From the sequence record MK773491.1: a DNA stretch of 64,000 nucleotides. One strand, written 5' to 3'. This document shows, one piece after another, positions 1-64,000 of this stretch. Positions within the stretch are counted from its first letter, which is position 1. Each line of letters opens with the position of its first letter. Both the position numbers and the translations under genes were made by a program. A model generated the notes under the pieces. That model searched no databases. It saw nothing but the letters and a program-made list of their open reading frames with translations, and was not told the origin of the DNA.

Positions 1-129
1 GCGACGAGTGCAGGGAGTATTGCATCTGTTAGTACTGGATTACATTTTCCACTAATGAAACGTTTACCGAAGACAATACTCTTTGGTGGCTATACTGAAG
101 TGAATATGGAGAAAAAAGATAAGAAATGA
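1..129 (+). CDS. 3' end of a probable virion/head protein (truncated by window)
   Basis: Open frame 1 reads ATSAGSIASVSTG...KKDKK*; its TGA overlaps the ATG at 126 (ATGA coupling). Confidence 0.6.
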   Translation, partial: ATSAGSIASVSTGLHFPLMKRLPKTILFGGYTEVNMEKKDKK

Positions 130-527
130 AACCATACACATTCTACACGATAAACACGATTGTAGATATTGGTGATGGTAGTACTCCCGCAATTATTGAT
201 GGAAAGTTTACTGGTGCAATGAATCTAACACGGATTGTACAATCTGTGATGGAATATGACTATCCAATGATGGTCAGCATAGTAAGGAATGAAGTTGATT
301 TGTCAAAGGGTAACAATTCTGATTTCTACGCATTACCTGCATCATGGGGTAAATGTATTGTTAGTACTTTAAAATTTGCATTACCTGTTGATGTGCATAT
401 ACAATTGACTGGAATACCATTAGTACTCCCCACTGTAGTTAATAAAACGAGAATCACAAGATTTAATCTAGCATCAAGTACTCGTAATACAAGCATAACT
501 AAACAAACTTTTTCTATGAGTAAATAA
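126..527 (+). CDS. hypothetical protein (probably virion-associated)
   Basis: 133-aa ORF, ATGA-coupled to upstream gene. Confidence 0.6.
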   Translation: MKPYTFYTINTIVDIGDGSTPAIIDGKFTGAMNLTRIVQSVMEYDYPMMVSIVRNEVDLSKGNNSDFYALPASWGKCIVSTLKFALPVDVHIQLTGIPLVLPTVVNKTRITRFNLASSTRNTSITKQTFSMSK

Positions 528-554
528 CGGAAAGGTTTTCTTTTTGGAGATACA

Positions 555-1490
555 ATGGATATTCAACAAACCGCAACGGAATTGCAAAAGTTCGCAGATG
601 CGAATGGTTTGCAGATGGATGTATCTACAGTTTTAGATAGTATGGATGCAGGGGATTTTGTTGCCCTAAACCAAGCTATGGATAATTCTGATAATCATTC
701 CATTCTTAAAATTTTACAAAAATATAAATCTCGTACATTTGAGAGTTATCAATATTTTAGTGGTATGTTACTAACTGAAGATGAAAGTATAAATTTAGTT
801 AATGACATGACACCAGATGAATTGATTGAACATTACCGTACTATGGAAGGTATGATTCATGAAGTTGATCACTTAACTTTACAAGAAATTCGCACTTTAG
901 TTTATGAAGATTTAACTACACAGTTACGTGCTAATCAGATTGTTGATCGTAATACTACTACACAGCAACAGCAAGTAAATCCTCAAACACAAGCTAAAGT
1001 TAAACAAGCTAATATTCAGCGTAATGCGAATAATAGTTCGTTTAAAGTTTCAGTACCGGGTAACCAACAAGGTACGCAGGAAATTGAGCCAGTGGTCGGT
1101 ATTGATCCTGGGCCAACTCCACAGCAAACATTGGTTGTAACCAAAGATCAAAATAAACCTAATGAACTAAGTGTTTATGGTTTAGATGATGTTGAAACTG
1201 TACAAAATCAAGGTACTACCACAATCAGTGAAGAATTATCACCCCAAGAAGCCAATGATGAAGTAATGGGGCCACCATCTGGTAGAGATAATATTGGTGG
1301 AGGCCCAACAACCTTTACTAATACTGCTGCTGGTATGGGAGCAATTCGACAAGCGATTGACGATGCTGTATCATCTGAAGTTGAAAATACTGATGGTGAA
1401 CAAAGTCCATTGGGTAATGATGCTACCGAAGCTGGTAATGATATGATTGACCAGATTATTGACTTCTGCACGAGAATGAGAGGTAGATAA
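555..1490 (+). CDS. hypothetical protein, Q/N-rich middle (probable head/internal protein)
   Basis: 311-aa ORF, GGAG RBS, TAAATA upstream. Confidence 0.7.
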   Translation: MDIQQTATELQKFADANGLQMDVSTVLDSMDAGDFVALNQAMDNSDNHSILKILQKYKSRTFESYQYFSGMLLTEDESINLVNDMTPDELIEHYRTMEGMIHEVDHLTLQEIRTLVYEDLTTQLRANQIVDRNTTTQQQQVNPQTQAKVKQANIQRNANNSSFKVSVPGNQQGTQEIEPVVGIDPGPTPQQTLVVTKDQNKPNELSVYGLDDVETVQNQGTTTISEELSPQEANDEVMGPPSGRDNIGGGPTTFTNTAAGMGAIRQAIDDAVSSEVENTDGEQSPLGNDATEAGNDMIDQIIDFCTRMRGR

Positions 1491-1711
1491 TGAGAATAGC
1501 CAAAAGTGAATTTGGCGTTTCGGTAATGGTATCTAATGAAGAATATCGTGTTATTCGTAAAATAAAATCATTGGGCCGTGTCAATCGTGACATGGTTCCT
1601 GATTACTATCAGGAAATTGCTGATAAATTAGTATCTCGTGGAGTTCTAAATAGAATAGAAATTGGCGAGAAAGAATACTATGAACCAGTGAGGATAAAGA
1701 AAAATGATTGA
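1490..1711 (+). CDS. hypothetical small basic protein (possible winged helix)
   Basis: 73-aa ORF overlapping neighbours at both ends. Confidence 0.6.
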   Translation: MRIAKSEFGVSVMVSNEEYRVIRKIKSLGRVNRDMVPDYYQEIADKLVSRGVLNRIEIGEKEYYEPVRIKKND

Positions 1712-2444
1712 TAGAAACGAAGTTAACAACATTATGGATATGCTTGGTTCTCTAGATGAAATCGAAGCAGGAACTAATGCACCCGTAGCGTCACAAGAAT
1801 CTTTTAATGCAACTCGTGATCTTCTAAGTGGACTAAATGATATTGGTCTAGCGTATGGTAACTTATTAACACCAGAAAATGCAGTACCAGATCAAATAAG
1901 TGAATCTCAATTATATGAGAACTATGACGATTTCGAAGCACAAGAAAGATTAAACCAAATTTATGGACAAGACCCTAATGGCGTTATTAATTACGATCAG
2001 GGTAAACCACAAACTAAATCAGTACAACAAACTTTTAAACCAAGTATTGGTTCACCTAAAACTGCATGGTCATTGGTGGAAGAAGTTGCTCCCGGAACAA
2101 AGAGTACTAAAGTCTATAGTATTCAATCCAACCATAGTGGACAAAAGATTATGGATGGTATCATGATGTACGAAGCAGCCTTGACTCTAACTAATCTTCT
2201 AAATGAAGGTCGTAAGATTAATGATACTAAGATGCTAGGCATTATTAGTTCAGGATTGCAGTACACTAATGTTGTAAACGAAGGCATTAAAGCCGCTCGC
2301 GAACGACAGAAAGTACTTAAAGAATCTCGTTATGATGATGCGAAAGACCTTGATATTATTATTGCAGAAAAGAAAGCGGAAGCGTACAAGTTAAAAGAAC
2401 GAGTACTTACCTTTTTGCAAAAAGAAGGTTACATTAGTAAATAA
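1704..2444 (+). CDS. hypothetical protein
   Basis: 246-aa ORF, GAGG RBS. Confidence 0.7.
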   Translation: MIDRNEVNNIMDMLGSLDEIEAGTNAPVASQESFNATRDLLSGLNDIGLAYGNLLTPENAVPDQISESQLYENYDDFEAQERLNQIYGQDPNGVINYDQGKPQTKSVQQTFKPSIGSPKTAWSLVEEVAPGTKSTKVYSIQSNHSGQKIMDGIMMYEAALTLTNLLNEGRKINDTKMLGIISSGLQYTNVVNEGIKAARERQKVLKESRYDDAKDLDIIIAEKKAEAYKLKERVLTFLQKEGYISK

Positions 2445-2475
2445 ATTAGAATTTAATCTTATAAGGAAATAAGGA

Positions 2476-3108
2476 ATGTCTAAACAATTCAAAAAAATGA
2501 TGGAAGCCGAGTCGAAAGCAGAAGCTCTAACTCTTGTTAAACTAACCGAATCTAACATTGAGAAAGCAGAAATTGTACTCGCAGTTAAAGGTGAAATCGT
2601 GGATAAACTTCAACGCCAAGCTGAAGTAATTAACAACATGGGTGTTGACGTACTAGGCCCACTACTTGATCGTATTAAAGCAGAACATGGTATTGAGAGT
2701 GCTGATGCATTTCGCAATAATATCAGTGGACTACTTGAACAAGCCGTTAAAACTCTAATGGATGTTAAAGACAAGATCAGTACTGAAACTCTAAAACTAA
2801 CTGGTGATATTACTAATGCACCAGACGTTTCTGATATTGGCGGTGATATGGGTGGTGAAGATGTATCTCTAGATATTGATACCCCTGATTTTGATTTCGA
2901 AGGTGATGCTGAATTCAGCGATGATCTAGTAGAACCAGTTCCAGCAGAACGTGAAATGCGTGAAAGTGTTAAACCACGTATTGGGTTAAAACTTGAAAGC
3001 AACAAAGGCACTATCGGTACTAAATTCTTCGAATCTAAGACTGAAGCTAAAAAGTGGCTAACTGAAAACCAAAATAAAGTAAAACGTGTAATTGGTTTCA
3101 CCAAATAA
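2476..3108 (+). CDS. hypothetical acidic helical protein (possible prohead core/scaffold)
   Basis: 210-aa ORF, AAGGA RBS, TAAATA upstream, several x-x-E motifs (LTES, MRES, KLES). Confidence 0.6.
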   Translation: MSKQFKKMMEAESKAEALTLVKLTESNIEKAEIVLAVKGEIVDKLQRQAEVINNMGVDVLGPLLDRIKAEHGIESADAFRNNISGLLEQAVKTLMDVKDKISTETLKLTGDITNAPDVSDIGGDMGGEDVSLDIDTPDFDFEGDAEFSDDLVEPVPAEREMRESVKPRIGLKLESNKGTIGTKFFESKTEAKKWLTENQNKVKRVIGFTK

Positions 3109-3120
3109 GAGAGGTGCTAA

Positions 3121-3450
3121 ATGAGATTCAGTGATTTAACTGAAGAAGCACCCGCAAAAGATATTCGCAACATGATTACCAGTGTTGCGTTATCTCTAGT
3201 AGCTAGTGGGCGTGAAAATGTTAGTGTGCAATCTCTAATTGCAGAAATTAAAAAACGTACTAACATTGATGTTCCTTATAATGTTATGATGGATATCTTA
3301 AACTCTTTGCCATTTGTACAGGATGCCAATTCTGATATGGTACAATTTGCTGGTGCTGATGAAAGCAGTAGTGAAGAGGGTGAAAGCTCAGAAGACATTG
3401 TAAGCGATATGGCTACAAAAGCTGCAACCAGCAGCATGAACCAAAAATAA
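3121..3450 (+). CDS. hypothetical protein
   Basis: 109-aa ORF, GAGG RBS, N-terminus MRFSDLTEE. Confidence 0.7.
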   Translation: MRFSDLTEEAPAKDIRNMITSVALSLVASGRENVSVQSLIAEIKKRTNIDVPYNVMMDILNSLPFVQDANSDMVQFAGADESSSEEGESSEDIVSDMATKAATSSMNQK

Positions 3451-3452
3451 TT

Positions 3453-3481
3453 GAGACAAAACAGAATAAATGTGCTATAAT
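3453..3481 (+). promoter_or_regulatory. phage promoter, class GRGACAAA-N10-TGTGMTATAAT
   Basis: GAGACAAA 3453-3460, TGTGCTATAAT 3471-3481. Confidence 0.7.
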
Positions 3482-3494
3482 AGGAGTACAACGG

Positions 3495-4202
3495 ATGTAC
3501 ACACCACCTATGATTGAACGGTACACTTATCTCGGTTATGATCGTATCGAAGGCGGCCCCGAAGGTCGCCTTTATGCTACCCCTACCGGGAATCTACCGT
3601 CAGTTACTACCATCTTGAGTGCTACCTCAGATGATGAAGGACTAAAACAGTGGCGAGCATTCGTCGGTGAACAAAAAGCAAATGAAATAACATTGGAAGC
3701 AACAACTATCGGTACGTTCATGCATGAGAATTTAGAACGCCGTTTGATTGGAGAAGAAGATCATTTGGGCGGTATGCCAATTCGAGTGTTAGCTCGTAAC
3801 ATGGCAGACGTTATTCAGCGTGAAGCATGGCCTAAAATCAATGAAGTATGGGGGCAAGAAGTTCCTTTATTTTATGAAGGTCTTTGGGCTGGAACTACTG
3901 ACTTAGTAGGAATGCACGATGGTATACCAACGATAATGGATTACAAAAACTCTCGTAAACCTAAGAAATGGGATAAGATTGAGAACTACAGATTACAGAC
4001 CGCAGCATATGCATTAGCACATAATCAAATGTTCGGAACTGATATACAACGTGGAGTAATCTTTATCTGTGTTCGAGAAGACCCAAACAATCTTCAGTAC
4101 CAAGAATTCGTAATTGAAGGACAGGACTTTGAAGATGCGAAAAAAGGTTGGATTGAAAGAGTCGAGCAATACTATATTATGAGAGGCGATATTACAAAAT
4201 GA
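3495..4202 (+). CDS. PD-(D/E)XK exonuclease (lambda-exo/MGME1-like)
   Basis: PSVTTILS, GTFMHENLE, AGTTDLVG, IMDYKNS, QTAAYALA motifs. Confidence 0.85.
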   Translation: MYTPPMIERYTYLGYDRIEGGPEGRLYATPTGNLPSVTTILSATSDDEGLKQWRAFVGEQKANEITLEATTIGTFMHENLERRLIGEEDHLGGMPIRVLARNMADVIQREAWPKINEVWGQEVPLFYEGLWAGTTDLVGMHDGIPTIMDYKNSRKPKKWDKIENYRLQTAAYALAHNQMFGTDIQRGVIFICVREDPNNLQYQEFVIEGQDFEDAKKGWIERVEQYYIMRGDITK

Positions 4203-4756
4203 ACAGAGCTATGAAAGAAGATATTTTTACAATTAAAGCAATCGAAAGTAAAGGTTATAAAATGGAAGAACTAATTGTTCTATCCGATGAAGAACTTGAT
4301 GAATTACCAATTTCTCAACGTCTAATCGATGGCATTAAAACTGTTAAAGCACGTGGAGGAAAAACGGCTGATCAAATCGCAGAAGAGATTGCCGATTTAA
4401 TGACGAAAGACGTCACTAGTACTGAAGAAGTTGATGTTCCTGAAGTCGTTGAAGTTTACGAAACTCTATCTCCAGAACACATTGCTATTCAAGAAGAAAT
4501 CATTGAAGAAGCTCTTGAAGAAGAAATTGCTGAAGATGAAGTTCAAATTGTTCGTGTTGAATCTGCACCAGAAGATATTAAAACTGTAGAAGAAGTTCTA
4601 GAGACTAAATCTTATAAATCATTCCAACCATACATCAAACTACTACAATCTGAAGTTCCTAAAGTTATTTTGGATGCAGTTGATAGTACTCTAATTTCAG
4701 AACTAATTGAAAAGCGTATCACTGCTGTTAAACAAGCAGCGAAAAAAACTAAATAA
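4199..4756 (+). CDS. hypothetical acidic protein
   Basis: 185-aa ORF, ATGA overlap with the nuclease gene. Confidence 0.7.
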   Translation: MNRAMKEDIFTIKAIESKGYKMEELIVLSDEELDELPISQRLIDGIKTVKARGGKTADQIAEEIADLMTKDVTSTEEVDVPEVVEVYETLSPEHIAIQEEIIEEALEEEIAEDEVQIVRVESAPEDIKTVEEVLETKSYKSFQPYIKLLQSEVPKVILDAVDSTLISELIEKRITAVKQAAKKTK

Positions 4757-4784
4757 TCCTATACTATATTAGGAGAATTTAGGT

Positions 4785-5357
4785 ATGGCACAAAAACAAA
4801 TTGCCTTACAACAAGTACGTTCGGGTAAACAACGTGATTTACCCGATGCTCTTGCGAAAGGCCAGATTGGATTCAGTACTGACGTGGGTCGTTTATTCAT
4901 TGGGCTACCGAGTAGTTCAGAACCAGCATCATTAGTTGCTGGTCGTAACTGGACTAATGCACCAAACAGCGGGAAAGAAAACGTAGAAATCATTACTGAA
5001 TTTACACCTTGGGAAATTATTAACAGTGTGGTTAATAAACCTAATGTATTAACACTTCCAGCTAACCAAAAAACTACTACAACTATTCGTACATCGTCTC
5101 GTGTATTCCTTGAGTATGTTGCATACGATAATGATAAATTGTTAGAAACTGGTTCAGTTCAATTGGTAGCAGTTGATACAACGAATGTATTAATCTCTCA
5201 ACAAAACAACACTAACAAATCTGATGGTATCGTTGCGATAGATTTTGAACAACCATCATATGACGTAGGTACTAAACGTTTAACTATTACTATTAACAAT
5301 CGAAGTAGTACCGCAATAACACTTGAATTTATTATAAGAGGGTGGGATAAGCAATAA
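4785..5357 (+). CDS. putative virion structural protein
   Basis: N-terminal LAKGQIGFSTDVGRLFIG resembles repeats at the start of tail-fibre/structural proteins; beta-rich remainder. Confidence 0.5.
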   Translation: MAQKQIALQQVRSGKQRDLPDALAKGQIGFSTDVGRLFIGLPSSSEPASLVAGRNWTNAPNSGKENVEIITEFTPWEIINSVVNKPNVLTLPANQKTTTTIRTSSRVFLEYVAYDNDKLLETGSVQLVAVDTTNVLISQQNNTNKSDGIVAIDFEQPSYDVGTKRLTITINNRSSTAITLEFIIRGWDKQ

Positions 5358-5378
5358 AGGCGAATCCCGCCTTTTATT
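5356..5378 (+). terminator. intrinsic terminator
   Basis: AAAGGCG-aatcc-CGCCTTT followed by T-rich tract. Confidence 0.75.
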
Positions 5379-5384
5379 TCCCCT

Positions 5385-5392
5385 TATAAATA
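5385..5392 (+). promoter_or_regulatory. T4-late-like promoter TATAAATA
   Basis: Exact TATAAATA 33 nt upstream of nrdA. Confidence 0.5.
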
Positions 5393-5424
5393 TAAAACTG
5401 AAATAATTAACACAAGGAAGTCAA

Positions 5425-7770
5425 ATGATCAACGTTACGAAACGTAATGGTGCTAAGGAAGCACTTAATCTTGAAAAAATTCACCAAATTCTATTTTTCG
5501 CTTGCGAAGGACTAACTGGAGTGTCCGTATCAGAAATTGAGGTTCGAGCACAGTTACAGTTCTATGAAGGTATCGAAACTAATGCAATTCATGATATTCT
5601 AATTAAAGCTGCTTCTGAACTAATTACAGTTGATACCCCTAACTATCAATATGTAGCAGGTCGTCTAATTAACTATTCACTACGTAAGAAAGTGTATGGT
5701 AATTATGAACCACCAAAATTCGCTGCACATGTTCAAGATCTAATCGATCGTGATGTATATGACAAAGAAATTCTTGAAAAATATACACTAACTGAAATCG
5801 AAGAACTAGGTAAGTACATCAAACATAAACGTGATGATAGATTCACTTTCGTTGCAATGAAGCAATGGGAAGGGAAATATCTTTGTAAGCACCGTGTTAC
5901 TAAGCAAATTTACGAAACCCCACAAATGGCTTACATGATGATTGCAGCAATCGTCTTTATGGAGTACAATCGTGATGTTCGTATGAGCTATGTAAAACGT
6001 TTCTATGATGCAATCAGTAATTTTGATATTAGTCTTCCAACACCAATCATGGCTGGTCTTCGTACTAATACACGTCAGTTTAGTTCATGTGTGGTTCTAA
6101 ACGTGGGTGATAGCCTCGATAGTATCGGTGCTTCCAACCATGCTATTTTACGTTATATCTCACGTAAAGCTGGTCTAGGAATTAACTACGGTCGTGTTCG
6201 TGCAATCGATTCAGAAATCCGTGGTGGTGATGCGGTACATACAGGTTTAATTCCTTTCATTACTGCAAGTACTAAAACTGTTAAATCATGCTCTCAAGGC
6301 GGTGTACGTGGTGGTGCAGCAACTATTCACTTCCCACTTTGGCATCTAGAATTTGAAAATCTTGTAGTACTTAAGAACAACAAAGGAACCGAGTTTAACC
6401 GTGTTCGTCAAAGTGACTACTGCTTCCAAATCAACAAAACTTTATACGAGCGTCTAACCAAAAAAGGTGATATTACTTTCTTCTCACCTAGTGACGTACC
6501 CGGTCTATATGATGCATTCTGCTCAGACCAAAAAGAATTCGCACGTTTGTATAAGAAGTATGAAGCAGACCCTACTATTCGTAAGAAAGTACTACCAGCG
6601 ATTGACGTATTCACTGTTCTAATGCAACAACGTGCAGAGACAGGGCGTATCTACGTTCAGAACATTGATTTGACTAACGAACACTCACCATTCGATCCTA
6701 AAGTGGCACCAGTTGAGCAAAGTAATCTTTGCCAAGAAATTGCATTACCTTCAGTTCCATTTGATGATGTAAACAGTGGTGAAGATGGTCTAATCAGCCT
6801 TTGCACACTAAGTGCAATTAATTGGGGCAACTTTGACAAACCTGAAGATATGGAAAATGCTTGCGATCTAGCTGTTCGTGCGTTAGACTCTCTACTTGAT
6901 TATCAGGACTACCCTGTAATCCACGCAGAACGAGCTACACGAGCTTATCGACCACTAGGTGTGGGTATCATCAACTTGGCATATTTCCTTGCTAAACGTG
7001 GCCTACGTTACGATGATGGTGCATTGGAAACCGTAAACACATGGGCTGAAGCATGGTCTTATTACCTACTTAAATCTTCCGTTCAACTAGCGAAAGAAAA
7101 AGGTAAATGTGAATGGTTTGATAACCTAAAATATGCACAAGGTATTCTACCAATTGACACTTATAAAAAATCCGTCGATGAACTAGTAGGTACTGAACTA
7201 AAAATGGATTGGGATTCCCTACGTGCTGATATTGCACAATACGGTATTCGTAATGCTACTACTATGGCTCTAATGCCAGCAGAAACTAGTGCTCAAATTA
7301 GTAACAGTACTAATGGTATTGAACCACCACGTAGTCTAGTATCCGTTAAAGCATCTAAAGATGGTATTCTAAAACAAGTTGTTCCTGAAATTGGTAAATT
7401 GAAGAACAAATACACCCTACTATGGGATCAAAAGAACAACGAAGGTTATATTAAAATTTGTGGTGTACTACAAAAATATATTGACCAAAGTATCAGTGCA
7501 AATACTAGTTATAACCCAGAACACTTCCCAGATAAGAAACTATCAATGAAAGTACTTCTAGGTGAACTACTAATGTGCTACAAGTATGGACTTAAAAACC
7601 TATACTATATGAACACCAACGATGGTAGTGGTGAAATTGATATTGAACTACTAGAGAAGTCTCAGTCAGAACAAAAGGCTGAAGCGGAAGAACTAGTACC
7701 AACAGGTGGATTCATTCTACCAAACCTATCAATGCTACCAGATGATGATTGCGATAGTTGCAAAATCTAA
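5425..7770 (+). CDS. nrdA: ribonucleotide reductase class Ia alpha subunit
   Basis: ATP cone (VTKRNG), PTPIMAG, QFSSC, SQGGVRGG, SNLCQEI, MPAETS, C-terminal CDSC; uninterrupted. Confidence 0.98.
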   Translation: MINVTKRNGAKEALNLEKIHQILFFACEGLTGVSVSEIEVRAQLQFYEGIETNAIHDILIKAASELITVDTPNYQYVAGRLINYSLRKKVYGNYEPPKFAAHVQDLIDRDVYDKEILEKYTLTEIEELGKYIKHKRDDRFTFVAMKQWEGKYLCKHRVTKQIYETPQMAYMMIAAIVFMEYNRDVRMSYVKRFYDAISNFDISLPTPIMAGLRTNTRQFSSCVVLNVGDSLDSIGASNHAILRYISRKAGLGINYGRVRAIDSEIRGGDAVHTGLIPFITASTKTVKSCSQGGVRGGAATIHFPLWHLEFENLVVLKNNKGTEFNRVRQSDYCFQINKTLYERLTKKGDITFFSPSDVPGLYDAFCSDQKEFARLYKKYEADPTIRKKVLPAIDVFTVLMQQRAETGRIYVQNIDLTNEHSPFDPKVAPVEQSNLCQEIALPSVPFDDVNSGEDGLISLCTLSAINWGNFDKPEDMENACDLAVRALDSLLDYQDYPVIHAERATRAYRPLGVGIINLAYFLAKRGLRYDDGALETVNTWAEAWSYYLLKSSVQLAKEKGKCEWFDNLKYAQGILPIDTYKKSVDELVGTELKMDWDSLRADIAQYGIRNATTMALMPAETSAQISNSTNGIEPPRSLVSVKASKDGILKQVVPEIGKLKNKYTLLWDQKNNEGYIKICGVLQKYIDQSISANTSYNPEHFPDKKLSMKVLLGELLMCYKYGLKNLYYMNTNDGSGEIDIELLEKSQSEQKAEAEELVPTGGFILPNLSMLPDDDCDSCKI

Positions 7771-7778
7771 TTAAAAAG

Positions 7779-7806
7779 AGTCCCACATGAAGTGGGACTT
7801 TTCTTT
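7779..7806 (+). terminator. intrinsic terminator/hairpin between nrdA and nrdB
   Basis: AGTCCCAC-atgaa-GTGGGACT plus T tract. Confidence 0.7.
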
Positions 7807-7833
7807 CACAGAAATAAACAAAAGGAATTGTAA

Positions 7834-8958
7834 ATGTCAGTATTTAAAATTAACGAGAAATCACACTTAGAAAAGCATATGTTTTTTGACGAGTCTGTTG
7901 ATATTCAACGTTTTGAATCCGTAAAGTATCCAGCATTGGAAAAATTAACAGAACAGCAAAAGAGTTTCTTCTGGACACCAGAAGAAGTAGATGTGACTCG
8001 TGATAAAATTGACTTCTCCGGTTTGAGTGATAATGAGAAACATATCTTCACATCGAACCTTAAACGTCAAATCCTTCTAGATTCAGTACAAGGACGTGGC
8101 CCGAACTTAATGCTACTACCTTATGCATCCCTACCTGAACTAGAAAACTTTATTGAAACTTGGGCTTTCTTTGAAGGTGCTATCCATAGTCGTTCATATA
8201 CGCATATTATTCGTAACGTATATCCAAACCCATCCGAAGTGTTTGATACTATGCTCGACATTCCTGAGATTACTTCTTGTGCTGCTGATATTGCAAAGTA
8301 CTATGATGATCTTGATGTAGCTGGCACTTACTATAAGATGCTAGGACTCGGTACTCATATTATCAATGGTGAAACTGTTGAAGTTAGCGAGTATGAACTC
8401 AAGAAGAAACTATGGCTATGCTTGAACAGCATTAACGTACTAGAAGGTATTCGCTTCTATGTATCCTTTGCATGTTCATGGGCTTTTGCAGAAAACAAAC
8501 TAATGGAAGGGAATGCTAAAATCATCCGTCTAATTTGTCGTGATGAGAACCTTCATTTAGCAGCTACCCAAATGATTCTTCGCCTACTCAAGAAAGAAGA
8601 TCCAGACTTCGCTAAAATTGCAGAAGAATGCCATGAAGAAGTACAAACAATGTTCATGGATGCAATTCGTCAAGAAGAAGAATGGGCTGACTATCTATTC
8701 AAAGATGGTTCTATTATTGGATTGAACGCTCAAATTCTAAAAGATTATATTCGTTGGATTGGTTCTAAACGTATGATTGCAGTTGGCGTTAAATGTCCAT
8801 TCAGTGTATCCAAAAACAATCCACTACCTTGGACTGTAGAATGGATCAGTAGTGCTGATGTACAAGTGGCACCACAAGAAACTGAAATAAGTTCTTATAT
8901 TATTGGTGGTATCACTAATGATATTGAAGAAAATGATTTTTCAGATTACGATTTATAA
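7834..8958 (+). CDS. nrdB: ribonucleotide reductase class Ia beta subunit
   Basis: FFWTPEEV, LLDSVQGR, HSRSY, LEGIRFYVSF, RDENLH, VAPQETEISSY. Confidence 0.98.
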   Translation: MSVFKINEKSHLEKHMFFDESVDIQRFESVKYPALEKLTEQQKSFFWTPEEVDVTRDKIDFSGLSDNEKHIFTSNLKRQILLDSVQGRGPNLMLLPYASLPELENFIETWAFFEGAIHSRSYTHIIRNVYPNPSEVFDTMLDIPEITSCAADIAKYYDDLDVAGTYYKMLGLGTHIINGETVEVSEYELKKKLWLCLNSINVLEGIRFYVSFACSWAFAENKLMEGNAKIIRLICRDENLHLAATQMILRLLKKEDPDFAKIAEECHEEVQTMFMDAIRQEEEWADYLFKDGSIIGLNAQILKDYIRWIGSKRMIAVGVKCPFSVSKNNPLPWTVEWISSADVQVAPQETEISSYIIGGITNDIEENDFSDYDL

Positions 8959-8963
8959 TACTT

Positions 8964-8987
8964 AGGGACACATTGTGTCCCTTTTTC
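8964..8987 (+). terminator. intrinsic terminator
   Basis: AGGGACAC-att-GTGTCCCT plus TTTT. Confidence 0.75.
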
Positions 8988-9000
8988 ATTGGAGTTATAT

Positions 9001-9183
9001 ATGAGCGACGTTTTTTCTTTTATGAGAGATGTTGAGTACGTAATAGTACTAGAAGGTTCTATTCAATTAACAGGTATGGTTGAAGAAACTTATGATAACG
9101 GTATTCAGTTACATGATGGAACCTGCATTCCACAGGATAAAATTTTATTTTTCAAAGCAAATCTTGGGACAAATCCCGAATAA
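9001..9183 (+). CDS. hypothetical protein (small beta-barrel/Sm-like?)
   Basis: GGAG at 8991-8994 supports ATG 9001. Confidence 0.55.
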   Translation: MSDVFSFMRDVEYVIVLEGSIQLTGMVEETYDNGIQLHDGTCIPQDKILFFKANLGTNPE

Positions 9184-9194
9184 TGTGATATAAT
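9166..9194 (+). promoter_or_regulatory. phage promoter, class GGGACAAA-N10-TGTGATATAAT
   Basis: GGGACAAA 9166-9173, TGTGATATAAT 9184-9194. Confidence 0.75.
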
Positions 9195-9222
9195 AAACAC
9201 ATCAATAACACAGGAGAAAAAA

Positions 9223-9456
9223 ATGGATAAAAACGCACTAAACGAAATGGTAGAAGAAAGCATTGAAACCGCTGGTGAAGAAGTTGGATACACTCTAAGC
9301 GAAGAAGAACTAGAATATTCTAAAAAAATCATTGCTCAACTATCTGGCTATTACGCTCGTAAAGATGCTAAGAAAGTAGAATATCGTAAAATCAAACAGC
9401 GTCGTCGTGCGGCAAACAAAACTGCAAAAGCATCTCGTCGTAAGAACCGCAAATAA
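9223..9456 (+). CDS. hypothetical protein, acidic N-half and very basic C-tail
   Basis: 77-aa ORF, AGGAG RBS. Confidence 0.7.
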   Translation: MDKNALNEMVEESIETAGEEVGYTLSEEELEYSKKIIAQLSGYYARKDAKKVEYRKIKQRRRAANKTAKASRRKNRK

Positions 9457-9465
9457 GAGGTATTG

Positions 9466-9858
9466 ATGAATTTCACTTTTGAACAAATTCAAGAGACTTT
9501 TCCTAAACACGCCAACCGCTCTAAGCGGTTGCGTAAGAAGTTACATGTAGATGACTTCGCGGAAATTATGTTTTCGTTTACATTAAAAATTCCAGTATTT
9601 GATTTATCACCCAAGCTACAGGATGCTTGTTTGGATATCATGTGTGAACATGATGCTGGATGTTTTATCTTTTCTGATAGTTCATCTGCATCATTCAGTG
9701 TATTGTCTGGATTATTAAAGAAAAGTGTAAAAAATCAAGAAGAAATTATTTCGTACATTACGAATTTGATTTCAAAACTTTCAGAAGTAGAAAAAGAATT
9801 TAGGAATATTGACGCAGTACATGTAACATATGGTGATGCGTATTATGGAGAATGGTAA
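9466..9858 (+). CDS. yggL: YggL/DUF469-like protein
   Basis: NRSKRLRKKLHVDDFAE matches the YggL N-terminal signature (NRSRRLRKKMHIDEFQE). Confidence 0.7.
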   Translation: MNFTFEQIQETFPKHANRSKRLRKKLHVDDFAEIMFSFTLKIPVFDLSPKLQDACLDIMCEHDAGCFIFSDSSSASFSVLSGLLKKSVKNQEEIISYITNLISKLSEVEKEFRNIDAVHVTYGDAYYGEW

Positions 9859-10550
9859 TGAATGTACAAACCCAAATTGCACAAGTAGCTAATTTTATGA
9901 AAGCTGCTGGTCAAGAAATCAATATTACACCAACAGCAGTAAGTCTAGGTGTTGCAAATCTACGTTATAATCTAATCATTGAAGAGATCGCAGGTAGGAA
10001 TGAATTTCAATACTGTTCCGAACGTGATGACCTTGTTGGTATGCTAGATGGTCTATGTGATATTCTTTATGTTGTATATGGTGCAGCACTAACCTTTGGT
10101 GTTAAAATTAAAAGTACTGAAGTAGCTCATGGCATCGCGGCTGGTAAATTAGCTCCTGCACATATTTCAATTGACGCAGCTAAGAATATGATTTTCGATA
10201 GTGATCAATTTGTAGTAGGATACAAAACAGGAAATCTACATCTAGTAGAACAATCATTAACGAACATTGTTAATGTTGTTTATGAGTATGCTCGCGTGAT
10301 TAATGTTGATTTATCTGGTGCATTCAATGAAGTTCATCAATCTAACATGAGCAAGTTCAGCCCTACTAAAGAACATGCAGAAGAAAGTGCAGCGACTCGT
10401 CTAATTAAAGGTGATGAGAAATATCGCAATATTTATGTTGACAGTGTAACTATTGATGGTGAAACATTGTGGATGATCAAACGCACTGAAGATAACAAGA
10501 TTCTAAAAAGTCTTAATTTCTTTGAGCCTGATCTAAAAAAATATGTATAA
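9858..10550 (+). CDS. MazG-like NTP pyrophosphohydrolase (DR2231-type)
   Basis: LIIEE, DGLCDILYVVYG, AFNEVHQSNMSK; start set at 9858 from GGAG spacing. Confidence 0.8.
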   Translation: MNVQTQIAQVANFMKAAGQEINITPTAVSLGVANLRYNLIIEEIAGRNEFQYCSERDDLVGMLDGLCDILYVVYGAALTFGVKIKSTEVAHGIAAGKLAPAHISIDAAKNMIFDSDQFVVGYKTGNLHLVEQSLTNIVNVVYEYARVINVDLSGAFNEVHQSNMSKFSPTKEHAEESAATRLIKGDEKYRNIYVDSVTIDGETLWMIKRTEDNKILKSLNFFEPDLKKYV

Positions 10551-10554
10551 AGAA

Positions 10555-10576
10555 AAAGGAGGCTTTTGCCTCCTTT
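10555..10576. terminator. bidirectional terminator between convergent genes
   Basis: AAAGGAGGC-tttt-GCCTCCTTT. Confidence 0.85.
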
Positions 10577-10583
10577 AATTATG

Positions 10584-11987
<1,404 letters not shown>

Positions 11988-12010
11988 TTATTTTGTTTTT
12001 GTTATGTAAC

Positions 12011-12016
12011 TATTTA
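12011..12016 (-). promoter_or_regulatory. late-like promoter TAAATA for the holin-like pair
   Basis: TATTTA on + strand, about 40 nt upstream of the 11972 start. Confidence 0.45.
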
Positions 12017-12036
12017 GCAACAAAATATGATTTTTT

Positions 12037-12065
12037 GGGACAAATCGGAAATGATGTGATATAAT
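12037..12065 (+). promoter_or_regulatory. phage promoter, class GGGACAAA-N10-TGTGATATAAT
   Basis: GGGACAAA 12037-12044, TGTGATATAAT 12055-12065. Confidence 0.75.
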
Positions 12066-12095
12066 ATAAAAACATACAACTAACGAGGAACATAT

Positions 12096-12509
12096 ATGTT
12101 GGATATTGTTGTAAATCTTATAGGTATAATATTCTTTACAATATTAGCGGCTTCTGGCTTTACACTAACTGCACAAATATTTTTGTGGGTGAGTGTCTTT
12201 GTTTTTTCTGTTCTAACATTCATCGCATGGATTACGGTAGAACATAACAAAAATCTTTATAAAAGTGGGAAAAGATTATCAAAAGATTTTATTCAAATGA
12301 TACCACTTTTAGCAAATACAGATTTTGATACAAAATGTGCACACATTTTCTGTGCAAGTATTATTATTGCAATCATTGCATTTTACTTACTACATGTTGT
12401 ATTTCTATCAATTGCAGTTATAGCAGTAATGATTTTACGCATTGTAGTACTACAGAATATAAAGGAGTTTATTCGTAATGTCGAAAATGATCCTAGCCAC
12501 GAACAGTAA
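12096..12509 (+). CDS. hypothetical multi-pass membrane protein
   Basis: About 4 hydrophobic segments, GAGGA RBS. Confidence 0.7.
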   Translation: MLDIVVNLIGIIFFTILAASGFTLTAQIFLWVSVFVFSVLTFIAWITVEHNKNLYKSGKRLSKDFIQMIPLLANTDFDTKCAHIFCASIIIAIIAFYLLHVVFLSIAVIAVMILRIVVLQNIKEFIRNVENDPSHEQ

Positions 12510-12981
12510 TGGTGGAATTGGTATAAACAATACGATTCCTTGGCATAGTTCAGCAGATTTTAAACACTTCAAAGAAGAGACTATGGATAAAATCGTTATT
12601 ATGGGTTTTAACACTTGGAAGTCTCTACCTAAACGCCCACTACCCGGACGATTAAACATCGTCCTTCTTTCTCGCGAGTACAGTAAAGAGAACCGCGATG
12701 ATGTTGATAAAGATACTTCAGTACTCTTTCTTGATATCGAAAACTTAGAAAGTATTATTGCTAATAACCCCGATTGTGTTGTCATCGGTGGAGCTAAAAT
12801 TTATGAAGAAGCAATAAAGTATGTTGATACAATTGTACTAAGTATAATTGAGGGGGAGCATGAGTGTGATACCTTTTTTAATATTCACACCCATGCAAGG
12901 GAAGAGAACGTTCATTTAGAATTGGGTTTGGTTAAAATGTTAGATGATGGAACTATGGTAGAATATTGGAATACTATATAA
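12478..12981 (+). CDS. frd: dihydrofolate reductase
   Basis: GGIGINNTIPW, DFKHFK, VIMGFNTWKSLP.RPLPGRLNIVL, VIGGAKIY. Confidence 0.95.
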   Translation: MSKMILATNSNGGIGINNTIPWHSSADFKHFKEETMDKIVIMGFNTWKSLPKRPLPGRLNIVLLSREYSKENRDDVDKDTSVLFLDIENLESIIANNPDCVVIGGAKIYEEAIKYVDTIVLSIIEGEHECDTFFNIHTHAREENVHLELGLVKMLDDGTMVEYWNTI

Positions 12982-12995
12982 TTGGGGTATAAAGG

Positions 12996-13430
12996 ATGTA
13001 TACGATTTACACTGATGGATCATGTTTAGGCAATCCGGGGCCGGGTGGTGTTGGGATTGTAGTACTTAAAGATGGAGAGGAAATTGGTCGCTTCTCTTTT
13101 GGTGAGAAGCACACCACAAACAACCGAATGGAACTACTTGCAGCCATGAGTGGAATTGCATACGTTAAAGAAACTTTTGGTTATGATAGTAAGATAAAGG
13201 TAATAACTGATTCTCAATATGTCGTGAACGGAATGACACAATGGAGACATGGTTGGAAGAAAACAAATTGGAAAGGTTGTAAAAAGAATCTAGATTTGTG
13301 GAAAGAGATTGATGTTTTGGGGGATGATTGTGAATTTGGATGGGTTCGCGGTCATAACAAAGACCATTACAATGAAATAGCTGATGACTTAGCACAAGCA
13401 GCAGCACATGAGGCGAAGGAGACGCAATGA
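12996..13430 (+). CDS. rnhA: ribonuclease HI
   Basis: YTDGSCLGNPGPGG, TNNRMEL, TDSQYV, KNLDLW, WVRGH, NEIADDLA. Confidence 0.95.
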   Translation: MYTIYTDGSCLGNPGPGGVGIVVLKDGEEIGRFSFGEKHTTNNRMELLAAMSGIAYVKETFGYDSKIKVITDSQYVVNGMTQWRHGWKKTNWKGCKKNLDLWKEIDVLGDDCEFGWVRGHNKDHYNEIADDLAQAAAHEAKETQ

Positions 13431-14773
13431 GTAATATCACGCTTACGGACAAGCAACAAGAAGTATATGATGATTTCATAGACCGAGTACACAACTTTCC
13501 GGGTCGTTCCGAATGTGTTCTAGTTGGTTATGCTGGTACTGGTAAAACAACACTAGTAGCTGAAATTGTCGAAAGTTTATATAGAGGCTATAATATAGCT
13601 GTAACATCACCAACACATAAAGCAAACTCGGTCATCCGAAAAATGCTTACACAAAATGTTGGCCTAAGTGCACAAGATGCACAAGTAAGTACTATACATT
13701 CTTTTTTAGGATTGAAACTAGTTTATGAAAAGAATCGTCAAGTACTAAAGCATGATCCACAATCTAAAAATAGTACATCTATGGTTGATGTTCTTATCGT
13801 TGATGAATGTTCTATGATTTCTGAGGAATTGTATCAGCATATCGTTGACCAGATGTATCGTGTTCGACGTGCTATTTTGTTCGTGGGAGATTCCTGTCAG
13901 TTACCACCCGTTGAAGCGGAAGGTACTATTGGTGAATCTAAACTAAGTCCGACCTTTAATGTACCAGTAAAATATGAACTTACTGAAGTACTTCGTCAAG
14001 CGTTGGATAATCCAATTATTAGTATCGCAACTGCGATTCGTGAGTGTATCGGAACTAATGGTGATCCATTGGCAATCCTTGATACTACTTACGGACTTGA
14101 TACCATCATCCCAATCGACGATGAACAAGTATTCTTGGATGTATATAAAGAAATGATTCTTGAGCATAAGGGTTCTTCTAAGAAAATCTTTGATTTTGTT
14201 CAAGAAAACAAGATTATTGCGTACACAAACTATCGTGTTAGCCTTTCTAATATTTATATCCGAAGCGAATTATTTGATAAACATCAAGACGTTGAATTCA
14301 TAAAAGGTGAACCAATTGTCTTTGATACTGTTACTGAGAACTGCCCCTATGCGAATCAGGAAATTATTCAATGTCCTGAAGTACGCAAAGAGAGTTTCTT
14401 GGGGATTGATTGTTGGCAATTCAAACTACCTAATGGAAACTATATTCTAGGTGTTGGGCCAGAGTCCAAACAAGGTCTCGACGACTATCTAGATGATTTG
14501 GTGAAGAAGATTGAAAAGAAAGATATGAATCCTCTAACCAAACGTGCATATCAATGGCAAGACTATTACATTATCAAAAACAAAATCAACATCATTAACT
14601 ATCCATATGCTACGACAGCACATAAATCTCAGGGTAGTACTTTTGATAATATTTGGTTTGATACTGATTTCATCGAACGTATTCGTAATAATGATACCAA
14701 ATGTCGTATCATTTATACTGCGATGACTCGCCCACGATACAATGTTATGTTCCGTAAAAATGGAATGTTCTAA
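13427..14773 (+). CDS. dda: Dda-like SF1B DNA helicase
   Basis: GYAGTGKTT, SPTHKA, TIHSFL, DECSMI, GDSCQLPPV, LTEVLRQ, YATTAHKSQGST, YTAMTR. Confidence 0.92.
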   Translation: MSNITLTDKQQEVYDDFIDRVHNFPGRSECVLVGYAGTGKTTLVAEIVESLYRGYNIAVTSPTHKANSVIRKMLTQNVGLSAQDAQVSTIHSFLGLKLVYEKNRQVLKHDPQSKNSTSMVDVLIVDECSMISEELYQHIVDQMYRVRRAILFVGDSCQLPPVEAEGTIGESKLSPTFNVPVKYELTEVLRQALDNPIISIATAIRECIGTNGDPLAILDTTYGLDTIIPIDDEQVFLDVYKEMILEHKGSSKKIFDFVQENKIIAYTNYRVSLSNIYIRSELFDKHQDVEFIKGEPIVFDTVTENCPYANQEIIQCPEVRKESFLGIDCWQFKLPNGNYILGVGPESKQGLDDYLDDLVKKIEKKDMNPLTKRAYQWQDYYIIKNKINIINYPYATTAHKSQGSTFDNIWFDTDFIERIRNNDTKCRIIYTAMTRPRYNVMFRKNGMF

Positions 14774-14976
14774 TGAAAGATAAAGAAGAATATGAATATC
14801 AAGCTCATAAATTCGTGTTCAGTAAAACCGTTGGTAAACAGTACTGCGTATATTGTGGTTTAGTGAATACCAATAATGATTTCACGAAATGGGCGGTAGG
14901 AAAAGGGTGTTTGAATGCTTTACACCCTTCATATAAAAGTGTTAAACGGAAATACACTAATCGTTTTGATTTTTAA
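14773..14976 (+). CDS. small protein with CxxC/His (possible Zn-binding)
   Basis: 67-aa ORF with YCVYCG. Confidence 0.6.
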   Translation: MKDKEEYEYQAHKFVFSKTVGKQYCVYCGLVNTNNDFTKWAVGKGCLNALHPSYKSVKRKYTNRFDF

Positions 14977-15014
14977 AAATAAATAAGAAAAAGTGTTCTT
15001 TATGGAGAAATAAG

Positions 15015-15554
15015 ATGAACAATTTATTCAAAGCATTTACAATCAAGGTTCCCGGTCAAGATCTAGATGATAAGCGTTTCTTCGAGTATGAAGATTTCGA
15101 TTCATCCGATATGACCACACCAACTGACGAACAAGTGCTAGCGAAAGCTATCGCTTATACTCGTATGCAACAAATCAAACGTAAGCTATCAGAACTAACT
15201 GTACCAATTTATTGCACTGTTGAATTTGCAACAGAAGGTACAGCAAGTACTGTTCCATCAGATGCTACTATTACTGTTGGTTACATTAGCTACGAGCCAT
15301 TTGTTAGTACTGCTGACCCGATTCCAGATGAAGAATCTGCACAAATTACTGCTGCTGAAGAGGCAATCAAGAAAATCATTGATGATGCAATGGGTAGTGA
15401 ACTAGTTCAAGAAATGGCTGCTGTACAGAAAATCACATCACGTACTATTACGCCTCTACTAACTAAGGAAGAAAGTTATCGTGATGTATATATGGATTAC
15501 ATTGATGTACCTTCAGTCACGGTATCCAGTACTGTAGCATTCGTTAAACTATAA
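15015..15554 (+). CDS. hypothetical protein (probably late/structural)
   Basis: GGAG RBS, TAAATA upstream at about 14980. Confidence 0.7.
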   Translation: MNNLFKAFTIKVPGQDLDDKRFFEYEDFDSSDMTTPTDEQVLAKAIAYTRMQQIKRKLSELTVPIYCTVEFATEGTASTVPSDATITVGYISYEPFVSTADPIPDEESAQITAAEEAIKKIIDDAMGSELVQEMAAVQKITSRTITPLLTKEESYRDVYMDYIDVPSVTVSSTVAFVKL

Positions 15555-15564
15555 TATTTTTAGC

Positions 15565-15777
15565 ATGGAGTCTATTGACATGGAACAGAAAGCCTTTTAT
15601 AATCGTATGTATGAAAACCGTGAAGCATTTGAAAAAGTGATTTACGAGTTGGAACAAATGATTGACCAAGCACCTAATGCTCGCACACGCACCCAAGCTG
15701 AGTTGGCTAAGAACCAACTTATTCAGGTACAAATGATTGCTGATGCATTTCGTGAATATAGTAACAAAAAGGGTTGA
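15565..15777 (+). CDS. hypothetical coiled-coil protein
   Basis: 70-aa ORF. Confidence 0.6.
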   Translation: MESIDMEQKAFYNRMYENREAFEKVIYELEQMIDQAPNARTRTQAELAKNQLIQVQMIADAFREYSNKKG

Positions 15778-15802
15778 CAGCCCTTTTTAAATGACATATA
15801 AT
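15774..15802 (+). promoter_or_regulatory. consensus sigma70 promoter (overlaps a terminator hairpin)
   Basis: TTGACA 15774-15779, 17 nt, TATAAT 15797-15802. Confidence 0.85.
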
Positions 15803-15836
15803 ATACATAACTTAATACGACTGGAGTCTATAATAC

Positions 15837-16343
15837 ATGAAAGAAATTATTGCCAATAAAGAAATCAAAGCTAAAACTGTTCGTCTAGTCACTGGCAGTG
15901 GTAGTGATGTAGTGGCAATTTCAGAAGCACTTAACCGTGCTGACGCATTGGGTCTTGACCTCATTCAAGTGAATGATGGTGATGTGCCTGTGGTTAAAAT
16001 TGTGGATTTGAACAAACACAAGTTCGAACTCAAACAAGCAGAAAAAGAAGCACAACGTAAGCAGCGTCAGAACGTAACGCAAGTTAAAGAAGTTCAGTTC
16101 TCGTTCAAAACACAAGAGAATGATCTTAAAGTAAAAGCGAAATCTGCTTCCAAATTCCTTTCAGAAGGAAAACATGTTCGTGTCGTAATGGCAGTTGAAG
16201 GGCGTATCGCTGGTAACCAAGCACTACTAGAACAGAATACATCCTTCTTGAAACAATTCGTAAATCGTCTCGGTGATGTAGAATTTGTTCAAAATGTTGA
16301 AGTACAGGGCAAAAAAGCCACGTGTGTAATCAAGAACAAATAA
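15837..16343 (+). CDS. infC: translation initiation factor IF-3
   Basis: NKEIKAKTVRLV, ALNRADALGLDLIQV, PVVKIVD..KHKFE, VKEVQF, DLKVKAK, GKHVRV. Confidence 0.93.
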   Translation: MKEIIANKEIKAKTVRLVTGSGSDVVAISEALNRADALGLDLIQVNDGDVPVVKIVDLNKHKFELKQAEKEAQRKQRQNVTQVKEVQFSFKTQENDLKVKAKSASKFLSEGKHVRVVMAVEGRIAGNQALLEQNTSFLKQFVNRLGDVEFVQNVEVQGKKATCVIKNK

Positions 16344-16355
16344 CGAGGTATTAAT

Positions 16356-16907
16356 ATGAAACAACTTGAAGTACAGGAAGTATTCTCCCTAGATTCATAT
16401 AGTGTTATCAAAGCATCTTATGGGGAATCTAATTATTACATCGCTGGTAAACATGACATTACTGACTACGTTAATGCAGTAGCACGTGGTTCACAAGAGC
16501 GTAATGTCAATAAGAATGTACTTGAAGAAGGTTTACGTTTATTCTTCAGGCATAATCCCGAAAAAGATGTACTTAATGTACCCACATTCGACCTAGTACT
16601 CTATGATGACCCAAACACTTCTGCTGAATATGTTATGGAAATGTGCATGGATCTATTTCATTACAATGAGGAACAGGCAGAAGCAGTTGTTAAAGCTCTA
16701 AACGGTAAAGAACATTGCTATGCAGTTGGTTCTTTCACTGAAGAAATGTGTATTACTTATGCATCAATGTTCATGAATGGAAATCAGCAGCTAAATCAAA
16801 ATCTTGGGGTTGACTATATCCCCAATCCAATTAAGCCTCAAAGCTATGAAGCAGCGATGGCAACGTTAGAAAACTTAATCCGTCGCGATTACCCTAACGA
16901 TATCTAA
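16356..16907 (+). CDS. clpS: ClpS-like N-degron adaptor with N-terminal extension
   Basis: LVLYDDPNTSAEYVMEMCMDLFHYNEEQA..GSFTEE parallels ClpS (VILVNDDYTPMEFV..F.YDVERA..GVFTAE). Confidence 0.7.
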   Translation: MKQLEVQEVFSLDSYSVIKASYGESNYYIAGKHDITDYVNAVARGSQERNVNKNVLEEGLRLFFRHNPEKDVLNVPTFDLVLYDDPNTSAEYVMEMCMDLFHYNEEQAEAVVKALNGKEHCYAVGSFTEEMCITYASMFMNGNQQLNQNLGVDYIPNPIKPQSYEAAMATLENLIRRDYPNDI

Positions 16908-16913
16908 TCAAAT

Positions 16914-19069
<2,156 letters not shown>

Positions 19070-21706
19070 ATGCCTAGTAAATCAAAAGCACAAGCAAGAT
19101 TCTTCGCGGCAGCAGCACACAACCCTGACTTTGCTAAAAAGGCAGGGATTTCATCTAGTGCAGCCAAAGAATGGAATCAGGCAGATAAAAAAGCAGGAAC
19201 TCTCAAGAAAGGTTCCAAAAAACCAGAACGTGTTAAAGAAGAAATCCTCGACGAAGAAATTCTAGATGAAGCGAGTGGTGTTGGTAATTTTCCAGTACCA
19301 CCATCTTCAATGAAGTTAATTAGAAAATATGCTTCATCTATTCTTTTAACATATGCATATAAATCCTACCAGAAATATGCTAACAGTACTGATGATGATG
19401 AATTGGATAAGCTAGCAGCTAAGAAGATTTTACCATTCTTACAGCGTTTCCAGAAGAAATTCGATGCTTCAGTACTAAATGATGCAAGTATGAAGCGTTA
19501 TGTTAACCAAAGTATTAGTGTACCATTAGATCACGAAGCTGTGTTTAATGAGTTGCCTAAATCTTTGCAAACAGAAAAAGTTCATGCTATTATTAATAAA
19601 ATGCGTCTATTCATTACATTCGATGCACGATATGGCAGTAGGGCTGGTGGTCATGCTAGACAGATCAATGCAAACACAACAGAAATTGTATTGGCACTAC
19701 ATCCAAGTTATTATGAATTTAGCGTTGCTGGCGGTACTGATAGTCTAGAAAATACTATGCACCAACTACAATATTTCATGAGTGGTATTGACCATGAAGT
19801 ACAACATGCTTTTCAACAGATTGTGACTGCTCAAGTAAGTTCTGAAAATGATAAGAATAGAGAACAGAAACAAGGTTATGGTAGTATGGACGATGCATAT
19901 TTTGCAAGTGGTGTTGAATTTGGCCCACAAACACAAGATATGATTAACATTGCCAATCACTGGCTTGAAATTCAAAATGATGAAGGGAAACTATCCGGTA
20001 AGCCAAATGTGGACATTTCAAACGCGATTAAGTACGTTATGAATCGCATGAAAACAACACAGGGTCGTATCTATAAAGCATTAATGAATTATAAAGAAGA
20101 TGGTAGAGCCAAAAAACACTTAGCATTAATTTATAAAGGTATTGCTAAAGAGTACGAAAATATTTTAAATCAAGAAGAACACGGTGATTTAGATTTAGAA
20201 CCAAAAGAAGTTGATGGTGGTGATGCAGAAAATCGCGTATACCATTCAAATACAAATGGCCCAGATGATGAAGCTGATCCAAATAATCCGATGGTTAAGA
20301 TTTATCGCAAGTTAGAACGCTACGGCATGTTGCCATATAGTATAGAAGAGAAACGTGAACATGGTAAAAGAGTTGATATAACTCAAAACCCATATAACGA
20401 CCCATCTAATATGGTTTATGCAACAACTGATGGTGGCATTGTGCGTTTCTGGCATCGCAATAACGTAATTGAAATTCAAGCGTGGTCTGATGGTAAAAAC
20501 CCTTCAGATGGAAATATGGTTTCAGTTAATATTCCTGAAGATAAAGTATCTATTGTCATTGATAATTCAAATATGTTTGATAATTTTAAATCCATTGAGA
20601 ACTTCACAAAAACTGCGGAACAAGATATGAATGCAGTTACTATGTCTATCGATGAAATAGCAGATCAATTCCAATCATGGTACGATAATGCGGCTTTCTG
20701 GTATGATGATACTGAAGGTAAAGGTTTAAACTTTGAATTAGATGAAGGAACGGTGTTCTTTAATTTAAAAGGAACACGTTATTCAATGTATATTCAAGAA
20801 GCATTAAAAGATGCAGCAGTACTTTACAATACTACAACAGAAGAAGAAATTGGATACATTAAGTACTCAGATCTTGAAGAGGTAATGACTTCTATTTTCT
20901 CTTTATATTTCCAAGGAACAGAACGCCAATTCAACAGGCTAATTAAAAATCTAGGAACAAGCTCAGGATATATTGATATGAAATCTTTAGATGAAACATG
21001 GAAATATGTTGTTGATAGTTCCAAGAAACCAGTAGAAGAATCTTCTATGCGTGGTTTCATGGATTTAGTACAAGATGCGGAAATTGCAGATAGTATTGAT
21101 CAAGCTGATAAAATGACACTTTCAAATCTAGAGCGTCGTAAAGCTAAAAAAAGTAATGATAATATCAATCAATTAGGAGAAGAAGAACAATTAGATGAAA
21201 TGCCACAGCGTTTTGATTCATTCCAAGGTCAAAATCCTGATGAATTTGTTGATAAAACTGCTGAACTAACTGGTAAGAGTAATTTAGTTCCTTTTTCCGA
21301 GCATCCAAACTTTACTGTAATGCGTAATAAGAACTATACTGGTTTTATTGCATTTGATAAAGAAGGTAAACAAATTGCTGTAGTTAGTGGTCATCTATCA
21401 CAAGATGCAGTACTAGGTGTTAAGAATGTATTTGAAGTAGCTGCGACCGCATCTAAGACTTCAGTCAAAGGTGTTATGTATCAAATCTTCATGGATATGA
21501 TTAACGCTGGTATTTCAGTACTAAGCGACACTTTACATTCTGATAGTGCTATTAAATTCTGGACTCGCTTAATCAGTTCACATAATGTATATGTTGTGGG
21601 TGATGGTGAAGTTCTAGCAAAAGCAACACCAGAAAAAGTACACAAGTACTGGAGTGATGATGAGAACAGCCCAAGTGCTGAACTTCAACTTCTCTTAACG
21701 AAGTGA
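19070..21706 (+). CDS. large putative head-internal protein: HExxH domain plus C-terminal GNAT-like domain
   Basis: DHEVQH, YFASGVEFGPQ; repeated EEILDE; C-terminal VLSDTLHSDSAIKFWTRL. Confidence 0.6.
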   Translation: MPSKSKAQARFFAAAAHNPDFAKKAGISSSAAKEWNQADKKAGTLKKGSKKPERVKEEILDEEILDEASGVGNFPVPPSSMKLIRKYASSILLTYAYKSYQKYANSTDDDELDKLAAKKILPFLQRFQKKFDASVLNDASMKRYVNQSISVPLDHEAVFNELPKSLQTEKVHAIINKMRLFITFDARYGSRAGGHARQINANTTEIVLALHPSYYEFSVAGGTDSLENTMHQLQYFMSGIDHEVQHAFQQIVTAQVSSENDKNREQKQGYGSMDDAYFASGVEFGPQTQDMINIANHWLEIQNDEGKLSGKPNVDISNAIKYVMNRMKTTQGRIYKALMNYKEDGRAKKHLALIYKGIAKEYENILNQEEHGDLDLEPKEVDGGDAENRVYHSNTNGPDDEADPNNPMVKIYRKLERYGMLPYSIEEKREHGKRVDITQNPYNDPSNMVYATTDGGIVRFWHRNNVIEIQAWSDGKNPSDGNMVSVNIPEDKVSIVIDNSNMFDNFKSIENFTKTAEQDMNAVTMSIDEIADQFQSWYDNAAFWYDDTEGKGLNFELDEGTVFFNLKGTRYSMYIQEALKDAAVLYNTTTEEEIGYIKYSDLEEVMTSIFSLYFQGTERQFNRLIKNLGTSSGYIDMKSLDETWKYVVDSSKKPVEESSMRGFMDLVQDAEIADSIDQADKMTLSNLERRKAKKSNDNINQLGEEEQLDEMPQRFDSFQGQNPDEFVDKTAELTGKSNLVPFSEHPNFTVMRNKNYTGFIAFDKEGKQIAVVSGHLSQDAVLGVKNVFEVAATASKTSVKGVMYQIFMDMINAGISVLSDTLHSDSAIKFWTRLISSHNVYVVGDGEVLAKATPEKVHKYWSDDENSPSAELQLLLTK

Positions 21707-21726
21707 AAATCTGAAAGATAAATAAA

Positions 21727-21762
21727 ATCGGAAGCATCCTGTGATGTTTCCGATATTTTTTT
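21727..21762 (+). terminator. intrinsic terminator
   Basis: ATCGGAAGCATC-ctgt-GATGTTTCCGAT plus T tract. Confidence 0.7.
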
Positions 21763-21791
21763 GAGACAAAGAAGCAAAAATGTGATATAAT
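21763..21791 (+). promoter_or_regulatory. phage promoter, class GAGACAAA-N10-TGTGATATAAT
   Basis: GAGACAAA 21763-21770, TGTGATATAAT 21781-21791. Confidence 0.75.
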
Positions 21792-21828
21792 ATTAGAGCT
21801 AAGAAACAAAGAGACAAGGACAGCAAAA

Positions 21829-23802
21829 ATGGCAAAAGAAAAGAAATCCTCATCCGTGCTTTCTGAACATGACGTTCAGCGACTTAACGATTATCAACAT
21901 GCTCGCATTCGTACTGAAATGTACTTAGGTTCACGTTCTGTTCACGAACACCAAGTGGTACTTTTCAGCGAAGAAGGCTATAACGTCCAGAACCTAGAAT
22001 GGGTTCCAGCACTTGTTACAGCATTTCGTGAGATTATTGATAACTCTTTAGATGAGTTCAAAAAGGCTGGTACAAAAGATCCAGTACTTAAAATTCAATA
22101 CAATGAAGAAGACCTATCATTTGAAATCAGTGATAATGGTCGTGGAATTCCAATTGACTATGTACCAGAGTTTGATGTACATCTATGTACAATGGTACTA
22201 ACCGAGACTAAAACAGGTCGTAACTTCGATGACTCAAAACGTGAAGGTACTATCGGTCAAAACGGTCTAGGGGGTTCAATTACGATGTGTGTGAGTTCTA
22301 AAGCAGAAATCGAAATCCATCGTAAAGGTCGCCCATACAAAACTGTTTCATCCAATGACGGTTATGATGGCGTATATAAGTTCAACCAGAAGTTCAAAGA
22401 AGGTACTCTACTATTCCCTGAACTAGATATTCAAGAACCTACTATTCGCAAAGTACAAGCAGATAAAACAGGTACTTCTATTAGCTTTACGCTAAGTCCT
22501 GAAGTATTCAAGAATCGTAAACTTCCTATGGAACTTGTTTACAGTATTCTAAAAGAAATTGCTTCTGCTAACCCATCATATAAAATCATTCTTAATGGTA
22601 AGAAGATTGCCACTAAGACTAGCCCAGAGAAAACACTCTTCGGTGTAAACAAAATGATGAATCTACATGTCGTAGATGAAAGCATTGGCTTTGACAGTAC
22701 TTTCTACATTGTTCCAAATGCTGTTACTGGTATGAATACAAACTTCCATATGCAAGGTATTGTAAACAATGCTCCAGCATTTGATGGTGGTACTCACCTC
22801 GAAACGTTCAAGAAACATTTTGCACTAGGTGTAAGTACTGCACTAGAAAAAGAATCTAAAAAGCGTAAGATGAATCCTAACCGGGCAGATATCGAAGAAG
22901 GTTTGATGATTTATAATGTGACAACAATGAATGCTCCTTCATTCAACTCACAAATTAAATCCAAACTAACGAACGAAAACGTAGTACGTCCAGTACAGAA
23001 AGCGATGACACCAGAGTTCTTTGAAGAACTAGTTAAGAAGAATCGTGATTGGGTGGAAGAGATTTTCGAACGTACCGCTGCTCGTACAAACAAAAAAGAC
23101 GCAGAAGAAGATCGTCGTTTAGCCAAGAAACTACTAAAGGCTAAAGTTGCAAAACTTCTCGATGCTACTGGTACTGATCGCAGTTCCTGTATCCTTCTAA
23201 TTGCAGAAGGTGATTCCGCAGTAAGTAACATGTCTGCTGCTCGTGATTCAAAAGTACATGGCATTCTACCGTTACGTGGTAAAATTAAAAACGTAAACGG
23301 TACTGAGAAAACTAAAGACCTAATGGACAGTGATGCACTAAAAGATATTATGGCTTCACTAAACCTTGTACCCGGACAGAAAGCAATACGTTCAGAATTG
23401 AACTACGGTAAACTTTATATCTGTGCCGACGAAGATGAGGATGGTAAAAACATTGGTGCATTAGTTTGTAACTTCCTATTTAAATTCTGGCCTGAACTAT
23501 TCGAAGATCCAGAAAATCCATTTGTTTATATCTTTAAAACTCCATTTATTATTTTGGAGAAAGGTAAAGAAAGTCGTTATTACTACGGTCACAACGTAGA
23601 TGAATACGTACCAGAAGAATGGAAAGGATGGAAAGCAACACGTGCTAAAGGTTTGGGTACTCTAGAAAAGAGTAACTTCCGTGATGCTTTAACTAACGGC
23701 GTAGCAATCGCGATTATTGACGATGGCAATCTAGGTACAACCCTAGACCTAATCTTTAACAAAGAACGTGCTGATGACCGTAAAGAATGGATGAAAGACT
23801 AA
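21829..23802 (+). CDS. type IIA DNA topoisomerase ATPase/TOPRIM subunit (T4 gp39+60-like)
   Basis: MYLGS, EIIDNSLDE, DNGRGIP, GQNGLG, AEGDSA, PLRGKI, ADEDEDGKNI, KGLG. Confidence 0.96.
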   Translation: MAKEKKSSSVLSEHDVQRLNDYQHARIRTEMYLGSRSVHEHQVVLFSEEGYNVQNLEWVPALVTAFREIIDNSLDEFKKAGTKDPVLKIQYNEEDLSFEISDNGRGIPIDYVPEFDVHLCTMVLTETKTGRNFDDSKREGTIGQNGLGGSITMCVSSKAEIEIHRKGRPYKTVSSNDGYDGVYKFNQKFKEGTLLFPELDIQEPTIRKVQADKTGTSISFTLSPEVFKNRKLPMELVYSILKEIASANPSYKIILNGKKIATKTSPEKTLFGVNKMMNLHVVDESIGFDSTFYIVPNAVTGMNTNFHMQGIVNNAPAFDGGTHLETFKKHFALGVSTALEKESKKRKMNPNRADIEEGLMIYNVTTMNAPSFNSQIKSKLTNENVVRPVQKAMTPEFFEELVKKNRDWVEEIFERTAARTNKKDAEEDRRLAKKLLKAKVAKLLDATGTDRSSCILLIAEGDSAVSNMSAARDSKVHGILPLRGKIKNVNGTEKTKDLMDSDALKDIMASLNLVPGQKAIRSELNYGKLYICADEDEDGKNIGALVCNFLFKFWPELFEDPENPFVYIFKTPFIILEKGKESRYYYGHNVDEYVPEEWKGWKATRAKGLGTLEKSNFRDALTNGVAIAIIDDGNLGTTLDLIFNKERADDRKEWMKD

Positions 23803-23854
23803 GATAAGAAAAGGGGTACTTGGATGTACCCCGAAATAACAAAGAGGCAAAGGA

Positions 23855-25273
23855 ATGGCTAAATCTACAAAGAAACAATCGTCTAATGCAATTGAAAATG
23901 CAACACTAACACTACTAAAATATAATAGTTCTGACTACATCAACCAATCGTCATTGGAATATGCTGTCAGTACTCTTGATCGGGGTATTCCCGGAATTGA
24001 TGGTTTGAAAAGCTCTCAACGTAAAGCGATTTTTACGCTCAGTAAAATCTCAGGTGAGATTAAAACCGTATCAGCAGCAGGTCGCATGATTAGTGACGGT
24101 ATCTACCTTCACGGTGATGCATCAGCATCCGGTACGCTACAAAACCTCGCAAGTCCTGTAGCAAACAACTATCCACTAATCGGCAAACGTGGTGGTTTCG
24201 GTACACAAGTCAATACCACTCCAGCTAGTGCTCGTTACACTTACGTTAAACGTACAGCAGTAACTGAAGCGTTAGTTTTACGTGATATGGATATTGTACC
24301 AATGCAGGAAAACTACGATGGTACAACAATGGAACCAACTCACTTCCTACCAATTATACCATTATCTTTATTCGGAAACGATAGTATGTCGGTTGGTTAT
24401 AAGAGTTTGATTCTACCTTACAAGATTGAAGAAATTATTGATAATTGCATTCGTGTTATCAATAAGAAAGAACTAAAAGAAATGACTCCATGCTTTACCT
24501 ACCTAGGTGCAAGCGACATAGTTGGAAAACTCGATGAGAATAAGTATGAGTTTTATGGACGTGCAGAAGTAATTGATGCAAGTACTGTAAAAATTCTAGG
24601 TCTACCACCTCGTGTAAAAATCGAAGCATTCATTGAAAAACTCATCGCAATGCAAGACAGTGGTGAGATTCGTGACTACGATAATGACAGTACTGATACT
24701 ATCGACATTACAATTAAACTACCACGTGGTACATGTTCCAAGTGGGCGGAAAAGGATGTTATAAAGTACTTTGGACTTTCTAGTAAGCTAACACAATCTC
24801 TAGTTGTGTTAGGAGAAAACGGTTTAGTTAAAGTGTATAGTAGTACATCTGACTTAATTCGTGATTTCGTAAATTTCCGTTTCAAATATTACGTGAAGCG
24901 TTATGAGAATCTATTAGCGAAAGCAGAAGCAGAAGTACGTTATAAAGCACTAGTAGCTAAATGCTTTGAGAACGAAATGGTTACGAAGATTAAAGATTTT
25001 CAAAACCGCCAAGAACTAGTTGAGTTTGTTACATCATTAAATGATGACATTGGTGCAACCGATGAGAATATTCAAAACATCGTAAACTACGCATCATATC
25101 GTTGGACACAAGAGAACTATGATAAGACACTAGAAGAAATTCAAGCAGCTTTAGCCTTGATGAGTCAATATCAAGAACTACTTGATGACAAAGAACAAAT
25201 TTGGCAAATTTATGCATCCGAACTTCGTGAACTACGTAAGATGGATTGCACACCAAAAGCTGAAAAAGACTAA
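23855..25273 (+). CDS. type IIA DNA topoisomerase cleavage subunit (T4 gp52-like)
   Basis: DGLKSSQRK, YLHGDAS, GGFG, PASARYT (catalytic Tyr), MEPTHFLPIIP. Confidence 0.95.
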   Translation: MAKSTKKQSSNAIENATLTLLKYNSSDYINQSSLEYAVSTLDRGIPGIDGLKSSQRKAIFTLSKISGEIKTVSAAGRMISDGIYLHGDASASGTLQNLASPVANNYPLIGKRGGFGTQVNTTPASARYTYVKRTAVTEALVLRDMDIVPMQENYDGTTMEPTHFLPIIPLSLFGNDSMSVGYKSLILPYKIEEIIDNCIRVINKKELKEMTPCFTYLGASDIVGKLDENKYEFYGRAEVIDASTVKILGLPPRVKIEAFIEKLIAMQDSGEIRDYDNDSTDTIDITIKLPRGTCSKWAEKDVIKYFGLSSKLTQSLVVLGENGLVKVYSSTSDLIRDFVNFRFKYYVKRYENLLAKAEAEVRYKALVAKCFENEMVTKIKDFQNRQELVEFVTSLNDDIGATDENIQNIVNYASYRWTQENYDKTLEEIQAALALMSQYQELLDDKEQIWQIYASELRELRKMDCTPKAEKD

Positions 25274-25278
25274 TTATT

Positions 25279-25301
25279 AAAGGATGCCTAGTGCATCCTT
25301 T
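25279..25301. terminator. hairpin/terminator after the topoisomerase genes
   Basis: AAAGGATGC-ctagt-GCATCCTTT. Confidence 0.65.
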
Positions 25302-25306
25302 ACTAT

Positions 25307-25314
25307 TATAAATA
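25307..25314 (+). promoter_or_regulatory. T4-late-like promoter TATAAATA
   Basis: Exact match 33 nt upstream of the structural gene start at 25347. Confidence 0.65.
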
Positions 25315-25346
25315 CGTTAGCTTTTAAATATTTTGGAGAATTAAAT

Positions 25347-27731
25347 ATGGCAAATTTTCAGCCTCGCTGGGACTTGAAAGCTGATACAACTGTGATTTCG
25401 GAAGGTGAGCAAACTTATGTTCGCATTCAATTAAGAAAAAATGATGACGGTACTAGCCTTGAGTATAAATTAAAAGATGAACAGTACTTAGAATTAACTT
25501 ATACTATTTCTGGAAGCGGAGAAACATTAGACGAACGTGATTTTGAACTTTATGTTGGTGAAGATATAAGTAAGCTAGTTAATATTAAAGATGGTACAAC
25601 GGGCATTAGAACAATCTTTGGTCAGCATGTAGTTAAATTGTCTAAAAAACAATTCAATCTTGCTAGTAATACTCAAATAATTGATGTATACTATATGAAG
25701 TTAGTTTGTGTTGATGACGGTATTTGGGATGGCCCTGAAAAACTTCAATTCACATTAAACACAATGGATGAGGTAACATTAACAGATGACCAAATTTCAA
25801 ACCAAGAATCAGCAGGTACTATTGGTAATAATCGAGTTGAAATAAATTATAATGACAGTAATGAAATATGGGTTACACCAAGTGTGATTGCACGTGGAGA
25901 AAAGTACACGATTGGTGCGTTAGGATATGGTTCAGATAGTCGTTTATTCGTTGATTCATTTGGACGTACTCGTATTTTTGATGATGAAATTGATATCAAT
26001 GAATATCCTAATGATAGTTCGAATCGAGTATTTTATCCTACATATAAAATTGAAAGAATTTCAATGAATAGTATACCTACTGAACATATAACAGGTAGCG
26101 GTACTATTTTAGTTCCACAAACTTCAGATTTAATTGAAGAAACTGACATTGTTATTATGGATACATTGGGTAATTTTGTTAGTACTGGATTGAAGTTTAA
26201 TGCAAATGGTCAAATATTACAAACGATGATATATGAATCAGACCCAATTGATGCTTATTTCAGGGCGACGATTGTACCATTAACTTCCTACTATAAATCA
26301 CCATCTGATGCATTTTATGTTGGTAAAAGATTCAAAGCATATCAAATGTGGGTTTGTCCAGATGATCACACATACATTAAGGGTAACGTACAACCGGGAC
26401 ATTTGTACCAATTAAAAGATAACGTTATCTATCCGTATGTTATTAAATCAGAATATATCAATGGTGTAGAATATGCATTATTTGAAGAAGAAATGTGGAA
26501 TGATTTAGGTGTATATTCGGTTAAACTTGGTGGTGATATTATTAATCAAACACGCCTATTCCGTATATTAGTAAATGCTAGTACAGGTGGTGGTATCGAT
26601 TTTGAAACTGATGCCAACTTAGGTAGAATTCACGTTGGTGAGTACTTTGGTCATACAGTTTATCCTGTCATCAAAGCAAGTGGTACTTTTGTTACTTACC
26701 GAGTAGACTATGATTCATCGCCTGATGACATTAGAAAGTACGGTATTGATTTAACGGCTGATGGATTTATGGTCGGTACTGCATATGCTAGAAGTAAGGA
26801 TTTCTCAGCTAACGATGATATTAAACTTGAATTTGATGTTATAGCAAACGAAAAGAGTGGTGCAACTGTTACTAAACGATTCAACATTACAATTATTCGT
26901 GGTTTTGGACAGAACTTCCTAACTGCACACATTGCACCAAGTAAGACTTTCGAACGTGCATGGTTTTCTAGCATTGCAACATCAAACTATTATTTAAACA
27001 AAACTTACTACCGGGAAAGTGATGATAGATATGGTATACAAAAGATCCCACGTCTGCTATTGAAAGAAAACTTTGTCTCCCAGAACTTTAATTTTGTTTC
27101 CATTAAAGAAACTAAAAAGTTGTTATCAAAGACTATTGTTGACCCAGATTTTGGTGCTCCAGTACCGAATGGTGTCTTCTCATTAGTAATGGGTAATTAT
27201 AAGATAACATCTGCACTTGACAATCTCGGAAATGTGGTGTATGATTTACTCTACCGTGAACTTCATCCATCAGGTACACGTGTTGATGTGAGCATGAATC
27301 CTCATGTTTATACGACAACGAACAATGATGTGTTTGCTGAAATATTTGGTTTGCGTCAGAATGTATTCAAGGCGGTTGGGGAAGATGTAACAAACCTATA
27401 CACTGACCCTGATGACTTCCGTGATCGTGCATTGGTAGTTCCTCCAATAGCTGGATTATCAGATGAAATGACTGATACAGTCCCACGTTTCATGAATCAC
27501 CCGTATGAAGAATATGGTTTAAAACCACAATTCATGCCTATACTACCTGTTGCGTATTTCAAACCCGGTCAAGCAGAAGCATTCTTTACTAAACTTGTGC
27601 AAAGTAATGAGCACAGTACTTTAGTAAATACCGAGTTCGAAGTACATGGTGTAGAATTTACTTTCCACACTTCTGAATATGAATTATATGTGAAAGATAA
27701 ATTTATTATTCCATTAGTAGGTAAGCAATAA
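25347..27731 (+). CDS. large virion structural protein (baseplate/tail-like)
   Basis: Beta-rich, late promoter, GGAG RBS supports ATG 25347. Confidence 0.55.
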   Translation: MANFQPRWDLKADTTVISEGEQTYVRIQLRKNDDGTSLEYKLKDEQYLELTYTISGSGETLDERDFELYVGEDISKLVNIKDGTTGIRTIFGQHVVKLSKKQFNLASNTQIIDVYYMKLVCVDDGIWDGPEKLQFTLNTMDEVTLTDDQISNQESAGTIGNNRVEINYNDSNEIWVTPSVIARGEKYTIGALGYGSDSRLFVDSFGRTRIFDDEIDINEYPNDSSNRVFYPTYKIERISMNSIPTEHITGSGTILVPQTSDLIEETDIVIMDTLGNFVSTGLKFNANGQILQTMIYESDPIDAYFRATIVPLTSYYKSPSDAFYVGKRFKAYQMWVCPDDHTYIKGNVQPGHLYQLKDNVIYPYVIKSEYINGVEYALFEEEMWNDLGVYSVKLGGDIINQTRLFRILVNASTGGGIDFETDANLGRIHVGEYFGHTVYPVIKASGTFVTYRVDYDSSPDDIRKYGIDLTADGFMVGTAYARSKDFSANDDIKLEFDVIANEKSGATVTKRFNITIIRGFGQNFLTAHIAPSKTFERAWFSSIATSNYYLNKTYYRESDDRYGIQKIPRLLLKENFVSQNFNFVSIKETKKLLSKTIVDPDFGAPVPNGVFSLVMGNYKITSALDNLGNVVYDLLYRELHPSGTRVDVSMNPHVYTTTNNDVFAEIFGLRQNVFKAVGEDVTNLYTDPDDFRDRALVVPPIAGLSDEMTDTVPRFMNHPYEEYGLKPQFMPILPVAYFKPGQAEAFFTKLVQSNEHSTLVNTEFEVHGVEFTFHTSEYELYVKDKFIIPLVGKQ

Positions 27732-27740
27732 GGAGATTGT

Positions 27741-28049
27741 ATGTTTGATCCATTTTTTGACCCATCGGGTATGACTGATAAGGAATTACAACAAAAAATC
27801 TTTGATATGAGTAATCGTATAACACAAGCACGTAATGCTGGAATGCCATCAGACATGATAGTACGTATGTACCTTGTTATTGATGCATGTGATGAAGAAA
27901 TGTTATTTCGTGCATCTAGAAAGGAATACGAACAACTCGAAGATGAAGATACATGTGTATTCGATACCGAGTCTTACTTGAATAAAGAAGAGGATAAGAA
28001 TAAAAAACATGAAAGTCCAAGGAAACAGATATATAAATCAGGATGGTGA
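27741..28049 (+). CDS. hypothetical protein
   Basis: 102-aa ORF, AAGGAG RBS. Confidence 0.7.
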   Translation: MFDPFFDPSGMTDKELQQKIFDMSNRITQARNAGMPSDMIVRMYLVIDACDEEMLFRASRKEYEQLEDEDTCVFDTESYLNKEEDKNKKHESPRKQIYKSGW

Positions 28050-28527
28050 GGTATACTGCAATTTAAATGCAGTAGTCTACGCTATGAATTGTGGTTCAGA
28101 TTTGCAATATCTCAAATTAATGGAGATGGATGAATTTGAACGTGAAAAATTCAATGATAACTGTAAGAAGTTTGGATTAGAATATCGTATGCTCGATTAC
28201 ACAATCGAGCACGATAAGAATCATGAGCTATGGCGATATGACCCAGCTTATGATAATATAAATTTAGAAGAGTACTTTCTAAACTTGTGTGAAACTGATG
28301 CACAAAAGCAGAGAGTACTGGAAGAACTTAGCTTATATGAACAATACAACATGACGAAACTACTACGCTGCATGATGTGGTTAGTTGATTACCTTGAAGA
28401 ACATAATATCTTTTGGGGGTTAGGTCGTGGTAGTTCAGTGAGTAGTTATTGCTTATTTTTACTAGGATTGCATTTGGTTGACAGTCTTAAATATGAGCTT
28501 GATGTAAATGAGTTCTTGAAATGGTAA
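28009..28527 (+). CDS. stand-alone fragment of DNA polymerase III alpha (DnaE-like)
   Basis: RVLEELSL..WGLGRGSSVSSYCLFLLGLHLVDSLKYELDVNEFL parallels DnaE GPGRGSGAGSLVAYAL.ITDLDPLEFDLLFERFL. Confidence 0.75.
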   Translation: MKVQGNRYINQDGEVYCNLNAVVYAMNCGSDLQYLKLMEMDEFEREKFNDNCKKFGLEYRMLDYTIEHDKNHELWRYDPAYDNINLEEYFLNLCETDAQKQRVLEELSLYEQYNMTKLLRCMMWLVDYLEEHNIFWGLGRGSSVSSYCLFLLGLHLVDSLKYELDVNEFLKW

Positions 28528-28557
28528 ACTAACTGTGCTAATATAAGGATATATTTT

Positions 28558-28950
28558 ATGGCAAAACACACCTCTTATCGTGGTCAGACCATTGATATGG
28601 ATATGATGAAATATCAAAATCAGACTGCGACTGCTCTTGGCAATGCAAACATGAATGCACGTGGTGATAAAATCGGTCAAGGTGGCACTGTCATCAAGAC
28701 TCGTGAAGAACTACTTGCTGAACGTGAACGTCAAATGCAACTACCAGATTTCATTCCAGAACATACTAGTCACTCAGTAGCAGTACAAACTGCTGATGAA
28801 GGATTTGATGATTCTATGTTCGAACTACCAGAACAAGAACCGGTAGCTGCACCTGTACAGCCTGTACAGGAAGCTAAAGAAGAACCAGCTAAAGAAGCAG
28901 TGGAGAAAGTTTCCCCACGCAGAGTACGTACTAAGAAAGACGGAGAGTAA
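28558..28950 (+). CDS. hypothetical protein
   Basis: 130-aa ORF, AAGGA RBS. Confidence 0.7.
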   Translation: MAKHTSYRGQTIDMDMMKYQNQTATALGNANMNARGDKIGQGGTVIKTREELLAERERQMQLPDFIPEHTSHSVAVQTADEGFDDSMFELPEQEPVAAPVQPVQEAKEEPAKEAVEKVSPRRVRTKKDGE

Positions 28951-28955
28951 TAATC

Positions 28956-29279
28956 ATGGAGTCAAAAGTTATTACAGCTTTTAAAGGTAAAGTTTTAGTT
29001 ACCAATTTAGACAGTGGTGAACAAAAAACTGCTGGTGGTATTATTCTATCAGATGATGATGGCAAACTACGTGGTATCCATAGCCGTTGGGCTAAAGTAT
29101 ATAGCGTTGGTGAAGATATCACTGATATTAAAGAAGGTGAATGGATTCTAGTTGAACATGGTCGTTGGTCACGTACCATTACAGTAGATGGTATTCAAAT
29201 GAACCTAGTAGATTATCCAAAAGGTGTACTATGTTCATCCCCAGAACGTCCAGAAGGTTATGTTGGACTGGGAAAATAA
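28956..29279 (+). CDS. groES: co-chaperonin GroES
   Basis: KTAGGIIL, AKVYSVGE, IKEGEWIL. Confidence 0.85.
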   Translation: MESKVITAFKGKVLVTNLDSGEQKTAGGIILSDDDGKLRGIHSRWAKVYSVGEDITDIKEGEWILVEHGRWSRTITVDGIQMNLVDYPKGVLCSSPERPEGYVGLGK

Positions 29280-29286
29280 TTCAAAT

Positions 29287-29312
29287 GCCCGAAGTTTTTC
29301 GGGCTTTATTTT
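29287..29312 (+). terminator. intrinsic terminator
   Basis: GCCCGAA-gttt-TTCGGGC plus T-rich tract. Confidence 0.75.
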
Positions 29313-29324
29313 TGAAGGTACTTT

Positions 29325-29600
29325 ATGATCACAGAAGACGGTAAAGTAGATTTTAATTTTGTTAAGTTAGAATCGAAAAACGGTAAGTTCTATTTTGAAC
29401 ATCCAAAAAATAAAAAATTAGTTTATGAAGTTAATCACGATCAATTCCGAACGTTATTCGTGAAAATGGCACAAGATAATGCTCGTGGTATTGAGTTACC
29501 AAATCGTTCTAATTCTTTTGAGTACTTAATGAGTCAATTAGAAATGAACGAAGATCTATTTCAAGCAATGTTATACCCAAATGAAGATTGGACAATTTAG
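29325..29600 (+). CDS. hypothetical protein
   Basis: 91-aa ORF. Confidence 0.65.
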   Translation: MITEDGKVDFNFVKLESKNGKFYFEHPKNKKLVYEVNHDQFRTLFVKMAQDNARGIELPNRSNSFEYLMSQLEMNEDLFQAMLYPNEDWTI

Positions 29601-29609
29601 GAGTTAATT

Positions 29610-30566
29610 ATGAGTAATGCACTATGGACAGAAAAGTATCGCCCACAAGATATGGAAAACTACGTATTCAAAAACCCAGCTTTTAAAGAAAAGATGGATG
29701 AATGGATTCGTACTGGTGATATTCCACATATTGGCTTTTTTGGGCCAGCAGGTACAGGTAAAACATCTGCAATCGGTGTTCTAATTAACGGCCTAGAAAA
29801 GAATGGTCACATTGATCGTTTTGACGTTATGGTACTTAACATGTCCGATGAAGGTATCGACGCAGTTCGTGAAAAGATTGACCAAGCAGCACGTCTAGCA
29901 CCTAATGGTAAGTACCGTATCTTTGTACTAGAAGAAATGGAACAGATGCACCAAAAAGCACAAGGTTCCCTAAAACGTACAATGGAAGACTATGCCGAAA
30001 ATGCTCGTTTCATTCTAACATCAAACGAACCTCACAAGATTCTAAAACCAATCCTATCGCGTGTTCAAACTATCATGATTGAGAAGCACGACCGTGAGGC
30101 GTATATGACTCGTGTAATCAATATCCTACTAGCTGAAAACGTAGACTTGAGTACTGATGAATCTATCGAACTTGTTGAAAAATACATCAATGCAACCTAT
30201 CCTGATTTCCGTAAAACACTAAACACGTTGCAAAGCAGTATCGTTGATGGTAAACTACTAAAACTTGAGGATAGCATTGATAGCACAGCGAACTACCGTT
30301 CACTCATCATTGATGCACTAAAGAACAACAACATTCGTGAGATGCGTGAACTCATTGTTCAAAACATTCCAGAAGATGAAATGGATGGGTTCTTTACATA
30401 TCTTTCACAGAATGTTAAAATGTTCTCAGATGACGAAATCACTCGTATGAAAATTATCGTTAAAATTCGTGATGCAATGGTGAAACAAGCGTCTGTATCA
30501 GACCGTGAACTCAACCTAAGTGCATTGCTATGTGAAATCGACCTAATCTGCACAGGAAACTGGTAA
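29610..30566 (+). CDS. sliding-clamp loader AAA+ subunit (T4 gp44/RFC-like)
   Basis: LWTEKYRP, GPAGTGKTS, LNMSDEGID, AQGSLKRTME, RFILTSN, PILSR, YPDFRK. Confidence 0.95.
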   Translation: MSNALWTEKYRPQDMENYVFKNPAFKEKMDEWIRTGDIPHIGFFGPAGTGKTSAIGVLINGLEKNGHIDRFDVMVLNMSDEGIDAVREKIDQAARLAPNGKYRIFVLEEMEQMHQKAQGSLKRTMEDYAENARFILTSNEPHKILKPILSRVQTIMIEKHDREAYMTRVINILLAENVDLSTDESIELVEKYINATYPDFRKTLNTLQSSIVDGKLLKLEDSIDSTANYRSLIIDALKNNNIREMRELIVQNIPEDEMDGFFTYLSQNVKMFSDDEITRMKIIVKIRDAMVKQASVSDRELNLSALLCEIDLICTGNW

Positions 30567-31186
30567 TGACTAAACAAAAAGTTGTCGTATTTGATTGTGA
30601 TGAAATTTTACTAGACCACTTAGGTGGTCTTCGTGAATATGTTAAAGACCACTTTGATATTGTCACAAAAACGGAATACCCTACTGAATATTGCCTAGAA
30701 GAATGGCTAGGACTTGACGCAGTACAAGTACAAGAAGTAATCAAACAATTCAATCAGACATCTTATGAGTTTGGATTGCTAAAACCTCTAGAGGGTGCAC
30801 AATCCCTTCTTTGTGCATTGCGTCATACATACCCAGATGTAGTATTCGCAGTACTAACAAAGTCTGGTACATTCGGTCATGGTGAAGTACTTCGCCATGT
30901 TAATATTCACAATGTATACCCTAATATCTTCGATGAGATTCACATTGTAGAAATGTATGAATCAAAACGTGGTGTTCTATCTAAACTCAAACAACAATAT
31001 GATGTTGTATGTTTAGTAGACGATTACATTATGAATATCGAAACAGCATTGGCATTGGAAATTCCCGGTATCATGTTGAAACGTCCACACAATGAAAAGT
31101 ACAAAGTTCGTACAGATTTCACTTTTGTTGAAAATTGGGCTGGAATTATACATAGTGTAATTACTTTGATGAATAAAGGGGAGTAA
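30566..31186 (+). CDS. HAD-family 5'(3')-nucleotidase-like protein
   Basis: VVFDCDEILLD, LVDDYIMN. Confidence 0.75.
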   Translation: MTKQKVVVFDCDEILLDHLGGLREYVKDHFDIVTKTEYPTEYCLEEWLGLDAVQVQEVIKQFNQTSYEFGLLKPLEGAQSLLCALRHTYPDVVFAVLTKSGTFGHGEVLRHVNIHNVYPNIFDEIHIVEMYESKRGVLSKLKQQYDVVCLVDDYIMNIETALALEIPGIMLKRPHNEKYKVRTDFTFVENWAGIIHSVITLMNKGE

Positions 31187-31197
31187 TCCCCTTTTGT
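31175..31197 (+). terminator. intrinsic terminator
   Basis: AAAGGGGA-gtaa-TCCCCTTT. Confidence 0.7.
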
Positions 31198-31252
31198 TGT
31201 TTTCATATTCAGTAAATAAGAATATAATTATGTAACATAAAGGAACATAAAC

Positions 31253-31825
31253 ATGGAAGAAAATTCAGCTATTCAAAACTTGTATGATCAAGATGGTCTT
31301 CTAGATATCCTTATTGGTGTTGAGAAGTACTTTGACGATATGGACTTGTTTGCTTATAAGAACTGGATTTACGGTGAACTAGTAGAGGGGCCATTCGTTA
31401 GTAAGTATTGGGTTGAAGTAACTTTCAAATACGACCACGACACATTCCCAGACCCAATGGGTACTAAGGTTCTAGAGCAGCAAGGTACTAAAATTTCTAT
31501 TAAGCGTGATTTTGAAAATACTCCTATTGCTTTCCCACGTAACCGTAATGATATGGAAGCTGTAGGTACACAAAGTGGTTCGGTCTCTTTACCAAAAGAT
31601 GAACGAATTCCCATTATACTTTATAAATTTCAAATTCCTCGTCGCATTGTCAATCCAGAAAGTTTTGATGAGTACAAACTACTTGCGAGTACTTTTAATA
31701 AAAATGCAGAAATGGATGAAGGTGAAGAACAACCAGCACCAGATATGAGCATGGAAGATGATCAAGAAGTCCAGCAGATGGATGATCAATTCGGCTTAGA
31801 CGATGAAAACCAAGGAGGTATGTAA
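31253..31825 (+). CDS. hypothetical protein, acidic C-tail
   Basis: 190-aa ORF, AAGGA RBS, TAAATA upstream. Confidence 0.7.
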   Translation: MEENSAIQNLYDQDGLLDILIGVEKYFDDMDLFAYKNWIYGELVEGPFVSKYWVEVTFKYDHDTFPDPMGTKVLEQQGTKISIKRDFENTPIAFPRNRNDMEAVGTQSGSVSLPKDERIPIILYKFQIPRRIVNPESFDEYKLLASTFNKNAEMDEGEEQPAPDMSMEDDQEVQQMDDQFGLDDENQGGM

Positions 31826-32505
31826 TGAAGCAACTTAATGAGAGAGCATTACGCCCCGACATTTTAAAAGATTTAATTCACCCAATCGTTAGTGTAGATG
31901 AATATACTTCTAAGATTGGAGAGAACAATGTAGTAGTAGCTTTTCAAGTACTAGATAATTTTGATGCAGCTTATGACCTAAGCTCCTTTATCGAAAAATC
32001 ACCTATTGGAGTAATAGATACTGAAGCAAGTGAAACTCCAAACGTTGATGGTCGATATGTAGTTTTTTCTGAATTCGAACGTAACGGTGAGTTTCCAGAG
32101 AAGCTACTAAAGCTATTAAAAACCATTGAAAACATTTGTCCTAATCCGGGATGGAAAATTCAACTATACGGAATCAACGATCCAATTGATGTAGATTTTG
32201 ATATTATTACTCAAAAAATGGAATTAGTTGAACCTGAAAAGGTACTAGAATTCTTCGATCCAGCAGGAGTTAGTGTCGATGTACTACCTGAAACCATTCG
32301 TCTAAACACCATTTATGGTGCATTACACTTCCAGCGTGGTAGTGGTATGGTTTCCGAAAGTTATGTAAAATCTTTACTTGGTGACAAGCCACAGCTTGAC
32401 AATACTCGTTTGAGTGCTATACTAGGTGAAGACTATGATGTGCTAAGATCTGGTCAACAGTATATCGTAGGAAATCGTACAGGACAATATATTGTACTTC
32501 GCTAA
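31825..32505 (+). CDS. hypothetical protein
   Basis: 226-aa ORF, GGAGG RBS, N-terminal MKQLNERA. Confidence 0.7.
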   Translation: MKQLNERALRPDILKDLIHPIVSVDEYTSKIGENNVVVAFQVLDNFDAAYDLSSFIEKSPIGVIDTEASETPNVDGRYVVFSEFERNGEFPEKLLKLLKTIENICPNPGWKIQLYGINDPIDVDFDIITQKMELVEPEKVLEFFDPAGVSVDVLPETIRLNTIYGALHFQRGSGMVSESYVKSLLGDKPQLDNTRLSAILGEDYDVLRSGQQYIVGNRTGQYIVLR

Positions 32506-33302
32506 TGAGAGTACTAAACACTTTATTAGCACTACATGAAACAACAAAATGCAGTAATCAAAAATCTGGTAGAGTTGGACTTAGTAAACGTTTATACGTT
32601 CGAACCTATGAAATAAATCGTATAGGTAAAGGATATGATAATATTAAACGTTTAGATGTTGGCACTGAATTAATTCTCAAAGCCTATCTTGCACGTAAAG
32701 TCTATATAAATGAGAAAAACCTACGAAATGGATTCTTCTTCGAGATTGAGGATTATCATAACGAAGTAGAGTTCACAAAAGGTCTTTGGAAGATCTTTTG
32801 TATTGAAGTGTTTGGAACATACATGCCAGAATTACCCGTTCCTGAAACCTATTCAGAGTTAGAGAAAATCTTTCGTAATGATGAATTGTACTTTTCATTT
32901 TCATTGTACAAAACGGTGAAGGAAGCAGTAATACACAACCAGATAAAGAACTCAAAACATTTCCAAACCATTAAGGACTTTGATTTGTTTTGTTCATTAC
33001 CGGGTATTCCCGGATGGACTGCACAGCAACATGGTGCTATGTTGGCTGATGGTAGAGTAGAGGCACCACAAAGACTAATGCAGGTTGCATTAGGTATGTT
33101 CAAACTTGAACACTTAGGATGCCCAGAACCGTACCAGTACTTTTGGAAAGAACGTGCAAACGCAGCAATGAATAAAGCGATTGCAGTACTACAAAAGTCA
33201 TATATAGTAAAATTTAGAAATGCCACAATGTATGATAAATCAGTCTTACCAGAAAGATTTGAACCAATCGAGACATTTGTATGGAACAAGAAAAGAGCGT
33301 AA
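32505..33302 (+). CDS. hypothetical protein
   Basis: 265-aa ORF coupled to upstream stop. Confidence 0.65.
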   Translation: MRVLNTLLALHETTKCSNQKSGRVGLSKRLYVRTYEINRIGKGYDNIKRLDVGTELILKAYLARKVYINEKNLRNGFFFEIEDYHNEVEFTKGLWKIFCIEVFGTYMPELPVPETYSELEKIFRNDELYFSFSLYKTVKEAVIHNQIKNSKHFQTIKDFDLFCSLPGIPGWTAQQHGAMLADGRVEAPQRLMQVALGMFKLEHLGCPEPYQYFWKERANAAMNKAIAVLQKSYIVKFRNATMYDKSVLPERFEPIETFVWNKKRA

Positions 33303-33325
33303 AAAATTACGCTCTTTTTGTTTTT
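33291..33325 (+). terminator. intrinsic terminator
   Basis: AAAAGAGCGTAA-aaaa-TTACGCTCTTTT. Confidence 0.8.
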
Positions 33326-33330
33326 AGGGG

Positions 33331-33359
33331 TTGACAAGTCAACCAGATATAGATATAAT
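33331..33359 (+). promoter_or_regulatory. consensus sigma70 promoter
   Basis: TTGACA-17-TATAAT. Confidence 0.85.
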
Positions 33360-33421
33360 TATCTCACTTTATTGAAGTACACACTTTTACTATCGAATAA
33401 CCAAAAAGAGGGAAATCTCAT

Positions 33422-33856
33422 ATGACAGCTAAAATCGAATTCTTCTATACCCACGGTCACCACTACACTGCATCTGGCGTTATTGATGACAGCATTGTAA
33501 CTGATGGTGACATTCTATCATATTCTTCTACTATTGAAAAAGAAAACCTTGACATTCGTACTATCGGTGTTACTGAAGTTAAAATGAAAGATCTTAAATT
33601 TGCCATTGTAACTTATAGTGCTGGTTCAATGTATGAAGGTTGTACTCAAATCATTCACGGTCTAGTTGAGAAGTTCGATATTATGGCAACTTTCACTGAA
33701 GCGGAAAAGATTCGTAAGCTAGAAGAATCCGAGCGTGAAGCTGAAGAACGTGCACAGTACCGCCGCCAGCGTGAAGCAGAGAAGTACGTAGAACGTCGCA
33801 AAAAACGTGCTGCTGAACGTAAAGCAGAACGTACTAAAAATGGTGCATCTAACTAA
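33422..33856 (+). CDS. hypothetical protein with charged helical C-tail
   Basis: 144-aa ORF, GAGG RBS. Confidence 0.7.
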   Translation: MTAKIEFFYTHGHHYTASGVIDDSIVTDGDILSYSSTIEKENLDIRTIGVTEVKMKDLKFAIVTYSAGSMYEGCTQIIHGLVEKFDIMATFTEAEKIRKLEESEREAEERAQYRRQREAEKYVERRKKRAAERKAERTKNGASN

Positions 33857-33862
33857 AAAGTA

Positions 33863-33891
33863 TTGACACCTTTTTAGTACTGACATATAAT
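33863..33891 (+). promoter_or_regulatory. consensus sigma70 promoter
   Basis: TTGACA 33863-33868, 17 nt, TATAAT 33886-33891. Confidence 0.85.
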
Positions 33892-33944
33892 ACTGTCATC
33901 AAGGGGAGCATCGTGCTCCCTTATTAATCAACAAAGGAATCGAA

Positions 33945-35078
33945 ATGAAAGGCAAATACTTTTTTATTGAAAACAGAAAAGAAATTGAAATTGCAGAATT
34001 TGATTACAAATATGTGCGGAACGCCTTTCTAAAAGAATATGATCGTTCTGCAAACCGCAAATACTGCTACACAGTTATTGTAAGTCGTACATACGATCCG
34101 ACTGGTGAACCGATCTTTGATGTTCGGGTTCTAGACCTCAATGACATTTACTTTGACAATACTCGCTTACGTATGTTGGAAGTGATGATTGACGAAATTG
34201 GTTTTGCTAATAAACCTGAAGATCGTCGTATTCAAAATCTTCCTATGCCTCCACTCCAGAAAGAATATCAGGAGTACTTGGAAGGTAAAAAGCGTAAAGC
34301 TGTAGTAACTGAAGTTTCTAATCAGCTTATCGAGGTTCCACCTCCACCAGAACTTAAACGTGTTCCAGTGGCAGAAGATGATTCTCGCATCATGGCAGTG
34401 GAAGCTATGTTTTCTGATAATGATGTAGAAGTTAAACCATTAGTAGTGCTAGATTGGGTTGATAACTTCCCTATTGCTAATCATGAAGTTACGGTTAAAA
34501 TGCGTAACATGACTGAAAAGCAAATCAAAATGGCATCATCTATTAGTGCACATAGCGAGTACTTACATGGCGTTATGAATAATATCGGTTCAGTACTTGA
34601 AGAGATTTTTCCTGTTAATCCGGGGTTCTTCAAGAAAGTGTTCGGGAATACTGATTTTAAAATCGAAAAAAAGAATGTTGATTCTGTCATTGAACGTTTG
34701 ACTAATGCTGTTAAAATCGACTCTCGTCGTTTTGCTGGTTTACAGACGAATTTTGATGAAATCAAAGAAATGGCATCTGAAATCAAAGAAAACCTTGAGC
34801 AAGGTGTTATGGGCTGTAAGTTTGCCGTGGCAAGCATTGAAGATGCATACGAATTTGACATTCGTGAAGAACGTCTCATGAAAATGGGTATCGTGGCAAA
34901 CCAGACACGTGCATCAATGATGGAAGCTGAAATGAAGTTCAACATGGATATGGAACGTTTTAACGAAATCCAAACTGTGTTGCTTCCAATCCTAGTGATT
35001 CGCATTCAGTCCAGTGCAAATTCCAAGTTGGATGATGATACGGTTAAGATTATTCGTAACATTGCAAAAAAAGATTAA
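33945..35078 (+). CDS. divergent TelA/KlaA-like helical protein with extra N-terminal domain
   Basis: C-half PGFFKKVFG and ERFNEIQTVLLPIL parallel the adjacent TelA (KGIVGKFLG, EKYQTLITTTIPAW). Confidence 0.5.
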   Translation: MKGKYFFIENRKEIEIAEFDYKYVRNAFLKEYDRSANRKYCYTVIVSRTYDPTGEPIFDVRVLDLNDIYFDNTRLRMLEVMIDEIGFANKPEDRRIQNLPMPPLQKEYQEYLEGKKRKAVVTEVSNQLIEVPPPPELKRVPVAEDDSRIMAVEAMFSDNDVEVKPLVVLDWVDNFPIANHEVTVKMRNMTEKQIKMASSISAHSEYLHGVMNNIGSVLEEIFPVNPGFFKKVFGNTDFKIEKKNVDSVIERLTNAVKIDSRRFAGLQTNFDEIKEMASEIKENLEQGVMGCKFAVASIEDAYEFDIREERLMKMGIVANQTRASMMEAEMKFNMDMERFNEIQTVLLPILVIRIQSSANSKLDDDTVKIIRNIAKKD

Positions 35079-35086
35079 AATTGTAG

Positions 35087-35114
35087 TTGACACCATTTTG
35101 TAGTGCTGTATAAT
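35087..35114 (+). promoter_or_regulatory. sigma70 promoter
   Basis: TTGACA-16-TG-TATAAT. Confidence 0.75.
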
Positions 35115-35167
35115 GTTTACATCAAGACAAGCAGCACTACTTATTAACTAAACATGAGGAATACATA

Positions 35168-36310
35168 ATGTCCGAAAAAGATATCACTCCAGCAACTAAA
35201 CCTGTTCGCAAATCTGCTACTCGTAAAACTACTACCAAAGCGAAAGCGAAAGATAAAGTAGTTGTTCAGAGTGATGTTATCGAACAATCTGAAAAGCAGC
35301 TTCCAGCACTCGTCACTTCCAAAGGTGAGAAAATGGAACTAACTATCTCTAATATTCATCAGTTTGGTATGGATGCAGGTGCAAGCATTTCTACCCTAAA
35401 CGATCAAATCCTTAACCGTGTTAAAGTTGCGGATAGTGGTGAATTTGGCGAAAGCGTGAATAACATTCTTGCATTGACTCGTAGTGTTGATATCGAATCA
35501 CTTGGTACACCACGTAAAGGTATTGTTGGAAAATTCCTTGGTTTTTTCCGTGATGCAAAACGTCAAGTTACTGATCAGCTTAACACCAGCTACGATCAAA
35601 TTCAGGAAATTGTTAAAACCCTTGATGGTGGCGTAGCTCGTATGGAAGATGAATCACGTTGGCTTGAGCGTGTATACAATGCAAACATCGAAAACCTTCA
35701 TGAATTGAAAGCATCGCTTGCTAGCATTGAAGACGTAAAAGGCCCACAAGAAGAACTGCTCAATCAAATGCGTTTGAATGATGATATTGAAGTTGAGAAG
35801 TTTGAAGAACAAAAACTAATCGTTGAAGCACTAGATAAACAAGCTGATAAGGTACGTCGCTTGATTACTCTATCTCAACTCATGGCACCACAGATTATGT
35901 CCATGCGTAAAGTTAACACCAACACGCATGAGAAGTACCAGACTCTAATCACCACGACTATTCCAGCGTGGAAAACACAGATGAGCCTTGGTCTAATCAG
36001 TGATGCACAACGTAAAGATAACGAGCTTTCTGATAAGATTGACAACCAGACTAACCTACTACTATCTACCAACGCAGATACTGTAGCTAAGAACATGGTT
36101 GATTCTGCGAAAGCTAACCAACGTGGGGTGGTTGATTTGGATACACTACGTAAAGTACAGAACACTATGCTCAAAGGTATTACCGATACCATTGCAGTTG
36201 AACAAAGTGGTGCTGCTGAACGTGAAAAAGCAAAACTCGAAATGGAAGCAATGGATCGTGATTTGAAAAATGCTCTACTAGAGATTGCTGAAAAAACTCA
36301 CAAGAAATAA
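35168..36310 (+). CDS. telA: toxic anion resistance protein TelA/KlaB family
   Basis: IHQFG..A..ISTL.DQIL, QIQEIVKTL, MAPQIMSM, TTIPAWKTQM, NQRGVVDLDTL. Confidence 0.85.
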   Translation: MSEKDITPATKPVRKSATRKTTTKAKAKDKVVVQSDVIEQSEKQLPALVTSKGEKMELTISNIHQFGMDAGASISTLNDQILNRVKVADSGEFGESVNNILALTRSVDIESLGTPRKGIVGKFLGFFRDAKRQVTDQLNTSYDQIQEIVKTLDGGVARMEDESRWLERVYNANIENLHELKASLASIEDVKGPQEELLNQMRLNDDIEVEKFEEQKLIVEALDKQADKVRRLITLSQLMAPQIMSMRKVNTNTHEKYQTLITTTIPAWKTQMSLGLISDAQRKDNELSDKIDNQTNLLLSTNADTVAKNMVDSAKANQRGVVDLDTLRKVQNTMLKGITDTIAVEQSGAAEREKAKLEMEAMDRDLKNALLEIAEKTHKK

Positions 36311-36316
36311 TAAAAT

Positions 36317-36341
36317 AAAGGAGGCGAAAGCCTCCTTTTTC
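36317..36341 (+). terminator. intrinsic terminator
   Basis: AAAGGAGGC-gaaa-GCCTCCTTT plus TT. Confidence 0.85.
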
Positions 36342-36354
36342 GTAGGAGAAAAAA

Positions 36355-37053
36355 ATGGAAAGACGTGATGTAACAATTGATATTGAAACATGGGGTACTC
36401 CAGAGAATAGTGGATATAACATTATTATCCCAAACTACGCATTAGTTGTAGTACCTGAAGAACCAAGAACATATGATCTAGAATGGATGTATGTTCAAAT
36501 GCCAATTCAACCACAAATCAATAAAGGTTTATCTCTAGATGCAGATGCACTTTCTTTCTGGCACGATATGTGTGCAAAAGAATATTCACGTGCCTATGAG
36601 GAAATGAAAAAATCTCTTACATTGAATACGTGTGAGATTCGTACACGCAACTATGCACCAACTGCTAGTAAAGGTGATAGTCCGATGAAAGTGAATGACC
36701 CTACTACTATGGTAGAGTTCTTTATTTCCAACTACAGTAGAAATACTGGAAAACTATGGGGTAATGGTTGTAACTTCGATTGCAGCATTCTTCAAGAGAA
36801 TCACCGTGTAATGTACAATAACGGTAAAATGTGGCGGTATGACGCACCACAGAACGCTAGGAGCCTTAAAGACCTTCTAAGTGATGAAGAACGTGCTGAA
36901 ATGGATAGCATCGTACAGGACTATCTAGGACGTTTTGAGACCACTGTTCGTGTGGAATGTGGCTTGACGAATCTTCAATTACACCATCCCCTTTATGATG
37001 CAGCACGGGAAGCCCTTCAAGTTTCATATTGTCGTATGAAGAAAAAAGGTTGA
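36355..37053 (+). CDS. DEDDh 3'-5' exonuclease (Rv2179c/DexA-like)
   Basis: TIDIETWG, WGNGCNFDCSIL, HHPLYDAARE. Confidence 0.85.
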   Translation: MERRDVTIDIETWGTPENSGYNIIIPNYALVVVPEEPRTYDLEWMYVQMPIQPQINKGLSLDADALSFWHDMCAKEYSRAYEEMKKSLTLNTCEIRTRNYAPTASKGDSPMKVNDPTTMVEFFISNYSRNTGKLWGNGCNFDCSILQENHRVMYNNGKMWRYDAPQNARSLKDLLSDEERAEMDSIVQDYLGRFETTVRVECGLTNLQLHHPLYDAAREALQVSYCRMKKKG

Positions 37054-37078
37054 CAGTACTAGCAGGGTGGGCTATAAT
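37050..37078 (+). promoter_or_regulatory. consensus sigma70 promoter
   Basis: TTGACA 37050-37055, 17 nt, TATAAT 37073-37078. Confidence 0.85.
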
Positions 37079-37108
37079 CTTAGCTCACCCAAATTAAGAG
37101 GATAAATC

Positions 37109-38206
37109 ATGCTTGATTTCGCCATTCTCTTCATACCAGCATTTCTTGTTATGGTTGGTATGAAGATGCTGTACGATCATAAGATTACACCAAAAGAATT
37201 AGGTATTCATTTAGCTGCAATCATTGTTGGTGCTGCTGTTATATTAGGAATCAACTACTACTTTCTGTATAGTGATTTACAAGATATTGAAGTACTGAAC
37301 GGTGAAGTAACAGGTAAGTACAAACATACTGAAATTTGTTCTGAATATAGTTCTTGTAAGAATTATCATTACAAAGAAAAATGCAGAACTACCTACGACA
37401 GCAAAGGACGGTCGCATCGTAGTTGTGTATCATATAAAGTTTTTGACTACCCAACTGAATACGATTGGTACGTTACTACTTCAGTAGGTGAAATTGAAAT
37501 AAAGCGTGTTAACCGCCGTGGTGATGTAATGCCGGATCGCTATCGTATCGCAATGATTGGTGAACCTGCATCAGTACCACATCAATACACAAACTATCTT
37601 TGGGCTGATAAACATTCATTGTTTGCACCTGAAGACTTTGAAACAAAGTACCCAGATGATTACAAGAAAGGAATTCCAAGTTATCCATTAGTTTATGATT
37701 ATTATAGGACTAATCACGTTGTTAACTTGACCAATATTCCATCATTAGGGTATAATGAATATATATCTGAAGTACTTAAAAAAGCCGGAAAAGACAAACA
37801 ATTGAATATGACTATTGTTATGTACGATAGTTCTGACCCTGAGTTTGTTGATGCTACGATGACCAAATGGCGTGGTGGTAAGAAGAATGATGTACTTATG
37901 TTCTTTGGTGTTGATAAAGAAGGTAATGTAAACAAATTCTTCAGCACATCTTTCGCTGGTGGTATGAAAAACGAAATGCTTCACGCAACTATGCGTATTG
38001 ATGCATTGAGCGAGAAAATGTCGCTTGACTTATTGAAGAAACAGGTATATACTGTACTTCAGAAATACGAAAGATTACCTAACGAGGAATTCAAGTACAT
38101 GAAATATAAACTTGAACCTAAGAAGGAAATCATCGTGGCATGTAGCGTAGTGCTACTACTTATCTCACTGTTTATTGGTTTTTATATGAGGGACAACGAT
38201 CTATGA
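37109..38206 (+). CDS. membrane protein with large periplasmic, TPM-like domain
   Basis: 2 N-terminal TM, 1 C-terminal TM; WRGGKKNDVLMFFGV resembles the TPM W..G.K.N.V motif. Confidence 0.55.
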   Translation: MLDFAILFIPAFLVMVGMKMLYDHKITPKELGIHLAAIIVGAAVILGINYYFLYSDLQDIEVLNGEVTGKYKHTEICSEYSSCKNYHYKEKCRTTYDSKGRSHRSCVSYKVFDYPTEYDWYVTTSVGEIEIKRVNRRGDVMPDRYRIAMIGEPASVPHQYTNYLWADKHSLFAPEDFETKYPDDYKKGIPSYPLVYDYYRTNHVVNLTNIPSLGYNEYISEVLKKAGKDKQLNMTIVMYDSSDPEFVDATMTKWRGGKKNDVLMFFGVDKEGNVNKFFSTSFAGGMKNEMLHATMRIDALSEKMSLDLLKKQVYTVLQKYERLPNEEFKYMKYKLEPKKEIIVACSVVLLLISLFIGFYMRDNDL

Positions 38207-38763
38207 AAAACGCACTTATCGCCGTTATCGCACTATTCGTCGTGATTGTACTTGGCGTAGCAGGTGTAGTTGGTATGTACAGCAGCAAGCATGATCAGGC
38301 TGTTAGTTTCGAAAGTAACATTAAACGCTATTACGATGCTTCCGAAAATGATTTGAGTACTTACACACTAACCATCAAAGAGAAAACACAAATTTCCGAT
38401 ATGTATGTTAGTGACCTACGTTCAGTAATTGGTGAGTACTTTAACGGTAAGCAAGGTGTTACTGAAAAACAAGTAATGTCCTTTATCCAACAACACATTC
38501 CAAACTTGGATAGCAAGATTTATCAAGAACTAATGGCAACCATTGAAGCAGGACGTAAACAGTTCAGCAATACACAAAAGATGAAAATTGATCAGTGTGC
38601 GTCATATGATAAATTTCTAAAAGGTTTCTGGAACAGTAAGATTGTTGACCGTACACAGTTCCCGTCTGCAAACATTGCTAAGTACTGTGTAGTAGTTTCA
38701 GACCAACAGACTCGTACCGCAATGGAAACGGGTATTCAAGAACCAATTAGTTTGAAAAAGTAA
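38203..38763 (+). CDS. LemA-like membrane-anchored protein
   Basis: N-terminal TM; IPNLDS.IYQELMATIEAGRKQFS..Q...ID....YDKFL. Confidence 0.65.
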   Translation: MKNALIAVIALFVVIVLGVAGVVGMYSSKHDQAVSFESNIKRYYDASENDLSTYTLTIKEKTQISDMYVSDLRSVIGEYFNGKQGVTEKQVMSFIQQHIPNLDSKIYQELMATIEAGRKQFSNTQKMKIDQCASYDKFLKGFWNSKIVDRTQFPSANIAKYCVVVSDQQTRTAMETGIQEPISLKK

Positions 38764-38771
38764 TTTAATAC

Positions 38772-38797
38772 GCGAGTGCTTAGGCACTCGCTTTTTT
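38772..38797 (+). terminator. intrinsic terminator
   Basis: GCGAGTGC-ttag-GCACTCGC plus TTTTTT. Confidence 0.85.
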
Positions 38798-38810
38798 GTA
38801 TAGGTGAAAT

Positions 38811-39395
38811 ATGAAAATAAATTTTGAGACATGGATGGATTGTACTTATAAAGCTATTCAACTAGTTCAGGATATTGGGCGAGATGTTTTCTATCATAAT
38901 CCATTTTACAAATCTCCATACATATCGTTTGAAAGAATAGATGGTAGACGCTTTATTACAATTACTAGAGAACTTACACCTGAAGAAAAATTGAAAAGTG
39001 AAAATAATACACTTTTATCTGGATCTTCTGGATATAATATTGTTTCTATGTCATCAAGTAATGCAGTTACTTTACCCCCTCTAATTACTATAAAACTTGT
39101 TATTGATTGCCAATGGAAAATACAATCCATTCAATGGATTCAAAAAACAGGACGTGGATTAGCAATCATCGGCACTTATTCCGGTGAATATGATTCATGG
39201 AAAATGTCAGATTCTGGGGGTGAAATTGTCAACTCTATTCTTTTTATTGAAAAAGGAATTGTTCTAGACGGGAAAGTATATACCGACGATAATCCAGAAG
39301 CGTTTATGAACGATATTAGTACTGATGAAGTACGATGCTTAGATTTACTTCATATGCGTGAAAAATATAAAGAACCATTATTTGGGACAGACTAA
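38811..39395 (+). CDS. hypothetical protein
   Basis: 194-aa ORF. Confidence 0.6.
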   Translation: MKINFETWMDCTYKAIQLVQDIGRDVFYHNPFYKSPYISFERIDGRRFITITRELTPEEKLKSENNTLLSGSSGYNIVSMSSSNAVTLPPLITIKLVIDCQWKIQSIQWIQKTGRGLAIIGTYSGEYDSWKMSDSGGEIVNSILFIEKGIVLDGKVYTDDNPEAFMNDISTDEVRCLDLLHMREKYKEPLFGTD

Positions 39396-39396
39396 T

Positions 39397-39951
39397 ATGA
39401 ATTTTTTACCAACTCTTAATAGCATTATGAGAAAATCGCTATATGATAAATTAGATGCAACTTTATCAATTATCGAAGCATTTGATTTTAGTGTTTTTGA
39501 AAATCTTGATGAAGAACAATTATCTATTCATGATATTAATATAACAATATCAAAAGAAAATAGATTTATATTTAGTAAGACTTATCGTATTGAAATTGTT
39601 TCTGATGGTAGTGATCATTATTATCTATATGAAAACCCACATAATCTTTACATAAATGGTAGATATGAACCAATGTTTGTTGATGTGTCATTTAAAGCCC
39701 TAATCAATGATTGTAAATTAAAACGTATTGAAATGCGAATACAAGGCCAGTCATACAACAATGACAGATTGTTGAATATTTTGGTTGGGAAAGAAAAAAT
39801 CTTGATTAACAGCGAATGGTTTGATATAATGGGTCTCGAAGAGAAGATTTTTCAAATGAGTACTGTTAAGTCACCTGAACCATTTGACTTACCATCCATT
39901 GGGGAAATGTTCAGAAAACTCCACTTATTCAACGACAGAGGCGAAAAATGA
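39397..39951 (+). CDS. hypothetical protein, FQxS-motif family
   Basis: EEKIFQMSTV near C-terminus. Confidence 0.6.
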   Translation: MNFLPTLNSIMRKSLYDKLDATLSIIEAFDFSVFENLDEEQLSIHDINITISKENRFIFSKTYRIEIVSDGSDHYYLYENPHNLYINGRYEPMFVDVSFKALINDCKLKRIEMRIQGQSYNNDRLLNILVGKEKILINSEWFDIMGLEEKIFQMSTVKSPEPFDLPSIGEMFRKLHLFNDRGEK

Positions 39952-40325
39952 TTTGGATTGCATTGATAGTTGTAGTATCTCTATATTTTCTATATTTTGT
40001 ACTACGCAGTTGTGCAGTACTACAAGGTCTTTATTTCAAAACTGGCACTAAATCAGTTGTAGGTTTAATTGGTGACTATCCAAAAACCTGTATTGGTGTC
40101 GTAATCTTCTTTGTACTAATCAACATCTATGATTACAAGAAACACGTAGTCAGTATGTATGATTGTTCAGTACAGAAGACTATTCACAAAGCAGCAAATA
40201 GTGAATACTCATGGTATAATGGAGAGTGCAACTTCCAAGATAAGAATGGTGTATTCATTAACATGAAGCGTGTACGTGGTCTACCCGAAGGTACTGCTGA
40301 CCACGCAGATGATGATTTACAATAA
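39948..40325 (+). CDS. hypothetical membrane protein
   Basis: 2 TM segments, Cys pair in soluble C-domain. Confidence 0.65.
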   Translation: MIWIALIVVVSLYFLYFVLRSCAVLQGLYFKTGTKSVVGLIGDYPKTCIGVVIFFVLINIYDYKKHVVSMYDCSVQKTIHKAANSEYSWYNGECNFQDKNGVFINMKRVRGLPEGTADHADDDLQ

Positions 40326-40334
40326 GGTAAAAAT

Positions 40335-40829
40335 ATGTTTGAATGGGATCAAGAGAAGTACTTTGATCCTACCGAGGACGGTTTAACTCACATCAACACA
40401 TATAGTAAAGGAAGAACCGTATTGGGGAGGATGCTATCAAATTTTGCATACTCCCCTTTTGTGTATGAACCATACGGGAAATTTGATTCCGTTGAGGGCT
40501 TCTGGTACTGGTACTTAACTGGACAGAAGCATGAAGACTTGAGAACAGTAAGTGGTTCATATGCTAAAGTACTTGGTAGGAAATATGAAAGTGATAGAGT
40601 AGAACATTCTCTCACTGAAGAAACAATTGAAGTCATGCAAGGTGCAATAATTAGTAAGATTGCACAGAATAAAGAACTACAGAAAATGTTAATTAGTAGT
40701 ACTTTACCTCTATGTCATTATTATTTCATGTATGGACGTGTCATAAATCCCTTTGATGGTCATGATTGGTTCTCCGAGACATTGGAGGATATTCGGACGG
40801 TATTGAAACTTGGGACAAATGGTGTTTAA
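40335..40829 (+). CDS. NADAR-family protein (YbiA/T4 gp30.3-like)
   Basis: LSNFAYSPF, FDSVEGFWYW, AIISKIAQNKELQKMLIST. Confidence 0.7.
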   Translation: MFEWDQEKYFDPTEDGLTHINTYSKGRTVLGRMLSNFAYSPFVYEPYGKFDSVEGFWYWYLTGQKHEDLRTVSGSYAKVLGRKYESDRVEHSLTEETIEVMQGAIISKIAQNKELQKMLISSTLPLCHYYFMYGRVINPFDGHDWFSETLEDIRTVLKLGTNGV

Positions 40830-40840
40830 TGTGATATAAT
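40812..40840 (+). promoter_or_regulatory. phage promoter, class GGGACAAA-N10-TGTGATATAAT, driving the ncRNA
   Basis: GGGACAAA 40812-40819, TGTGATATAAT 40830-40840. Confidence 0.75.
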
Positions 40841-40845
40841 ATGTG

Positions 40846-41196
40846 TAGATATAACAATTGTGGCTGCTTTATGCAGACGTACTGAAACCGAAACCCTTGA
40901 AAACGTAAAGGGACGATGAGCATGACCACACATGCGAAGTGCAGATGAAACCCGCTCGGCGGCAATGCGGCACTATAAAAGGACACGTAAGGCACGTTAA
41001 GTCCTCTTGATAGACATATGAGGTCACTCACCAAAATGCTAAGGGAGACGTTTATACGTCGCATATAGAGCTTGATCGAATAGGCTTTGTATGATGTGGG
41101 CTAAGACCCCGACCGTTGCATATGACTGTGATAGAGAGAAACAGAGCAACCCGCTTTCGTTCTTTGACCAGTTTTAGTACGCTATAGTTGTATCTA
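40846..41196 (+). ncRNA. candidate ~350-nt structured non-coding RNA, family unidentified
   Basis: No + strand ORF; ends pair (40846-40855 with 41187-41196, 40859-40864 with 41181-41186, 40879-40888 with 41171-41180); several internal hairpins. Confidence 0.7.
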
Positions 41197-41256
41197 AAAT
41201 TCAGAGAAATTCACAATTCGATAATTCCGAGGCTACCAGCGTCAGAATCAATAATC

Positions 41257-41279
41257 AGTACTTTAATTAGTACTTTTTT
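41257..41279 (+). terminator. weak terminator after the ncRNA
   Basis: AGTACT-ttaatt-AGTACT plus TTTT. Confidence 0.45.
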
Positions 41280-41444
41280 ATTGTCTTCATTCCCCAATGG
41301 GGGGATGAAATTGCCTCTACAAACCTCGTCAGGAATAAAAGTACAATATGAATTGAGTTACGATAATACGAACGTAGTGAGTATTAAGAGTAACGAAAAT
41401 TCTTAGACAATCGTAGATTGGCTAATTAGACAATAGGAACAATA

Positions 41445-42410
41445 ATGAATAAATTAAACAGATCACAAGGTTGTTTAATGGGACTAGCTGTAGGTGATGC
41501 AGTAGGAACTACCTTAGAATTTAAACAAAGAGATTCAGAGAATATCACTGATATGGTAGGTGGTGGCCCATTCCAATTAGAAGTAGGTCAATGGACTGAT
41601 GATACCAGTATGGCATTATGTTTAGGCTATGCATTGCTAGAAGATCATAAAGTAGAAACTTCTGATTGGTCTAGATTGCAATTAGTTAATTACGTTGATT
41701 GGTACAAAAATGGTTATTGTAGTTCTAATGGATACTGCTTTGATATTGGCGGTACTACTCGTAATGCATTACTAAATTTCATCCGTAATGGTACACTTGT
41801 TAACAACGATCATTTCCTTGATTCTGGCAATGGTAGTTTAATGCGTTTAGCTCCAATCCCAATCTATTATAATACTGGTGCTGATGTTGATAAGTTCACC
41901 TACTTGTGCTATGCAGCCGATATGAGCAGTTCAACAACACATGCAAGTACTTTATGTCGTCAGTCATGTGTTGCGTTTTCTATACTACTTAATCGTGCTT
42001 TAAATGGCCCGATTGAATTAGAAAATGTTGAACATGATGTATTACAATCAAAGCGTTCATTACTTTCTTTCCAAGAAAAAGTTTGGGAAGGTCTTGTGAG
42101 TGAACCTTTAGTACTAGAAATCATGAATGGTTCTTATAAGAATAAGTCGCGTGATGAAATTAGTTCTAGTGGGTATGTTATTGATAGCTTAGAAGCCGCT
42201 CTATGGTGCTTCTGGAACACCGAAAACTTCCGTGACGCAATCCTATTAGCTGCTAACTTAGGTGACGATGCAGACACCGTAGCGGCAATTACAGGGCAGA
42301 TTGCAGGTGCTTTCTATGGTCTTGATGGTATACCAGATGAATGGGTACAGAAGATTACCAAGAAAGATGAAATTTTACAATTAGCAGAGGACTTGACAGA
42401 TGGGAATTAA
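41445..42410 (+). CDS. ADP-ribosylglycohydrolase (ARH/DraG family)
   Basis: GLAVGDAVG, WTDDTSMA, FDIGGTT, GNGSLMR, TH, NLGDDADTVAAITGQIAGA. Confidence 0.93.
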   Translation: MNKLNRSQGCLMGLAVGDAVGTTLEFKQRDSENITDMVGGGPFQLEVGQWTDDTSMALCLGYALLEDHKVETSDWSRLQLVNYVDWYKNGYCSSNGYCFDIGGTTRNALLNFIRNGTLVNNDHFLDSGNGSLMRLAPIPIYYNTGADVDKFTYLCYAADMSSSTTHASTLCRQSCVAFSILLNRALNGPIELENVEHDVLQSKRSLLSFQEKVWEGLVSEPLVLEIMNGSYKNKSRDEISSSGYVIDSLEAALWCFWNTENFRDAILLAANLGDDADTVAAITGQIAGAFYGLDGIPDEWVQKITKKDEILQLAEDLTDGN

Positions 42411-42624
42411 TATGTCATATTGCATGTTCGAGAATACATCGGCTGCAATGCAAGAAATTATTGACAAAATGTATGAAGATGACTTTGATCCAAACGAACT
42501 ATCTCCATACGAAAAACGTGCTTTCGATGCTCTATACGATCAAGTACAAACAATTAAAGACCGCCTAGATGAACTAGAAGAAAGGGAATGGGTAGATGAC
42601 GAGGATGAAGATTATGAAAAATGA
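42400..42624 (+). CDS. hypothetical acidic protein
   Basis: MSYCMFENT start. Confidence 0.65.
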   Translation: MGINMSYCMFENTSAAMQEIIDKMYEDDFDPNELSPYEKRAFDALYDQVQTIKDRLDELEEREWVDDEDEDYEK

Positions 42625-42814
42625 TGAACTACCATATATAGTGACTGAACGAATCGTCATTGATTTGGCATATAACCCAAATTATGGCGATAATCGCTTA
42701 TGTACTTGTGGTCATCCATATCATCGCCATTTCGATTCATATGAAGATATGGAACCAGTAGGTTGCAAGTACTGTGGCTGTTTTGAATTCGTAGAAAAAC
42801 TTGACAAAGACTAA
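42614..42814 (+). CDS. Cys/His-rich putative Zn-binding protein
   Basis: CTCGHPYHRH..CKYCGC; GAGGA RBS. Confidence 0.7.
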   Translation: MKNDELPYIVTERIVIDLAYNPNYGDNRLCTCGHPYHRHFDSYEDMEPVGCKYCGCFEFVEKLDKD

Positions 42815-42829
42815 TAAAGAGGATATGAT

Positions 42830-43021
42830 ATGCATCCAATACTGAAAATTATTTTTGGGATAGTTATTTTTAATACTATCATGGGTGCTATTAATGTATT
42901 TTTCATTGATAACATTGAAATCAAAACAACGTTGAACGTTATCATGTTTGTACTCATAGGTATTGAACTCATCCTATGTAGTATTTGTTGGCATTCACCA
43001 CTCGGAGAGAAAATAAAATGA
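42830..43021 (+). CDS. small 2-TM membrane protein
   Basis: Hydrophobic; TTGACA-17-TATGAT at 42801-42829. Confidence 0.6.
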   Translation: MHPILKIIFGIVIFNTIMGAINVFFIDNIEIKTTLNVIMFVLIGIELILCSICWHSPLGEKIK

Positions 43022-43512
43022 AATATTACATGGTAAATGAAACGGATGCTAGTGGTGCTGGACGCACGAACTTCACATACTATAAACTTTCAGATTCCAG
43101 TACTTTAGAAGATGCTAAAGAAATTTACACTGATGAAAATCCTTGGGTTAAGTATCAAGAATGTTCTCGTATGAAAGCCTTTGAAATTGATGAAAGTACT
43201 TACAACGCTGGTTTAGCGTTCAATCGTTACAATGAAGTATGTAACGAATCATACAATCGTGAGTGGAAAGAAGGAACTAAGCAATACCACAATGGTTATC
43301 TAGCAGAACATTATAACTTCTTTGCTACTCGCAAATGGGCCGAAATGTTTGCTAATCCAAATAAGATTGTGCGTATTGGTTATCCTAAATTACACAATGT
43401 TTATAAAATGGATGAAAACCGTAATTTACATTTCGTCTATCATTACTGTAATGATATAGATTTTCGTGATGATACACGTGGTCGTGAAGTAATAAGCTGG
43501 TATAAAAAATGA
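43018..43512 (+). CDS. hypothetical protein
   Basis: GGAG RBS supports ATG 43018. Confidence 0.65.
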   Translation: MKYYMVNETDASGAGRTNFTYYKLSDSSTLEDAKEIYTDENPWVKYQECSRMKAFEIDESTYNAGLAFNRYNEVCNESYNREWKEGTKQYHNGYLAEHYNFFATRKWAEMFANPNKIVRIGYPKLHNVYKMDENRNLHFVYHYCNDIDFRDDTRGREVISWYKK

Positions 43513-43709
43513 AAAAAGAACCAGTTTACGAACAGAAACTTTATTGTCCTCAATGTAAGAATGTGTACCAGTACAGAACGAATGAATGCGAAGTCTGTGG
43601 CTTCGCTATTCACAATCATTTTTGGGTAGATGAACGGTTTAAGGAATTACGCTCTTTCCGTGCTATCCGCTCAATGGAAAAATACATGGAAAATATGAGG
43701 AACGAATGA
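43509..43709 (+). CDS. Zn-ribbon protein
   Basis: CPQC..CEVC. Confidence 0.65.
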   Translation: MKKEPVYEQKLYCPQCKNVYQYRTNECEVCGFAIHNHFWVDERFKELRSFRAIRSMEKYMENMRNE

Positions 43710-44086
43710 ATATTACAGAACAAATGAAAACCATCCCATTTTTAAGTACTCGTATCTTCATTGAGGATGGTTATGAAAAAACTGTGAGTATTATCGCTTA
43801 CCGTGATAGTGAAGATTCACCATATAGTAATATTATTGCATGTCCACAATGCAATGGTATTGGTGCAATGGTAACTCTATTCACGAATGGTTGCATGGTC
43901 AAGTTAGATATGAATAAACTAATAATCACTGTTAACATTCCCGGTGATGAACCGTCTATTGCAACCTTTCCTCTTAATGTTGATGAGGGTGGCTTTTTCC
44001 AAGAAACAGTACTTCATGATTTCAAGGATATTACGTTCGAGCACCTAAAGGCTGTTCGTGATGTAGTGGAACTATATAATGACTAA
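43706..44086 (+). CDS. hypothetical protein, FQxS-motif family
   Basis: DEGGFFQETVLHDF. Confidence 0.65.
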   Translation: MNITEQMKTIPFLSTRIFIEDGYEKTVSIIAYRDSEDSPYSNIIACPQCNGIGAMVTLFTNGCMVKLDMNKLIITVNIPGDEPSIATFPLNVDEGGFFQETVLHDFKDITFEHLKAVRDVVELYND

Positions 44087-44513
44087 TTCTGAAAAGTTAA
44101 ACAAGATGTTGTATACATTCTTTTTAGCTGATGATGGGATTTACAATGAAGAACGTATCTTTTCTTACATGTCTTGTAATGCAACGAGATCAAAAGAATC
44201 ATTTGACACATTCTATTATATGGATGCAAGATGTTCATTGAATTTTGATTGTATTGAGGGTGTATTCAATAAGTTAATACTTTATCCTGATAGTTATAAT
44301 TCAGACGTACCATTTTTGAGTATTGATAGGGATGGTATGATTATTGGTGGTTGTGCAGGTAATGATAAAGATCTTTTCTTTTATAAAGATTGCATTCCTA
44401 CCAGTACTGAATTAAAGAAAATTGGTATGAATTGCGAAACATTGGATTTACTTAATTTCATATTGATTAAATTCAAACCAATCATGGATAGGATACAGAA
44501 GAAATTTAAATAA
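44079..44513 (+). CDS. hypothetical protein
   Basis: 144-aa ORF. Confidence 0.6.
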   Translation: MTNSEKLNKMLYTFFLADDGIYNEERIFSYMSCNATRSKESFDTFYYMDARCSLNFDCIEGVFNKLILYPDSYNSDVPFLSIDRDGMIIGGCAGNDKDLFFYKDCIPTSTELKKIGMNCETLDLLNFILIKFKPIMDRIQKKFK

Positions 44514-44518
44514 ATCTT

Positions 44519-44547
44519 GGGACAAACTAGGATTTATGTGATATAAT
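44519..44547 (+). promoter_or_regulatory. phage promoter, class GGGACAAA-N10-TGTGATATAAT
   Basis: Directly upstream of tRNA-Ser. Confidence 0.75.
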
Positions 44548-44555
44548 ATAATTAC

Positions 44556-44646
<91 letters not shown>

Positions 44647-44664
44647 TTTTAAAACGAGGTTTAT

Positions 44665-45936
44665 ATGGGTAGCTTTAATGCATCATGTGCAGTAAGTAAG
44701 TGTAGTATTAACCCCGGAGATCGTGTAAAATTGATCCCAATTGTAAGTACCACATCATTGAATACCGAATATAGCTCCCAAATGCATTTAGGTTTTGGAT
44801 GCTATTGTTATGATTATTTCAAATTCTTAGGTTTACCTATGGATGCGACATATGAAGATTATGGTAATTTTGAGGTATTACCGGGATTTGCATCGGATTA
44901 CAATTTGAGTATTATTAAACAAAATTATACTCAAACTCCATTACCAACAGATGCAGAAGAACGTAGATATCTCGATCGTGAACCATATGAAACCACGGCT
45001 GATGATTTAGATTGGGAAACTATTGGTAAGATGATCCATTACGGAACTATCTTCCTTGATAGCAATCAAGATTTTTCCCGTCGCAAACATCTAGGGTTTT
45101 TTCCTATTCTAGAATGCGTATACAACGTTATGATGGAACGCACACACGAGATGTACTTTGACAACCATTATTCTCGCGTAACACTAGATCAGTACTACGA
45201 AAGTCAAGTACAAGAACTTTCTGGATTCTCAAAAGAACTTGAAGCTAAGATTTCTGAATATATGGAACTTTTTGGTGATAGTATTGGTGAGATTGGTAAA
45301 TCTGGTAAGGTAATCACTGCCGAAGAGATTTATGAAAAAGCTGTACGCATGGCAGAGTTTAGTATTGGTAGTCATACCAATCGTGATGAGTACTCATATA
45401 AGAATACGTCAAGTATGACAACTATCCGTGAATCATATCAAGATTTGTACTCAAAACCATTGACTGATAATGAAGAACTTGCTATCATTAGACTTAAGGT
45501 TGAATTGCTTTTTGTGGTATGTGCACTAAATGCATTCCAGATTCCAATTCTACCTCCTATGACAGCAGGACAGCAGTACGATAAAACTGAACATGCATCT
45601 TTCTTGATTCGTATTGGTCAAGAGATTATGAACATGCAAAATAAAGACAATGATGAATCCGAGTTCAATGAATGGGAATTCAACACCACTGTTTCAGCGG
45701 TAGTTCAGGTTTCTTTGCAGAAATTGAGAGCACGTGCTGATAATGATTATCAGAATGAACGTGGTAAAAAAGCACTTGAACTAATTGATGATTTCGTGTT
45801 AGAATACCCTAATGGTATGGAAATGAATACTTCTGAACTTATGAACAGTAAGTATGCATTATTCACTGAGTACTTTGAAAGTAACCTACTTAACTTCAAA
45901 TTCATTGTTGACTTAACTGATGAAGATGAGGTATAA
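44665..45936 (+). CDS. hypothetical protein
   Basis: 423-aa ORF, GAGG RBS, MGSFNASCAVS start. Confidence 0.7.
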   Translation: MGSFNASCAVSKCSINPGDRVKLIPIVSTTSLNTEYSSQMHLGFGCYCYDYFKFLGLPMDATYEDYGNFEVLPGFASDYNLSIIKQNYTQTPLPTDAEERRYLDREPYETTADDLDWETIGKMIHYGTIFLDSNQDFSRRKHLGFFPILECVYNVMMERTHEMYFDNHYSRVTLDQYYESQVQELSGFSKELEAKISEYMELFGDSIGEIGKSGKVITAEEIYEKAVRMAEFSIGSHTNRDEYSYKNTSSMTTIRESYQDLYSKPLTDNEELAIIRLKVELLFVVCALNAFQIPILPPMTAGQQYDKTEHASFLIRIGQEIMNMQNKDNDESEFNEWEFNTTVSAVVQVSLQKLRARADNDYQNERGKKALELIDDFVLEYPNGMEMNTSELMNSKYALFTEYFESNLLNFKFIVDLTDEDEV

Positions 45937-45941
45937 TAAAT

Positions 45942-46295
45942 ATGAAAGTCGGTGAACTTTTAGAGATTTTGAAACAATTACCACCACAAGCTGAGGTTGT
46001 AATTCCAGTAAAATCCACATTAGATACTATTGGGCCAACCCCAAGCACTAAAATACATGCTGTATATAATGGTTTTGATTGGGATTCTGGAACTGTTCAA
46101 ATTTGGACTGATGACGTTTTAGTACGTTTCACACCAGAGCAACTTGAAGCATTCAAAGTAATGCAAAATGAAGCTCGTATGGTACGCCGTTCTGCATGGG
46201 CTGATGCTCGTAATAACGGTACAGACTATAATGCGGCAATGCATGACACAGAAAAAGATGTACACCCGTTGTTCAGGGTAACAAAGGATAAGTAA
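45942..46295 (+). CDS. hypothetical protein
   Basis: MKVGELLEILKQLP start, common in small phage proteins. Confidence 0.65.
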   Translation: MKVGELLEILKQLPPQAEVVIPVKSTLDTIGPTPSTKIHAVYNGFDWDSGTVQIWTDDVLVRFTPEQLEAFKVMQNEARMVRRSAWADARNNGTDYNAAMHDTEKDVHPLFRVTKDK

Positions 46296-46837
46296 TGGTA
46301 AAAGATATTCAACAACTAATTTCTCAGATTGAAGAATTCCTTAGTGATAAAGAAGGATTCAGTACTGAAGTAACAAATAATAAATGTGTAATTAAGATTA
46401 CCAATCCCGGTGATCGTGAAGTTCAATATGATGGTTATGAACTACTACTTTACACACTAGGTACACGTAAACTTGGAAGTGATATTGAACTAAATATTCA
46501 TGACACTGAAGATGGTAAGGTATTTGCAATTAATACTGAAGCTAAACTTGACCTACGTCAATATATGGCTGATGTGAATGCTGAACTATGCACAATTGAT
46601 GATGAAGACGTACAAAGTATTGTTGTATGTGATCAAACTGCGGAAGTTCCCCATCCTTATTGTGTACTAACGATTTTCAAAAACGGAAACTGGCTACGTC
46701 AAGATTTGACTATGGCAGAACTACTTTATGCAGCAACTCATGAACTAGTCATTGAGAAAGTTGATGGTGCGTATGTTTATCCTAAACTACGTGAGCTAGC
46801 AAATCGTGTGATTTCCGAAGTCCAAGAAAATAAATAA
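46295..46837 (+). CDS. hypothetical protein
   Basis: 180-aa ORF, AAGGA RBS. Confidence 0.7.
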   Translation: MVKDIQQLISQIEEFLSDKEGFSTEVTNNKCVIKITNPGDREVQYDGYELLLYTLGTRKLGSDIELNIHDTEDGKVFAINTEAKLDLRQYMADVNAELCTIDDEDVQSIVVCDQTAEVPHPYCVLTIFKNGNWLRQDLTMAELLYAATHELVIEKVDGAYVYPKLRELANRVISEVQENK

Positions 46838-46845
46838 AAAAACTT

Positions 46846-46874
46846 GGGACAAATCACTTATAATGTGATATAAT
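46846..46874 (+). promoter_or_regulatory. phage promoter, class GGGACAAA-N10-TGTGATATAAT
   Basis: Upstream of tRNA-Thr. Confidence 0.75.
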
Positions 46875-46920
46875 ATAAGTATGATAAGGAATGTGTTTGT
46901 ATGATTATCCTTATCATTTT

Positions 46921-46993
46921 GCATCTGTAGCTCAGTTGGTAGAGCAAACGCCTTGTAAGCGTTAGGCCGCTGGATCGTACCCAGTCAGGTGCA
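46921..46993 (+). tRNA. tRNA-Thr(TGT), atypical T-loop, no encoded CCA
   Basis: GCATCTG/CAGGTGC, AGCTCAGTTGGTAGAGC D arm, AACGC-CTTGTAA-GCGTT; T loop ATCGTAC; ends A-CAA. Confidence 0.75.
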
Positions 46994-47021
46994 CAACATC
47001 ATAATTCAAATATTATTCTCA

Positions 47022-47170
47022 GCACCACAAATAAAGATATCAAAAGAAAGGATTGGCTTTATGCAAATCTGATATTGATAAATGTGAGGCTTTATTATCG
47101 TATGATACGATGTGTAGAAGATATAATCCAGCGTTGTTTAGTTTTTTCTCCTTTTTAGGCTAAACAACAT
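47022..47170 (+). ncRNA. candidate structured RNA downstream of tRNA-Thr
   Basis: Three hairpins in an ORF-free gap; last loop carries TTTTTTCTCC. Confidence 0.4.
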
Positions 47171-47187
47171 TCCCTTTAATTTTGTTA

Positions 47188-47216
47188 TTGACTTTTGCCC
47201 GAACATGTGTTACAAT
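47188..47216 (+). promoter_or_regulatory. sigma70-like promoter
   Basis: TTGACT-17-TACAAT with TGTG just upstream of the -10. Confidence 0.6.
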
Positions 47217-47243
47217 ATGAACGGGCTTTCTTTTGGAGAAAAA

Positions 47244-47429
47244 ATGTCAAATATGATGAAGAAGTGGCTTGTAGGATTCTGTATTGCTCTTTACGTCCTA
47301 CTAGTAATGTTTAACGTAGTACCCGGAATGATATCGGCCCCCGATACTCTCCAAAACGTGCTCGGAATTGCAATCTTTGTATTCAGTTTCCCAGCAATCT
47401 ATGTAATTATCAAGAAGGTATTCAAATAA
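47244..47429 (+). CDS. small 2-TM membrane protein (SPFH partner)
   Basis: GGAG RBS, two hydrophobic helices. Confidence 0.65.
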   Translation: MSNMMKKWLVGFCIALYVLLVMFNVVPGMISAPDTLQNVLGIAIFVFSFPAIYVIIKKVFK

Positions 47430-48268
47430 TGTTCAAGAAAATTCTACTAGCAGTTGGTCTTATGGTTGGTGCACTAACCCTATCAGGTTGTGACCGTGTT
47501 GAACCGGGTTTTGTTGGTATTAAAGTCAACAAACTAGGTGATGATAAAGGTGTTGGTGAAGTTGTTGGCGTAGGCCGTGTATGGACTGGTATTAATACTG
47601 ACCTATACGTTTTCCCAATGTTCAAACAAATGAAATCATATGATGATGTGTTTACTTTCCAAATGCGTGACGGTACTACAATCGGTTATCATATTGGCGT
47701 TTCCTATAAAGTTGACCCAACTAAAGTTAAAACTGTTTTCCAAACGTATCGTAAAGGTGTAGATGATATTACCGATACTGATCTACGTATGAAAATCAGT
47801 GATTCACTAACTAGCCTAGCTAGTAAAATGACTACTGACCAATTTATCGACGGTGGTAAAGCTGCACTACTAGACGATGCACTAAAAGCTCTACAAGCTG
47901 AAATGAATCCAATTGGTATTCAAATCATGAGTCTATCTTGGATTGGTAAACCAGAGTATCCACCAAGTGTTATTGATTCTATCAATGCTAAAGTAACGGC
48001 TAACCAGAAAACGCTACAACGTCAGCAAGAAGTACAGCAACGTGAAGCGGAAGCTAACATGAAACGTGCTGAAGCAGCAGGTGAAGCAGATGCTAAACTA
48101 CGTCTAGCACAAGCGGAAGCTAAGAGTATCGAGATTCTAGGTGAAGCACTACGCCGCAACCCAGATGTTAAAGAACTTAAAGCTATTGAGAAGTGGGATG
48201 GTAAGCTACCCGGTATGATGGGTTCCCAAGCTGTACCATTTGTACAAATTCCAAATTCTGCTAATTAA
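47429..48268 (+). CDS. SPFH/band-7 (prohibitin-like) lipoprotein
   Basis: Lipobox LSGC, VEPGFVGIKV, coiled-coil EA repeats, AIEKWDGKLP. Confidence 0.9.
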   Translation: MFKKILLAVGLMVGALTLSGCDRVEPGFVGIKVNKLGDDKGVGEVVGVGRVWTGINTDLYVFPMFKQMKSYDDVFTFQMRDGTTIGYHIGVSYKVDPTKVKTVFQTYRKGVDDITDTDLRMKISDSLTSLASKMTTDQFIDGGKAALLDDALKALQAEMNPIGIQIMSLSWIGKPEYPPSVIDSINAKVTANQKTLQRQQEVQQREAEANMKRAEAAGEADAKLRLAQAEAKSIEILGEALRRNPDVKELKAIEKWDGKLPGMMGSQAVPFVQIPNSAN

Positions 48269-48284
48269 CAATTTGTGAATTCCT

Positions 48285-48313
48285 AAGCTCCTTCAGATGA
48301 AGGGGCTTTTATT
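48285..48313 (+). terminator. intrinsic terminator
   Basis: AAGCTCCTTC-agat-GAAGGGGCTT plus T tract. Confidence 0.75.
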
Positions 48314-48334
48314 TTACCCATAGGAAATAACCTT

Positions 48335-48727
48335 ATGTTTGATGTGGAAAATTTTATTAGTTCTCTTGAAGTTTTTGCTAGTCAAGAATCAATCAATTAT
48401 ACTATGATGAAAAAGAGTTTTGATTGTACTAAACATCTAGAAATTGATTCTTTCTCATCTAAAATGAAAATACGAATTAAAAAAAATGATCCAGAACTAG
48501 AGTATGAGTTGATCTATGACCCAGATATGGATTGGATTATATATGGATGTAGAAAAACACGATATATTTCCATTTATGGGGATTCAAGAAATATAGTATG
48601 TAGAAAATATTTTAAACAGATTAGTACTAAACATTATGAATATGTTCCACCTGCGATCATAGAACTAATCAAACAACTTCATGAGCATATTATTATTTCA
48701 ATTAAACTTAGGGAAAGAAATGGATAA
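48335..48727 (+). CDS. hypothetical protein
   Basis: 130-aa ORF. Confidence 0.6.
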   Translation: MFDVENFISSLEVFASQESINYTMMKKSFDCTKHLEIDSFSSKMKIRIKKNDPELEYELIYDPDMDWIIYGCRKTRYISIYGDSRNIVCRKYFKQISTKHYEYVPPAIIELIKQLHEHIIISIKLRERNG

Positions 48728-49145
48728 ATTTAAACAATATACAATACAACTATACAATAACTGTACAGAATTAATAGCAGATGTTCATCGTGGTCGTCGT
48801 AAATTTAGAAATATTTACGAATCAACACAAAAAGTTATCTTTGAAGACTTAGCTATGCGTACAGTGCAATTATCATCTAACGAGTTAGTACTTAAGTTTG
48901 AAAATATCTCAATATATTTCAGGGATAATATCATTCAGTTTTGTCTTAATCAGATTTCTTATGTTCATGATGTAATATACATACCGAACAACAAAGATTT
49001 TTCTTTTTATGAAATTTATAGCGAATGTGATCTATTTCAGTTAAGTACAGTAGTGGATACTAAATTAATTCGTTTCGAAGATATTGATTTATTGAATCGC
49101 ATCAAATCATATTTTGAATACCGCCATTTAGAAAATAATATTTGA
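48720..49145 (+). CDS. hypothetical protein, FQxS-motif family
   Basis: SECDLFQLSTVVD. Confidence 0.6.
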   Translation: MDKFKQYTIQLYNNCTELIADVHRGRRKFRNIYESTQKVIFEDLAMRTVQLSSNELVLKFENISIYFRDNIIQFCLNQISYVHDVIYIPNNKDFSFYEIYSECDLFQLSTVVDTKLIRFEDIDLLNRIKSYFEYRHLENNI

Positions 49146-49189
49146 TTATACCCGGAACATATGCTATAGTGTATAAAAAGGAGATATGT

Positions 49190-49648
49190 ATGAATATGCA
49201 AGAATACATGAAGTTGTTCACTGACGTTGATTTTTCAACGTGGACAATATTGAGAAATCGCAATAATAATATTATTTGGCTAAATCAGAATATTGATGGT
49301 TTAAAAATTCATATCAACCTCGCTAATGAACCGAGTGTCCGTTTTTATCAATTTAAAAAAGATGAAAAGAATGTCAGTACTGAACGTATGACAATAACAA
49401 ACAACTATATCAGATTTGAGGAAATGGTTGTTCACTATAATGAAGAAACTAAAAAACACACTAGTGAAGAAAACATTATTGCATACGTACCTAAGTACAA
49501 AGAAATATTTTCAGAAGAACAATTCTTCCAAGAAAGTCTAGTTAATGATTATGGTGATTTGGGATATAACGACATTCTAGTATTATCAGATCTAAGAGAC
49601 CGTGCGGTTGATATTGCTAAGAAGGAATTAGAAAATGTCGGAGCATGA
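49190..49648 (+). CDS. hypothetical protein, FQxS-motif family
   Basis: SEEQFFQESLVNDYG; AAGGAG RBS. Confidence 0.65.
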   Translation: MNMQEYMKLFTDVDFSTWTILRNRNNNIIWLNQNIDGLKIHINLANEPSVRFYQFKKDEKNVSTERMTITNNYIRFEEMVVHYNEETKKHTSEENIIAYVPKYKEIFSEEQFFQESLVNDYGDLGYNDILVLSDLRDRAVDIAKKELENVGA

Positions 49649-50183
49649 TATTATCAAAATGATTCCTAGTACTGCTAAAACTCTTCTCCGTAATATTTCA
49701 TTCAAGAAGATGAAACGTACTACCCGTCAAAAAGGCCGCTATTATTATCGTGGGAAACTATATGATTGTTTACGTGTAATTATTGATGTAAATGAACACA
49801 CGATTAAGTTTGCTCGTGAGTTGAAAGTTGGTTATGGTATGCGTAATGAATCATTGACATATGATTATAAGAATGGTACAGTACTAAAATACTTTCATGA
49901 ACCATCAGCCTATGATGCTGATTATAATAAAGTACAATACCCTTTTATTGATGATGAAGCCATGCATTTTATGGAAAGCACAATGCAAGATAAGTACTTT
50001 CCAACGGTAGAAGACTTTGCTAAAATAAAAGAACTTAAAGAACATTTTTATGAGGATGCAAAAGCATGGGAGAACGAACTTTACCAGAAAGAACAGGAAC
50101 GACGAAAGAAGAGTTGGAACGAATGGCAAGCCAAATTAAAAGTAACCCAGAAGAAATCATCGGGAAAGCATACATCCTTCTAA
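49635..50183 (+). CDS. hypothetical protein, FQxS-motif family (variant)
   Basis: DDEAMHFMESTMQD. Confidence 0.6.
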   Translation: MSEHDIIKMIPSTAKTLLRNISFKKMKRTTRQKGRYYYRGKLYDCLRVIIDVNEHTIKFARELKVGYGMRNESLTYDYKNGTVLKYFHEPSAYDADYNKVQYPFIDDEAMHFMESTMQDKYFPTVEDFAKIKELKEHFYEDAKAWENELYQKEQERRKKSWNEWQAKLKVTQKKSSGKHTSF

Positions 50184-50512
50184 GGAAAGATTTGGAGATG
50201 CCTGAAGGTAAACTTGCTGCTCAAGCTGGACACGCTATGGATCTGCTATGGGATTATATGCGTACTGACGCCAGTGATGAAGAAATTGAAGAGTTTGATA
50301 AATGGCATGATTCAGGTCGTCGTAAAATTATCTTGCGTTTAAAAGACGAAAGTGATATGATTAAGATTAATAATAAACTCATCGAAGAAGGGTTTAAACC
50401 GCATTTAATCTACGACTATGGAATCAACTTCTTTGATGGTTTGACATTCACTGGTTTAGTACTACTCAGTACTAAAGAAGTTAAAACTTTAAAACGTGTG
50501 AGGGTTTACTAA
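50123..50512 (+). CDS. peptidyl-tRNA hydrolase, Pth2 family
   Basis: ILLRKDLEMPEGKLAAQAGHA, RKIILR; start uncertain. Confidence 0.8.
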   Translation: MASQIKSNPEEIIGKAYILLRKDLEMPEGKLAAQAGHAMDLLWDYMRTDASDEEIEEFDKWHDSGRRKIILRLKDESDMIKINNKLIEEGFKPHLIYDYGINFFDGLTFTGLVLLSTKEVKTLKRVRVY

Positions 50513-50886
50513 TGAGACTTGAACGTCATGGTGGTTTTTTTATTGGGTTTCTTTTAGCAATTTGGGTAGTTGGTAACTTGGCACATTATGCAATTGATGT
50601 ATTAGCACCAAATGAGGAATTAGTTAAAAAAGCTGAACGTGAAAACAAACAGTTTGAAACATTACGTAATGATAGTGGTTTGTACGCTGAAGTACTAGAG
50701 CTAATCAAAACATGTAATGTTAATGTTGAAGAAAAGACTGGTAATAAATTTTATATTTGTCCTAATGGTGAAAAAATTACCCAAATTAATTGGGAACGCG
50801 ATCAAAAGACACGTGTCGGTGTAGTAACACGCTATTATGATAATAAAGGTAATTTACGTTTAATATACGGGCATCCAGACGATTAA
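50512..50886 (+). CDS. hypothetical membrane-anchored protein
   Basis: N-terminal TM. Confidence 0.65.
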   Translation: MRLERHGGFFIGFLLAIWVVGNLAHYAIDVLAPNEELVKKAERENKQFETLRNDSGLYAEVLELIKTCNVNVEEKTGNKFYICPNGEKITQINWERDQKTRVGVVTRYYDNKGNLRLIYGHPDD

Positions 50887-50895
50887 GGATAACAT

Positions 50896-51189
50896 ATGTT
50901 TAAAGAAATTAAACACAACACAAAAGAACACATTAGTGAAAATTTACTATATCATCCAGCAGAAGTTATGGTCAAAACTACATCTGGTTATAAAGTACTA
51001 CCACTATATGTACGGGAAAGCAATGGACATGTTTACGCAAAGAATGGTCAATTTTACATTGCACTTATGAAGCAAAGCATCACAAGCAACTCAAAAATTA
51101 CATGGGTTGAGCTAGATGGGCTTGACGAAGTGTATGAAAAATGTTATCTTGTATATAAATCTGACAAAGGCGAAGCAGTTAAGGAGTGA
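50896..51189 (+). CDS. hypothetical protein
   Basis: AAGGA RBS. Confidence 0.65.
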   Translation: MFKEIKHNTKEHISENLLYHPAEVMVKTTSGYKVLPLYVRESNGHVYAKNGQFYIALMKQSITSNSKITWVELDGLDEVYEKCYLVYKSDKGEAVKE

Positions 51190-51191
51190 GT

Positions 51192-51380
51192 ATGAAAAAG
51201 ATTCAAAGTACTGAAAAGTACACGCTAAATTGCAATGAGCTTGATGAATTACTTCGTGAAAAACACTTTACAGACCTAGCACCAAATGCTAAAATAACCA
51301 TCGAACCGGAATATGATTCGTATTATGATGCTAATGTTTTCCGTGGCCTTAAAATCACAGTAGTAACCGAAGGAGAGTAA
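51192..51380 (+). CDS. hypothetical protein
   Basis: AAGGAG RBS. Confidence 0.6.
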   Translation: MKKIQSTEKYTLNCNELDELLREKHFTDLAPNAKITIEPEYDSYYDANVFRGLKITVVTEGE

Positions 51381-51382
51381 TA

Positions 51383-51634
51383 GTGGCTAACGTTGTTCGT
51401 GCTCGTAAAATGATAAGTGGTGATGATCTTCGTATTCTTAACAATTATCGTGCCATCTTCCAGAAACTTTGTGCTGGTGTTCATATGACAATTGTTACTG
51501 ATACGGCACAAGAACCTGAAGCAGTGTTTGGTAACTATGCTAAAGTGTTCAATATGTATATCAAGCGTGGACAACTTGACCTTATTACAATTGCTGAAGC
51601 ACCAGATGATTTAGAAAACTTTTTCTTCCTGTGA
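51383..51634 (+). CDS. hypothetical protein
   Basis: GTG start, AAGGAG RBS. Confidence 0.6.
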   Translation: MANVVRARKMISGDDLRILNNYRAIFQKLCAGVHMTIVTDTAQEPEAVFGNYAKVFNMYIKRGQLDLITIAEAPDDLENFFFL

Positions 51635-51641
51635 GGATATT

Positions 51642-51707
51642 ATGAAAGAACCGTTAGACCGTGATGACGATTTCCTTGATGAACGTTATGGAGAAGATGA
51701 TGAGTAA
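51642..51707 (+). CDS. 21-aa acidic micropeptide (not in ORF track)
   Basis: GAGGA RBS at 51633-51637; MKEPLDRDDDFLDERYGEDDE*; stop overlaps next gene. Confidence 0.45.
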   Translation: MKEPLDRDDDFLDERYGEDDE

Positions 51708-52188
51708 ATTACTAACCTTACCGGAAGTTCTGAAAGAATTTAATAATTACTTAGATTCTAACCCATCATTTGAAAAACATTCAAATGGTAATATTTCTGC
51801 TTTTTTGAAAAATAGTTCCATTTTTAAAGGATATGATGATATAGTTGAAGTGTTTGGGTGTGACAGATATATGCGTATTAAATTACGTAATCCAGAAATT
51901 CTAGTAGAATATCAATTAGATATGATGCCTTGGAGTAATGGATTTAATTTTAAATGTTGGCACGATGGTTCTGATAGTGAATGTCCGTGGACACCAAAAA
52001 CCAATCCAAATCGTTCGTCCTTCTATATTGAAACGGAAGAAGAATACTTTCAATTGAGTACCTTAAAAAATCTCAAAGATTTAACATTGGAAACCATTAC
52101 TTCAGTTAAAAAGTTACAAGATCGGTTATTTGAATATTACAACATTGTACCTGATACCACAAATTATGGAGACAGTAATGGAAAATAA
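51700..52188 (+). CDS. hypothetical protein, FQxS-motif family
   Basis: TEEEYFQLSTLKNL. Confidence 0.65.
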   Translation: MSKLLTLPEVLKEFNNYLDSNPSFEKHSNGNISAFLKNSSIFKGYDDIVEVFGCDRYMRIKLRNPEILVEYQLDMMPWSNGFNFKCWHDGSDSECPWTPKTNPNRSSFYIETEEEYFQLSTLKNLKDLTLETITSVKKLQDRLFEYYNIVPDTTNYGDSNGK

Positions 52189-52561
52189 ACCGGAGTGGTT
52201 AAAAAAGGCACTGGAATATATTGATAGTTTAAGTCCAGAAGAACTTTATGAAAGTGTATATGGCTTTAAAAAAGATGACTTTGAACAGTACTGTACGGAT
52301 AAAACCTATGAGTTTGAAGCACAGTATGTGATAGATGCCATGAATAAACTTGGTGTTAAAGAAATTAATATTTATAATGGTGATATTCAGCCACCAAGTA
52401 ACATGTTTTTCCATTACCTACGTGAGTTTGCTGAAAGTGGGACTGATTTGGAGTTCTGGAATGGTTGGGGTGCTGATACGCTAGATGTTCCCGGCTTCAA
52501 CCTACGTTACCTTTGGGTCAATGGACAAGGTACAGAGCATTTCTTTCAGATAATTGAATAG
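52178..52561 (+). CDS. hypothetical protein
   Basis: GGAG RBS. Confidence 0.6.
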   Translation: MENKPEWLKKALEYIDSLSPEELYESVYGFKKDDFEQYCTDKTYEFEAQYVIDAMNKLGVKEINIYNGDIQPPSNMFFHYLREFAESGTDLEFWNGWGADTLDVPGFNLRYLWVNGQGTEHFFQIIE

Positions 52562-52569
52562 GGGTTGAT

Positions 52570-52929
52570 ATGGAACTACACGATGAACATGTTATCGCTT
52601 ATAGTATTGAAAAATTAAAACAAATGTTTGGTGGTAAAACCCCATATGAACACAAACAGGATTCACTCTTTCGTCAATCTAAAGCGGAGAAAGAATTTTG
52701 GGATACCGAACCGACTGTAGGTGAACGTGTTCATTTCCGTAGTAAGAGTGTAGTGAATGATAGTGTATTTGAAGGGTATGGGGAAGTACTAAGTATTATT
52801 GTAAAAAACTATTTCACTCATTATGCACTTTATAGAATTAAAGCAGATCATGGTATGAATTATGAAGCGTACTTAAATGATCCAAATGACGTAGAACCAA
52901 AGGAGTTTATTAAACATGCCGAAAAATAA
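52570..52929 (+). CDS. hypothetical protein (possible SH3/KOW-like C-domain)
   Basis: 119-aa ORF. Confidence 0.6.
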   Translation: MELHDEHVIAYSIEKLKQMFGGKTPYEHKQDSLFRQSKAEKEFWDTEPTVGERVHFRSKSVVNDSVFEGYGEVLSIIVKNYFTHYALYRIKADHGMNYEAYLNDPNDVEPKEFIKHAEK

Positions 52930-53125
52930 TGTATATTTTGTAGGGTACAACACTCTTAATAAAGAAGTGTTTAAAGAAACCATGAATACATATCGTGCAG
53001 ATACCGAAGATGCCATGCAAAAAGAATTTGGTTCAGATTGGAAAGAAGTACGTCCGTATTTAATTATTACAAAATGCAAGGTGGTAGTTGATGAGCAAAG
53101 TGAAGATAAAGGGAACAGTAACTGA
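52916..53125 (+). CDS. hypothetical protein
   Basis: AAGGAG RBS. Confidence 0.6.
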   Translation: MPKNNVYFVGYNTLNKEVFKETMNTYRADTEDAMQKEFGSDWKEVRPYLIITKCKVVVDEQSEDKGNSN

Positions 53126-53423
53126 AGTTAAACCAGTAGAAATTGATATTTATATTGGAGAATTAGTTAAATCTGCTATTCCTCATATGACAATTGAAGA
53201 TGTAGAAAAAGTATTACGCATCTTAGTTGAACAAAAATTTCGTGAAAATGATCCTACGATCCCAAAAGATGCAGAAATGAATCTTTATTTTAAATTGTGG
53301 GAAAAATATAGCTTCACCGATTATCATAAGAATGAAGATGTATATTCCACTGTTCGTAAATTTAACGAAGAAGAATTGCAGTACTTGATTGCTATTGAAG
53401 CTGTAATGTCTGTATTCAAATAA
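53091..53423 (+). CDS. hypothetical protein
   Basis: 110-aa ORF. Confidence 0.6.
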   Translation: MSKVKIKGTVTEVKPVEIDIYIGELVKSAIPHMTIEDVEKVLRILVEQKFRENDPTIPKDAEMNLYFKLWEKYSFTDYHKNEDVYSTVRKFNEEELQYLIAIEAVMSVFK

Positions 53424-53443
53424 TGCCGCTATGCGGCATTTTT
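53422..53443 (+). terminator. intrinsic terminator
   Basis: AATGCCGC-tat-GCGGCATT plus TTT. Confidence 0.75.
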
Positions 53444-53446
53444 CTT

Positions 53447-53475
53447 GGGACAAAATCAGGTTCATGTGATATAAT
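53447..53475 (+). promoter_or_regulatory. phage promoter, class GGGACAAA-N10-TGTGATATAAT
   Basis: Directly upstream of the tRNA-like gene. Confidence 0.75.
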
Positions 53476-53483
53476 ATAATTAT

Positions 53484-53565
53484 CGGGGCGTATCTCAACG
53501 AGCTTCTAACTCGTCTTTAATCGAGTAACTGGAGTATGCGGGTTCGAGTCCTGCCGCCTCGACCA
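53484..53565 (+). tRNA. atypical tRNA-like RNA: TCT (Arg) anticodon arm, no D arm, G3-U70 acceptor, CCA
   Basis: CGGGGCG/CGCCTCG-A-CCA; only TATCTCA before ACGAG-CTTCTAA-CTCGT; 23-nt extra region; GCGGG-TTCGAGT-CCTGC T arm. Confidence 0.7.
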
Positions 53566-53580
53566 CTTTTAAGGAAATAT

Positions 53581-54099
53581 ATGTTAGATTTGAGTAAAGC
53601 AGTTATAGATAAAGGTGTTGGGTACTATTATGTGTATGCACCTGAACATGAAATGGCGAATGCTGCTGGAAAAGTTTATGTTCATAGATATATTGCAGAA
53701 CAATATTATGGAATTAAATTGAATCCATCATTACAAGTTCACCATATAGATGAAAACAAACTTAATAATGATCCATTAAATTTACAAATAATGACTAGTA
53801 GTGAACATGCAGCACTACATAACAACGGAACTAATACCGAATATGAATGTTTCACTTGTAAAAAGAAATTCATTCATTGGTCGTCTGATGAACGAAAATA
53901 TTGCTCTCAAGCATGTTCGAAGAACGATCCGACAAAAAGAAAATTCGATATTTGTAAGGAAGAATTACAAGAATTAGTATACATGTATCCAGTAACAACA
54001 ATTGCTAAAATGTTTGGAGTCTCAGACGTCGCAATTCACAAAAGGTGTAAAAAACTTGAAGTATTAAAACCACCAAGAGGATATCATTTAAAGAAATGA
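53581..54099 (+). mobile_element. free-standing HNH homing endonuclease
   Basis: YVHRYIAE..VHHIDENKLNNDPLNLQIM...H; CxxC Zn finger and C-terminal HTH; AAGGA RBS. Confidence 0.85.
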
Positions 54100-54584
54100 G
54101 TAATATGTTACCTAAAACACAGATGAAACAATTTCGAGCATTGAAAGATCATCTAGTGACAAAGTTGTTTAATAATTATCTTCAAGAATTAGAAGATGCA
54201 AGTACGTATGAATATACTGATGTACGACCACGTAAAGCCAATCAATTCTATGCAAAATATAGCGGGGACACCAGTACTTATTATATGGAAATGGAATATA
54301 AGAAAGTACTCATGTGTGTTTTTTATGATTTTACTGAACCTGAACATATTGAATTTCAATTTTCTACAAAATGGTCACATGATGAATTGGAGGAAGCAGA
54401 TCCAGAGTTTTATCTACCACTTGATATTGATGATGAAGGTGAATTTTTTCAACAGTCATTGATTGATAATTTTTATTTCTTAACTCATGAGACCTATAAA
54501 GATGTATTATCTTTTATAATGGAAATCCACCACGAGGTAACTGATCTTGTCGAAGAACATAATAAACTTTATTCGATGTGCTAA
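54096..54584 (+). CDS. hypothetical protein, FQxS-motif family
   Basis: DDEGEFFQQSLIDNF. Confidence 0.65.
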   Translation: MSNMLPKTQMKQFRALKDHLVTKLFNNYLQELEDASTYEYTDVRPRKANQFYAKYSGDTSTYYMEMEYKKVLMCVFYDFTEPEHIEFQFSTKWSHDELEEADPEFYLPLDIDDEGEFFQQSLIDNFYFLTHETYKDVLSFIMEIHHEVTDLVEEHNKLYSMC

Positions 54585-54957
54585 GGTTTTATTAGATAAA
54601 GAAACTAAAGACGAGCTATATCGCATGATTAATGACGAATTTATTCCTCTTGTTGATTTGGATGATAATTCGTATGTGTACTGTGATAATTCAGTTATTA
54701 CGTATACCTATACCTTTAATGATGGTAGTGGTGGTCGTTGTTACTTAACAATTACAAGTGATAGAAAAATTCGTGTTGGTATTAATTTGGATGGATCTGT
54801 AAATTTTCCTCTTATAACAGCTAACTTCCATTTAGACGAACAAAAATCCGAAGAAGATTTATTCATGCTCAGTACTGTCCAAGATAATCTTGGGGTAGAG
54901 ATAAGTGATTTGTCTCTATTCCATTCAATATGGGAATCATATTATGAGACTAAGTGA
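54547..54957 (+). CDS. hypothetical protein, FQxS-motif family (variant)
   Basis: SEEDLFMLSTVQDN; TTG start uncertain. Confidence 0.6.
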   Translation: MSKNIINFIRCAKVLLDKETKDELYRMINDEFIPLVDLDDNSYVYCDNSVITYTYTFNDGSGGRCYLTITSDRKIRVGINLDGSVNFPLITANFHLDEQKSEEDLFMLSTVQDNLGVEISDLSLFHSIWESYYETK

Positions 54958-55447
54958 TAAGGTAGCTATTCTTTATGGTGATTTGAATAATCCTGAAACT
55001 ACCAGTAGATATCATCCTATGGAATATGCAGGTAATTATAATAAAATAAACAATTTCTCTTACGTAGATTGCGATGATAATTTACTATACATCCATATTT
55101 CACCGTGTGCATCAATTACACCAACACACATTGTTGTATTTGATAAAGAAACCGGTGAAGATTTATATGTATATGAATATCTGAGTATGACAGAAGAAGA
55201 GTACTTTCAGTTAAGTACTATTCATGATTTTGAAGATAACACGTTCGAGGATATTGAATTCGTAAAACGTCATATATCTAATTTAGTTAAATTGTCAAAT
55301 AGATTTCATGCGATTATGCGTGAGAAAAGATTAAAATCTGTTGATGTATTACAAGAAATTATGGCTAATCAAATGGCACGTATAACGAATGAAAGTTTAA
55401 CAAACACTCTTGTTGGTTTATTTGACTCCATGCAATCAAAGAAATAG
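54944..55447 (+). CDS. hypothetical protein, FQxS-motif family
   Basis: TEEEYFQLSTIHDF. Confidence 0.65.
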   Translation: MRLSDKVAILYGDLNNPETTSRYHPMEYAGNYNKINNFSYVDCDDNLLYIHISPCASITPTHIVVFDKETGEDLYVYEYLSMTEEEYFQLSTIHDFEDNTFEDIEFVKRHISNLVKLSNRFHAIMREKRLKSVDVLQEIMANQMARITNESLTNTLVGLFDSMQSKK

Positions 55448-55456
55448 AGGAATTCT

Positions 55457-55846
55457 ATGTATCAATTAGAAGTATTATATAGTACTGGTAATACGTTCGG
55501 TACACATGATGAAGAACGTGTAATCGATGATGTTGTATTCACTGATATTGAAAGTGCCAAAGAAGCACTACAGTTCATCAGTCAGCATAAGAAAATGAAT
55601 GATGAACTAAAATATGAACGTGATGACACCAAGCGTAAGTTGATGAAGTTGGATATTGAATCTAAACCGTGGGCGGTTAAATCACGTTTTAGTAGTGATT
55701 ATGAGTTTGCCTTAAAAGTTCGAACCTCCAAGGATTCAACTGAATGGACTGAAATCTATGCATTCTGGATGGGATATTTCGAAACTTTATATGAAGTTCG
55801 TATTATTGATGCTGGACGCGACGAATTATCCATCAGTTTCCGTTGA
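55457..55846 (+). CDS. hypothetical protein
   Basis: YSTGNTFG and FWMGYFETL motifs, GAGGA RBS. Confidence 0.7.
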   Translation: MYQLEVLYSTGNTFGTHDEERVIDDVVFTDIESAKEALQFISQHKKMNDELKYERDDTKRKLMKLDIESKPWAVKSRFSSDYEFALKVRTSKDSTEWTEIYAFWMGYFETLYEVRIIDAGRDELSISFR

Positions 55847-55871
55847 CACCTACAAAAATCTTTAGTATAAT
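55843..55871 (+). promoter_or_regulatory. consensus sigma70 promoter
   Basis: TTGACA-17-TATAAT. Confidence 0.85.
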
Positions 55872-55909
55872 GGCCCCCTTGATTGGGGGCTTTTTCATTT
55901 GGAGATGAA

Positions 55910-56359
55910 ATGAACACAGTATTAACTTACTTACGAACAATGAATCATCCTACTACGTTAGATGCCATACGTAAGTATCGTGGAGATCCCAAGTGGAGAA
56001 CTCATACTTACTGGACACGTGCCAGTACTGAATTACTGTTCCGCATGTTTACCCATGCAAACATTGAAGGTATGGATGTGCAGTTATCCTTCCATCAAGG
56101 ACAGGAAAAATATATATTTCATTTGTTTGAAGATGAGTTTATAATGAAACGCTATAGAGTGGATGGAAAATATGCAGAGATTGTTACACCTAAAACTTTA
56201 GGTGAAGTAAATCAAGTTGCAATAATCACCCATACATATACTGATTTTGATGAACTTATTTTTCAGGAGTCACTACTAAATGACTTGGGGATGTTCGGCA
56301 CACAAGAAGCTGAACAACTTTTAAAACTTCGTAATAATATTTTTTGGAGAAAATCTTGA
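55910..56359 (+). CDS. hypothetical protein, FQxS-motif family
   Basis: FDELIFQESLLNDLG; GGAG RBS. Confidence 0.65.
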   Translation: MNTVLTYLRTMNHPTTLDAIRKYRGDPKWRTHTYWTRASTELLFRMFTHANIEGMDVQLSFHQGQEKYIFHLFEDEFIMKRYRVDGKYAEIVTPKTLGEVNQVAIITHTYTDFDELIFQESLLNDLGMFGTQEAEQLLKLRNNIFWRKS

Positions 56360-56468
56360 TTCCTAAACCTAACAGTGGTATCATTATGTCAGATGAACAA
56401 AAAGCACGTTTACTAGCAATGCTGGACAAAAAGAGTAACGTGGTATTCGTTGACTTTAAGAGGAAATA

Positions 56469-56669
56469 ATGATGAAATCTGAATCAGTCTTTAATCATCC
56501 GGGCGGTTTCGGTCGTAGTACTGAAGAAACACGTTTAGTAGGATTTCGTGTAGCTATCTCGGAAATTGAGAAGCATAAAGAGTCATGGCAGATCACTAAT
56601 CCAAATTTGGTAGTTGATCTTGCTATTGAATATCTACGTAACAACGGTTATGAGGTAACGAAACTATGA
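56469..56669 (+). CDS. hypothetical protein
   Basis: GAGGA RBS. Confidence 0.6.
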   Translation: MMKSESVFNHPGGFGRSTEETRLVGFRVAISEIEKHKESWQITNPNLVVDLAIEYLRNNGYEVTKL

Positions 56670-57067
56670 GTATGAAGAAAGATGAAATGATTACAAGTCT
56701 CTTTGAAATCGAATTTAAGAAAGATGGTGCTAACCGTAAGTACCAAATTCCTGCTAAGTCTGAAATGGATGCATTGGTGCGTTTAGGTCAGATTTATGGC
56801 GATGGTCGTGATTATCGTGAAGATGTTAAAATTGAAGTACTGAAGATTAAAAACACACAACGTTCTGTACACTTTACTGAAGTGGTGTTGAGTCCGATGG
56901 CTGGTTCTCATATTTTATCGGCATTCCATGATGCACAGTTTGTTGCACGTTCAATTGGTGCTGATGTTATGTTGAAATTCAACGGTTCTTTTATGAAAGT
57001 TTCGGTTGACAGTGAATACGAAGATGTATATAATTCATATATGAATTCGGATGAAGAAACGGAATGA
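56666..57067 (+). CDS. hypothetical protein
   Basis: ATGA overlaps on both sides. Confidence 0.65.
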   Translation: MSMKKDEMITSLFEIEFKKDGANRKYQIPAKSEMDALVRLGQIYGDGRDYREDVKIEVLKIKNTQRSVHFTEVVLSPMAGSHILSAFHDAQFVARSIGADVMLKFNGSFMKVSVDSEYEDVYNSYMNSDEETE

Positions 57068-57402
57068 TGACACCAAAAACACTAATTAACTTAAAAGGTT
57101 CTTCACTCAACACTGCTACTAATATTAGTAGTACTCCAAGTGTATTCGAAGACAAAACTCATCACAGATCTAAGTTGACGAGGGAAGATGTTATTATGAT
57201 CAAACTATATTATCACGTTGATCATATGCACAAAGATGTAATTGCGGAAAAGTTCAATGTTGGATGGTTAACAATTCATAAAATTGTTTCCGGGAAATCA
57301 CATAAAAACATTCCGCTGAATTTTATGACGAAAATACCGGAACGGTTTCATGCCGAAACTAATTACAAGTACTTGGATTATAAAATCAAAGGTCAAAAAT
57401 AG
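57064..57402 (+). CDS. HTH DNA-binding protein resembling the C-terminal domain of phage HNH endonucleases
   Basis: SKLTREDVIMIK..VIAEKFNVGWLTIHKIVSGKSHKNI; no HNH motif. Confidence 0.6.
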   Translation: MMTPKTLINLKGSSLNTATNISSTPSVFEDKTHHRSKLTREDVIMIKLYYHVDHMHKDVIAEKFNVGWLTIHKIVSGKSHKNIPLNFMTKIPERFHAETNYKYLDYKIKGQK

Positions 57403-57404
57403 TG

Positions 57405-57433
57405 TTGACAGGGGATTATTCATCCCCTATAAT
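57405..57433 (+). promoter_or_regulatory. consensus sigma70 promoter with a 7-bp inverted repeat filling the spacer
   Basis: TTGACA-17-TATAAT; AGGGGAT 57410-57416 / ATCCCCT 57422-57428. Confidence 0.8.
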
Positions 57434-57465
57434 AATCCCATCGACAATGACATTAAGGAAACAAA

Positions 57466-57912
57466 ATGAAAACCAAGATTCAGATGCAAGTAGCTAAACA
57501 CATGCTGGCTGTTTGGACTAACGTGAATGATCCTGATTCCTTGAATGATGCATACGCTATTATTAATAGCTGCTGGCCCTATCTTTCCCGGCGTGTACTT
57601 CGTACATGGGTAAAAGCGTTGCACCAGAATCCAGAACGTTATGAATACACTGGATATGCATTCAAATCATTGAAACTGGTTGACCATTTCACAGATGAAG
57701 AAATCATTGGTATTCTGGCTACAGTTCAAAATATGGAACATGGTTCAGCGTTTGATGATATTATTCGTAGTATTATCCATCATAAGTATGTTTATGGTAT
57801 GGATACACAAACCGCGTTAGAGCATGGTATTGCTGTTTATTTGGGAAGTGATGAACCACGCTTCCACCGCCGCTATCGTCCAGCCAAACCGGTACTGAAG
57901 CCATGCAAATAA
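57466..57912 (+). CDS. hypothetical protein
   Basis: AAGGA RBS. Confidence 0.7.
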   Translation: MKTKIQMQVAKHMLAVWTNVNDPDSLNDAYAIINSCWPYLSRRVLRTWVKALHQNPERYEYTGYAFKSLKLVDHFTDEEIIGILATVQNMEHGSAFDDIIRSIIHHKYVYGMDTQTALEHGIAVYLGSDEPRFHRRYRPAKPVLKPCK

Positions 57913-58145
57913 AACGTGAACAAACGAATTTTGATGATGATAAGTTCAAGCTCGTGAAAATATCATTATCTCATGATAATGATGTACTTGACAGGTGTGG
58001 TATGTGTGCTACAATGTACCCACTTTACGAGAAGTGTATTACATTAAAACTAAACTCAGCAGGTCTTGGATTTACACTTAATGTTGATGAAGCCAATGAC
58101 TTATTGACATTATTAACTACTGCCCTTAACGAATTCAAGGAGTAA
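57903..58145 (+). CDS. hypothetical protein
   Basis: 80-aa ORF with CGMC. Confidence 0.6.
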   Translation: MQIKREQTNFDDDKFKLVKISLSHDNDVLDRCGMCATMYPLYEKCITLKLNSAGLGFTLNVDEANDLLTLLTTALNEFKE

Positions 58146-58148
58146 CCT

Positions 58149-58310
58149 ATGTTTAAACGTGTCCTAAAATCTTTTATCACCCCATTCGAAGAAGCACTGA
58201 AAGCATGGGATGTTCGTACTGAACAGTCCATCAAAGCTGGTGGTACTACTCCGGTATATGATCGTTATGACCCTGCTCGCGGTCTTCATTCGGAGCCTAA
58301 TCGTGACTAA
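58149..58310 (+). CDS. 53-aa hypothetical protein (not in ORF track)
   Basis: AAGGAG RBS; MFKRVLKSFITPFEE...PNRD*. Confidence 0.55.
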   Translation: MFKRVLKSFITPFEEALKAWDVRTEQSIKAGGTTPVYDRYDPARGLHSEPNRD

Positions 58311-58500
58311 GGCTGAACTTATTGCACAACTAGAAGGCTATCCCGATGATGCAATAATGGAAGTGGTTCAATGTGGGGAACATTATGACATTACATGTGT
58401 TGTACCATATGATGATCATGGTGTTCCAATTCTTGAATTGGGTATCTATAAACCCAAAACAGTACCGGAATCGACAAAGAGGACAAATAATGTCAATTAA
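58303..58500 (+). CDS. hypothetical protein
   Basis: GTG start with GGAG RBS; MTKAELIAQLEGYPDD. Confidence 0.6.
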   Translation: MTKAELIAQLEGYPDDAIMEVVQCGEHYDITCVVPYDDHGVPILELGIYKPKTVPESTKRTNNVN

Positions 58501-58630
58501 GATTGATCCAGAAACTGATAAAGCAGTAGACCCGCAAAGCATCGGGAAGGATATGCCTAAACGTGCTATTCTTGCAGTAATTGCGGTATGTGTTTTTGTG
58601 GCTGTTTGGAAATTTATGAAATATATGTAA
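58490..58630 (+). CDS. small protein with C-terminal TM
   Basis: GAGGA RBS; MSIKIDPE...ILAVIAVCVFVAVWKF. Confidence 0.55.
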   Translation: MSIKIDPETDKAVDPQSIGKDMPKRAILAVIAVCVFVAVWKFMKYM

Positions 58631-58637
58631 TTATGCT

Positions 58638-58666
58638 TGACAAGCATCCTTATTTCTAGTATTATA
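58638..58666 (+). promoter_or_regulatory. sigma70 promoter
   Basis: TTGACA followed by TATTAT at sigma70 spacing. Confidence 0.65.
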
Positions 58667-58694
58667 CTCACATACACACAAATGAGGTAATCAT

Positions 58695-58907
58695 ATGAAA
58701 GCTCAGATTCTATTTTCCATCAATGATGTTACTGGACAAAACAATAACGTTAATAAAAATATAATCAATCATTTTTACAAAAATTCTGCTGGTATCGAAA
58801 TGCGTACAAAAGTTGTAGTAAAGGACAATGTTATTAAACGTCTTCGTCCACGTGGAAAAGCATATTTCAATATGTGGATTACTCAGGTTGACAAACACGG
58901 TCTTTAA
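58695..58907 (+). CDS. hypothetical protein
   Basis: GAGG RBS. Confidence 0.65.
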   Translation: MKAQILFSINDVTGQNNNVNKNIINHFYKNSAGIEMRTKVVVKDNVIKRLRPRGKAYFNMWITQVDKHGL

Positions 58908-58916
58908 TGGTATTAT
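58888..58916 (+). promoter_or_regulatory. sigma70 promoter
   Basis: TTGACA-17-TATTAT. Confidence 0.65.
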
Positions 58917-58955
58917 ACTCTCATCTTGTGATGAGAGTTTTTAAGAGGAAATATA

Positions 58956-59138
58956 ATGAAACGTTACACTCCATGTTTGGAACTTTGTGATTATACTGGT
59001 GAACCTGATGCTAGTATGAAAGAACATCCTTTTGGGGATTGGGTGCGTTATGAGGGTCATCAACAGACAGTACTGGATCTTCAAAAAGCACAAGAGCGTA
59101 TCAGAGAGTTAGAAGCTAAATTACAGGAGCATAAATAA
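58956..59138 (+). CDS. hypothetical protein
   Basis: GAGGA RBS; GDWVRYE..LQ coiled coil. Confidence 0.65.
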   Translation: MKRYTPCLELCDYTGEPDASMKEHPFGDWVRYEGHQQTVLDLQKAQERIRELEAKLQEHK

Positions 59139-59293
59139 TGGGTCTGGTATATTTCAGAGTACAATATTCGGTTGACGGCGAAATGCGTGATGAACGTATT
59201 GCTGGTATGAATAAATATGATGTAGCTGCAAATCTAGGATCTAAGTACTACAAAGGTAGTGAACTGGTAATTTTCAATATCCAGCTAGCATAA
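59138..59293 (+). CDS. 51-aa hypothetical protein (not in ORF track)
   Basis: AGGAG RBS, coupled to upstream stop; MGLVYFRVQYS... Confidence 0.55.
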   Translation: MGLVYFRVQYSVDGEMRDERIAGMNKYDVAANLGSKYYKGSELVIFNIQLA

Positions 59294-59303
59294 ATAACAA
59301 ATA

Positions 59304-59379
59304 GGGCCAGTAGCTCACGTGCGGTTAGAGCAGACCCCTCATAAGGGTAAGGTACGGTGTTCGACTCACCGCTGGCTCA
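59304..59379 (+). tRNA. tRNA with CAT anticodon, probably tRNA-Ile2 (lysidine); no encoded CCA
   Basis: GGGCCAG/CTGGCTC; ACCC-CTCATAA-GGGT; C4-G69 and C5-G68; arm resembles T4 tRNA-Ile; ends A-CTA. Confidence 0.75.
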
Positions 59380-59413
59380 CTACATAACATTATATACAAT
59401 TTGAAGAATCAAT

Positions 59414-59441
59414 AAGGAAAGCAATTGCTTTCCTTTTCTTT
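59414..59441 (+). terminator. perfect 22-bp palindrome plus T tract
   Basis: AAGGAAAGCAATTGCTTTCCTT then TTCTTTT. Confidence 0.65.
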
Positions 59442-59459
59442 TAACTATGGAAAACTACA

Positions 59460-59861
59460 ATGCGAAAGAATGCACTAATCAAAATGCTACAAGAGATTGA
59501 AGGTAATCCAGAGATTGTTATCTGGAATGGTTATGTAGATGATTACATGAACATCGATAAAGAAACCTTCAAAATCACTTTAGTGAAAGAAACGGAAGAA
59601 TTTATATTCAATGCTCTCAAATATGAATGGTGTCAAATGAATAATACATTTGATGTACCAGAAGAACAGTTAGCGAAGATTGCTGAACGTGCTAAAGAAG
59701 TACACAAAAAACGGGAGTATGATTTCGCCAATCCACATGTAACACCTGAAGAGTACGAACAATGGTACGGTAAAAAGACCTTGACAAAATATGTTATTTC
59801 CCCTAAACTACGTGGTAAAACATCATTAGGTGTATTCAACGCCGCTGACTTAGAATACTAA
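59460..59861 (+). CDS. hypothetical protein
   Basis: MRKNALIKMLQEIEGNPEIV start. Confidence 0.7.
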   Translation: MRKNALIKMLQEIEGNPEIVIWNGYVDDYMNIDKETFKITLVKETEEFIFNALKYEWCQMNNTFDVPEEQLAKIAERAKEVHKKREYDFANPHVTPEEYEQWYGKKTLTKYVISPKLRGKTSLGVFNAADLEY

Positions 59862-59870
59862 GAGGTTAGA

Positions 59871-60278
59871 ATGAACGAACTGATTGACAATTGGATGAAA
59901 AATGTTAAAACTTACCCGCCTTCTGAAATTTTCTATGCTAAGTATGGAAAAGAAGCAAAGGCTGAAACACGCATTCAGAACATCTGTGAAGACCTTTATC
60001 GTTTTTGCTATCCAGAGGGTGAAGTTAACGTTTTATCTGAACTAGGAGCTTCCTATCGCGAATTTGAGGTGCTATGCATCATGGGTTTGTCTGAGATTAA
60101 GCCTGAACGTGTATTAGAAGTAAGTACTAAATTCTTAAATTGTGCAAAAGTTGCATGTGCTGCACTAGAAAAAATGCACAAGAAAGACCAACTACTAAAC
60201 GAGTACTACAAGTCTTGGAAGGTTAAGTATCAAGATATTAGTACTGAAGTTTATAAACTAACTAAGGAGTTCCGCTAA
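59871..60278 (+). CDS. hypothetical protein
   Basis: GAGG RBS. Confidence 0.65.
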   Translation: MNELIDNWMKNVKTYPPSEIFYAKYGKEAKAETRIQNICEDLYRFCYPEGEVNVLSELGASYREFEVLCIMGLSEIKPERVLEVSTKFLNCAKVACAALEKMHKKDQLLNEYYKSWKVKYQDISTEVYKLTKEFR

Positions 60279-60823
60279 TGCCTGAACTATTCCGTCCGGG
60301 AGCACATATTCCAAAAGGTTATACAGTTTGTATTACATCATGGGAAAATGATGGTGATGATTACGACAATAATTTTATTCGTGGTATTCAAACAAAAGAA
60401 GAAGTAAATCAATTGCTTCATATCATGACTTGGTTTAGTCATCGCGAAGAAGATATGGGTAATGAAGATATTCAACATGAAGAAATCCTAGAACGCTTGC
60501 ATCAAGGTCACATTGATGGTATCTTTACACCAGAATTTGTTAACAAACACTTTGATCTAGAACTTCCCGCAGTTGATTGTACTGATGAAGAATTCGATGA
60601 TTGGTTAGATTCTGTTGTGTTGAATAACGGATACAATGATGTTGAAGATTTCATTCATCAAACACTTGGTTATCCAGTACAATACGATTCTGACTTTGCA
60701 CGTATGGTAGAACGTGTTCACGTTTATTTCTTTGAAGAAGATTTGCATATTCCTGATGCACCAAAACCTATCACCACATTTGATGGTGCATATCGTGCTG
60801 ATAAAGTAGACTGGAAAATGTAA
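60278..60823 (+). CDS. hypothetical acidic protein
   Basis: ITSWENDGDDY motif, AAGGAG RBS. Confidence 0.7.
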   Translation: MPELFRPGAHIPKGYTVCITSWENDGDDYDNNFIRGIQTKEEVNQLLHIMTWFSHREEDMGNEDIQHEEILERLHQGHIDGIFTPEFVNKHFDLELPAVDCTDEEFDDWLDSVVLNNGYNDVEDFIHQTLGYPVQYDSDFARMVERVHVYFFEEDLHIPDAPKPITTFDGAYRADKVDWKM

Positions 60824-60838
60824 TATAGGAGAGCACTC

Positions 60839-61534
60839 ATGATAAAATATATTAAAGAAAATTTGTATATTCCCGTGGGTGCTCTTTTAGTACTAATGTT
60901 ATTAACTATAATAATTAATGGGATTTATGCTGGATATGTTCAGTATAGTGAAAAAGAGGATACTACTATGTATGGCTTAATGTATGTTGGTTCGGGTGGA
61001 GAACGACTATATGTAACGAATACCGGGCGTGGTTCAACATCAGATGATATTAGCAACATTGCTGAACTAGCACAGCATAAAACTGCGGTATTGGCTGCAA
61101 AAGCATTACTGAAGAATGGTTGGCTTGATGACGATGATGGTGAACTTTATGTGGTTGAAATTGCTAAGGTGGCAGTGAATATTGAGAAGATGGATAAACC
61201 TAAACAGAAAGAAGGTTTCTTTATTTGTTATGATGTTTACGATAAGAATGGGAAACTAGTAACTGAATATTATCGTGGCCCACAATCACGCGAATATTAT
61301 TCTAGTAACGAGTTCACTGATTCAATTACCCCAAGTACTGCTTTCAAAACTGAAAAGAAAGCATTAGCTGCATGGGAACGTATTTTTAAATCCATGAGAG
61401 AATCAGAAGGTTATTACAACGATAATATGAAACGTTGGGGTCGTCCATACAGCAATAACTACAAAGATTACACCGAACGTAACGATCACATAGAAAGAAC
61501 AGCTAGGATTTTAAATTATGCGTCGTGTAATTAA
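60839..61534 (+). CDS. hypothetical protein with N-terminal TM
   Basis: AGGAG RBS; alternative internal start at 60968 has its own GAGGA. Confidence 0.6.
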   Translation: MIKYIKENLYIPVGALLVLMLLTIIINGIYAGYVQYSEKEDTTMYGLMYVGSGGERLYVTNTGRGSTSDDISNIAELAQHKTAVLAAKALLKNGWLDDDDGELYVVEIAKVAVNIEKMDKPKQKEGFFICYDVYDKNGKLVTEYYRGPQSREYYSSNEFTDSITPSTAFKTEKKALAAWERIFKSMRESEGYYNDNMKRWGRPYSNNYKDYTERNDHIERTARILNYASCN

Positions 61535-61733
61535 TTTCTTGACATTCTGTACTGTATCAATTATAATGATTGCATTAACATTGATGGTTGGTTTTATTCC
61601 ACTAGCACTATCTTCCTTCTTCGGGTATTCTGAAATAGAGATGGTTGCTAGATTGCTGGGATGTGTTTTAGTAATCCCAATGCTCCGATTAACATTTAAA
61701 GCAATCGACTATACATTTGATAAAACTCATTAG
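61518..61733 (+). CDS. small 2-TM membrane protein
   Basis: Hydrophobic 71-aa ORF. Confidence 0.6.
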   Translation: MRRVINFLTFCTVSIIMIALTLMVGFIPLALSSFFGYSEIEMVARLLGCVLVIPMLRLTFKAIDYTFDKTH

Positions 61734-61741
61734 GAGAACGT

Positions 61742-62185
61742 ATGCAAAAGGGTGTGTCTATTTTTTACGAATTTCACGATCAAGGCTGTCCACATGTGAT
61801 AGCTGGTATCTATTCCCCGTACATGAAAACAGAAGAAGAAATGCGTACTCAATTGTTGAGTCTCATTGGTCATGACTCTTTTCATGAACGTGATGAACCA
61901 ATCTTCGTTAATCACACTCATGTATATGCTAAATCTCTATTGGGTGAAGAAATGGATAAGGAACTAACTAACTTATTCAATAAGTTCTTCCCACAAGCAC
62001 TAAATCCTAATGAACTACCAGTATCCCCAATGAAATTCTATCATACTGAAGTGGGTGCATATGAGTTCATTTGGAATAATCGTTACAGTACTGAACTACA
62101 TGAGCACCGTGTTGAATTACAAAGAAAAGCAGCGGAAGAATATCGCCGGAAACGGGCAGAACGTAAACGCCAAGAAGGTGAATAA
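61742..62185 (+). CDS. hypothetical protein
   Basis: AGGAG RBS. Confidence 0.7.
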   Translation: MQKGVSIFYEFHDQGCPHVIAGIYSPYMKTEEEMRTQLLSLIGHDSFHERDEPIFVNHTHVYAKSLLGEEMDKELTNLFNKFFPQALNPNELPVSPMKFYHTEVGAYEFIWNNRYSTELHEHRVELQRKAAEEYRRKRAERKRQEGE

Positions 62186-63003
62186 TGTTAGAAGAACATA
62201 TTATCAAACGAATACAAATCAGTATCAATAATTCTGAACGTGAAGTACAACGCATGATTAATCATGCGTTGGAACGGTCTAAGTACATTTTAGTATTTCC
62301 GGTATCTTCGAATGAAGAGGAAGATGATCCGGTATACGATAGTGTCTATGTGAGTTTCGATATTGATAATGAGAAAGTACCTAAATTTGTTCCTAAACAT
62401 AGACAAAATGATATTTGGCATTATGAACTAAACGATAACTGTACTTTTGATATGGATTGGTGTGATATTGCAGTACACATGCAAGGTTCAGTATGGATTG
62501 AAACTTCTCGTATTAAAAAACCAGAACTGGAACATGTTCCATTCACTGTACTTGATGATATGCCTGTGCTCAAACGTGGAGCTAATTCCCTATTTGCATC
62601 AACTATTATGACATACTTACGGATGTATGATAATGAATCTTATGAGATGGAAGAAACTATTTGTAATTATCTAGATTCACTACCTCCAGAAGATATGAGT
62701 ATTGATAATGTGTACATTGATGTTACTGATGATGATATTCCATATGGTCGCATTAGCAGTGTAATCCGCGTAAATGGAGAAACAATAGGGTATATGTCTC
62801 AGAGAGGTCGTGAATTACTTGATGTAAGAATTTATGCTTACGACAACAAAAAATGCGTAAAATTCATTGAAGATGTTATTGACAAACTCAAGTTACGTGA
62901 TAAAATGATATTCGATTCAATCAATGATATTGATCCGAATTCTGATGCTGATGAATTTTTACCAGTACCGGGATATACTACAAAAAGACATGAAGGTAAT
63001 TGA
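62185..63003 (+). CDS. hypothetical acidic protein
   Basis: 272-aa ORF coupled to upstream stop. Confidence 0.7.
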   Translation: MLEEHIIKRIQISINNSEREVQRMINHALERSKYILVFPVSSNEEEDDPVYDSVYVSFDIDNEKVPKFVPKHRQNDIWHYELNDNCTFDMDWCDIAVHMQGSVWIETSRIKKPELEHVPFTVLDDMPVLKRGANSLFASTIMTYLRMYDNESYEMEETICNYLDSLPPEDMSIDNVYIDVTDDDIPYGRISSVIRVNGETIGYMSQRGRELLDVRIYAYDNKKCVKFIEDVIDKLKLRDKMIFDSINDIDPNSDADEFLPVPGYTTKRHEGN

Positions 63004-63004
63004 C

Positions 63005-63265
63005 ATGAGTAAAATTATTGTGTTACAATGTTTTTCAGATAGCGGATTCAGTACTGATTATATTTTTGAGGGAAATGAATTTTCACGCGATCCAGCAGAT
63101 ATGATTCAGTTAATAAGTGAGCAATTTACTTGTACGGAAAGTAATGGACACCTCCATGTTCTTCATGATACAATAAATTGGTCACCAAAAGTATCTGAAG
63201 ATGTTATTCATGTACTCCGTAAAAACGGGTATGTACTTCTTAATCCTAAGAGGGTCATAGTATGA
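63005..63265 (+). CDS. hypothetical protein
   Basis: Start moved to 63005 (AAGG RBS). Confidence 0.6.
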   Translation: MSKIIVLQCFSDSGFSTDYIFEGNEFSRDPADMIQLISEQFTCTESNGHLHVLHDTINWSPKVSEDVIHVLRKNGYVLLNPKRVIV

Positions 63266-63492
63266 AACTATATTCCATTAATGGGAATGTATATGCTAGT
63301 ACTGATGAACGTTTAACGGATTATAAAATAATTCAACATATGATGAACCGTACAGGTTCATCAGTTAGTACATCACATGAGAGTGTTGAAATTTTAAGTC
63401 CATACGTTAGTTTGTATGATGTAGAAAAAGCATTGAAGGAACTTGGTTTAGAACAAGTTTCTATCATCACTATCAACAAGAAAGGGGTTTAA
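63262..63492 (+). CDS. hypothetical protein
   Basis: ATGA overlap. Confidence 0.6.
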   Translation: MKLYSINGNVYASTDERLTDYKIIQHMMNRTGSSVSTSHESVEILSPYVSLYDVEKALKELGLEQVSIITINKKGV

Positions 63493-63493
63493 T

Positions 63494-63658
63494 ATGATTC
63501 AGGCAATTCTAGTAATCGCGGTTCTTGGTATTCTTGCAGCCATCGGACAAATTGGTTTTGCGATTTGGATGGGTATGGCAGTCGCAGTTGTTCTTGTAAT
63601 TAAGCGTGGTGTGGCTTCGTATGAAGCATCAAAATCACAAGAAGAAATCGTAGAATAA
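63494..63658 (+). CDS. 54-aa membrane protein (not in ORF track)
   Basis: MIQAILVIAVLGILAAIGQIGFAIWMGMAVAVVLVIKR... Confidence 0.55.
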   Translation: MIQAILVIAVLGILAAIGQIGFAIWMGMAVAVVLVIKRGVASYEASKSQEEIVE

Positions 63659-63671
63659 ATTTAAAATGGGG

Positions 63672-63700
63672 TTGACAGCATTATAACAATCCCATATAAT
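63672..63700 (+). promoter_or_regulatory. consensus sigma70 promoter
   Basis: TTGACA-17-TATAAT. Confidence 0.8.
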
Positions 63701-63736
63701 AAACGTCTGGTTAATTATAAAAGGTATATTTAAATA

Positions 63737-64000
63737 ATGAAAAAAGCTATTCTGGGAATTACAATTGGTATCGTACTATCATCCACTAATGTTTATGCAA
63801 ATGACAATAATAACACATATAATTACGGGGATTTAACAGGTTCAGCAGTTTTCAACAATAAAAATAATACTGAAATTAATGTGAATGGAAATGTATCTGG
63901 TTCTGTTGCAATTTACGGCGATAAAGTAACAGTCATTGAGCGTGGAGAGAAAGGCGAAACCGGGGCTAATGGTAAAGACGGTCTTAATGGTAAAGACGGT
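63737..64000 (+). CDS. secreted protein with collagen-like G-X-Y repeats (5' part, truncated by window)
   Basis: Sec signal MKKAILGITIGIVLSSTNVYA, then GEKGETGANGKDGLNGKDG. Confidence 0.7.
   Translation, partial: MKKAILGITIGIVLSSTNVYANDNNNTYNYGDLTGSAVFNNKNNTEINVNGNVSGSVAIYGDKVTVIERGEKGETGANGKDGLNGKDG

Follow-up and report, generated by a model that had tools for sequence, protein, structure and literature searches.

What does it mean when a phage genome repeats the same short motif in one small gene after another? The question is raised by the final 64 kb of Salmonella jumbo phage 7t3 (MK773491.1), the whole stretch of 64,000 nucleotides analyzed here and called the window. A preliminary description proposed a dispersed family of about ten small paralogs with an EExxF(Q/M)xS(T/L) motif near the C-terminus, in which a constant docking module would be joined to a variable specificity domain. 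Is this family real? How far does it extend? And does the motif behave as a docking module at all?

The first question has a plain answer: the paralog family in 7t3 is confirmed. All ten peptides first quoted are found in + strand ORFs of the window. The regular expression F[QMF][QELM][SE][TL][VLIM] returns 11 matches among these ORFs, the ten members and one unrelated ORF at 21829-23802, against a mean of 0.13 and a maximum of 2 in 2000 shuffles. When each member was scored with an HMM built from the others (a leave-one-out test), eight reached 15-38 bits, and no non-member or shuffled ORF exceeded 11 bits. The weak cases are the genes at 39397, inseparable within the window at 8 bits, and at 55910, marginal at 12 bits; both are recovered by a genome-wide profile (E 1e-8 and 2e-8) and by a search of 1.84 billion proteins (57 and 55 bits). 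The genome-wide profile yields no further members inside the window.

The ten genes, numbered here by position, all lie on the + strand; the coordinates under which they were first listed (39397 to 55910) are gene starts and not motif positions. Member 1 (39397..39951), the most divergent of the ten (genome profile E 1.2e-8), lies in an ORF that at its longest opens at 39358; counted from the ATG at 39397 the product has 184 aa, and the motif, LEEKIFQMSTVKS, is at 39835-39873. Member 2 (43706..44086, 126 aa, leave-one-out 20 bits) carries DEGGFFQETVLHD at 43982-44020, where the S of position +3 is replaced by T. There follow member 3 (48720..49145, 141 aa, 31 bits), with SECDLFQLSTVVD at 49020-49058; member 4 (49190..49648, 152 aa, 26 bits), with SEEQFFQESLVND at 49511-49549; and member 5 (49635..50183, 182 aa, 16.5 bits), with DEAMHFMESTMQD at 49953-49991, which alone is basic (pI 9.3) and ends in a long, charged tail. 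Member 6 (51700..52188, 162 aa) gives the highest leave-one-out score, 38 bits, and contains TEEEYFQLSTLKN at 52033-52071. The motif of member 7 (54096..54584, 162 aa, 18 bits) is DEGEFFQQSLIDN at 54432-54470, that of member 8 (54547..54957, 136 aa, 15 bits) is SEEDLFMLSTVQD at 54847-54885, and that of member 9 (54944..55447, 167 aa, 36 bits), whose C-terminal helical tail is longer, is TEEEYFQLSTIHD at 55190-55228. Member 10 (55910..56359, 149 aa) closes the series with FDELIFQESLLND at 56246-56284; an additional base at 56340 makes its final residues differ from those of its relatives. A perfect sigma-70 consensus promoter is found at 55843-55871, next to member 10, and promoter-like sites as a class are not enriched relative to shuffles.

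The only conserved sequence of the family is the consensus [TS]-E-E-E-[FYL]-F-[QM]-x-S-[TL]-[VIL]-x-[DN], followed by a weaker h-T-h-E-D-h pattern that begins the second C-terminal helix. Its position near the C-terminus stands, with a correction to the distance: the motif F is 30-80 residues from the C-end of the longest ORF, rather than the 20-60 originally proposed. The D/N said to follow each motif occupies position +7 in nine members and is missing from member 1, and the helix expected after it is borne out, this region being helical in both AlphaFold models described below.

How far does the family extend? It is larger than the ten or so genes first counted: the whole 7t3 genome holds at least 34 members, with no match in 3x shuffled ORFs. 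All 34 are on the coding strand; their ORFs encode 119-214 aa, and the motif starts 31-86 aa from the C-end. Some 15 further, weaker members lie within or adjoining a tandem array. Copy number varies as well, from 8 to 49 profile matches per genome among related Rak2-like phages (7t3 32, EJP2 29, RaK2 35, GAP32 13, CBB 8, Hallingskeid 49); the same scan gave no match in PA5oct, T4 and Atu_ph07, and one marginal match in phiKZ. The search of 1.84 billion proteins returned 79 representatives at E<=1e-3, every one of 81-207 aa, and two metagenomic contexts of these relatives are syntenic with the 7t3 region. In IMG/VR, the back-translated pattern EEEYFQxST occurs in only eight contigs, seven jumbo ones (346-366 kb) and one syntenic contig of 174 kb. 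These surveys show the family to be specific to enterobacterial Rak2-like jumbo phages.

Protein family libraries do not name it. Of the ten window proteins, eight hit at least one PHROGs family of unknown function, and several of these profiles match through the motif region: member 2 matches phrog_23322 (E 4e-9), member 4 phrog_24941, member 5 phrog_22160 (E 4.5e-21), and member 9 nine such families over the motif region. The remaining matches include phrog_30111, 24321, 27549, 17453, 13866, 38573, 23719 and 23860, among others. Members are scattered over 18 families, all of "unknown function"; no one family brings them together, and neither motif nor fold is named in any. Pfam, MAM33 included, gave no family over cut-off for the ten window proteins, and none common to 80 aligned members.

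Outside the motif the paralogs have drifted apart. Their N-terminal parts are beta-rich and diverged, as had been suggested, to the point that no pairwise similarity between paralogs is detectable; 83 proteins fall into 57 N-terminal clusters. Two AlphaFold models were considered, one of member 6 (pLDDT 77, pTM 0.74) and one of member 8 (pLDDT 87.6, pTM 0.83), the latter built with an 80-sequence alignment. The model of member 6 has a helix at 7-19, six strands, a helix at 113-122 that holds the motif and a last helix at 130-146; that of member 8 has helices at 3-16 and 18-28, six strands, the motif helix at 102-109 and a helix at 119-134. The order of secondary-structure elements is identical in the two, as expected if the C-terminal folds are related. 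The family is predicted to share one compact fold that opens with a single helix or a pair of helices, continues with a six-stranded sheet and ends with two helices; the motif makes up the first of these last two and the turn that leads to the second. In the better model, that of member 8, the motif segment has a pLDDT of about 90 and is a helix inside the folded domain. A viral structure library gave matches only to uncharacterized proteins of RaK2, CBB, GAP32, Yersinia fHe-Yen9-03/04, Serratia BF and Erwinia phages.

Among solved structures the nearest fold, weakly, is that of p32/gC1qBP/HABP1/Mam33 (PDB 1p32, 7te3, 6szw, 3rpx, 3qv0, 1yqf). These chains are the top solved matches for the second model and among the best for the first, with VIA Z values of 5.2-5.8 over 85-90 residues at 3.3-3.6 A (residues 9-136), where, by the benchmark of the tool itself, a Z below about 8 may reflect no more than a common arrangement; Foldseek gives E 0.03-0.07 and TM 0.2-0.3. 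The likeness lies in the order of elements, an N-terminal helix, consecutive beta-strands and then two C-terminal helices, and in the fact that both are small acidic proteins. However, the phage models have six strands and p32 seven, and MAM33 is eukaryotic, forms no family of 30-50 copies and apparently lacks the TEE-x-F-Q-x-S-T motif, judging from the lack of a profile match. The family profile has no match at E<=10 among all PDB sequences. As for p32, it binds many basic ligands, viral proteins included.

What, then, might these proteins do? We put at about even the chance that they are non-virion accessory binders or decoys, each blocking or sequestering a different host or host-defence protein through a variable face. 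This reading draws on size, charge, diversity, genomic position and the weak fold analogy. The median pI is 4.9, where other ORFs of this size have 5.6, and all but one of 28 members have a net negative charge. In such a protein a helix N-cap would be the likely role of the T/S-E-E-E stretch, with the invariant F and the [VIL] as probable anchors that clasp the helices onto the sheet, which would leave the sheet and the N-terminal helix free to vary. The variable face of each member would most likely be the part that binds a separate target, to block or sequester it, and the helix-turn-helix would hold the structure together and might also offer an interface common to all members, perhaps for self-assembly like that of trimeric p32. 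The members would probably be produced early; six of eight CBB members fall in a region predicted to be early (PMC5259590). PADLOC, searched with 80 members, gave scattered single matches (E 2.5e-4 to 1e-2) and no common family, and this is a weak test of anti-defence membership because PADLOC holds defence, not anti-defence, proteins.

Or, do all the paralogs dock on one partner? The motif would then be the fixed end of an adaptor library, engaging a host protease, RNA polymerase or a phage hub, while the sheet picks the client. The conservation of the motif speaks for this: across 111 distinct modules the two glutamates are kept in 92% and 81%, Q/M in 99%, S in 95% and D/N in 89%, polar positions that persist while the remaining protein diverges past recognition. 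The near-invariant E-E, Q/M and S exceed what simple helix capping needs, which leaves room for a specific shared ligand, and the copy number is large and variable. However, the separation of a constant docking module from a specificity domain, as first proposed, is supported by neither model, both being single compact domains with the motif helix packed in one fold with the sheet; the helix thus belongs to the fold and is not a separate docking domain. Nor is the module portable: in all 79 relatives it keeps the same C-proximal place in a protein of 81-207 aa, on no other scaffold and in no larger protein, and no candidate partner came to light. An adaptor library is unlikely on this balance, if worth keeping in mind. 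Poxvirus ankyrin-repeat/PRANC (F-box-like) proteins and SspB-type adaptors are multigene families with a constant C-proximal element and a variable remainder, and in this respect they resemble the phage family. In them, however, the constant element is a separate docking module or tail with a known partner, whereas that of the phage proteins is, in the models, an integral helix of a single domain. A more far-reaching version, in which the invariant helix-turn-helix would be a universal interface, either building mixed p32-like rings with combinatorial surfaces or plugging into one host hub (protease, RNA polymerase), strikes us as a long shot.

Alternatively, the motif might provide two helix N-caps and an aromatic anchor to nucleate the fold and do nothing else, with no common mechanism among the paralogs, some of which could be functionless duplicates. 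Indeed, [TS]-E-E-E-h and T-h-E-D-h read as two helix capping boxes, and the hydrophobic anchors recur at F(0), [VIL](+5), +8, +11, +13 and +16. In addition, members come and go, as the preliminary description supposed: a 4.3-kb block with four members, 7-10 (54096, 54547, 54944, 55910), is missing from fENko-Kae01, a phage that is 98-99% identical, so that a close relative dispenses with them. Against a purely structural motif stands the purifying selection that acts on each paralog. Compared with phage Munch, the members have a pN/pS of 0.108 (68 synonymous and 31 non-synonymous changes), similar to the 0.135 of neighboring genes; these substitution counts indicate that selection in close relatives is purifying, not diversifying, which looks unlike an ongoing arms race at that time scale and counts against the binder reading. 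Moreover, N-terminal domains are conserved in orthologues across genera, those of member 6 in EJP2, GAP32 and CBB retaining both this domain and TEEEYFQ, which argues that individual members are maintained for something. Every lineage examined retains 8-49 copies. A motif that serves the fold alone is improbable.

A part in the particle is very improbable, whether as packaged and ejected effectors, decoration or whisker components, or assembly chaperones. In the lysate proteome of fENko-Kae01 (PMC11218385), one member, ENKO_077, the orthologue of the 7t3 gene at 98391-98876, was seen with 12 spectra in the >300 kDa fraction, and small acidic alpha/beta proteins can act as chaperones. However, the other 24 of the 25 mapped members went undetected there, although 158 of 578 phage proteins (27%) were seen. 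The table of 55 CBB virion proteins identified by MS (PMC5259590) lists none of the eight CBB members (CBB_371, 391, 398, 451, 454, 468, 469 and one near CBB_388), and the member genes sit outside the structural gene block. A short linear motif is scarcely credible, since EEEYFQ-x-S only superficially recalls the TEV protease site E-x-x-Y-x-Q↓S/G (e.g., ENLYFQ↓S), and Q-x-S-[LT]-[VIL] the sliding-clamp-binding peptide Q-L-[SD]-L-F (compare QLSLF): the residue after Q, at +2 from the motif F, varies (L/E/Q/Y) and the S comes one place later, at +3, where a TEV site needs S/G directly after Q, the segment is helical in a folded domain and not in an exposed linker or terminus, and among the 79 relatives it is never met in another protein context.

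Lineage-specific expansions are also known from other jumbo phages. Bacillus phage G, for example, carries a zinc-ribbon family of about 35 copies, which a survey of jumbo phages in 2021 called "unprecedented" (PMC7824862). The two cases are alike in having dozens of small paralogs per genome, partly in tandem arrays, with roles unknown, and differ in fold, motif and phage lineage. The main text of that survey makes no mention of the 7t3-type TEE-x-F-Q-x-S-T family, and the copy numbers of RaK2 (35) and Hallingskeid (49) equal or exceed the expansion it singled out.

In the clade of giant enterobacterial phages that takes in Asteriusvirus, Alcyoneusvirus, Mimasvirus and related Yersinia, Erwinia and Serratia phages, about 1.5-8% of the genes belong to a single family left unnamed by every library; several of these phages are under consideration for phage therapy. 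What were dozens of "hypothetical proteins" in each genome become a single testable object, with a defined motif, a confidently modeled fold and relatives that naturally have or lack certain members. If the hub version of the shared interface were true, these phages would hold a programmable adaptor library retargeting that hub to dozens of host and defence proteins, the equivalent, in a bacterial virus, of the poxvirus ankyrin/F-box system; and, more generally, an invariant helix that proved to be a shared handle would mean a new adaptor system in bacterial viruses. Should the members prove to be host-takeover or anti-defence binders, they would supply a set of small protein inhibitors, ready for use, that all share one scaffold.

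The ten genes of the window that carry the motif, members 1–10, start at 39397, 43706, 48720, 49190, 49635, 51700, 54096, 54547, 54944 and 55910, and they are real coding genes. The preliminary description had quoted one peptide for each; all ten peptides are found in plus-strand ORFs, the positions listed there being the gene starts, and these genes are the full set of members within the window. A core regular expression, F[QMF][QELM][SE][TL][VLIM], gave 11 matches in the plus-strand ORFs of the window, against a mean of 0.13 and a maximum of 2 in 2000 shuffles, and these shuffle results rule out a chance motif in AT-rich ORFs. With leave-one-out HMMs in the window, eight members score 15–38 bits, compared with 11 bits or less for non-member or shuffled ORFs; gene 55910 is marginal and gene 39397 inseparable, and larger profiles recover both. 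Between the window genes and their counterparts in phage Munch there are 68 synonymous and 31 non-synonymous changes, for a pN/pS of 0.108, close to the 0.135 of their neighbours. A shadow-ORF artefact is likewise ruled out, because all members lie on the coding strand and are under purifying selection. Two small ORFs of similar size, 44079–44513 and 48335–48727, directly adjoin members 2 and 3; neither has a recognisable motif, and the former displays a DKDLFFYKDC stretch at the motif-equivalent place. They may be degenerate members, a reading that neither the HMM nor hhalign supports.

The genome to which these genes belong, that of the Rak2-like jumbo myovirus Salmonella phage 7t3 (MK773491.1), matches window 48000–56500 with 100% identity and measures 348,718 bp; the window forms its final 64 kb and begins at record position 284,719. 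Closely related to 7t3 are SE_PL, PHA46, Munch and Klebsiella phage fENko-Kae01, and farther away stand EJP2 (Asteriusvirus), GAP32 and CBB (Mimasvirus), RaK2 (Alcyoneusvirus) and Erwinia phage Hallingskeid. Assemblies whose labels indicate bacterial isolates also contain near-complete copies of the 7t3 genome, one example being a contig of 348,883 bp under the name Salmonella enterica, and these copies suggest a carrier state or contaminating phage in the sequencing of isolates.

The ten genes are part of a much larger family. The scan of the whole genome that had been proposed for them, made with an iterated HMM over the 1214 ORFs in 7t3 that reach 50 aa, converged on 28 members, or 34 at a looser cut-off, with 0 matches when the ORFs were shuffled three times over. 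Every member lies on the coding strand and in an ORF of 119–214 aa, and the motif starts 31–86 aa from the C-terminus. A comparison by hhalign of an 80-sequence profile with all 328 plus-strand ORFs of 90–260 aa disclosed no cryptic extra members: the 23 matches at 50% probability or more were every one already known, and no shuffled sequence scored above 1.6%. The family has its largest block outside the window, in a tandem array (record 84,000–99,400; 7t3_0207 to 0235), an uninterrupted run of ∼28 overlapping genes of 130–220 aa, most of them with a degenerate motif 50–75 aa from the C-terminus. Together with a second cluster at record 106–112 kb, the array contains ∼15 further weak-motif ORFs, in which E-E-x-x-F-Q-x-S-L is recognisable, mostly at 58–83 aa from that end.

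The motif itself was defined on 111 distinct modules, with positions counted from the invariant phenylalanine, F(0), which is present in 100% of them. Upstream are T/S at −5 (75%), E at −4 (92%), −3 (81%) and −2 (54%), and F/Y/L/H at −1; downstream, Q (81%) or M (18%) at +1 and a variable +2 are followed by S at +3 (95%), T (63%) or L (30%) at +4, V/I/L at +5, and D (70%) or N (19%) at +7. A weaker h-x-x-h-T-h-E-D-h pattern comes after it. Sequence pattern and secondary structure suggest that [TS]-E-E-E-h and T-h-E-D-h are helix N-capping boxes, and that F(0), +5, +8, +11, +13 and +16 act as hydrophobic anchors. Two other identities considered for the motif, a cleavage site of TEV type and a peptide that binds the clamp, both fail on the residue register and on its helical, folded context.

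With regard to its range, the family is shared among related jumbo phages. At E ≤ 0.01, a 28-module profile gives 32 matches in 7t3, 29 in EJP2, 35 in RaK2, 13 in GAP32, 8 in CBB, 49 in Hallingskeid and 28 in fENko-Kae01, and none in PA5oct, T4 or Atu_ph07; phiKZ has one marginal match. Among 2.9 million IMG/VR contigs, back-translated EEEYFQxST occurs in eight only, seven of 346–366 kb and one of 174 kb that is syntenic with the window. When the ten window modules were compared by HMMER with 1.84 billion representatives, 79 proteins were retrieved at E ≤ 1e-3, all of 81–207 aa and with the module near the C-terminus; one named relative is from Yersinia phage fHe-Yen9-03. Two metagenomic contexts share genes with the 7t3 region, e.g., PTH2 and a cytosine methylase, and locus searches with single orthologues returned only GAP32, CBB and one 174-kb contig. 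A word-indexed protein search retrieved near-identical clusters only (one match for member 6 and five for a 28-sequence profile, E ≤ 10), the ESM Atlas added nothing of use, and profile searches of Pfam, PADLOC and PDB sequences assigned no family. The genes are annotated as "hypothetical" in every record examined, and in PHROGs the members are scattered across 18 families of unknown function. The CBB paper counted only 22 paralogous ORFs (PMC5259590), the RaK2 paper noted ∼10% paralogues and left the families undefined, and the main text of a survey of 224 jumbo-phage genomes does not mention the family (PMC7824862); in the open-access literature, neither the motif nor the unified family nor its fold was found to be described.

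Copy number varies between relatives, in keeping with the gene accordion first suggested: the profile matches range from 8 to 49 per genome, and members 7–10 are absent from fENko-Kae01. That phage lacks window 53566–57868 (4.3 kb) between flanks that are 98–99.5% identical, a block that holds an HNH gene, the four members and five other ORFs (55457–55846, 56469–56669, 56666–57067, 57064–57402 and 57466–57912). The HNH endonuclease insertion (window 53498–54094, ORF 53536–54099) adjoins a tRNA-like gene. Both 7t3 and one of four public runs have it, while Munch and the other three runs lack the HNH insertion only. At window 56340, there is one base more than in all four public runs compared, and the end of member 10 consequently reads ...NIFWRKS instead of the ...NIFGENLDS of relatives; the additional base reflects a frameshift specific to 7t3 or else an error in sequencing.

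The proteins are acidic, with a median pI of 4.9 versus 5.6 for size-matched ORFs outside the family, and member 5 is the sole basic one. The eight members in CBB (CBB_371, about 388, 391, 398, 451, 454, 468 and 469) are all absent from the 55 virion proteins found by mass spectrometry, and six of them fall within CBB_390–546, a region predicted to be early and transcribed by the host RNA polymerase (PMC5259590). For fENko-Kae01, a lysate fraction of >300 kDa yielded 158 of the 578 phage proteins by LC-MS/MS (PMC11218385). Among the 25 members mapped there, one was detected, ENKO_077, with 12 spectra (PMC11218385); it is the orthologue of 7t3 98391–98876 and provides protein-level evidence for one member. 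Our binomial estimate is that ∼7 of the 25 were expected by chance (P about 0.004), a shortfall that speaks against the family having a role in the virion. Upstream of member 10 is a perfect sigma-70 consensus promoter; promoter-like sites overall are not enriched over shuffles (80 vs 92 ± 11). Among public RNA runs, none was found to cover the region.

Two further features of the region deserve mention. An element composed of GGGACA, 17 nt and TG-TATAAT occurs in four copies (window 40812–40840, 44519–44547, 46846–46874 and 53447–53475), each immediately 5′ of either a tRNA gene or a stretch without coding sequence; the element seems to be a promoter type dedicated to the small RNA genes of the phage. 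Window 47429–48268 encodes a 279-aa lipoprotein-like protein with SPFH/band-7-like sequence. Its annotation differs between records: "serine protease" for 7t3, "peptidyl-tRNA hydrolase" for Munch and "SPFH domain protein" for SE_PL. The orthologue in fENko-Kae01, ENKO_388, is an abundant protein of the lysate proteome (51 spectra).

As for the fold, AlphaFold2 models were obtained for member 6 (three-sequence alignment; pLDDT 77, pTM 0.74) and member 8 (80-sequence alignment; pLDDT 87.6, pTM 0.83). The relatedness of the C-terminal folds, a point singled out for checking, holds in both models, in which the elements succeed one another identically: an N-terminal helix or pair of helices is followed by six strands, then by a short helix and, after a turn, by a long C-terminal one. 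The short helix is exactly the motif, EEEYFQLSTL in member 6 and EEDLFMLS in member 8. A viral structure library returned only uncharacterised proteins of Rak2-like phages, with TM reaching 0.69 for other paralogs. The best matches among solved structures are p32/gC1qBP/Mam33 chains, first for the member 8 model and high for that of member 6, at Z 5.2–5.8 over 85–90 residues and 3.3–3.6 Å, spanning residues 9–136, which is below the benchmark level that distinguishes relatives.

How, then, do a constant helix and a changing remainder work together? The preliminary description favoured a constant docking module with a variable specificity domain, as in adaptors or an anti-defence array. Its diverged N-terminal regions are real: the 83 proteins gathered form 57 N-terminal clusters, pairwise comparison of these parts among the 7t3 paralogs detects no significant similarity, and full-length alignment of the paralogs contains no conserved stretch outside the motif. 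Orthologues of a given member keep their own N-terminal part across genera. However, a docking module with a separate specificity domain is contradicted by the models, which are single-domain, and by the module occurring on no other scaffold, so that the adaptor model fails in its two-domain form; in another form it is a rival, less probable reading. We favour instead a reading in which the members would be early accessory binders or decoys. The variable sheet may recognise different host or defence proteins, and the invariant helix-turn-helix would serve as the structural keystone, and possibly also as a common interface.

What the first reader, a model, noticed from the sequence alone, without database searches (positions are those of the whole stretch)
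40846..41279. Unannotated ~350-nt end-paired structured RNA with its own promoter
Seen: a class-II promoter ends at 40840, so +1 is near 40846-40847, where pairing begins. UAGAUAUAAC (40846-55) pairs with GUUGUAUCUA (41187-96); UGUGGC (40859-64) with GCUAUA (41181-86); hairpin CUGC-UUUAU-GCAG (about 40864-76); GUACUGAAAC (40879-88) with GUUUUAGUAC (41171-80). That is ~26 nested long-range bp with G-U wobbles. Inner hairpins: CCCUU/AAGGG (~40894-40912), GAGC/GCUC (40918-57), GGAC-ACGU/ACGU-GUCC (40981-41004), GACGU/ACGUC (~41047-60), GGG/CCC (41098-41109). GC content is visibly above the flanks; a terminator-like hairpin lies at 41257-79. It lacks tmRNA ends, the RNase P GAGGAAAGUCC motif and group I/II cores as far as I can see. 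Inference: a novel phage ncRNA, the best candidate for an undescribed system here.
Basis: partly seen in the sequence, partly recalled or inferred. Interest (0 to 1): 0.85.

Follow-up and report, generated by a model that had tools for sequence, protein, structure and literature searches.

The report
New pseudoknot-rich phage RNA family
The gap holds a real, strongly conserved, highly folded non-coding RNA with its own promoter; it belongs to an apparently undescribed family found in several copies in Rak2-like giant phages and once in some integrase-bearing islands of enterobacteria, and its job is unknown.

Summary
The finding is real, but its anatomy was only partly right. The window is the end of Salmonella jumbo phage 7t3/Munch. 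The 615-bp unannotated gap between ORF 40335-40829 and the ADP-ribosylglycohydrolase gene carries a GGGACA-17-TGnTATAAT promoter and a structured plus-strand RNA.

I collected 87 distinct homologues (51 clusters at 90% identity). At least three copies are located per Rak2-like genome, with 4-5 BLAST places per record. Single copies lie in integrase-bearing chromosomal islands of Serratia, Enterobacter, Buttiauxella, Silvania and E. coli.

Covariation supports about 14 nested helices plus five long-range or pseudoknot helices. The covariation-supported helices end at 41222. Sequence conservation runs on through a C4/G6 hairpin (41288-41307) and a conserved tail to 41332.

The "terminator" is weak and is absent in many relatives.

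No Rfam 15 family matches at any threshold, and I found no paper describing the family.

Best reading: a new class of large, compact, trans-acting phage RNA (a ribozyme, RNP or RNA-only assembly). A primer RNA for a replication origin is the main rival. Function is inferred, not shown.

The parts
40812..40840 (+). Promoter: -35-like GGGACA, 17-nt spacer, extended -10 TGnTATAAT. Transcription start is inferred at about 40847.
   Evidence: 10 of 12 matches, TG present. The same word TGTGATATAATA occurs 8 times in the window, in front of mRNAs and tRNAs. A promoter is conserved in all family members.
40846..40855 (+). 5' strand of the lineage-specific terminal helix. It pairs with 41187-41196. 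Because its 3' partner lies inside helices 41127-31/41211-15 and 41160-63/41205-08, this helix is itself a pseudoknot.
   Evidence: compensatory change in L034. It is only 56-57% paired family-wide and absent in most types (helices 1-2).
40859..40863 (+). 5' single strand UGUGG that pairs with hairpin loop CCACA 40926-40930 (pseudoknot 1). In most relatives this is UGAUUGA with UCAAUCA.
   Evidence: MI scan. helix 1: 87.7% paired, 6 of 7 pairs with changes on both sides.
40864..40876 (+). Variable 5' hairpin CUGC-UUUAU-GCAG.
   Evidence: Seen in the sequence and in the MFE fold. A hairpin of variable sequence occupies this place in all members.
40879..40888 (+). 5' strand of the clade-specific helix GUACUGAAAC with GUUUUAGUAC 41171-41180.
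   Evidence: About 62% paired where the segment is present (helices 3-4).
40894..40912 (+). Hairpin CCCUU / AAGGG with the conserved loop GAAAACGUA.
   Evidence: helix 5: 91.8% paired, 5 of 5 pairs covary.
40920..40935 (+). Hairpin GCAUG / CAUGC, preceded by the invariant GAUGAG. Its loop forms pseudoknot 1.
   Evidence: helix 6.
40938..40974 (+). Helix AGUGC / GCACU. It encloses the invariant A-rich strand, the hairpin CCGC/GCGG (40952-55/40959-62, which carries a variable insertion in relatives) and the invariant CGGCAAUGCGGC.
   Evidence: helices 7 and 8: 100% and 99.7% paired.
40965..40967 (+). AUG pairs with CAU 41015-41017 (pseudoknot 2, crossing helix 40938-74).
   Evidence: helix 9: 100% paired, 3 of 3 pairs covary.
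40980..41005 (+). Hairpin AGGAC / GUCCU. Its loop GCA 40992-94 pairs with UGC 41037-39 (pseudoknot 3).
   Evidence: helix 10 (5 of 5 pairs covary). helices 2-3 (98.7% paired; GC, UA and AU types).
41006..41046 (+). Invariant joiners GAUAGACAUAU and UAAGGGAG flanking the small hairpin UGAG / CUCA (41019-22/41027-30).
   Evidence: Invariant columns. helix 11: 95.9% paired.
41047..41060 (+). Variable hairpin GACGU / ACGUC. In types B, C and D and in island copies it carries an insertion of up to ~100 nt with the loop motif UACAAUAUAG.
   Evidence: helix 12 (94.3% paired); alignments.
41062..41093 (+). Long hairpin (CAUAU/GUAUG and GCUU/AGGC). Its loop AUCGAAU 41075-81 pairs with AUUCGAU 41216-22 (pseudoknot 4).
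   Evidence: helices 14-16. The loop-tail helix is 98.4% paired and 7 of 7 pairs have changes on both sides.
41098..41110 (+). Hairpin GGG / CCC.
   Evidence: helix 17: 100% paired, covaries.
41111..41158 (+). Most conserved block, CGACCGUUGC...GAUAGAGAGAAACAGAGCAACCCGCUUUC. GUUGC 41115-19 pairs with GCAAC 41146-50 (pseudoknot 5). That helix crosses UGUGA 41127-31 / UCACA 41211-15 and GAGAG 41134-38 / CUUUC 41154-58.
   Evidence: helices 19-21: 98-100% paired with compensatory changes.
41160..41208 (+). Helix UUCU / AGAA enclosing the type-A-specific insertion. The insertion holds the 3' strands of the two lineage-specific helices (41171-80 and 41187-96).
   Evidence: helix 22 (88.8% paired). 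Types B, C and D have a short loop here.
41211..41222 (+). 3' strands UCACA and AUUCGAUA. They close the 3' domain and form pseudoknot 4. This is the minimum 3' extent of the covariation-supported helices.
   Evidence: helices 16 and 20.
41229..41247 (+). Small hairpin with the conserved loop CUAYCA and the conserved CGUCAG. The pairing is weak in the window copy (GAGGC/GCGUC).
   Evidence: Alignments. The column mapping from the window gives 31.9% paired (helix 23), so this part is not established.
41257..41280 (+). AT-rich stem AGUACU/AGUACU followed by U6: a weak terminator-like hairpin. It is absent in types C and D, and it has no U-tract in island copies.
   Evidence: helix 24 (89.3% paired where present; absent in 35-49 of 81 sequences). 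One search finds no terminator by the strict rule..
41288..41332 (+). Conserved C4/G6 hairpin CAUUCCCC-aau-GGGGGAUG plus the conserved tail CCUCUACAAACCUCGUCAG. It is present in every family member, including those without the terminator stem.
   Evidence: helix 25: 86.6% paired, varying as C-G/U-G. That pattern fits a plus-strand RNA structure.
41350..41402 (+). Downstream hairpin(s): GAAUUGAGUUACG ... AAUAC-GAACGUAGUGA-GUAUU ... GUAACGAAAAUUC. The loop motif GAACGNAGUGA recurs with different stems in a subset of members. Whether it belongs to the same transcript is unknown.
   Evidence: 28 of 81 sequences by pattern; stems differ while the loop is kept.

Best explanation

Shown:
- It has its own strong sigma-70-type promoter.
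- It is non-coding.
- Its plus-strand fold is conserved through compensatory changes: about 14 nested helices plus 5 long-range or pseudoknot helices, joined by invariant single strands.
- The family occurs as several diverged paralogues in Rak2-like jumbo phages, in unrelated gene neighbourhoods.
- It occurs as single copies next to the integrase in small chromosomal islands of Enterobacterales.

Inferred mechanism: a free-standing, trans-acting RNA whose globular fold is the functional unit. It would act as a ribozyme, or as a scaffold that binds a factor common to these hosts (host take-over, or decoy of a defence or RNA-processing protein). It might also work as a self-assembling RNA-only particle, in which case the covarying loop-tail pairing would be made between molecules. 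It would work during infection independently of its neighbouring genes.

For: - Promoter.
- Fold stability favours the plus strand.
- Homologues at 69-80% nucleotide identity lie in intergenic gaps of 60-70 Rak2-like phage records, with 3-5 places per record. Three copies are located in Munch (40.5, 182.0 and 262.9 kb).
- Neighbouring genes differ between copies and between phages.
- 87 distinct sequences fall in 51 clusters.
- Covariation: 86.8% of 7722 cells are paired, against 71.9% in shuffles and 39-44% in slid controls. 1203 cells carry double changes, against 355 in shuffles (0 of 500 shuffles reach this). Extra tertiary helices.
- About 60 invariant columns lie mostly in joiners.
- 1-nt indels occur inside the conserved core.
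- Bacterial island copies with integrase / CI-like context.
- No Rfam family matches. PGAP leaves the E. coli copy unannotated.
- Precedent for large phage-associated RNAs that work as RNA-only oligomers (GOLLD, ROOL): PMC12286853.
Against: - There is no transcript evidence for any member. The 3' end is not defined.
- No partner protein, substrate or ligand is identified.
- Conservation continues about 100-180 nt beyond the last covarying helix and past a terminator-like stem. A purely trans-acting RNA does not obviously need that, and it also fits a DNA-level element.
- Covariation in related sequences can be inflated by phylogeny. The slid controls argue against this here.
- Absence from the literature is based on full-text searches of open-access papers only.
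Confidence: 0.6

Rival explanations
1. Origin-of-replication module. The transcript would be a structured primer RNA (ColE1 RNA II-like, or like the R-loop origins of T4 oriF/oriG). It would form a persistent hybrid near the C4/G6 hairpin, and the downstream hairpins would act as single-strand initiation sites. Several copies would serve a 350-kb genome. The chromosomal islands would carry one copy so that they are replicated after excision, or by a helper jumbo phage.
For: - The unit is about 600-700 bp: promoter, then about 450 nt of folded RNA, then a G-run hairpin and further conserved hairpins. Conservation continues downstream regardless of a terminator.
- There are 3-5 dispersed copies per genome. 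T4 is known to use several origins (general knowledge).
- In Serratia fonticola the copy lies beside two ParB/RepB-like genes at the edge of an integrated element.
- In the E. coli island the copy is followed by about 700 nt of non-coding, GATC-rich repeats.
Against: - Five covarying pseudoknot helices and about 60 invariant, mostly unpaired positions are far more than any known primer RNA needs.
- There is no GC-skew switch at the locus, and genes on both sides run the same way.
- The element is not found in 72,556 plasmids.
- The located copies in Munch are unevenly spaced, at 40.5, 182.0 and 262.9 kb.
Confidence: 0.15
2. The chromosomal islands are satellites of Rak2-like jumbo phages. The shared RNA/DNA unit would be the recognition module through which the satellite senses or exploits its helper, for example for replication, packaging or induction.
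For: - The same roughly 600-bp unit occurs only in Rak2-like phages and in small integrase + CI-like repressor islands of the same host range.
- The E. coli island copy is of the jumbo-phage type: 429 bits, a TGTGATATAAT promoter and a U-tract terminator.
Against: - No island protein tested has a homologue in Rak2-like phages.
- No capsid, packaging or primase genes were seen in the 8-14 kb inspected.
- This says who carries the element, not what the RNA does, so it is compatible with either mechanism above.
Confidence: 0.12
3. A cis-acting leader or riboswitch-like attenuator that controls read-through of the 41257-79 stem into the ADP-ribosylglycohydrolase gene.
For: Promoter, structured RNA, weak terminator stem and downstream gene lie on the same strand in the window. 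An ARH gene follows the orthologous copy in several phages.
Against: - Other copies are followed by unrelated genes, by genes on the opposite strand (121Q copy between endonuclease VII and a minus-strand gene), or by a convergent repressor gene in islands.
- GAP32, CBB and pEa_SNUABM_12 orthologues have no ARH downstream.
- The terminator stem is missing in many members (helix 24).
Confidence: 0.04
4. A highly diverged or rearranged copy of a known catalytic or housekeeping RNA (RNase P RNA, tmRNA, or a group I intron-derived ribozyme).
For: By eye, CGACCGUUGCA...ACAGAGCAACCCGCUU resembles E. coli M1 RNA segments (CGACCAGUGCAACAGAGAGCAAACCGCC; ACAGAACCCGGCUUA). This comparison is from memory and is a lead only. 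The phage has many tRNA genes.
Against: - No RNase P, tmRNA or intron model scores even at E<=10 on three divergent members.
- ARAGORN finds no tmRNA.
- Covariation pairs these segments differently from RNase P P4/P10-12 (GUUGC with GCAAC; GAGAG with CUUUC).
- Several copies per genome and presence in islands do not fit a housekeeping RNA.
- There are no flanking exons.
Confidence: 0.03
5. The real gene is a protein-coding ORF on the minus strand (for example 40741-41064, 107 aa), and the RNA structure is incidental.
For: Stop-free stretches on the minus strand are fairly long (median 76 aa across 87 members). Some annotators called small ORFs there.
Against: - The plus strand is purine-rich, which by itself depletes stops on the minus strand.
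- 1-nt indels occur in the most conserved blocks.
- Variation is compensatory in helices, with G-U pairs that would be C-A on the other strand.
- The position and length of the longest stop-free stretch differ between members (43-153 aa).
- Careful annotations (Munch, EJP2, GAP32, CBB, BF) leave the gap empty.
Confidence: 0.01

Closest known systems
GOLLD and ROOL (large 'ornate' RNAs of phages and prophages; Rfam families; cryo-EM shows RNA-only homo-oligomers, PMC12286853)
   Same: Several hundred nucleotides long, many helices and pseudoknots, and highly conserved unpaired positions. They are carried by phages and prophages, are free-standing genes often near tRNA genes, and have no known function. 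Complementary loop/strand pairs could be intermolecular.
   Different: No sequence or structure match to either model. The hosts differ (Enterobacterales rather than Firmicutes or rumen taxa). This RNA is smaller than GOLLD. Several diverged paralogues per genome has not been reported for those RNAs, to my knowledge. Oligomerisation is untested here.
Bacterial RNase P RNA (M1 RNA)
   Same: Similar size (about 350-400 nt). Long-range pseudoknot helices are flanked by invariant purine-rich strands. A few short sequence resemblances were seen from memory. The setting is tRNA-rich.
   Different: No covariance-model match. The helices shown by covariation do not map on P1-P18. It is multi-copy.
ColE1 RNA II / T4 R-loop origin transcripts
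   Same: A strong promoter about 450-550 nt upstream of a G-rich element, a folded transcript, conserved hairpins downstream, and several copies in a large T4-related genome.
   Different: Known primer RNAs are not known to have multiple conserved pseudoknots. The element is not found in plasmids. There is no replication evidence.
phi29 pRNA
   Same: A phage-encoded structured RNA whose loop-loop complementarity covaries between relatives and builds a multimer.
   Different: pRNA is about 120-174 nt, single-copy and specific to phi29-like phages. There is no similarity in sequence or in helix layout.
PA5oct ncRNA001-004 (RNA-seq-defined lncRNAs of a related jumbo phage, PMC7318152)
   Same: Unannotated 240-620-nt transcripts in intergenic gaps of a related jumbo phage. 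By eye, ncRNA004 has UAUAGAUUCCG-like motifs and a terminal C-rich/G-rich hairpin.
   Different: No significant profile match, even with filters off. Homology is not established.

Membership tests
Any Rfam 15 family (4227 covariance models) | Score at or above the family's gathering threshold | tested here: not met
   Across the whole window, only four tRNA hits reached threshold. There were none in 11 other loci.
Any Rfam 15 family (4227 covariance models) | The same family appears as a sub-threshold hit (E<=10) in divergent members | tested here: not met
   The window copy, the Serratia island copy and a type-D copy give only unrelated eukaryotic snoRNA/miRNA-type noise. No family is shared.
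RNase P RNA | P4 pseudoknot between the CR-I (GAGGAAAGUCC...) and CR-V (ACAGAACCCGGCUUA) strands, and the P1-P12 core | tested here: not met
   No model hit. Covariation pairs the CR-V-like strand differently (GAGAG/CUUUC, GUUGC/GCAAC). There is no CR-I.
tmRNA | tRNA-like acceptor/T-arm formed by the two ends, plus a tag reading frame | tested here: not met
   ARAGORN finds no tmRNA in the window. There is no Rfam tmRNA hit.
Group I / group II introns | Interrupts a host gene (flanking exons) and has a P3-P7 core or domain V | tested here: not met
   The RNA has its own promoter in an intergenic gap. There is no intron model hit.
Ornate large phage RNAs (GOLLD/ROOL type, defined by description rather than homology) | More than 400 nt, many conserved helices and pseudoknots, phage or prophage carriage, non-coding | tested here: met
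   structure; carriage.
Ornate large phage RNAs (GOLLD/ROOL type) | Homology to the GOLLD or ROOL models | tested here: not met
Ornate large phage RNAs (GOLLD/ROOL type) | Homo-oligomeric RNA-only assembly | not testable with these tools
   This needs native gels, SEC-MALS or cryo-EM of the transcript.
ColE1-type primer RNA / R-loop origin | Replication initiates at the 3' end of the transcript, and the RNA forms an RNase H-sensitive hybrid | not testable with these tools
   Only indirect evidence is available: there is no skew switch and the element is absent from plasmids.
Cis-regulatory leader / riboswitch | Constant association with a downstream gene class on the same strand | tested here: not met
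   Downstream genes differ or lie on the opposite strand.
Retron / RT-associated ncRNA, IscB/TnpB omega-RNA, IS110 bridge RNA | Adjacent reverse transcriptase, IscB/TnpB or DEDD recombinase gene | tested here: not met
   Neighbours are ordinary phage genes, or tyrosine or large serine integrases and CI-like repressors. There is no HEARO or other model hit.

The most novel reading that the evidence does not exclude
This is a new class of natural large ribozyme or self-assembling RNA machine of enterobacterial phages, kept in several specialised paralogues by jumbo phages. The integrase-bearing islands would be satellites or defence/counter-defence elements that carry one copy to mimic or intercept the jumbo phages' RNA.
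Probability: 0.2. Interest if true: 0.95.

Novelty: categorically new. Interest (0 to 1): 0.8.

Why it matters
Large RNAs with this density of conserved pseudoknots and invariant joiners are rare. The known examples are either ribozymes/RNPs (RNase P, introns, tmRNA) or the still-mysterious ornate RNAs (GOLLD, ROOL, OLE).

This family lives in E. coli and Salmonella phages (121Q, PBECO4, Munch, 7t3) that can be grown on laboratory strains. Genetics, probing, pull-downs and cryo-EM are therefore immediately feasible, which is not the case for most ornate RNAs.

The family is multi-copy in giant phages and also present in integrative islands of the same hosts. This hints at a role in phage-host or phage-satellite conflict, or in the replication of very large genomes. 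Either would be new biology.

It also corrects annotation. Several GenBank records call small ORFs or a 'terminator' inside these RNAs.

Tried and rejected
- Rfam at gathering score and at E<=10 on three divergent members gave nothing.
- The RNase P idea, from short sequence resemblances recalled from memory, was rejected by the models and by the covariation-defined pairings.
- Hammerhead-like GAUGAG...CGAA was rejected. The GAA is not conserved and there is no model hit.
- An HDV-like nested double pseudoknot has a similar topology in the 3' domain. There is no P3 or catalytic-C equivalent and no model hit.
- RNAalifold on the first MAFFT alignment proposed GAUAG/CUAUC and GCUAAGG/CCGUUGC. 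I dropped both. The partners are invariant or mismatched, and GUUGC was later shown to pair with GCAAC.
- Exact-motif scans of IMG/VR gave many chance hits in coding sequence of unrelated contigs. These were discarded after inspection.
- PA5oct ncRNA004 as a homologue with transcript evidence: there is no significant profile match.
- Plasmid search: no match.
- Searches for island proteins in phages, and PHROG/Pfam annotation of island and flanking proteins, gave no informative partner.
- Even spacing of copies along the genome: the three located Munch copies are unevenly spaced. I did not fetch the rest of the genome.
- Literature searches for a description of this family found none.
- Systematic covariation downstream of 41310 failed because the alignment there is poor.
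Full report
**Where the window comes from**

The region 40300-41900 is 100% identical to Salmonella jumbo phages 7t3, SE_PL, Munch and PHA46, which have genomes of about 350 kb and are relatives of Rak2/121Q. The finding lies in a 615-bp gap between ORF 40335-40829 and an ADP-ribosylglycohydrolase gene at 41445-42410. That ORF matches PHROG 652 of unknown function; its NADAR match is only 17 bits, below the cut-off. The curated Munch record annotates nothing in the gap.

**Checking the observation**

- **Promoter.** GGGACA-17 nt-TATAAT with a TG extension ends at 40840. The word TGTGATATAATA occurs 8 times in the window against about 1.2 expected. It precedes ordinary mRNAs as well as tRNA-Ser and tRNA-Thr, so it is the phage's general strong promoter and not a special class. 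The start site is inferred at about 40847.
- **Fold stability.** The plus strand of 40846-41196 folds to -106.6 kcal/mol (z = -3.86). The minus strand gives z = -1.77.
- **Composition.** G+C rises to 0.43-0.47 against about 0.35 in the flanks.

**Homologues**

BLAST finds the gap conserved at 74-80% nucleotide identity in the intergenic gaps of 60-70 Rak2-like phage records that infect Escherichia, Salmonella, Klebsiella, Cronobacter, Serratia, Erwinia, Yersinia, Pectobacterium and 'Xanthomonas'. Each record shows 3-5 places.

- The flanking genes are not conserved. The orthologous copy is followed by ARH in some phages but not in GAP32, CBB or pEa_SNUABM_12. A second 121Q copy lies between endonuclease VII and a minus-strand gene.
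- In Munch, copies lie at about 40.5 kb, 182.0 kb and 262.9 kb (the window copy).
- Exact-motif scans of IMG/VR, of a metagenome collection and of 185,579 species genomes, followed by profile filtering, gave 87 distinct full-length sequences in 51 clusters at 90% identity.
- In IMG/VR the true members lie only on Rak2-like contigs. All other motif hits were chance matches in coding sequence.

**An unexpected second habitat**

Eight bacterial assemblies carry full-length copies at 226-256 bits: the Serratia fonticola GTA-SR07 chromosome, Serratia sp., Silvania, Buttiauxella, Enterobacter chinensis, two Enterobacteriaceae assemblies and one 2.8-kb contig of a Clostridium-labelled MAG.

- There the RNA lies at the edge of integrated elements. 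The usual order is host gene, integrase, RNA, then a convergent CI-like HTH+S24 repressor and a Cro-like gene. The integrase is a tyrosine type in two loci and a large serine recombinase in four.
- In one Serratia locus the RNA lies beside two ParB/RepB-like genes.
- Two of 5,426 complete E. coli genomes have a copy. In strain LR-29-1 it sits in a 10.7-kb island between ffs and ybaA, in a 1.4-kb stretch that PGAP leaves unannotated. That copy is of the jumbo-phage type (429 bits).
- No plasmid carries the element.

**Structure**

I scanned the alignments for stacked column pairs that stay complementary while changing on both sides. I then tested an explicit structure on an 81-sequence MAFFT alignment with 46% mean column identity.

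- Over 113 pairs, 86.8% of 7722 cells are standard pairs. Shuffles give 71.9% and slid controls give 39-44%.
- 1203 cells carry changes on both sides, against 355 in shuffles. None of 500 shuffles reaches the observed values.

Helices with strong support, in window coordinates:

| Helix | Coordinates |
|---|---|
| CCCUU/AAGGG | 40894-98 / 40908-12 |
| GCAUG/CAUGC | 40920-24 / 40931-35 |
| AGUGC/GCACU | 40938-42 / 40970-74 |
| CCGC/GCGG | 40952-55 / 40959-62 |
| AGGAC/GUCCU | 40980-84 / 41001-05 |
| UGAG/CUCA | 41019-22 / 41027-30 |
| GACGU/ACGUC | 41047-51 / 41056-60 |
| CAUAU/GUAUG | 41062-66 / 41089-93 |
| GCUU/AGGC | 41070-73 / 41082-85 |
| GGG/CCC | 41098-100 / 41108-10 |
| UGUGA/UCACA | 41127-31 / 41211-15 |
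| GAGAG/CUUUC | 41134-38 / 41154-58 |
| UUCU/AGAA | 41160-63 / 41205-08 |

Five further helices cross these:

1. The 5' strand 40859-63 pairs with loop 40926-30.
2. 40965-67 pairs with 41015-17.
3. Loop 40992-94 pairs with 41037-39.
4. Loop 41075-81 pairs with 41216-22. This helix has 7 bp, and all seven pairs change on both sides.
5. 41115-19 pairs with 41146-50.

These five are supported. About 60 columns are invariant, mostly in joiners: GAUGAG, GAAACCCG, CGGCAAUGCGGC, AUAAAG, GAUAGACAUAU, UAAGGGAG, CGACCGUUGC and GAUAGRGAGAAACAGRGCAACCCGCUU. G-U pairs in many helices identify the plus strand as the folded one.

- The terminal helix 40846-55/41187-96 is genuine in the window's lineage, with a compensatory change in L034. 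It and GUACUGAAAC/GUUUUAGUAC lie in an insertion that only 'type A' copies have. Family-wide they are 56-62% paired.
- Because their 3' strands lie inside helices 41127-31/41211-15 and 41160-63/41205-08, they add yet another pseudoknot rather than closing a rod.
- UGUGGC/GCUAUA and GAGC/GCUC are not supported.
- The covariation-supported helices run at least to 41222.
- The 41257-79 stem has 2 G-C pairs, fails the terminator scan, is missing in types C and D, and lacks a U-tract in island copies.
- The C4/G6 hairpin 41288-41307 and the tail to 41332 are conserved in every member. The hairpin varies as C-G/U-G (helix 25), which suggests that it is part of the plus-strand RNA.
- Further downstream, a hairpin with loop GAACGNAGUGA (41365-85) recurs with different stems in a subset of members. 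Whether it belongs to the same transcript is open.

**Not a protein gene**

- The minus strand has longish stop-free stretches (median 76 aa). The plus strand is purine-rich, which depletes stops on the other strand.
- The longest stretch varies from 43 to 153 aa between members.
- 1-nt indels occur within the most conserved blocks.
- Substitutions are compensatory in helices.

**Comparison with known families**

- Rfam 15 gives no hit at gathering score. At E<=10, three divergent members share no family. ARAGORN finds no tmRNA.
- Short resemblances to E. coli RNase P RNA, which I recalled from memory, do not survive. The covariation-defined pairings differ and no model scores.
- There are no exons for an intron. 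There is no reverse transcriptase, IscB/TnpB or DEDD recombinase gene next to the RNA.
- By description the RNA resembles the 'ornate' large phage RNAs GOLLD and ROOL, which form RNA-only oligomers (PMC12286853). It is not homologous to them.
- A related jumbo phage, PA5oct, has RNA-seq-defined lncRNAs in similar gaps (PMC7318152). Profile searches show no significant relation.
- Eight full-text literature searches, plus a check inside one paper, found no description of this family.

**Mechanism**

What is shown is a promoter and a conserved, very intricate plus-strand fold. The RNA is independent of its neighbours, has several paralogues per jumbo phage, and is carried by integrative islands.

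- **My preferred reading (about 0.6 including the identity claim; the mechanistic part is much less certain).** This is a free-standing trans-acting RNA whose globular fold is the working unit. It could be a ribozyme, a scaffold or decoy for a factor common to Enterobacterales, or an RNA-only assembly. The paralogue-specific loop-tail code (UCGAAU, UUGUAU, UCAUAU, UUCGCAU with their complements) could be read within or between molecules.
- **Main rival (about 0.15): a primer RNA of a replication origin.** This would explain the conserved DNA downstream, the copy number, the ParB neighbours and the GATC-rich repeats in the E. coli island. It does not explain the extreme structural constraint, the absence of a skew switch, or the absence from plasmids.
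- **A satellite-helper relation (about 0.12).** The islands might be satellites of the jumbo phages. This is possible and is compatible with either mechanism.
- **A cis-regulatory leader.** This is unlikely because the downstream genes vary.

**Verdict**

This is a real and unusually interesting feature: an apparently new class of large, pseudoknot-rich phage RNA in laboratory-tractable phages. Function remains to be found by experiment.

Noticed in passing
window 53484-53562: A tRNA-like gene scores 31.2 bits with the Rfam tRNA model but is not called by ARAGORN. It starts 8 nt after a copy of the general promoter (53465-76). It may be an aberrant or intron-bearing phage tRNA.
   Followed up: partly
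window 44537-44646 and 46864-46994: tRNA-Ser(ACU) and tRNA-Thr(UGU) each have their own copy of the promoter TGTGATATAATA. For tRNA-Ser the mature 5' end lies only about 9 nt after the -10 box, so the leader would be almost absent.
   Followed up: partly
L196 (Munch) 40492-41025: A third paralogue of the RNA family (282 bits). Its 5' hairpin plus U-run is annotated in GenBank as a 'terminator' (40512-40541). Several paralogue types begin with such a terminator-like 5' hairpin just after the promoter.
   Followed up: partly
L195 (E. coli LR-29-1 chromosome) 2753-13303: A 10.7-kb island lies between ffs (SRP RNA) and ybaA. It has an IS3-disrupted integrase, a full copy of the RNA (6898-7522), about 700 nt of non-coding GATC-rich repeats, and DUF4326, DUF488 and dual-OB genes. 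It could be a satellite or a defence island.
   Followed up: partly
L123 (Serratia fonticola chromosome) 61-4300: A large serine recombinase, two tandem ParB/RepB-like genes and the RNA lie at the edge of an integrated element, next to two rof genes and tilS.
   Followed up: partly
L061 (PA5oct) 1617-2235: The RNA-seq-defined ncRNA004 has, by eye, UAUAGAUUCCG-type motifs and a terminal C-rich/G-rich hairpin like this family. Profile searches do not support homology.
   Followed up: yes
window 41350-41426: Conserved hairpins downstream of the RNA carry the loop motif GAACGUAGUGA (41365-85), followed by TTAGACA...TAAT promoter-like sequence in front of the ARH gene. The loop recurs with different stems in relatives.
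   Followed up: partly
window 40335-40829 and 41445-42410: The RNA is flanked by a protein with a weak NADAR-like match (17 bits, below the cut-off; PHROG 652) and an ADP-ribosylglycohydrolase. This would be a possible ADP-ribose-reversal pair, but the association with the RNA is not conserved.
   Followed up: partly
Metagenome contig Ga0308166_1000037 (L131, L157, L163): A 349-kb jumbo-phage contig carries three copies of the 'island-type' variant (TATACT -10 box). The island and jumbo-phage variants are therefore not cleanly separated by carrier.
   Followed up: no

What the first reader, a model, noticed from the sequence alone, without database searches (positions are those of the whole stretch)
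53484..53565. D-arm-less tRNA-like RNA with Arg anticodon but Ala acceptor identity
Seen: own promoter, perfect T arm, encoded CCA, acceptor C1-G72/G2-C71/G3-U70 with A73, only 7 nt where the D arm should be, a 5-bp anticodon stem with UCU, then a 23-nt extra region. Known: G3-U70/A73 is the AlaRS determinant and, with a missing D stem, typifies the tmRNA tRNA-like domain; E. coli ArgRS needs D-loop A20, absent here. Inference: not a normal tRNA-Arg. It could be an Ala-charged AGA decoder, a mini tmRNA-domain mimic (SmpB/EF-Tu sponge), or a decoy for anticodon nucleases or uncharged-tRNA sensors.
Basis: partly seen in the sequence, partly recalled or inferred. Interest (0 to 1): 0.7.

Follow-up and report, generated by a model that had tools for sequence, protein, structure and literature searches.

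The report
Hidden rewired arginine tRNA of phages
This 82-base RNA is most likely a working arginine tRNA whose D-arm has been taken apart and moved behind the anticodon arm; this layout is conserved in hundreds of phages, gene finders miss it, and I found no description of it.

Summary
The sequence features are real. Window 53484-53565 (+) has a 7-bp acceptor stem, A73, an encoded CCA, a T arm, a 5-bp anticodon stem with a UCU loop, 7 nt in place of the D arm and 23 nt before the T arm.

It is not a deletion product or a tmRNA or alanine mimic. It belongs to a conserved phage RNA family:
- It occurs in 204 GenBank phage records and about 90 IMG/VR loci, 64 unique sequences in all. Hosts range from Enterobacteria to Streptomyces, and Felix O1 itself carries it.
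- All four helices covary. The fourth is new: CUC (53494-53496) pairs with GAG (53523-53525) behind the anticodon arm, as nine different Watson-Crick triplets that are never broken.
- After it comes an invariant D-loop-like strand with a GGA motif, so an A20 equivalent is present.
- The anticodons are UCU, CCU, UCG and ACG, all arginine.
- Carrier phages nearly always lack a canonical tRNA-Arg(UCU).
- Sister phage Munch has a normal tRNA-Arg(UCU) at the same promoter. In the window, the 3' five-sixths of the RNA (from nt 15) plus an HNH endonuclease gene replace the corresponding part of that gene.
- G3:U70 is found in only 8 of 64 members and switches between close relatives.

Best reading: a functional AGA-decoding tRNA-Arg with a rewired core. 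Charging, expression and 3D fold are untested.

The parts
53422..53440 (+). Intrinsic terminator of the upstream gene (8-bp stem followed by a T run). It separates the RNA gene from upstream transcription.
   Evidence: Annotated as a terminator in phage Munch.
53447..53475 (+). Sigma-70-type promoter with an extended -10 (GGGACA, 17 nt, TATAAT preceded by TG). It ends 8 nt before the first base of the RNA.
   Evidence: 10 of 12 matches. Nearly identical sequence upstream of tRNA-Ser at 44556 and upstream of the canonical tRNA-Arg of Munch.
53484..53565 (+). The whole RNA gene: rewired tRNA-Arg(UCU), 79 nt through the discriminator plus an encoded CCA.
53484..53490 (+). Acceptor stem, 5' strand. 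It pairs with 53555-53561 and includes G3 (53486), which pairs with U70 (53559).
   Evidence: All 7 pairs covary and 99.4% of cells are paired.
53491..53493 (+). U8-A9-U10 connector, invariant across the family.
53494..53497 (+). D' helix, 5' strand: CUC (53494-53496) plus A (53497). It corresponds to the D-stem 5' strand of the Munch tRNA-Arg (GCUCA).
   Evidence: pairs 11:42, 12:41 and 13:40 are 100% paired, with 24 sequences changed on both sides. Nine different Watson-Crick triplets occur.
53498..53514 (+). Anticodon arm: 5-bp stem and 7-nt loop CUUCUAA, with U33, anticodon UCU (53505-53507) and A37.
   Evidence: all 5 pairs covary. C35 is invariant.
53515..53521 (+). Conserved 7-nt linker or bulge (consensus C-G-U-U-A-A-Y; here CUUUAAU) between the anticodon stem and the 3' strand of the D' helix.
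   Evidence: Its function is not shown.
53522..53525 (+). D' helix, 3' strand: C (53522, opposite A 53497) plus GAG (53523-53525).
   Evidence: The alternative partner, the second GAG at 53532-53534, is rejected: no double changes and 21 broken cells.
53526..53537 (+). Relocated D-loop-like strand UAACUGGAGUAU. Proposed equivalents: A14 and A15 (53527-53528), G18 and G19 (53531-53532), A20 (53533), A21 (53536), U48 (53537).
   Evidence: Nearly invariant in 64 unique members. GGA was also kept in 13 members found with a pattern that did not constrain this segment. The assignment of equivalents is inference.
53538..53554 (+). T arm: 5-bp stem with one G.U pair, and loop UUCGAGU.
53555..53565 (+). 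Acceptor stem 3' strand (53555-53561), discriminator A73 (53562) and encoded CCA (53563-53565).
   Evidence: The discriminator is A or G in 59 of 64 members and CCA is encoded in 42 of 64.
53581..54099 (+). HNH_3 homing-type endonuclease gene (172 aa). It starts 16 nt after the CCA with no terminator between, so it is probably co-transcribed with the RNA.
   Evidence: Pfam PF13392, E = 4e-12. Homologues lie directly downstream of the same RNA in L050 (55% identity), L205 (43%) and L025 (34%).
53498..54094 (+). The segment that differs from sister phage Munch: the RNA from nt 15 onward plus the HNH gene. It replaces 76 bp of Munch, namely the rest of a canonical tRNA-Arg(UCU) and a short spacer.
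   Evidence: homology is 98% up to 53497 and resumes at 54095.

Best explanation
The RNA is a functional phage tRNA-Arg(UCU) with a rewired core.

It is transcribed from its own extended -10 promoter and probably ends up with the encoded CCA. The acceptor stem, T arm and anticodon arm are standard. The D hairpin is opened. Its 5' strand (CUC, nt 11-13) runs straight into the anticodon stem. Its 3' strand (GAG) lies after the anticodon arm, behind a conserved 7-nt bulge. The D-loop nucleotides (A14, A15, G18, G19, A20 and A21 equivalents) follow as a single strand that leads into the T stem.

Inferred fold: the 3-4 bp D' helix stacks on the anticodon stem and gives a limb of normal length. The GG of the relocated loop docks on the T loop to make the elbow, so the molecule is still L-shaped.

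Inferred function: host ArgRS reads the A20 equivalent, C35, U36 and A73. The tRNA then supplies AGA (and AGG) decoding for AT-rich phage genes in hosts where that tRNA is scarce.

In this genome the gene arrived together with an HNH endonuclease gene as a cassette that overwrote a canonical tRNA-Arg(UCU).

Shown here: the sequence anatomy, four covarying helices, arginine-only anticodons, complementarity to canonical tRNA sets, the allelic replacement and the shared promoter. Inferred: expression level, processing, 3D fold, charging by ArgRS and decoding. Why the rewired form exists is unknown.
For: Family and structure:
- 204 phage records match the 82 nt, 195 of them over at least 80% of its length. 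IMG/VR scans give about 90 loci. In all there are 64 unique sequences.
- On 45 unique sequences, 94.5% of cells are paired and the covariation score is 0.748, against 0.195 for shuffles (0 of 500 reach it) and at most 0.16 for slid partners. The new helix 11-13:40-42 is never broken and has 24 double changes. The rival partner is rejected.
- The family model separates members (83-98 bits) from ordinary tRNAs (35 bits or less).

Identity:
- Anticodons are UCU in 61 members and CCU, UCG and ACG in one each, all arginine. C35 is invariant, position 36 is U or G, the discriminator is A or G in 59 of 64, and an A follows the GG in all 64. This matches the bacterial Arg identity set A20, C35, U/G36, A/G73 (PMC9976931).

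Role in tRNA sets:
- 7t3, Felixounavirus VpaE1_ev78 (26 tRNAs), Roth50 (25) and KPP-1 (25) have no canonical tRNA-Arg(UCU).
- Munch and T5 have a canonical one and no family member.
- In 54 family loci that hold at least 5 canonical tRNAs, the canonical Arg genes are mostly ACG. L064 has canonical ACG, CCG and UCU plus a family CCU. L057 has canonical GCG, UCG and CCU plus a family UCU.
- Felix O1 carries the RNA unannotated at 25951-26029. Its genome paper noted that AGA is over-used and that a tRNA for it 'might have been expected' (PMC3185647).
- AGA makes up 14.6% of Arg codons in the window's long + strand ORFs, at 35.8% GC.

Locus:
- The promoter is the same as that of Munch's canonical tRNA-Arg and of the window's tRNA-Ser.
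Against: - There is no direct evidence of expression, processing or aminoacylation. RNA-labelled runs only showed flat, low contig depth over a Felix-type locus, which phage DNA would also give.
- Thermodynamic folding does not recover the 3-bp D' helix (1 of 45 members). In the window copy it prefers an alternative hairpin. The evidence for the helix is purely comparative.
- The mapping of A20, G18 and G19 equivalents and the L-shape are inference.
- The window clade has G2-C71, G3.U70, G4-C69 and A73, so AlaRS might mischarge it.
- A few loci (L048, L222) hold both a canonical and a rewired UCU gene, so exclusivity is not absolute.
- The fENko-Kae01 copy has an extra base in the 3' acceptor strand. 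This suggests it is dispensable there, or that the record has a sequencing error.
- The first search pattern fixed the D-loop-like strand, so part of its invariance follows from how members were found. This is partly offset.
Confidence: 0.75

Rival explanations
1. Non-translational tRNA mimic. The RNA imitates tRNA-Arg to soak up or mislead a host factor, such as an Arg-specific anticodon nuclease, a tRNA-modifying or tRNA-sensing protein, without being used on the ribosome.
For: Phage tRNAs are known to counter tRNA-cleaving defences (PMC10264068 listed). The anticodon loop is extremely conserved. The odd core could prevent normal use.
Against: A decoy has no need for the whole set of translation features, and the family keeps all of them: a covarying 7-bp acceptor stem, a purine discriminator, an encoded CCA in 42 of 64 members, a canonical T loop and an A20-like base. 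The anticodon varies only among arginine anticodons, in a way that fills gaps in each phage's tRNA set. It replaces a canonical tRNA-Arg(UCU) at the same promoter.
Confidence: 0.1
2. Alanine-accepting or dual Arg/Ala AGA decoder. This would apply to the enterobacterial-phage clade, which carries G3:U70 and to which the window copy belongs.
For: The window copy has G2-C71, G3.U70, G4-C69 and A73. G3:U70 is the major AlaRS determinant (established knowledge; also mentioned in PMC7609411). The same acceptor stem is kept across Felixounavirus, 7t3 and Roth50.
Against: G3:U70 occurs in only 8 of 64 unique members. It switches to G-C in close relatives: PBECO4 (L006, L062) has G.U, while CMSTMSU (L008) and L217 have G-C. 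A73 is replaced by G in Roth50, PBECO4 and KPP-1. What is conserved is the arginine set. Inserting Ala at 15% of Arg codons would be costly.
Confidence: 0.07
3. Decaying tRNA remnant that hitch-hikes with a homing endonuclease. On this view it is a broken tRNA-Arg gene left behind by HNH-mediated recombination.
For: In the window it sits directly upstream of an HNH gene, and the pair replaces a canonical tRNA-Arg. HNH_3 genes follow the RNA in 6 of 29 distinct downstream contexts. ARAGORN rejects it.
Against: Pseudogenes do not keep four helices through compensatory changes across phages of Enterobacteria, Streptomyces and other hosts. Most copies have no adjacent HNH gene. This HNH family is widespread away from the RNA, for example in phiKZ and Bacillus phages.
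Confidence: 0.03
4. Mimic of the tmRNA tRNA-like domain, acting as an SmpB or EF-Tu sponge.
For: There is no D stem at the usual place, and this copy has G3:U70 and A73.
Against: The family has a conserved, covarying anticodon arm with arginine anticodons, which tmRNA lacks. There is no tmRNA call from ARAGORN or Rfam. G3:U70 is not conserved in the family.
Confidence: 0.01

Closest known systems
Canonical phage tRNA-Arg(UCU), for example Salmonella phage Munch CPT_Munch_400, T5 T5t25 and T4 tRNA-Arg
   Same: Same anticodon loop (CUUCUAA), the same type of T arm, the same acceptor 5' strand start (CGGGGC in Munch), the same promoter and genomic slot in Munch, and presumably the same job of AGA decoding.
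   Different: The canonical genes have a normal D hairpin and a 5-nt variable loop, and score 68 bits on Rfam tRNA. The window RNA has the D stem split around the anticodon arm and the D-loop nucleotides placed before the T stem. It scores 31 bits.
D-armless mitochondrial tRNAs, for example nematode and mammalian mt-tRNA-Ser(UCU/GCU) (PMC7609411)
   Same: A short connector sits where the D arm should be. By coincidence, some also have a UCU-type anticodon that reads AGN.
   Different: In the mitochondrial tRNAs the connector is unpaired, the variable region is short, the D-loop/T-loop elbow contacts are lost, and dedicated synthetases and EF-Tu are needed. Here the connector pairs with a downstream strand, a full D-loop-like strand with GG is kept, and the host is bacterial.
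tRNA-like domain of tmRNA
   Same: No D stem at the usual place; this copy has G3:U70 and A73.
   Different: tmRNA has no anticodon arm, has a tag reading frame and pseudoknots, and always has alanine identity. None of this holds for the family.
Engineered D-arm-less 'mini HisT' that E. coli can be evolved to use (PMC11551756)
   Same: It shows that bacterial synthetase, EF-Tu and ribosome can accept a tRNA without a canonical D arm.
   Different: It is artificial and simply lacks the D arm. That paper states that all known bacterial tRNAs are cloverleaf. The RNA here is natural and keeps the D-arm elements in a new order.
T5 stable 'tRNA-like RNAs of unknown function' (RNA1, RNA2, RNA3), and the second 'tRNA-OTHER' of Roth50
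   Same: Non-standard tRNA-shaped genes inside phage tRNA clusters.
   Different: They are not related to this family: T5 has no match above 35 bits. The Roth50 one has a normal D arm but a 19-nt insert in place of the anticodon loop.
Circularly permuted tRNA genes of the red alga Cyanidioschyzon merolae (from my own knowledge, not checked here)
   Same: The order of tRNA segments in the gene differs from the cloverleaf order.
   Different: There the transcript is circularised and re-cut to give a normal mature tRNA. Here nothing suggests re-joining, and the mature RNA itself would have the rewired connectivity.

Membership tests
tRNA (Rfam RF00005, cloverleaf) | 7-bp acceptor stem, discriminator and 3' CCA | tested here: met
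   All 7 pairs covary and 99.4% of cells are paired.
tRNA (Rfam RF00005, cloverleaf) | 5-bp T stem with a UUCRANY loop | tested here: met
tRNA (Rfam RF00005, cloverleaf) | 5-bp anticodon stem and 7-nt loop with U33 and a purine at position 37 | tested here: met
   (all five pairs covary). U33 and A37 are invariant.
tRNA (Rfam RF00005, cloverleaf) | D hairpin between nt 9 and nt 26 | tested here: not met
   The Rfam alignment deletes 15 model positions here. ARAGORN makes no call. The partner strand lies after the anticodon arm.
tRNA (Rfam RF00005, cloverleaf) | Score above Rfam's gathering threshold | tested here: met
   31.2 bits against 29, so only marginally. Relatives score 31-35 bits.
Bacterial tRNA-Arg (ArgRS identity set; PMC9976931) | C35 and U36 or G36 | tested here: met
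   C35 is invariant. Position 36 is U in 62 and G in 2 of 64. All four anticodons are arginine.
Bacterial tRNA-Arg (ArgRS identity set; PMC9976931) | A or G at position 73 | tested here: met
   A73 in the window; A or G in 59 of 64.
Bacterial tRNA-Arg (ArgRS identity set; PMC9976931) | A20 in the D loop | tested here: inconclusive
   An A directly 3' of the conserved GG is present in all 64 members, as in Munch's UUGGAUA. Whether it reaches the ArgRS A20 pocket cannot be tested here; one search was not folded.
Bacterial tRNA-Arg (ArgRS identity set; PMC9976931) | Aminoacylation with arginine | not testable with these tools
   Needs a charging assay.
tRNA-Ala-type AlaRS substrate | G3:U70, with A73 and G2:C71 as minor elements, conserved in the family | tested here: not met
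   Present in the window copy but in only 8 of 64 members. It switches between close relatives, and A73 is found in 25 of 64.
tmRNA tRNA-like domain | No anticodon arm, a tag reading frame and pseudoknots, and detection by tmRNA models | tested here: not met
   A conserved anticodon arm is present. There is no tmRNA hit from ARAGORN or Rfam.
D-armless (mitochondrial-type) tRNA | The D-replacement connector is unpaired and the D-loop/T-loop contacts are lost | tested here: not met
   The connector's nt 11-13 pair with a downstream triplet, with covariation. A GG-containing D-loop-like strand is conserved.
Class II tRNA (long variable arm) | A self-contained hairpin in the variable region | tested here: not met
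   There is no conserved hairpin within the 23 nt. The hairpin in the window's minimum-energy fold is not conserved; only 17 of 45 members even keep the anticodon stem in their minimum-energy fold.
Free-standing HNH homing-endonuclease cassette (the gene next door) | HNH catalytic domain | tested here: met
   PF13392, E = 4e-12.
Free-standing HNH homing-endonuclease cassette (the gene next door) | Presence or absence between otherwise co-linear genomes | tested here: met
   Present in 7t3, SE_PL and PHA46 and absent at this site in Munch and fENko-Kae01, with sharp boundaries.
Free-standing HNH homing-endonuclease cassette (the gene next door) | Cleaves the empty (canonical tRNA-Arg) allele but not its own | not testable with these tools
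   Needs a cleavage assay.

The most novel reading that the evidence does not exclude
The rewired fold is an adaptation rather than an accident. On this reading, phages keep a tRNA-Arg that ArgRS, EF-Tu and the ribosome still accept, but that no longer presents a canonical D arm or D-arm gene sequence. That would let it escape one of two things: a host or rival-phage factor that recognises tRNA-Arg through the D arm or elbow (a tRNase, a modifying enzyme or a defence sensor), or cleavage of its own gene by the linked homing endonuclease. Either way it would be the first natural, horizontally spreading tRNA of non-cloverleaf topology working in bacterial translation.
Probability: 0.25. Interest if true: 0.9.

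Novelty: new variant of a known kind. Interest (0 to 1): 0.8.

Why it matters
Textbooks and recent papers treat the cloverleaf as universal for tRNAs used by bacterial ribosomes (PMC11551756 says so explicitly). If this RNA is charged and used, it is a natural counter-example. The same tertiary-contact nucleotides would be held on a differently connected backbone, in phages of the best-studied hosts: Felix O1, T5-like, rV5-like and jumbo phages of E. coli, Salmonella and Klebsiella.

Four consequences follow:
- It would show how much of the tRNA core is topology and how much is geometry.
- It would offer a ready-made scaffold for orthogonal tRNA engineering.
- It would explain the 'missing' AGA tRNA that the Felix O1 genome paper remarked on.
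- It exposes a blind spot in tRNAscan-SE, ARAGORN and Rfam. Most of the 204 GenBank records leave the gene unannotated, label it 'tRNA-OTHER' or 'tRNA-TERM', or cover it with a protein annotation. Phage tRNA repertoires and codon-compensation analyses are therefore systematically short by one arginine tRNA.

The natural swap between canonical and rewired alleles at one promoter (Munch versus 7t3) gives a clean experimental pair.

Tried and rejected
- Alternative anticodon hairpin. The minimum-energy fold (ACUCG/CGAGU with an 8-nt loop containing UUA) probably explains GenBank's 'tRNA-TERM' label. It is not conserved in relatives.
- Pairing of nt 11-13 with the second GAG (in UGGAG). No compensatory change, 21 broken cells.
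- Thermodynamic support for the D' helix. None; minimum-energy folds recover it in 1 of 45 members.
- ArgRS-RNA complex prediction. The job was not folded and gives no evidence either way.
None is held. I used the identical GenBank record through handles instead.
- Expression from public runs. No RNA run is shown to hold the window locus. RNA-labelled runs holding the Felix-type copy gave only flat, low-depth contigs, which is not informative.
- Looser pattern scan.
- Bacterial genomes. There were only 3 hits among 185,579 species genomes, all on metagenome-assembled contigs with tRNA arrays or an HNH gene, which are probably phage DNA.
- Exclusive linkage to the HNH family. Rejected: the family is widespread elsewhere, and most copies have no HNH gene next door.
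- Relationship to T5's stable tRNA-like RNAs. No match.
- Literature. Ten full-text searches, including sequence strings, found no description of this RNA. The library lacks most subscription journals, so prior description cannot be excluded.

Full report
WHAT IS THERE. The window is identical to the last 64 kb of Salmonella jumbo phage 7t3, and also matches SE_PL and PHA46.
- a 7-bp acceptor stem with G3.U70, A73 and an encoded CCA;
- UAUCUCA where the D arm should be;
- a 5-bp anticodon stem with loop CUUCUAA (anticodon UCU);
- 23 further nucleotides;
- a T arm with one G.U pair.

A sigma-70 promoter with an extended -10 ends 8 nt upstream, and a terminator closes the preceding gene. Rfam's tRNA model matches at 31.2 bits (cut-off 29) only by deleting the D arm. 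ARAGORN does not call it. GenBank labels it 'tRNA-TERM' in 7t3. That label probably comes from the non-conserved alternative hairpin that the minimum-energy fold also prefers.

IT IS A FAMILY, NOT A ONE-OFF. BLAST of the 82 nt finds 204 phage records, 195 of them nearly full length. They include Felixounavirus, Asteriusvirus-type jumbo phages (PBECO4, CMSTMSU), T5-like Klebsiella phages (Sugarland, Roth50), Vequintavirinae (KPP-1, A5-4) and Streptomyces phages such as BoomerJR.

Three pattern scans of IMG/VR added about 90 loci. A scan of 185,579 prokaryote genomes gave only three hits, all on metagenome-assembled contigs that look like phage DNA. In all I collected 64 unique sequences.

A covariance model built from 45 of them scores members at 83-98 bits. 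Ordinary tRNAs score 35 bits or less. Felix O1 itself has the gene at 25951-26029, unannotated and overlapped by the annotated start of an HNH gene.

THE STRUCTURE. On the 45-sequence alignment, 94.5% of cells are paired. The covariation score is 0.748, against 0.195 for column shuffles (0 of 500 reach it) and at most 0.16 when partners are slid. The acceptor, anticodon and T stems all covary.

The new element is a fourth helix. Nucleotides 11-13 (CUC, 53494-53496) pair with the first GAG of the '23-nt region' (53523-53525). Across the family this helix appears as CUC/GAG, CGC/GCG, CAG/CUG, CGG/CCG, CAU/AUG, CUU/AAG, UCC/GGA, CCC/GGG and CAC/GUG. No cell is ever unpaired, and 24 sequences are changed on both sides. 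Pairing with the second GAG is rejected. Position 14 opposite position 39 is mostly A.C or C.A, sometimes a standard pair.

The order of elements is therefore:
1. acceptor stem 5' strand;
2. U8-A9-U;
3. D-stem 5' strand;
4. anticodon arm;
5. a conserved 7-nt bulge (C-G-U-U-A-A-Y);
6. D-stem 3' strand;
7. U-A-A-Y-U-G-G-A-G-U-A-U;
8. T arm;
9. acceptor stem 3' strand.

The 5' strand UCUCA matches the D-stem 5' strand GCUCA of Munch's normal tRNA-Arg. The strand after the helix matches that tRNA's D loop: A-R-Y-U-G-G-A...A compared with AGUUGGAUA. Thirteen members found with a pattern that left this strand free all keep (U/C)GGA. Free-energy folding does not recover the 3-bp helix, so the evidence for it is comparative only.

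INFERRED FOLD. This part is inference and was not tested. All nucleotides that build the canonical core are present and invariant: U8, A14, A15, G18, G19, A21, a U just before the T stem that could act as U48, and the T loop UUCRA. If the D' helix stacks on the anticodon stem, the limb has about the normal number of layers. The relocated loop can still reach the T loop. The three changed backbone connections (9 to the helix, 21 to 48, 43 to the helix through the bulge) all join positions that are neighbours in a normal tRNA. I therefore expect an L-shape with rewired connectivity.

WHICH AMINO ACID. The anticodons are UCU (61), CCU, UCG and ACG, all arginine. C35 is invariant, position 36 is U or G, and the discriminator is A or G in 59 of 64. 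Together with the A after GG, this is the bacterial arginine identity set of A20, C35, U/G36 and A/G73 (PMC9976931).

G3:U70 occurs in only 8 of 64 members, and close relatives differ: PBECO4 has G.U, while CMSTMSU and L217 have G-C. Alanine identity and a tmRNA-like role are therefore not what selection maintains. Mischarging of the window's clade by AlaRS remains possible.

IT FILLS THE tRNA-Arg(UCU) SLOT.
- 7t3, VpaE1_ev78 (26 canonical tRNAs), Roth50 (25) and KPP-1 (25) have no canonical tRNA-Arg(UCU).
- T5, a relative of Roth50, has a canonical one and no family member.
- In 54 family loci with at least five canonical tRNAs, the canonical Arg genes are mostly ACG (19). The sets are complementary: L064 has ACG, CCG and UCU plus a family CCU, and L057 has GCG, UCG and CCU plus a family UCU. 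Only a few loci duplicate UCU.
- The Felix O1 paper lists only Arg(ACG). It reports AGA as over-used and says a tRNA for it might have been expected (PMC3185647).
- In the window, AGA is 14.6% of Arg codons at 35.8% GC. From my own knowledge, AGA is rare in Salmonella.

THE LOCUS. Sister phage Munch is 98% identical up to window position 53497 and again from 54095. In between, Munch has the rest of a normal tRNA-Arg(UCU), which ARAGORN calls and Rfam scores at 68 bits. The window instead has the rest of the rewired tRNA plus a 172-aa HNH_3 endonuclease gene, 53581-54099. Both use the same promoter, and the window's tRNA-Ser uses it too.

Homologous HNH genes sit directly after the RNA in three unrelated contigs, at 55%, 43% and 34% identity. 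HNH_3 genes follow it in 6 of 29 distinct contexts. Most copies, however, have none, and this HNH family is common elsewhere. The simplest reading is that homing-type recombination moves the tRNA between phages but does not explain its conservation.

WHAT REMAINS OPEN. Expression, processing, charging and the 3D fold were not tested. Why the rewired form exists is unknown. It may be neutral, it may escape a factor that depends on the D arm, or it may protect the gene against the linked endonuclease.

Ten literature searches found no description of the family. One recent paper states that all known bacterial tRNAs are cloverleaf. The searchable library is incomplete, so novelty is probable rather than certain.

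VERDICT. I classify it as a new structural variant of a known kind. Confidence in function as a tRNA-Arg is about 0.75, and in the specific fold about 0.55. Interest is 0.8.

Noticed in passing
window 44556-44646 (+); also L225 17432-17505 (-) in phage T5: A class II tRNA-Ser with the unusual anticodon ACU rather than GCU. It is driven by nearly the same promoter as the Arg RNA. ARAGORN also calls an ACU tRNA inside T5's 'RNAX' region. How an A34 tRNA-Ser decodes is unclear.
   Followed up: partly
window 53447-53483 and 44519-44555; also upstream of 46921: A repeated promoter cassette precedes individual tRNA genes of this jumbo phage: TCTTGGGACAAA, then about 10 nt, then TGTGATATAATATAATTA. 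The tRNA genes therefore look like separate transcription units.
   Followed up: partly
L005 113-197 (Klebsiella phage Roth50, PQ657810): A second 'tRNA-OTHER'. It has a normal acceptor stem, D arm and T arm, but the anticodon loop is replaced by a 19-nt extended hairpin (Rfam tRNA 35 bits). It may be related to T5's stable tRNA-like RNAs of unknown function.
   Followed up: partly
L003 1605-1690 (Klebsiella phage fENko-Kae01, OR228459): This copy of the rewired tRNA is 99% identical to the window's but has an extra A in the 3' acceptor strand and C at the discriminator. No HNH gene follows it. It could be a decaying copy or a sequencing error.
   Followed up: no
L211 552-630 (Felix O1, NC_005282 25951-26029); many records: GenBank records mostly leave this gene unannotated, cover it with the start of a 'hypothetical protein' or 'HNH endonuclease' CDS, or call it tRNA-OTHER or tRNA-TERM. 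The annotated start of Felix O1 ORF45 overlaps the tRNA's 3' end and is probably too far upstream.
   Followed up: partly
L209 2980-3049 and 4678-4752 (Klebsiella phage KPP-1): ARAGORN reports two tRNA-like genes with 2-nt 'anticodons' (tRNA-???). These are further non-standard tRNA-like genes in the same cluster.
   Followed up: no
L203, L204, L205 (MAG contigs assigned to Saprospiraceae, Neisseriaceae and Culicoidibacterales): The only 'bacterial genome' hits for the family are short MAG contigs dense in tRNA genes or carrying the HNH gene. They are probably phage contigs binned into MAGs. If the host assignments hold, the family's host range extends beyond Proteobacteria and Actinobacteria.
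   Followed up: partly
L225 (phage T5, NC_005859 30284-33949 and 40848-41566): T5's tRNA region is annotated with eight stable RNAs of unknown function, three of them described as tRNA-like. None matches the family model, so phage tRNA clusters hold several unexplained RNA species.
   Followed up: partly
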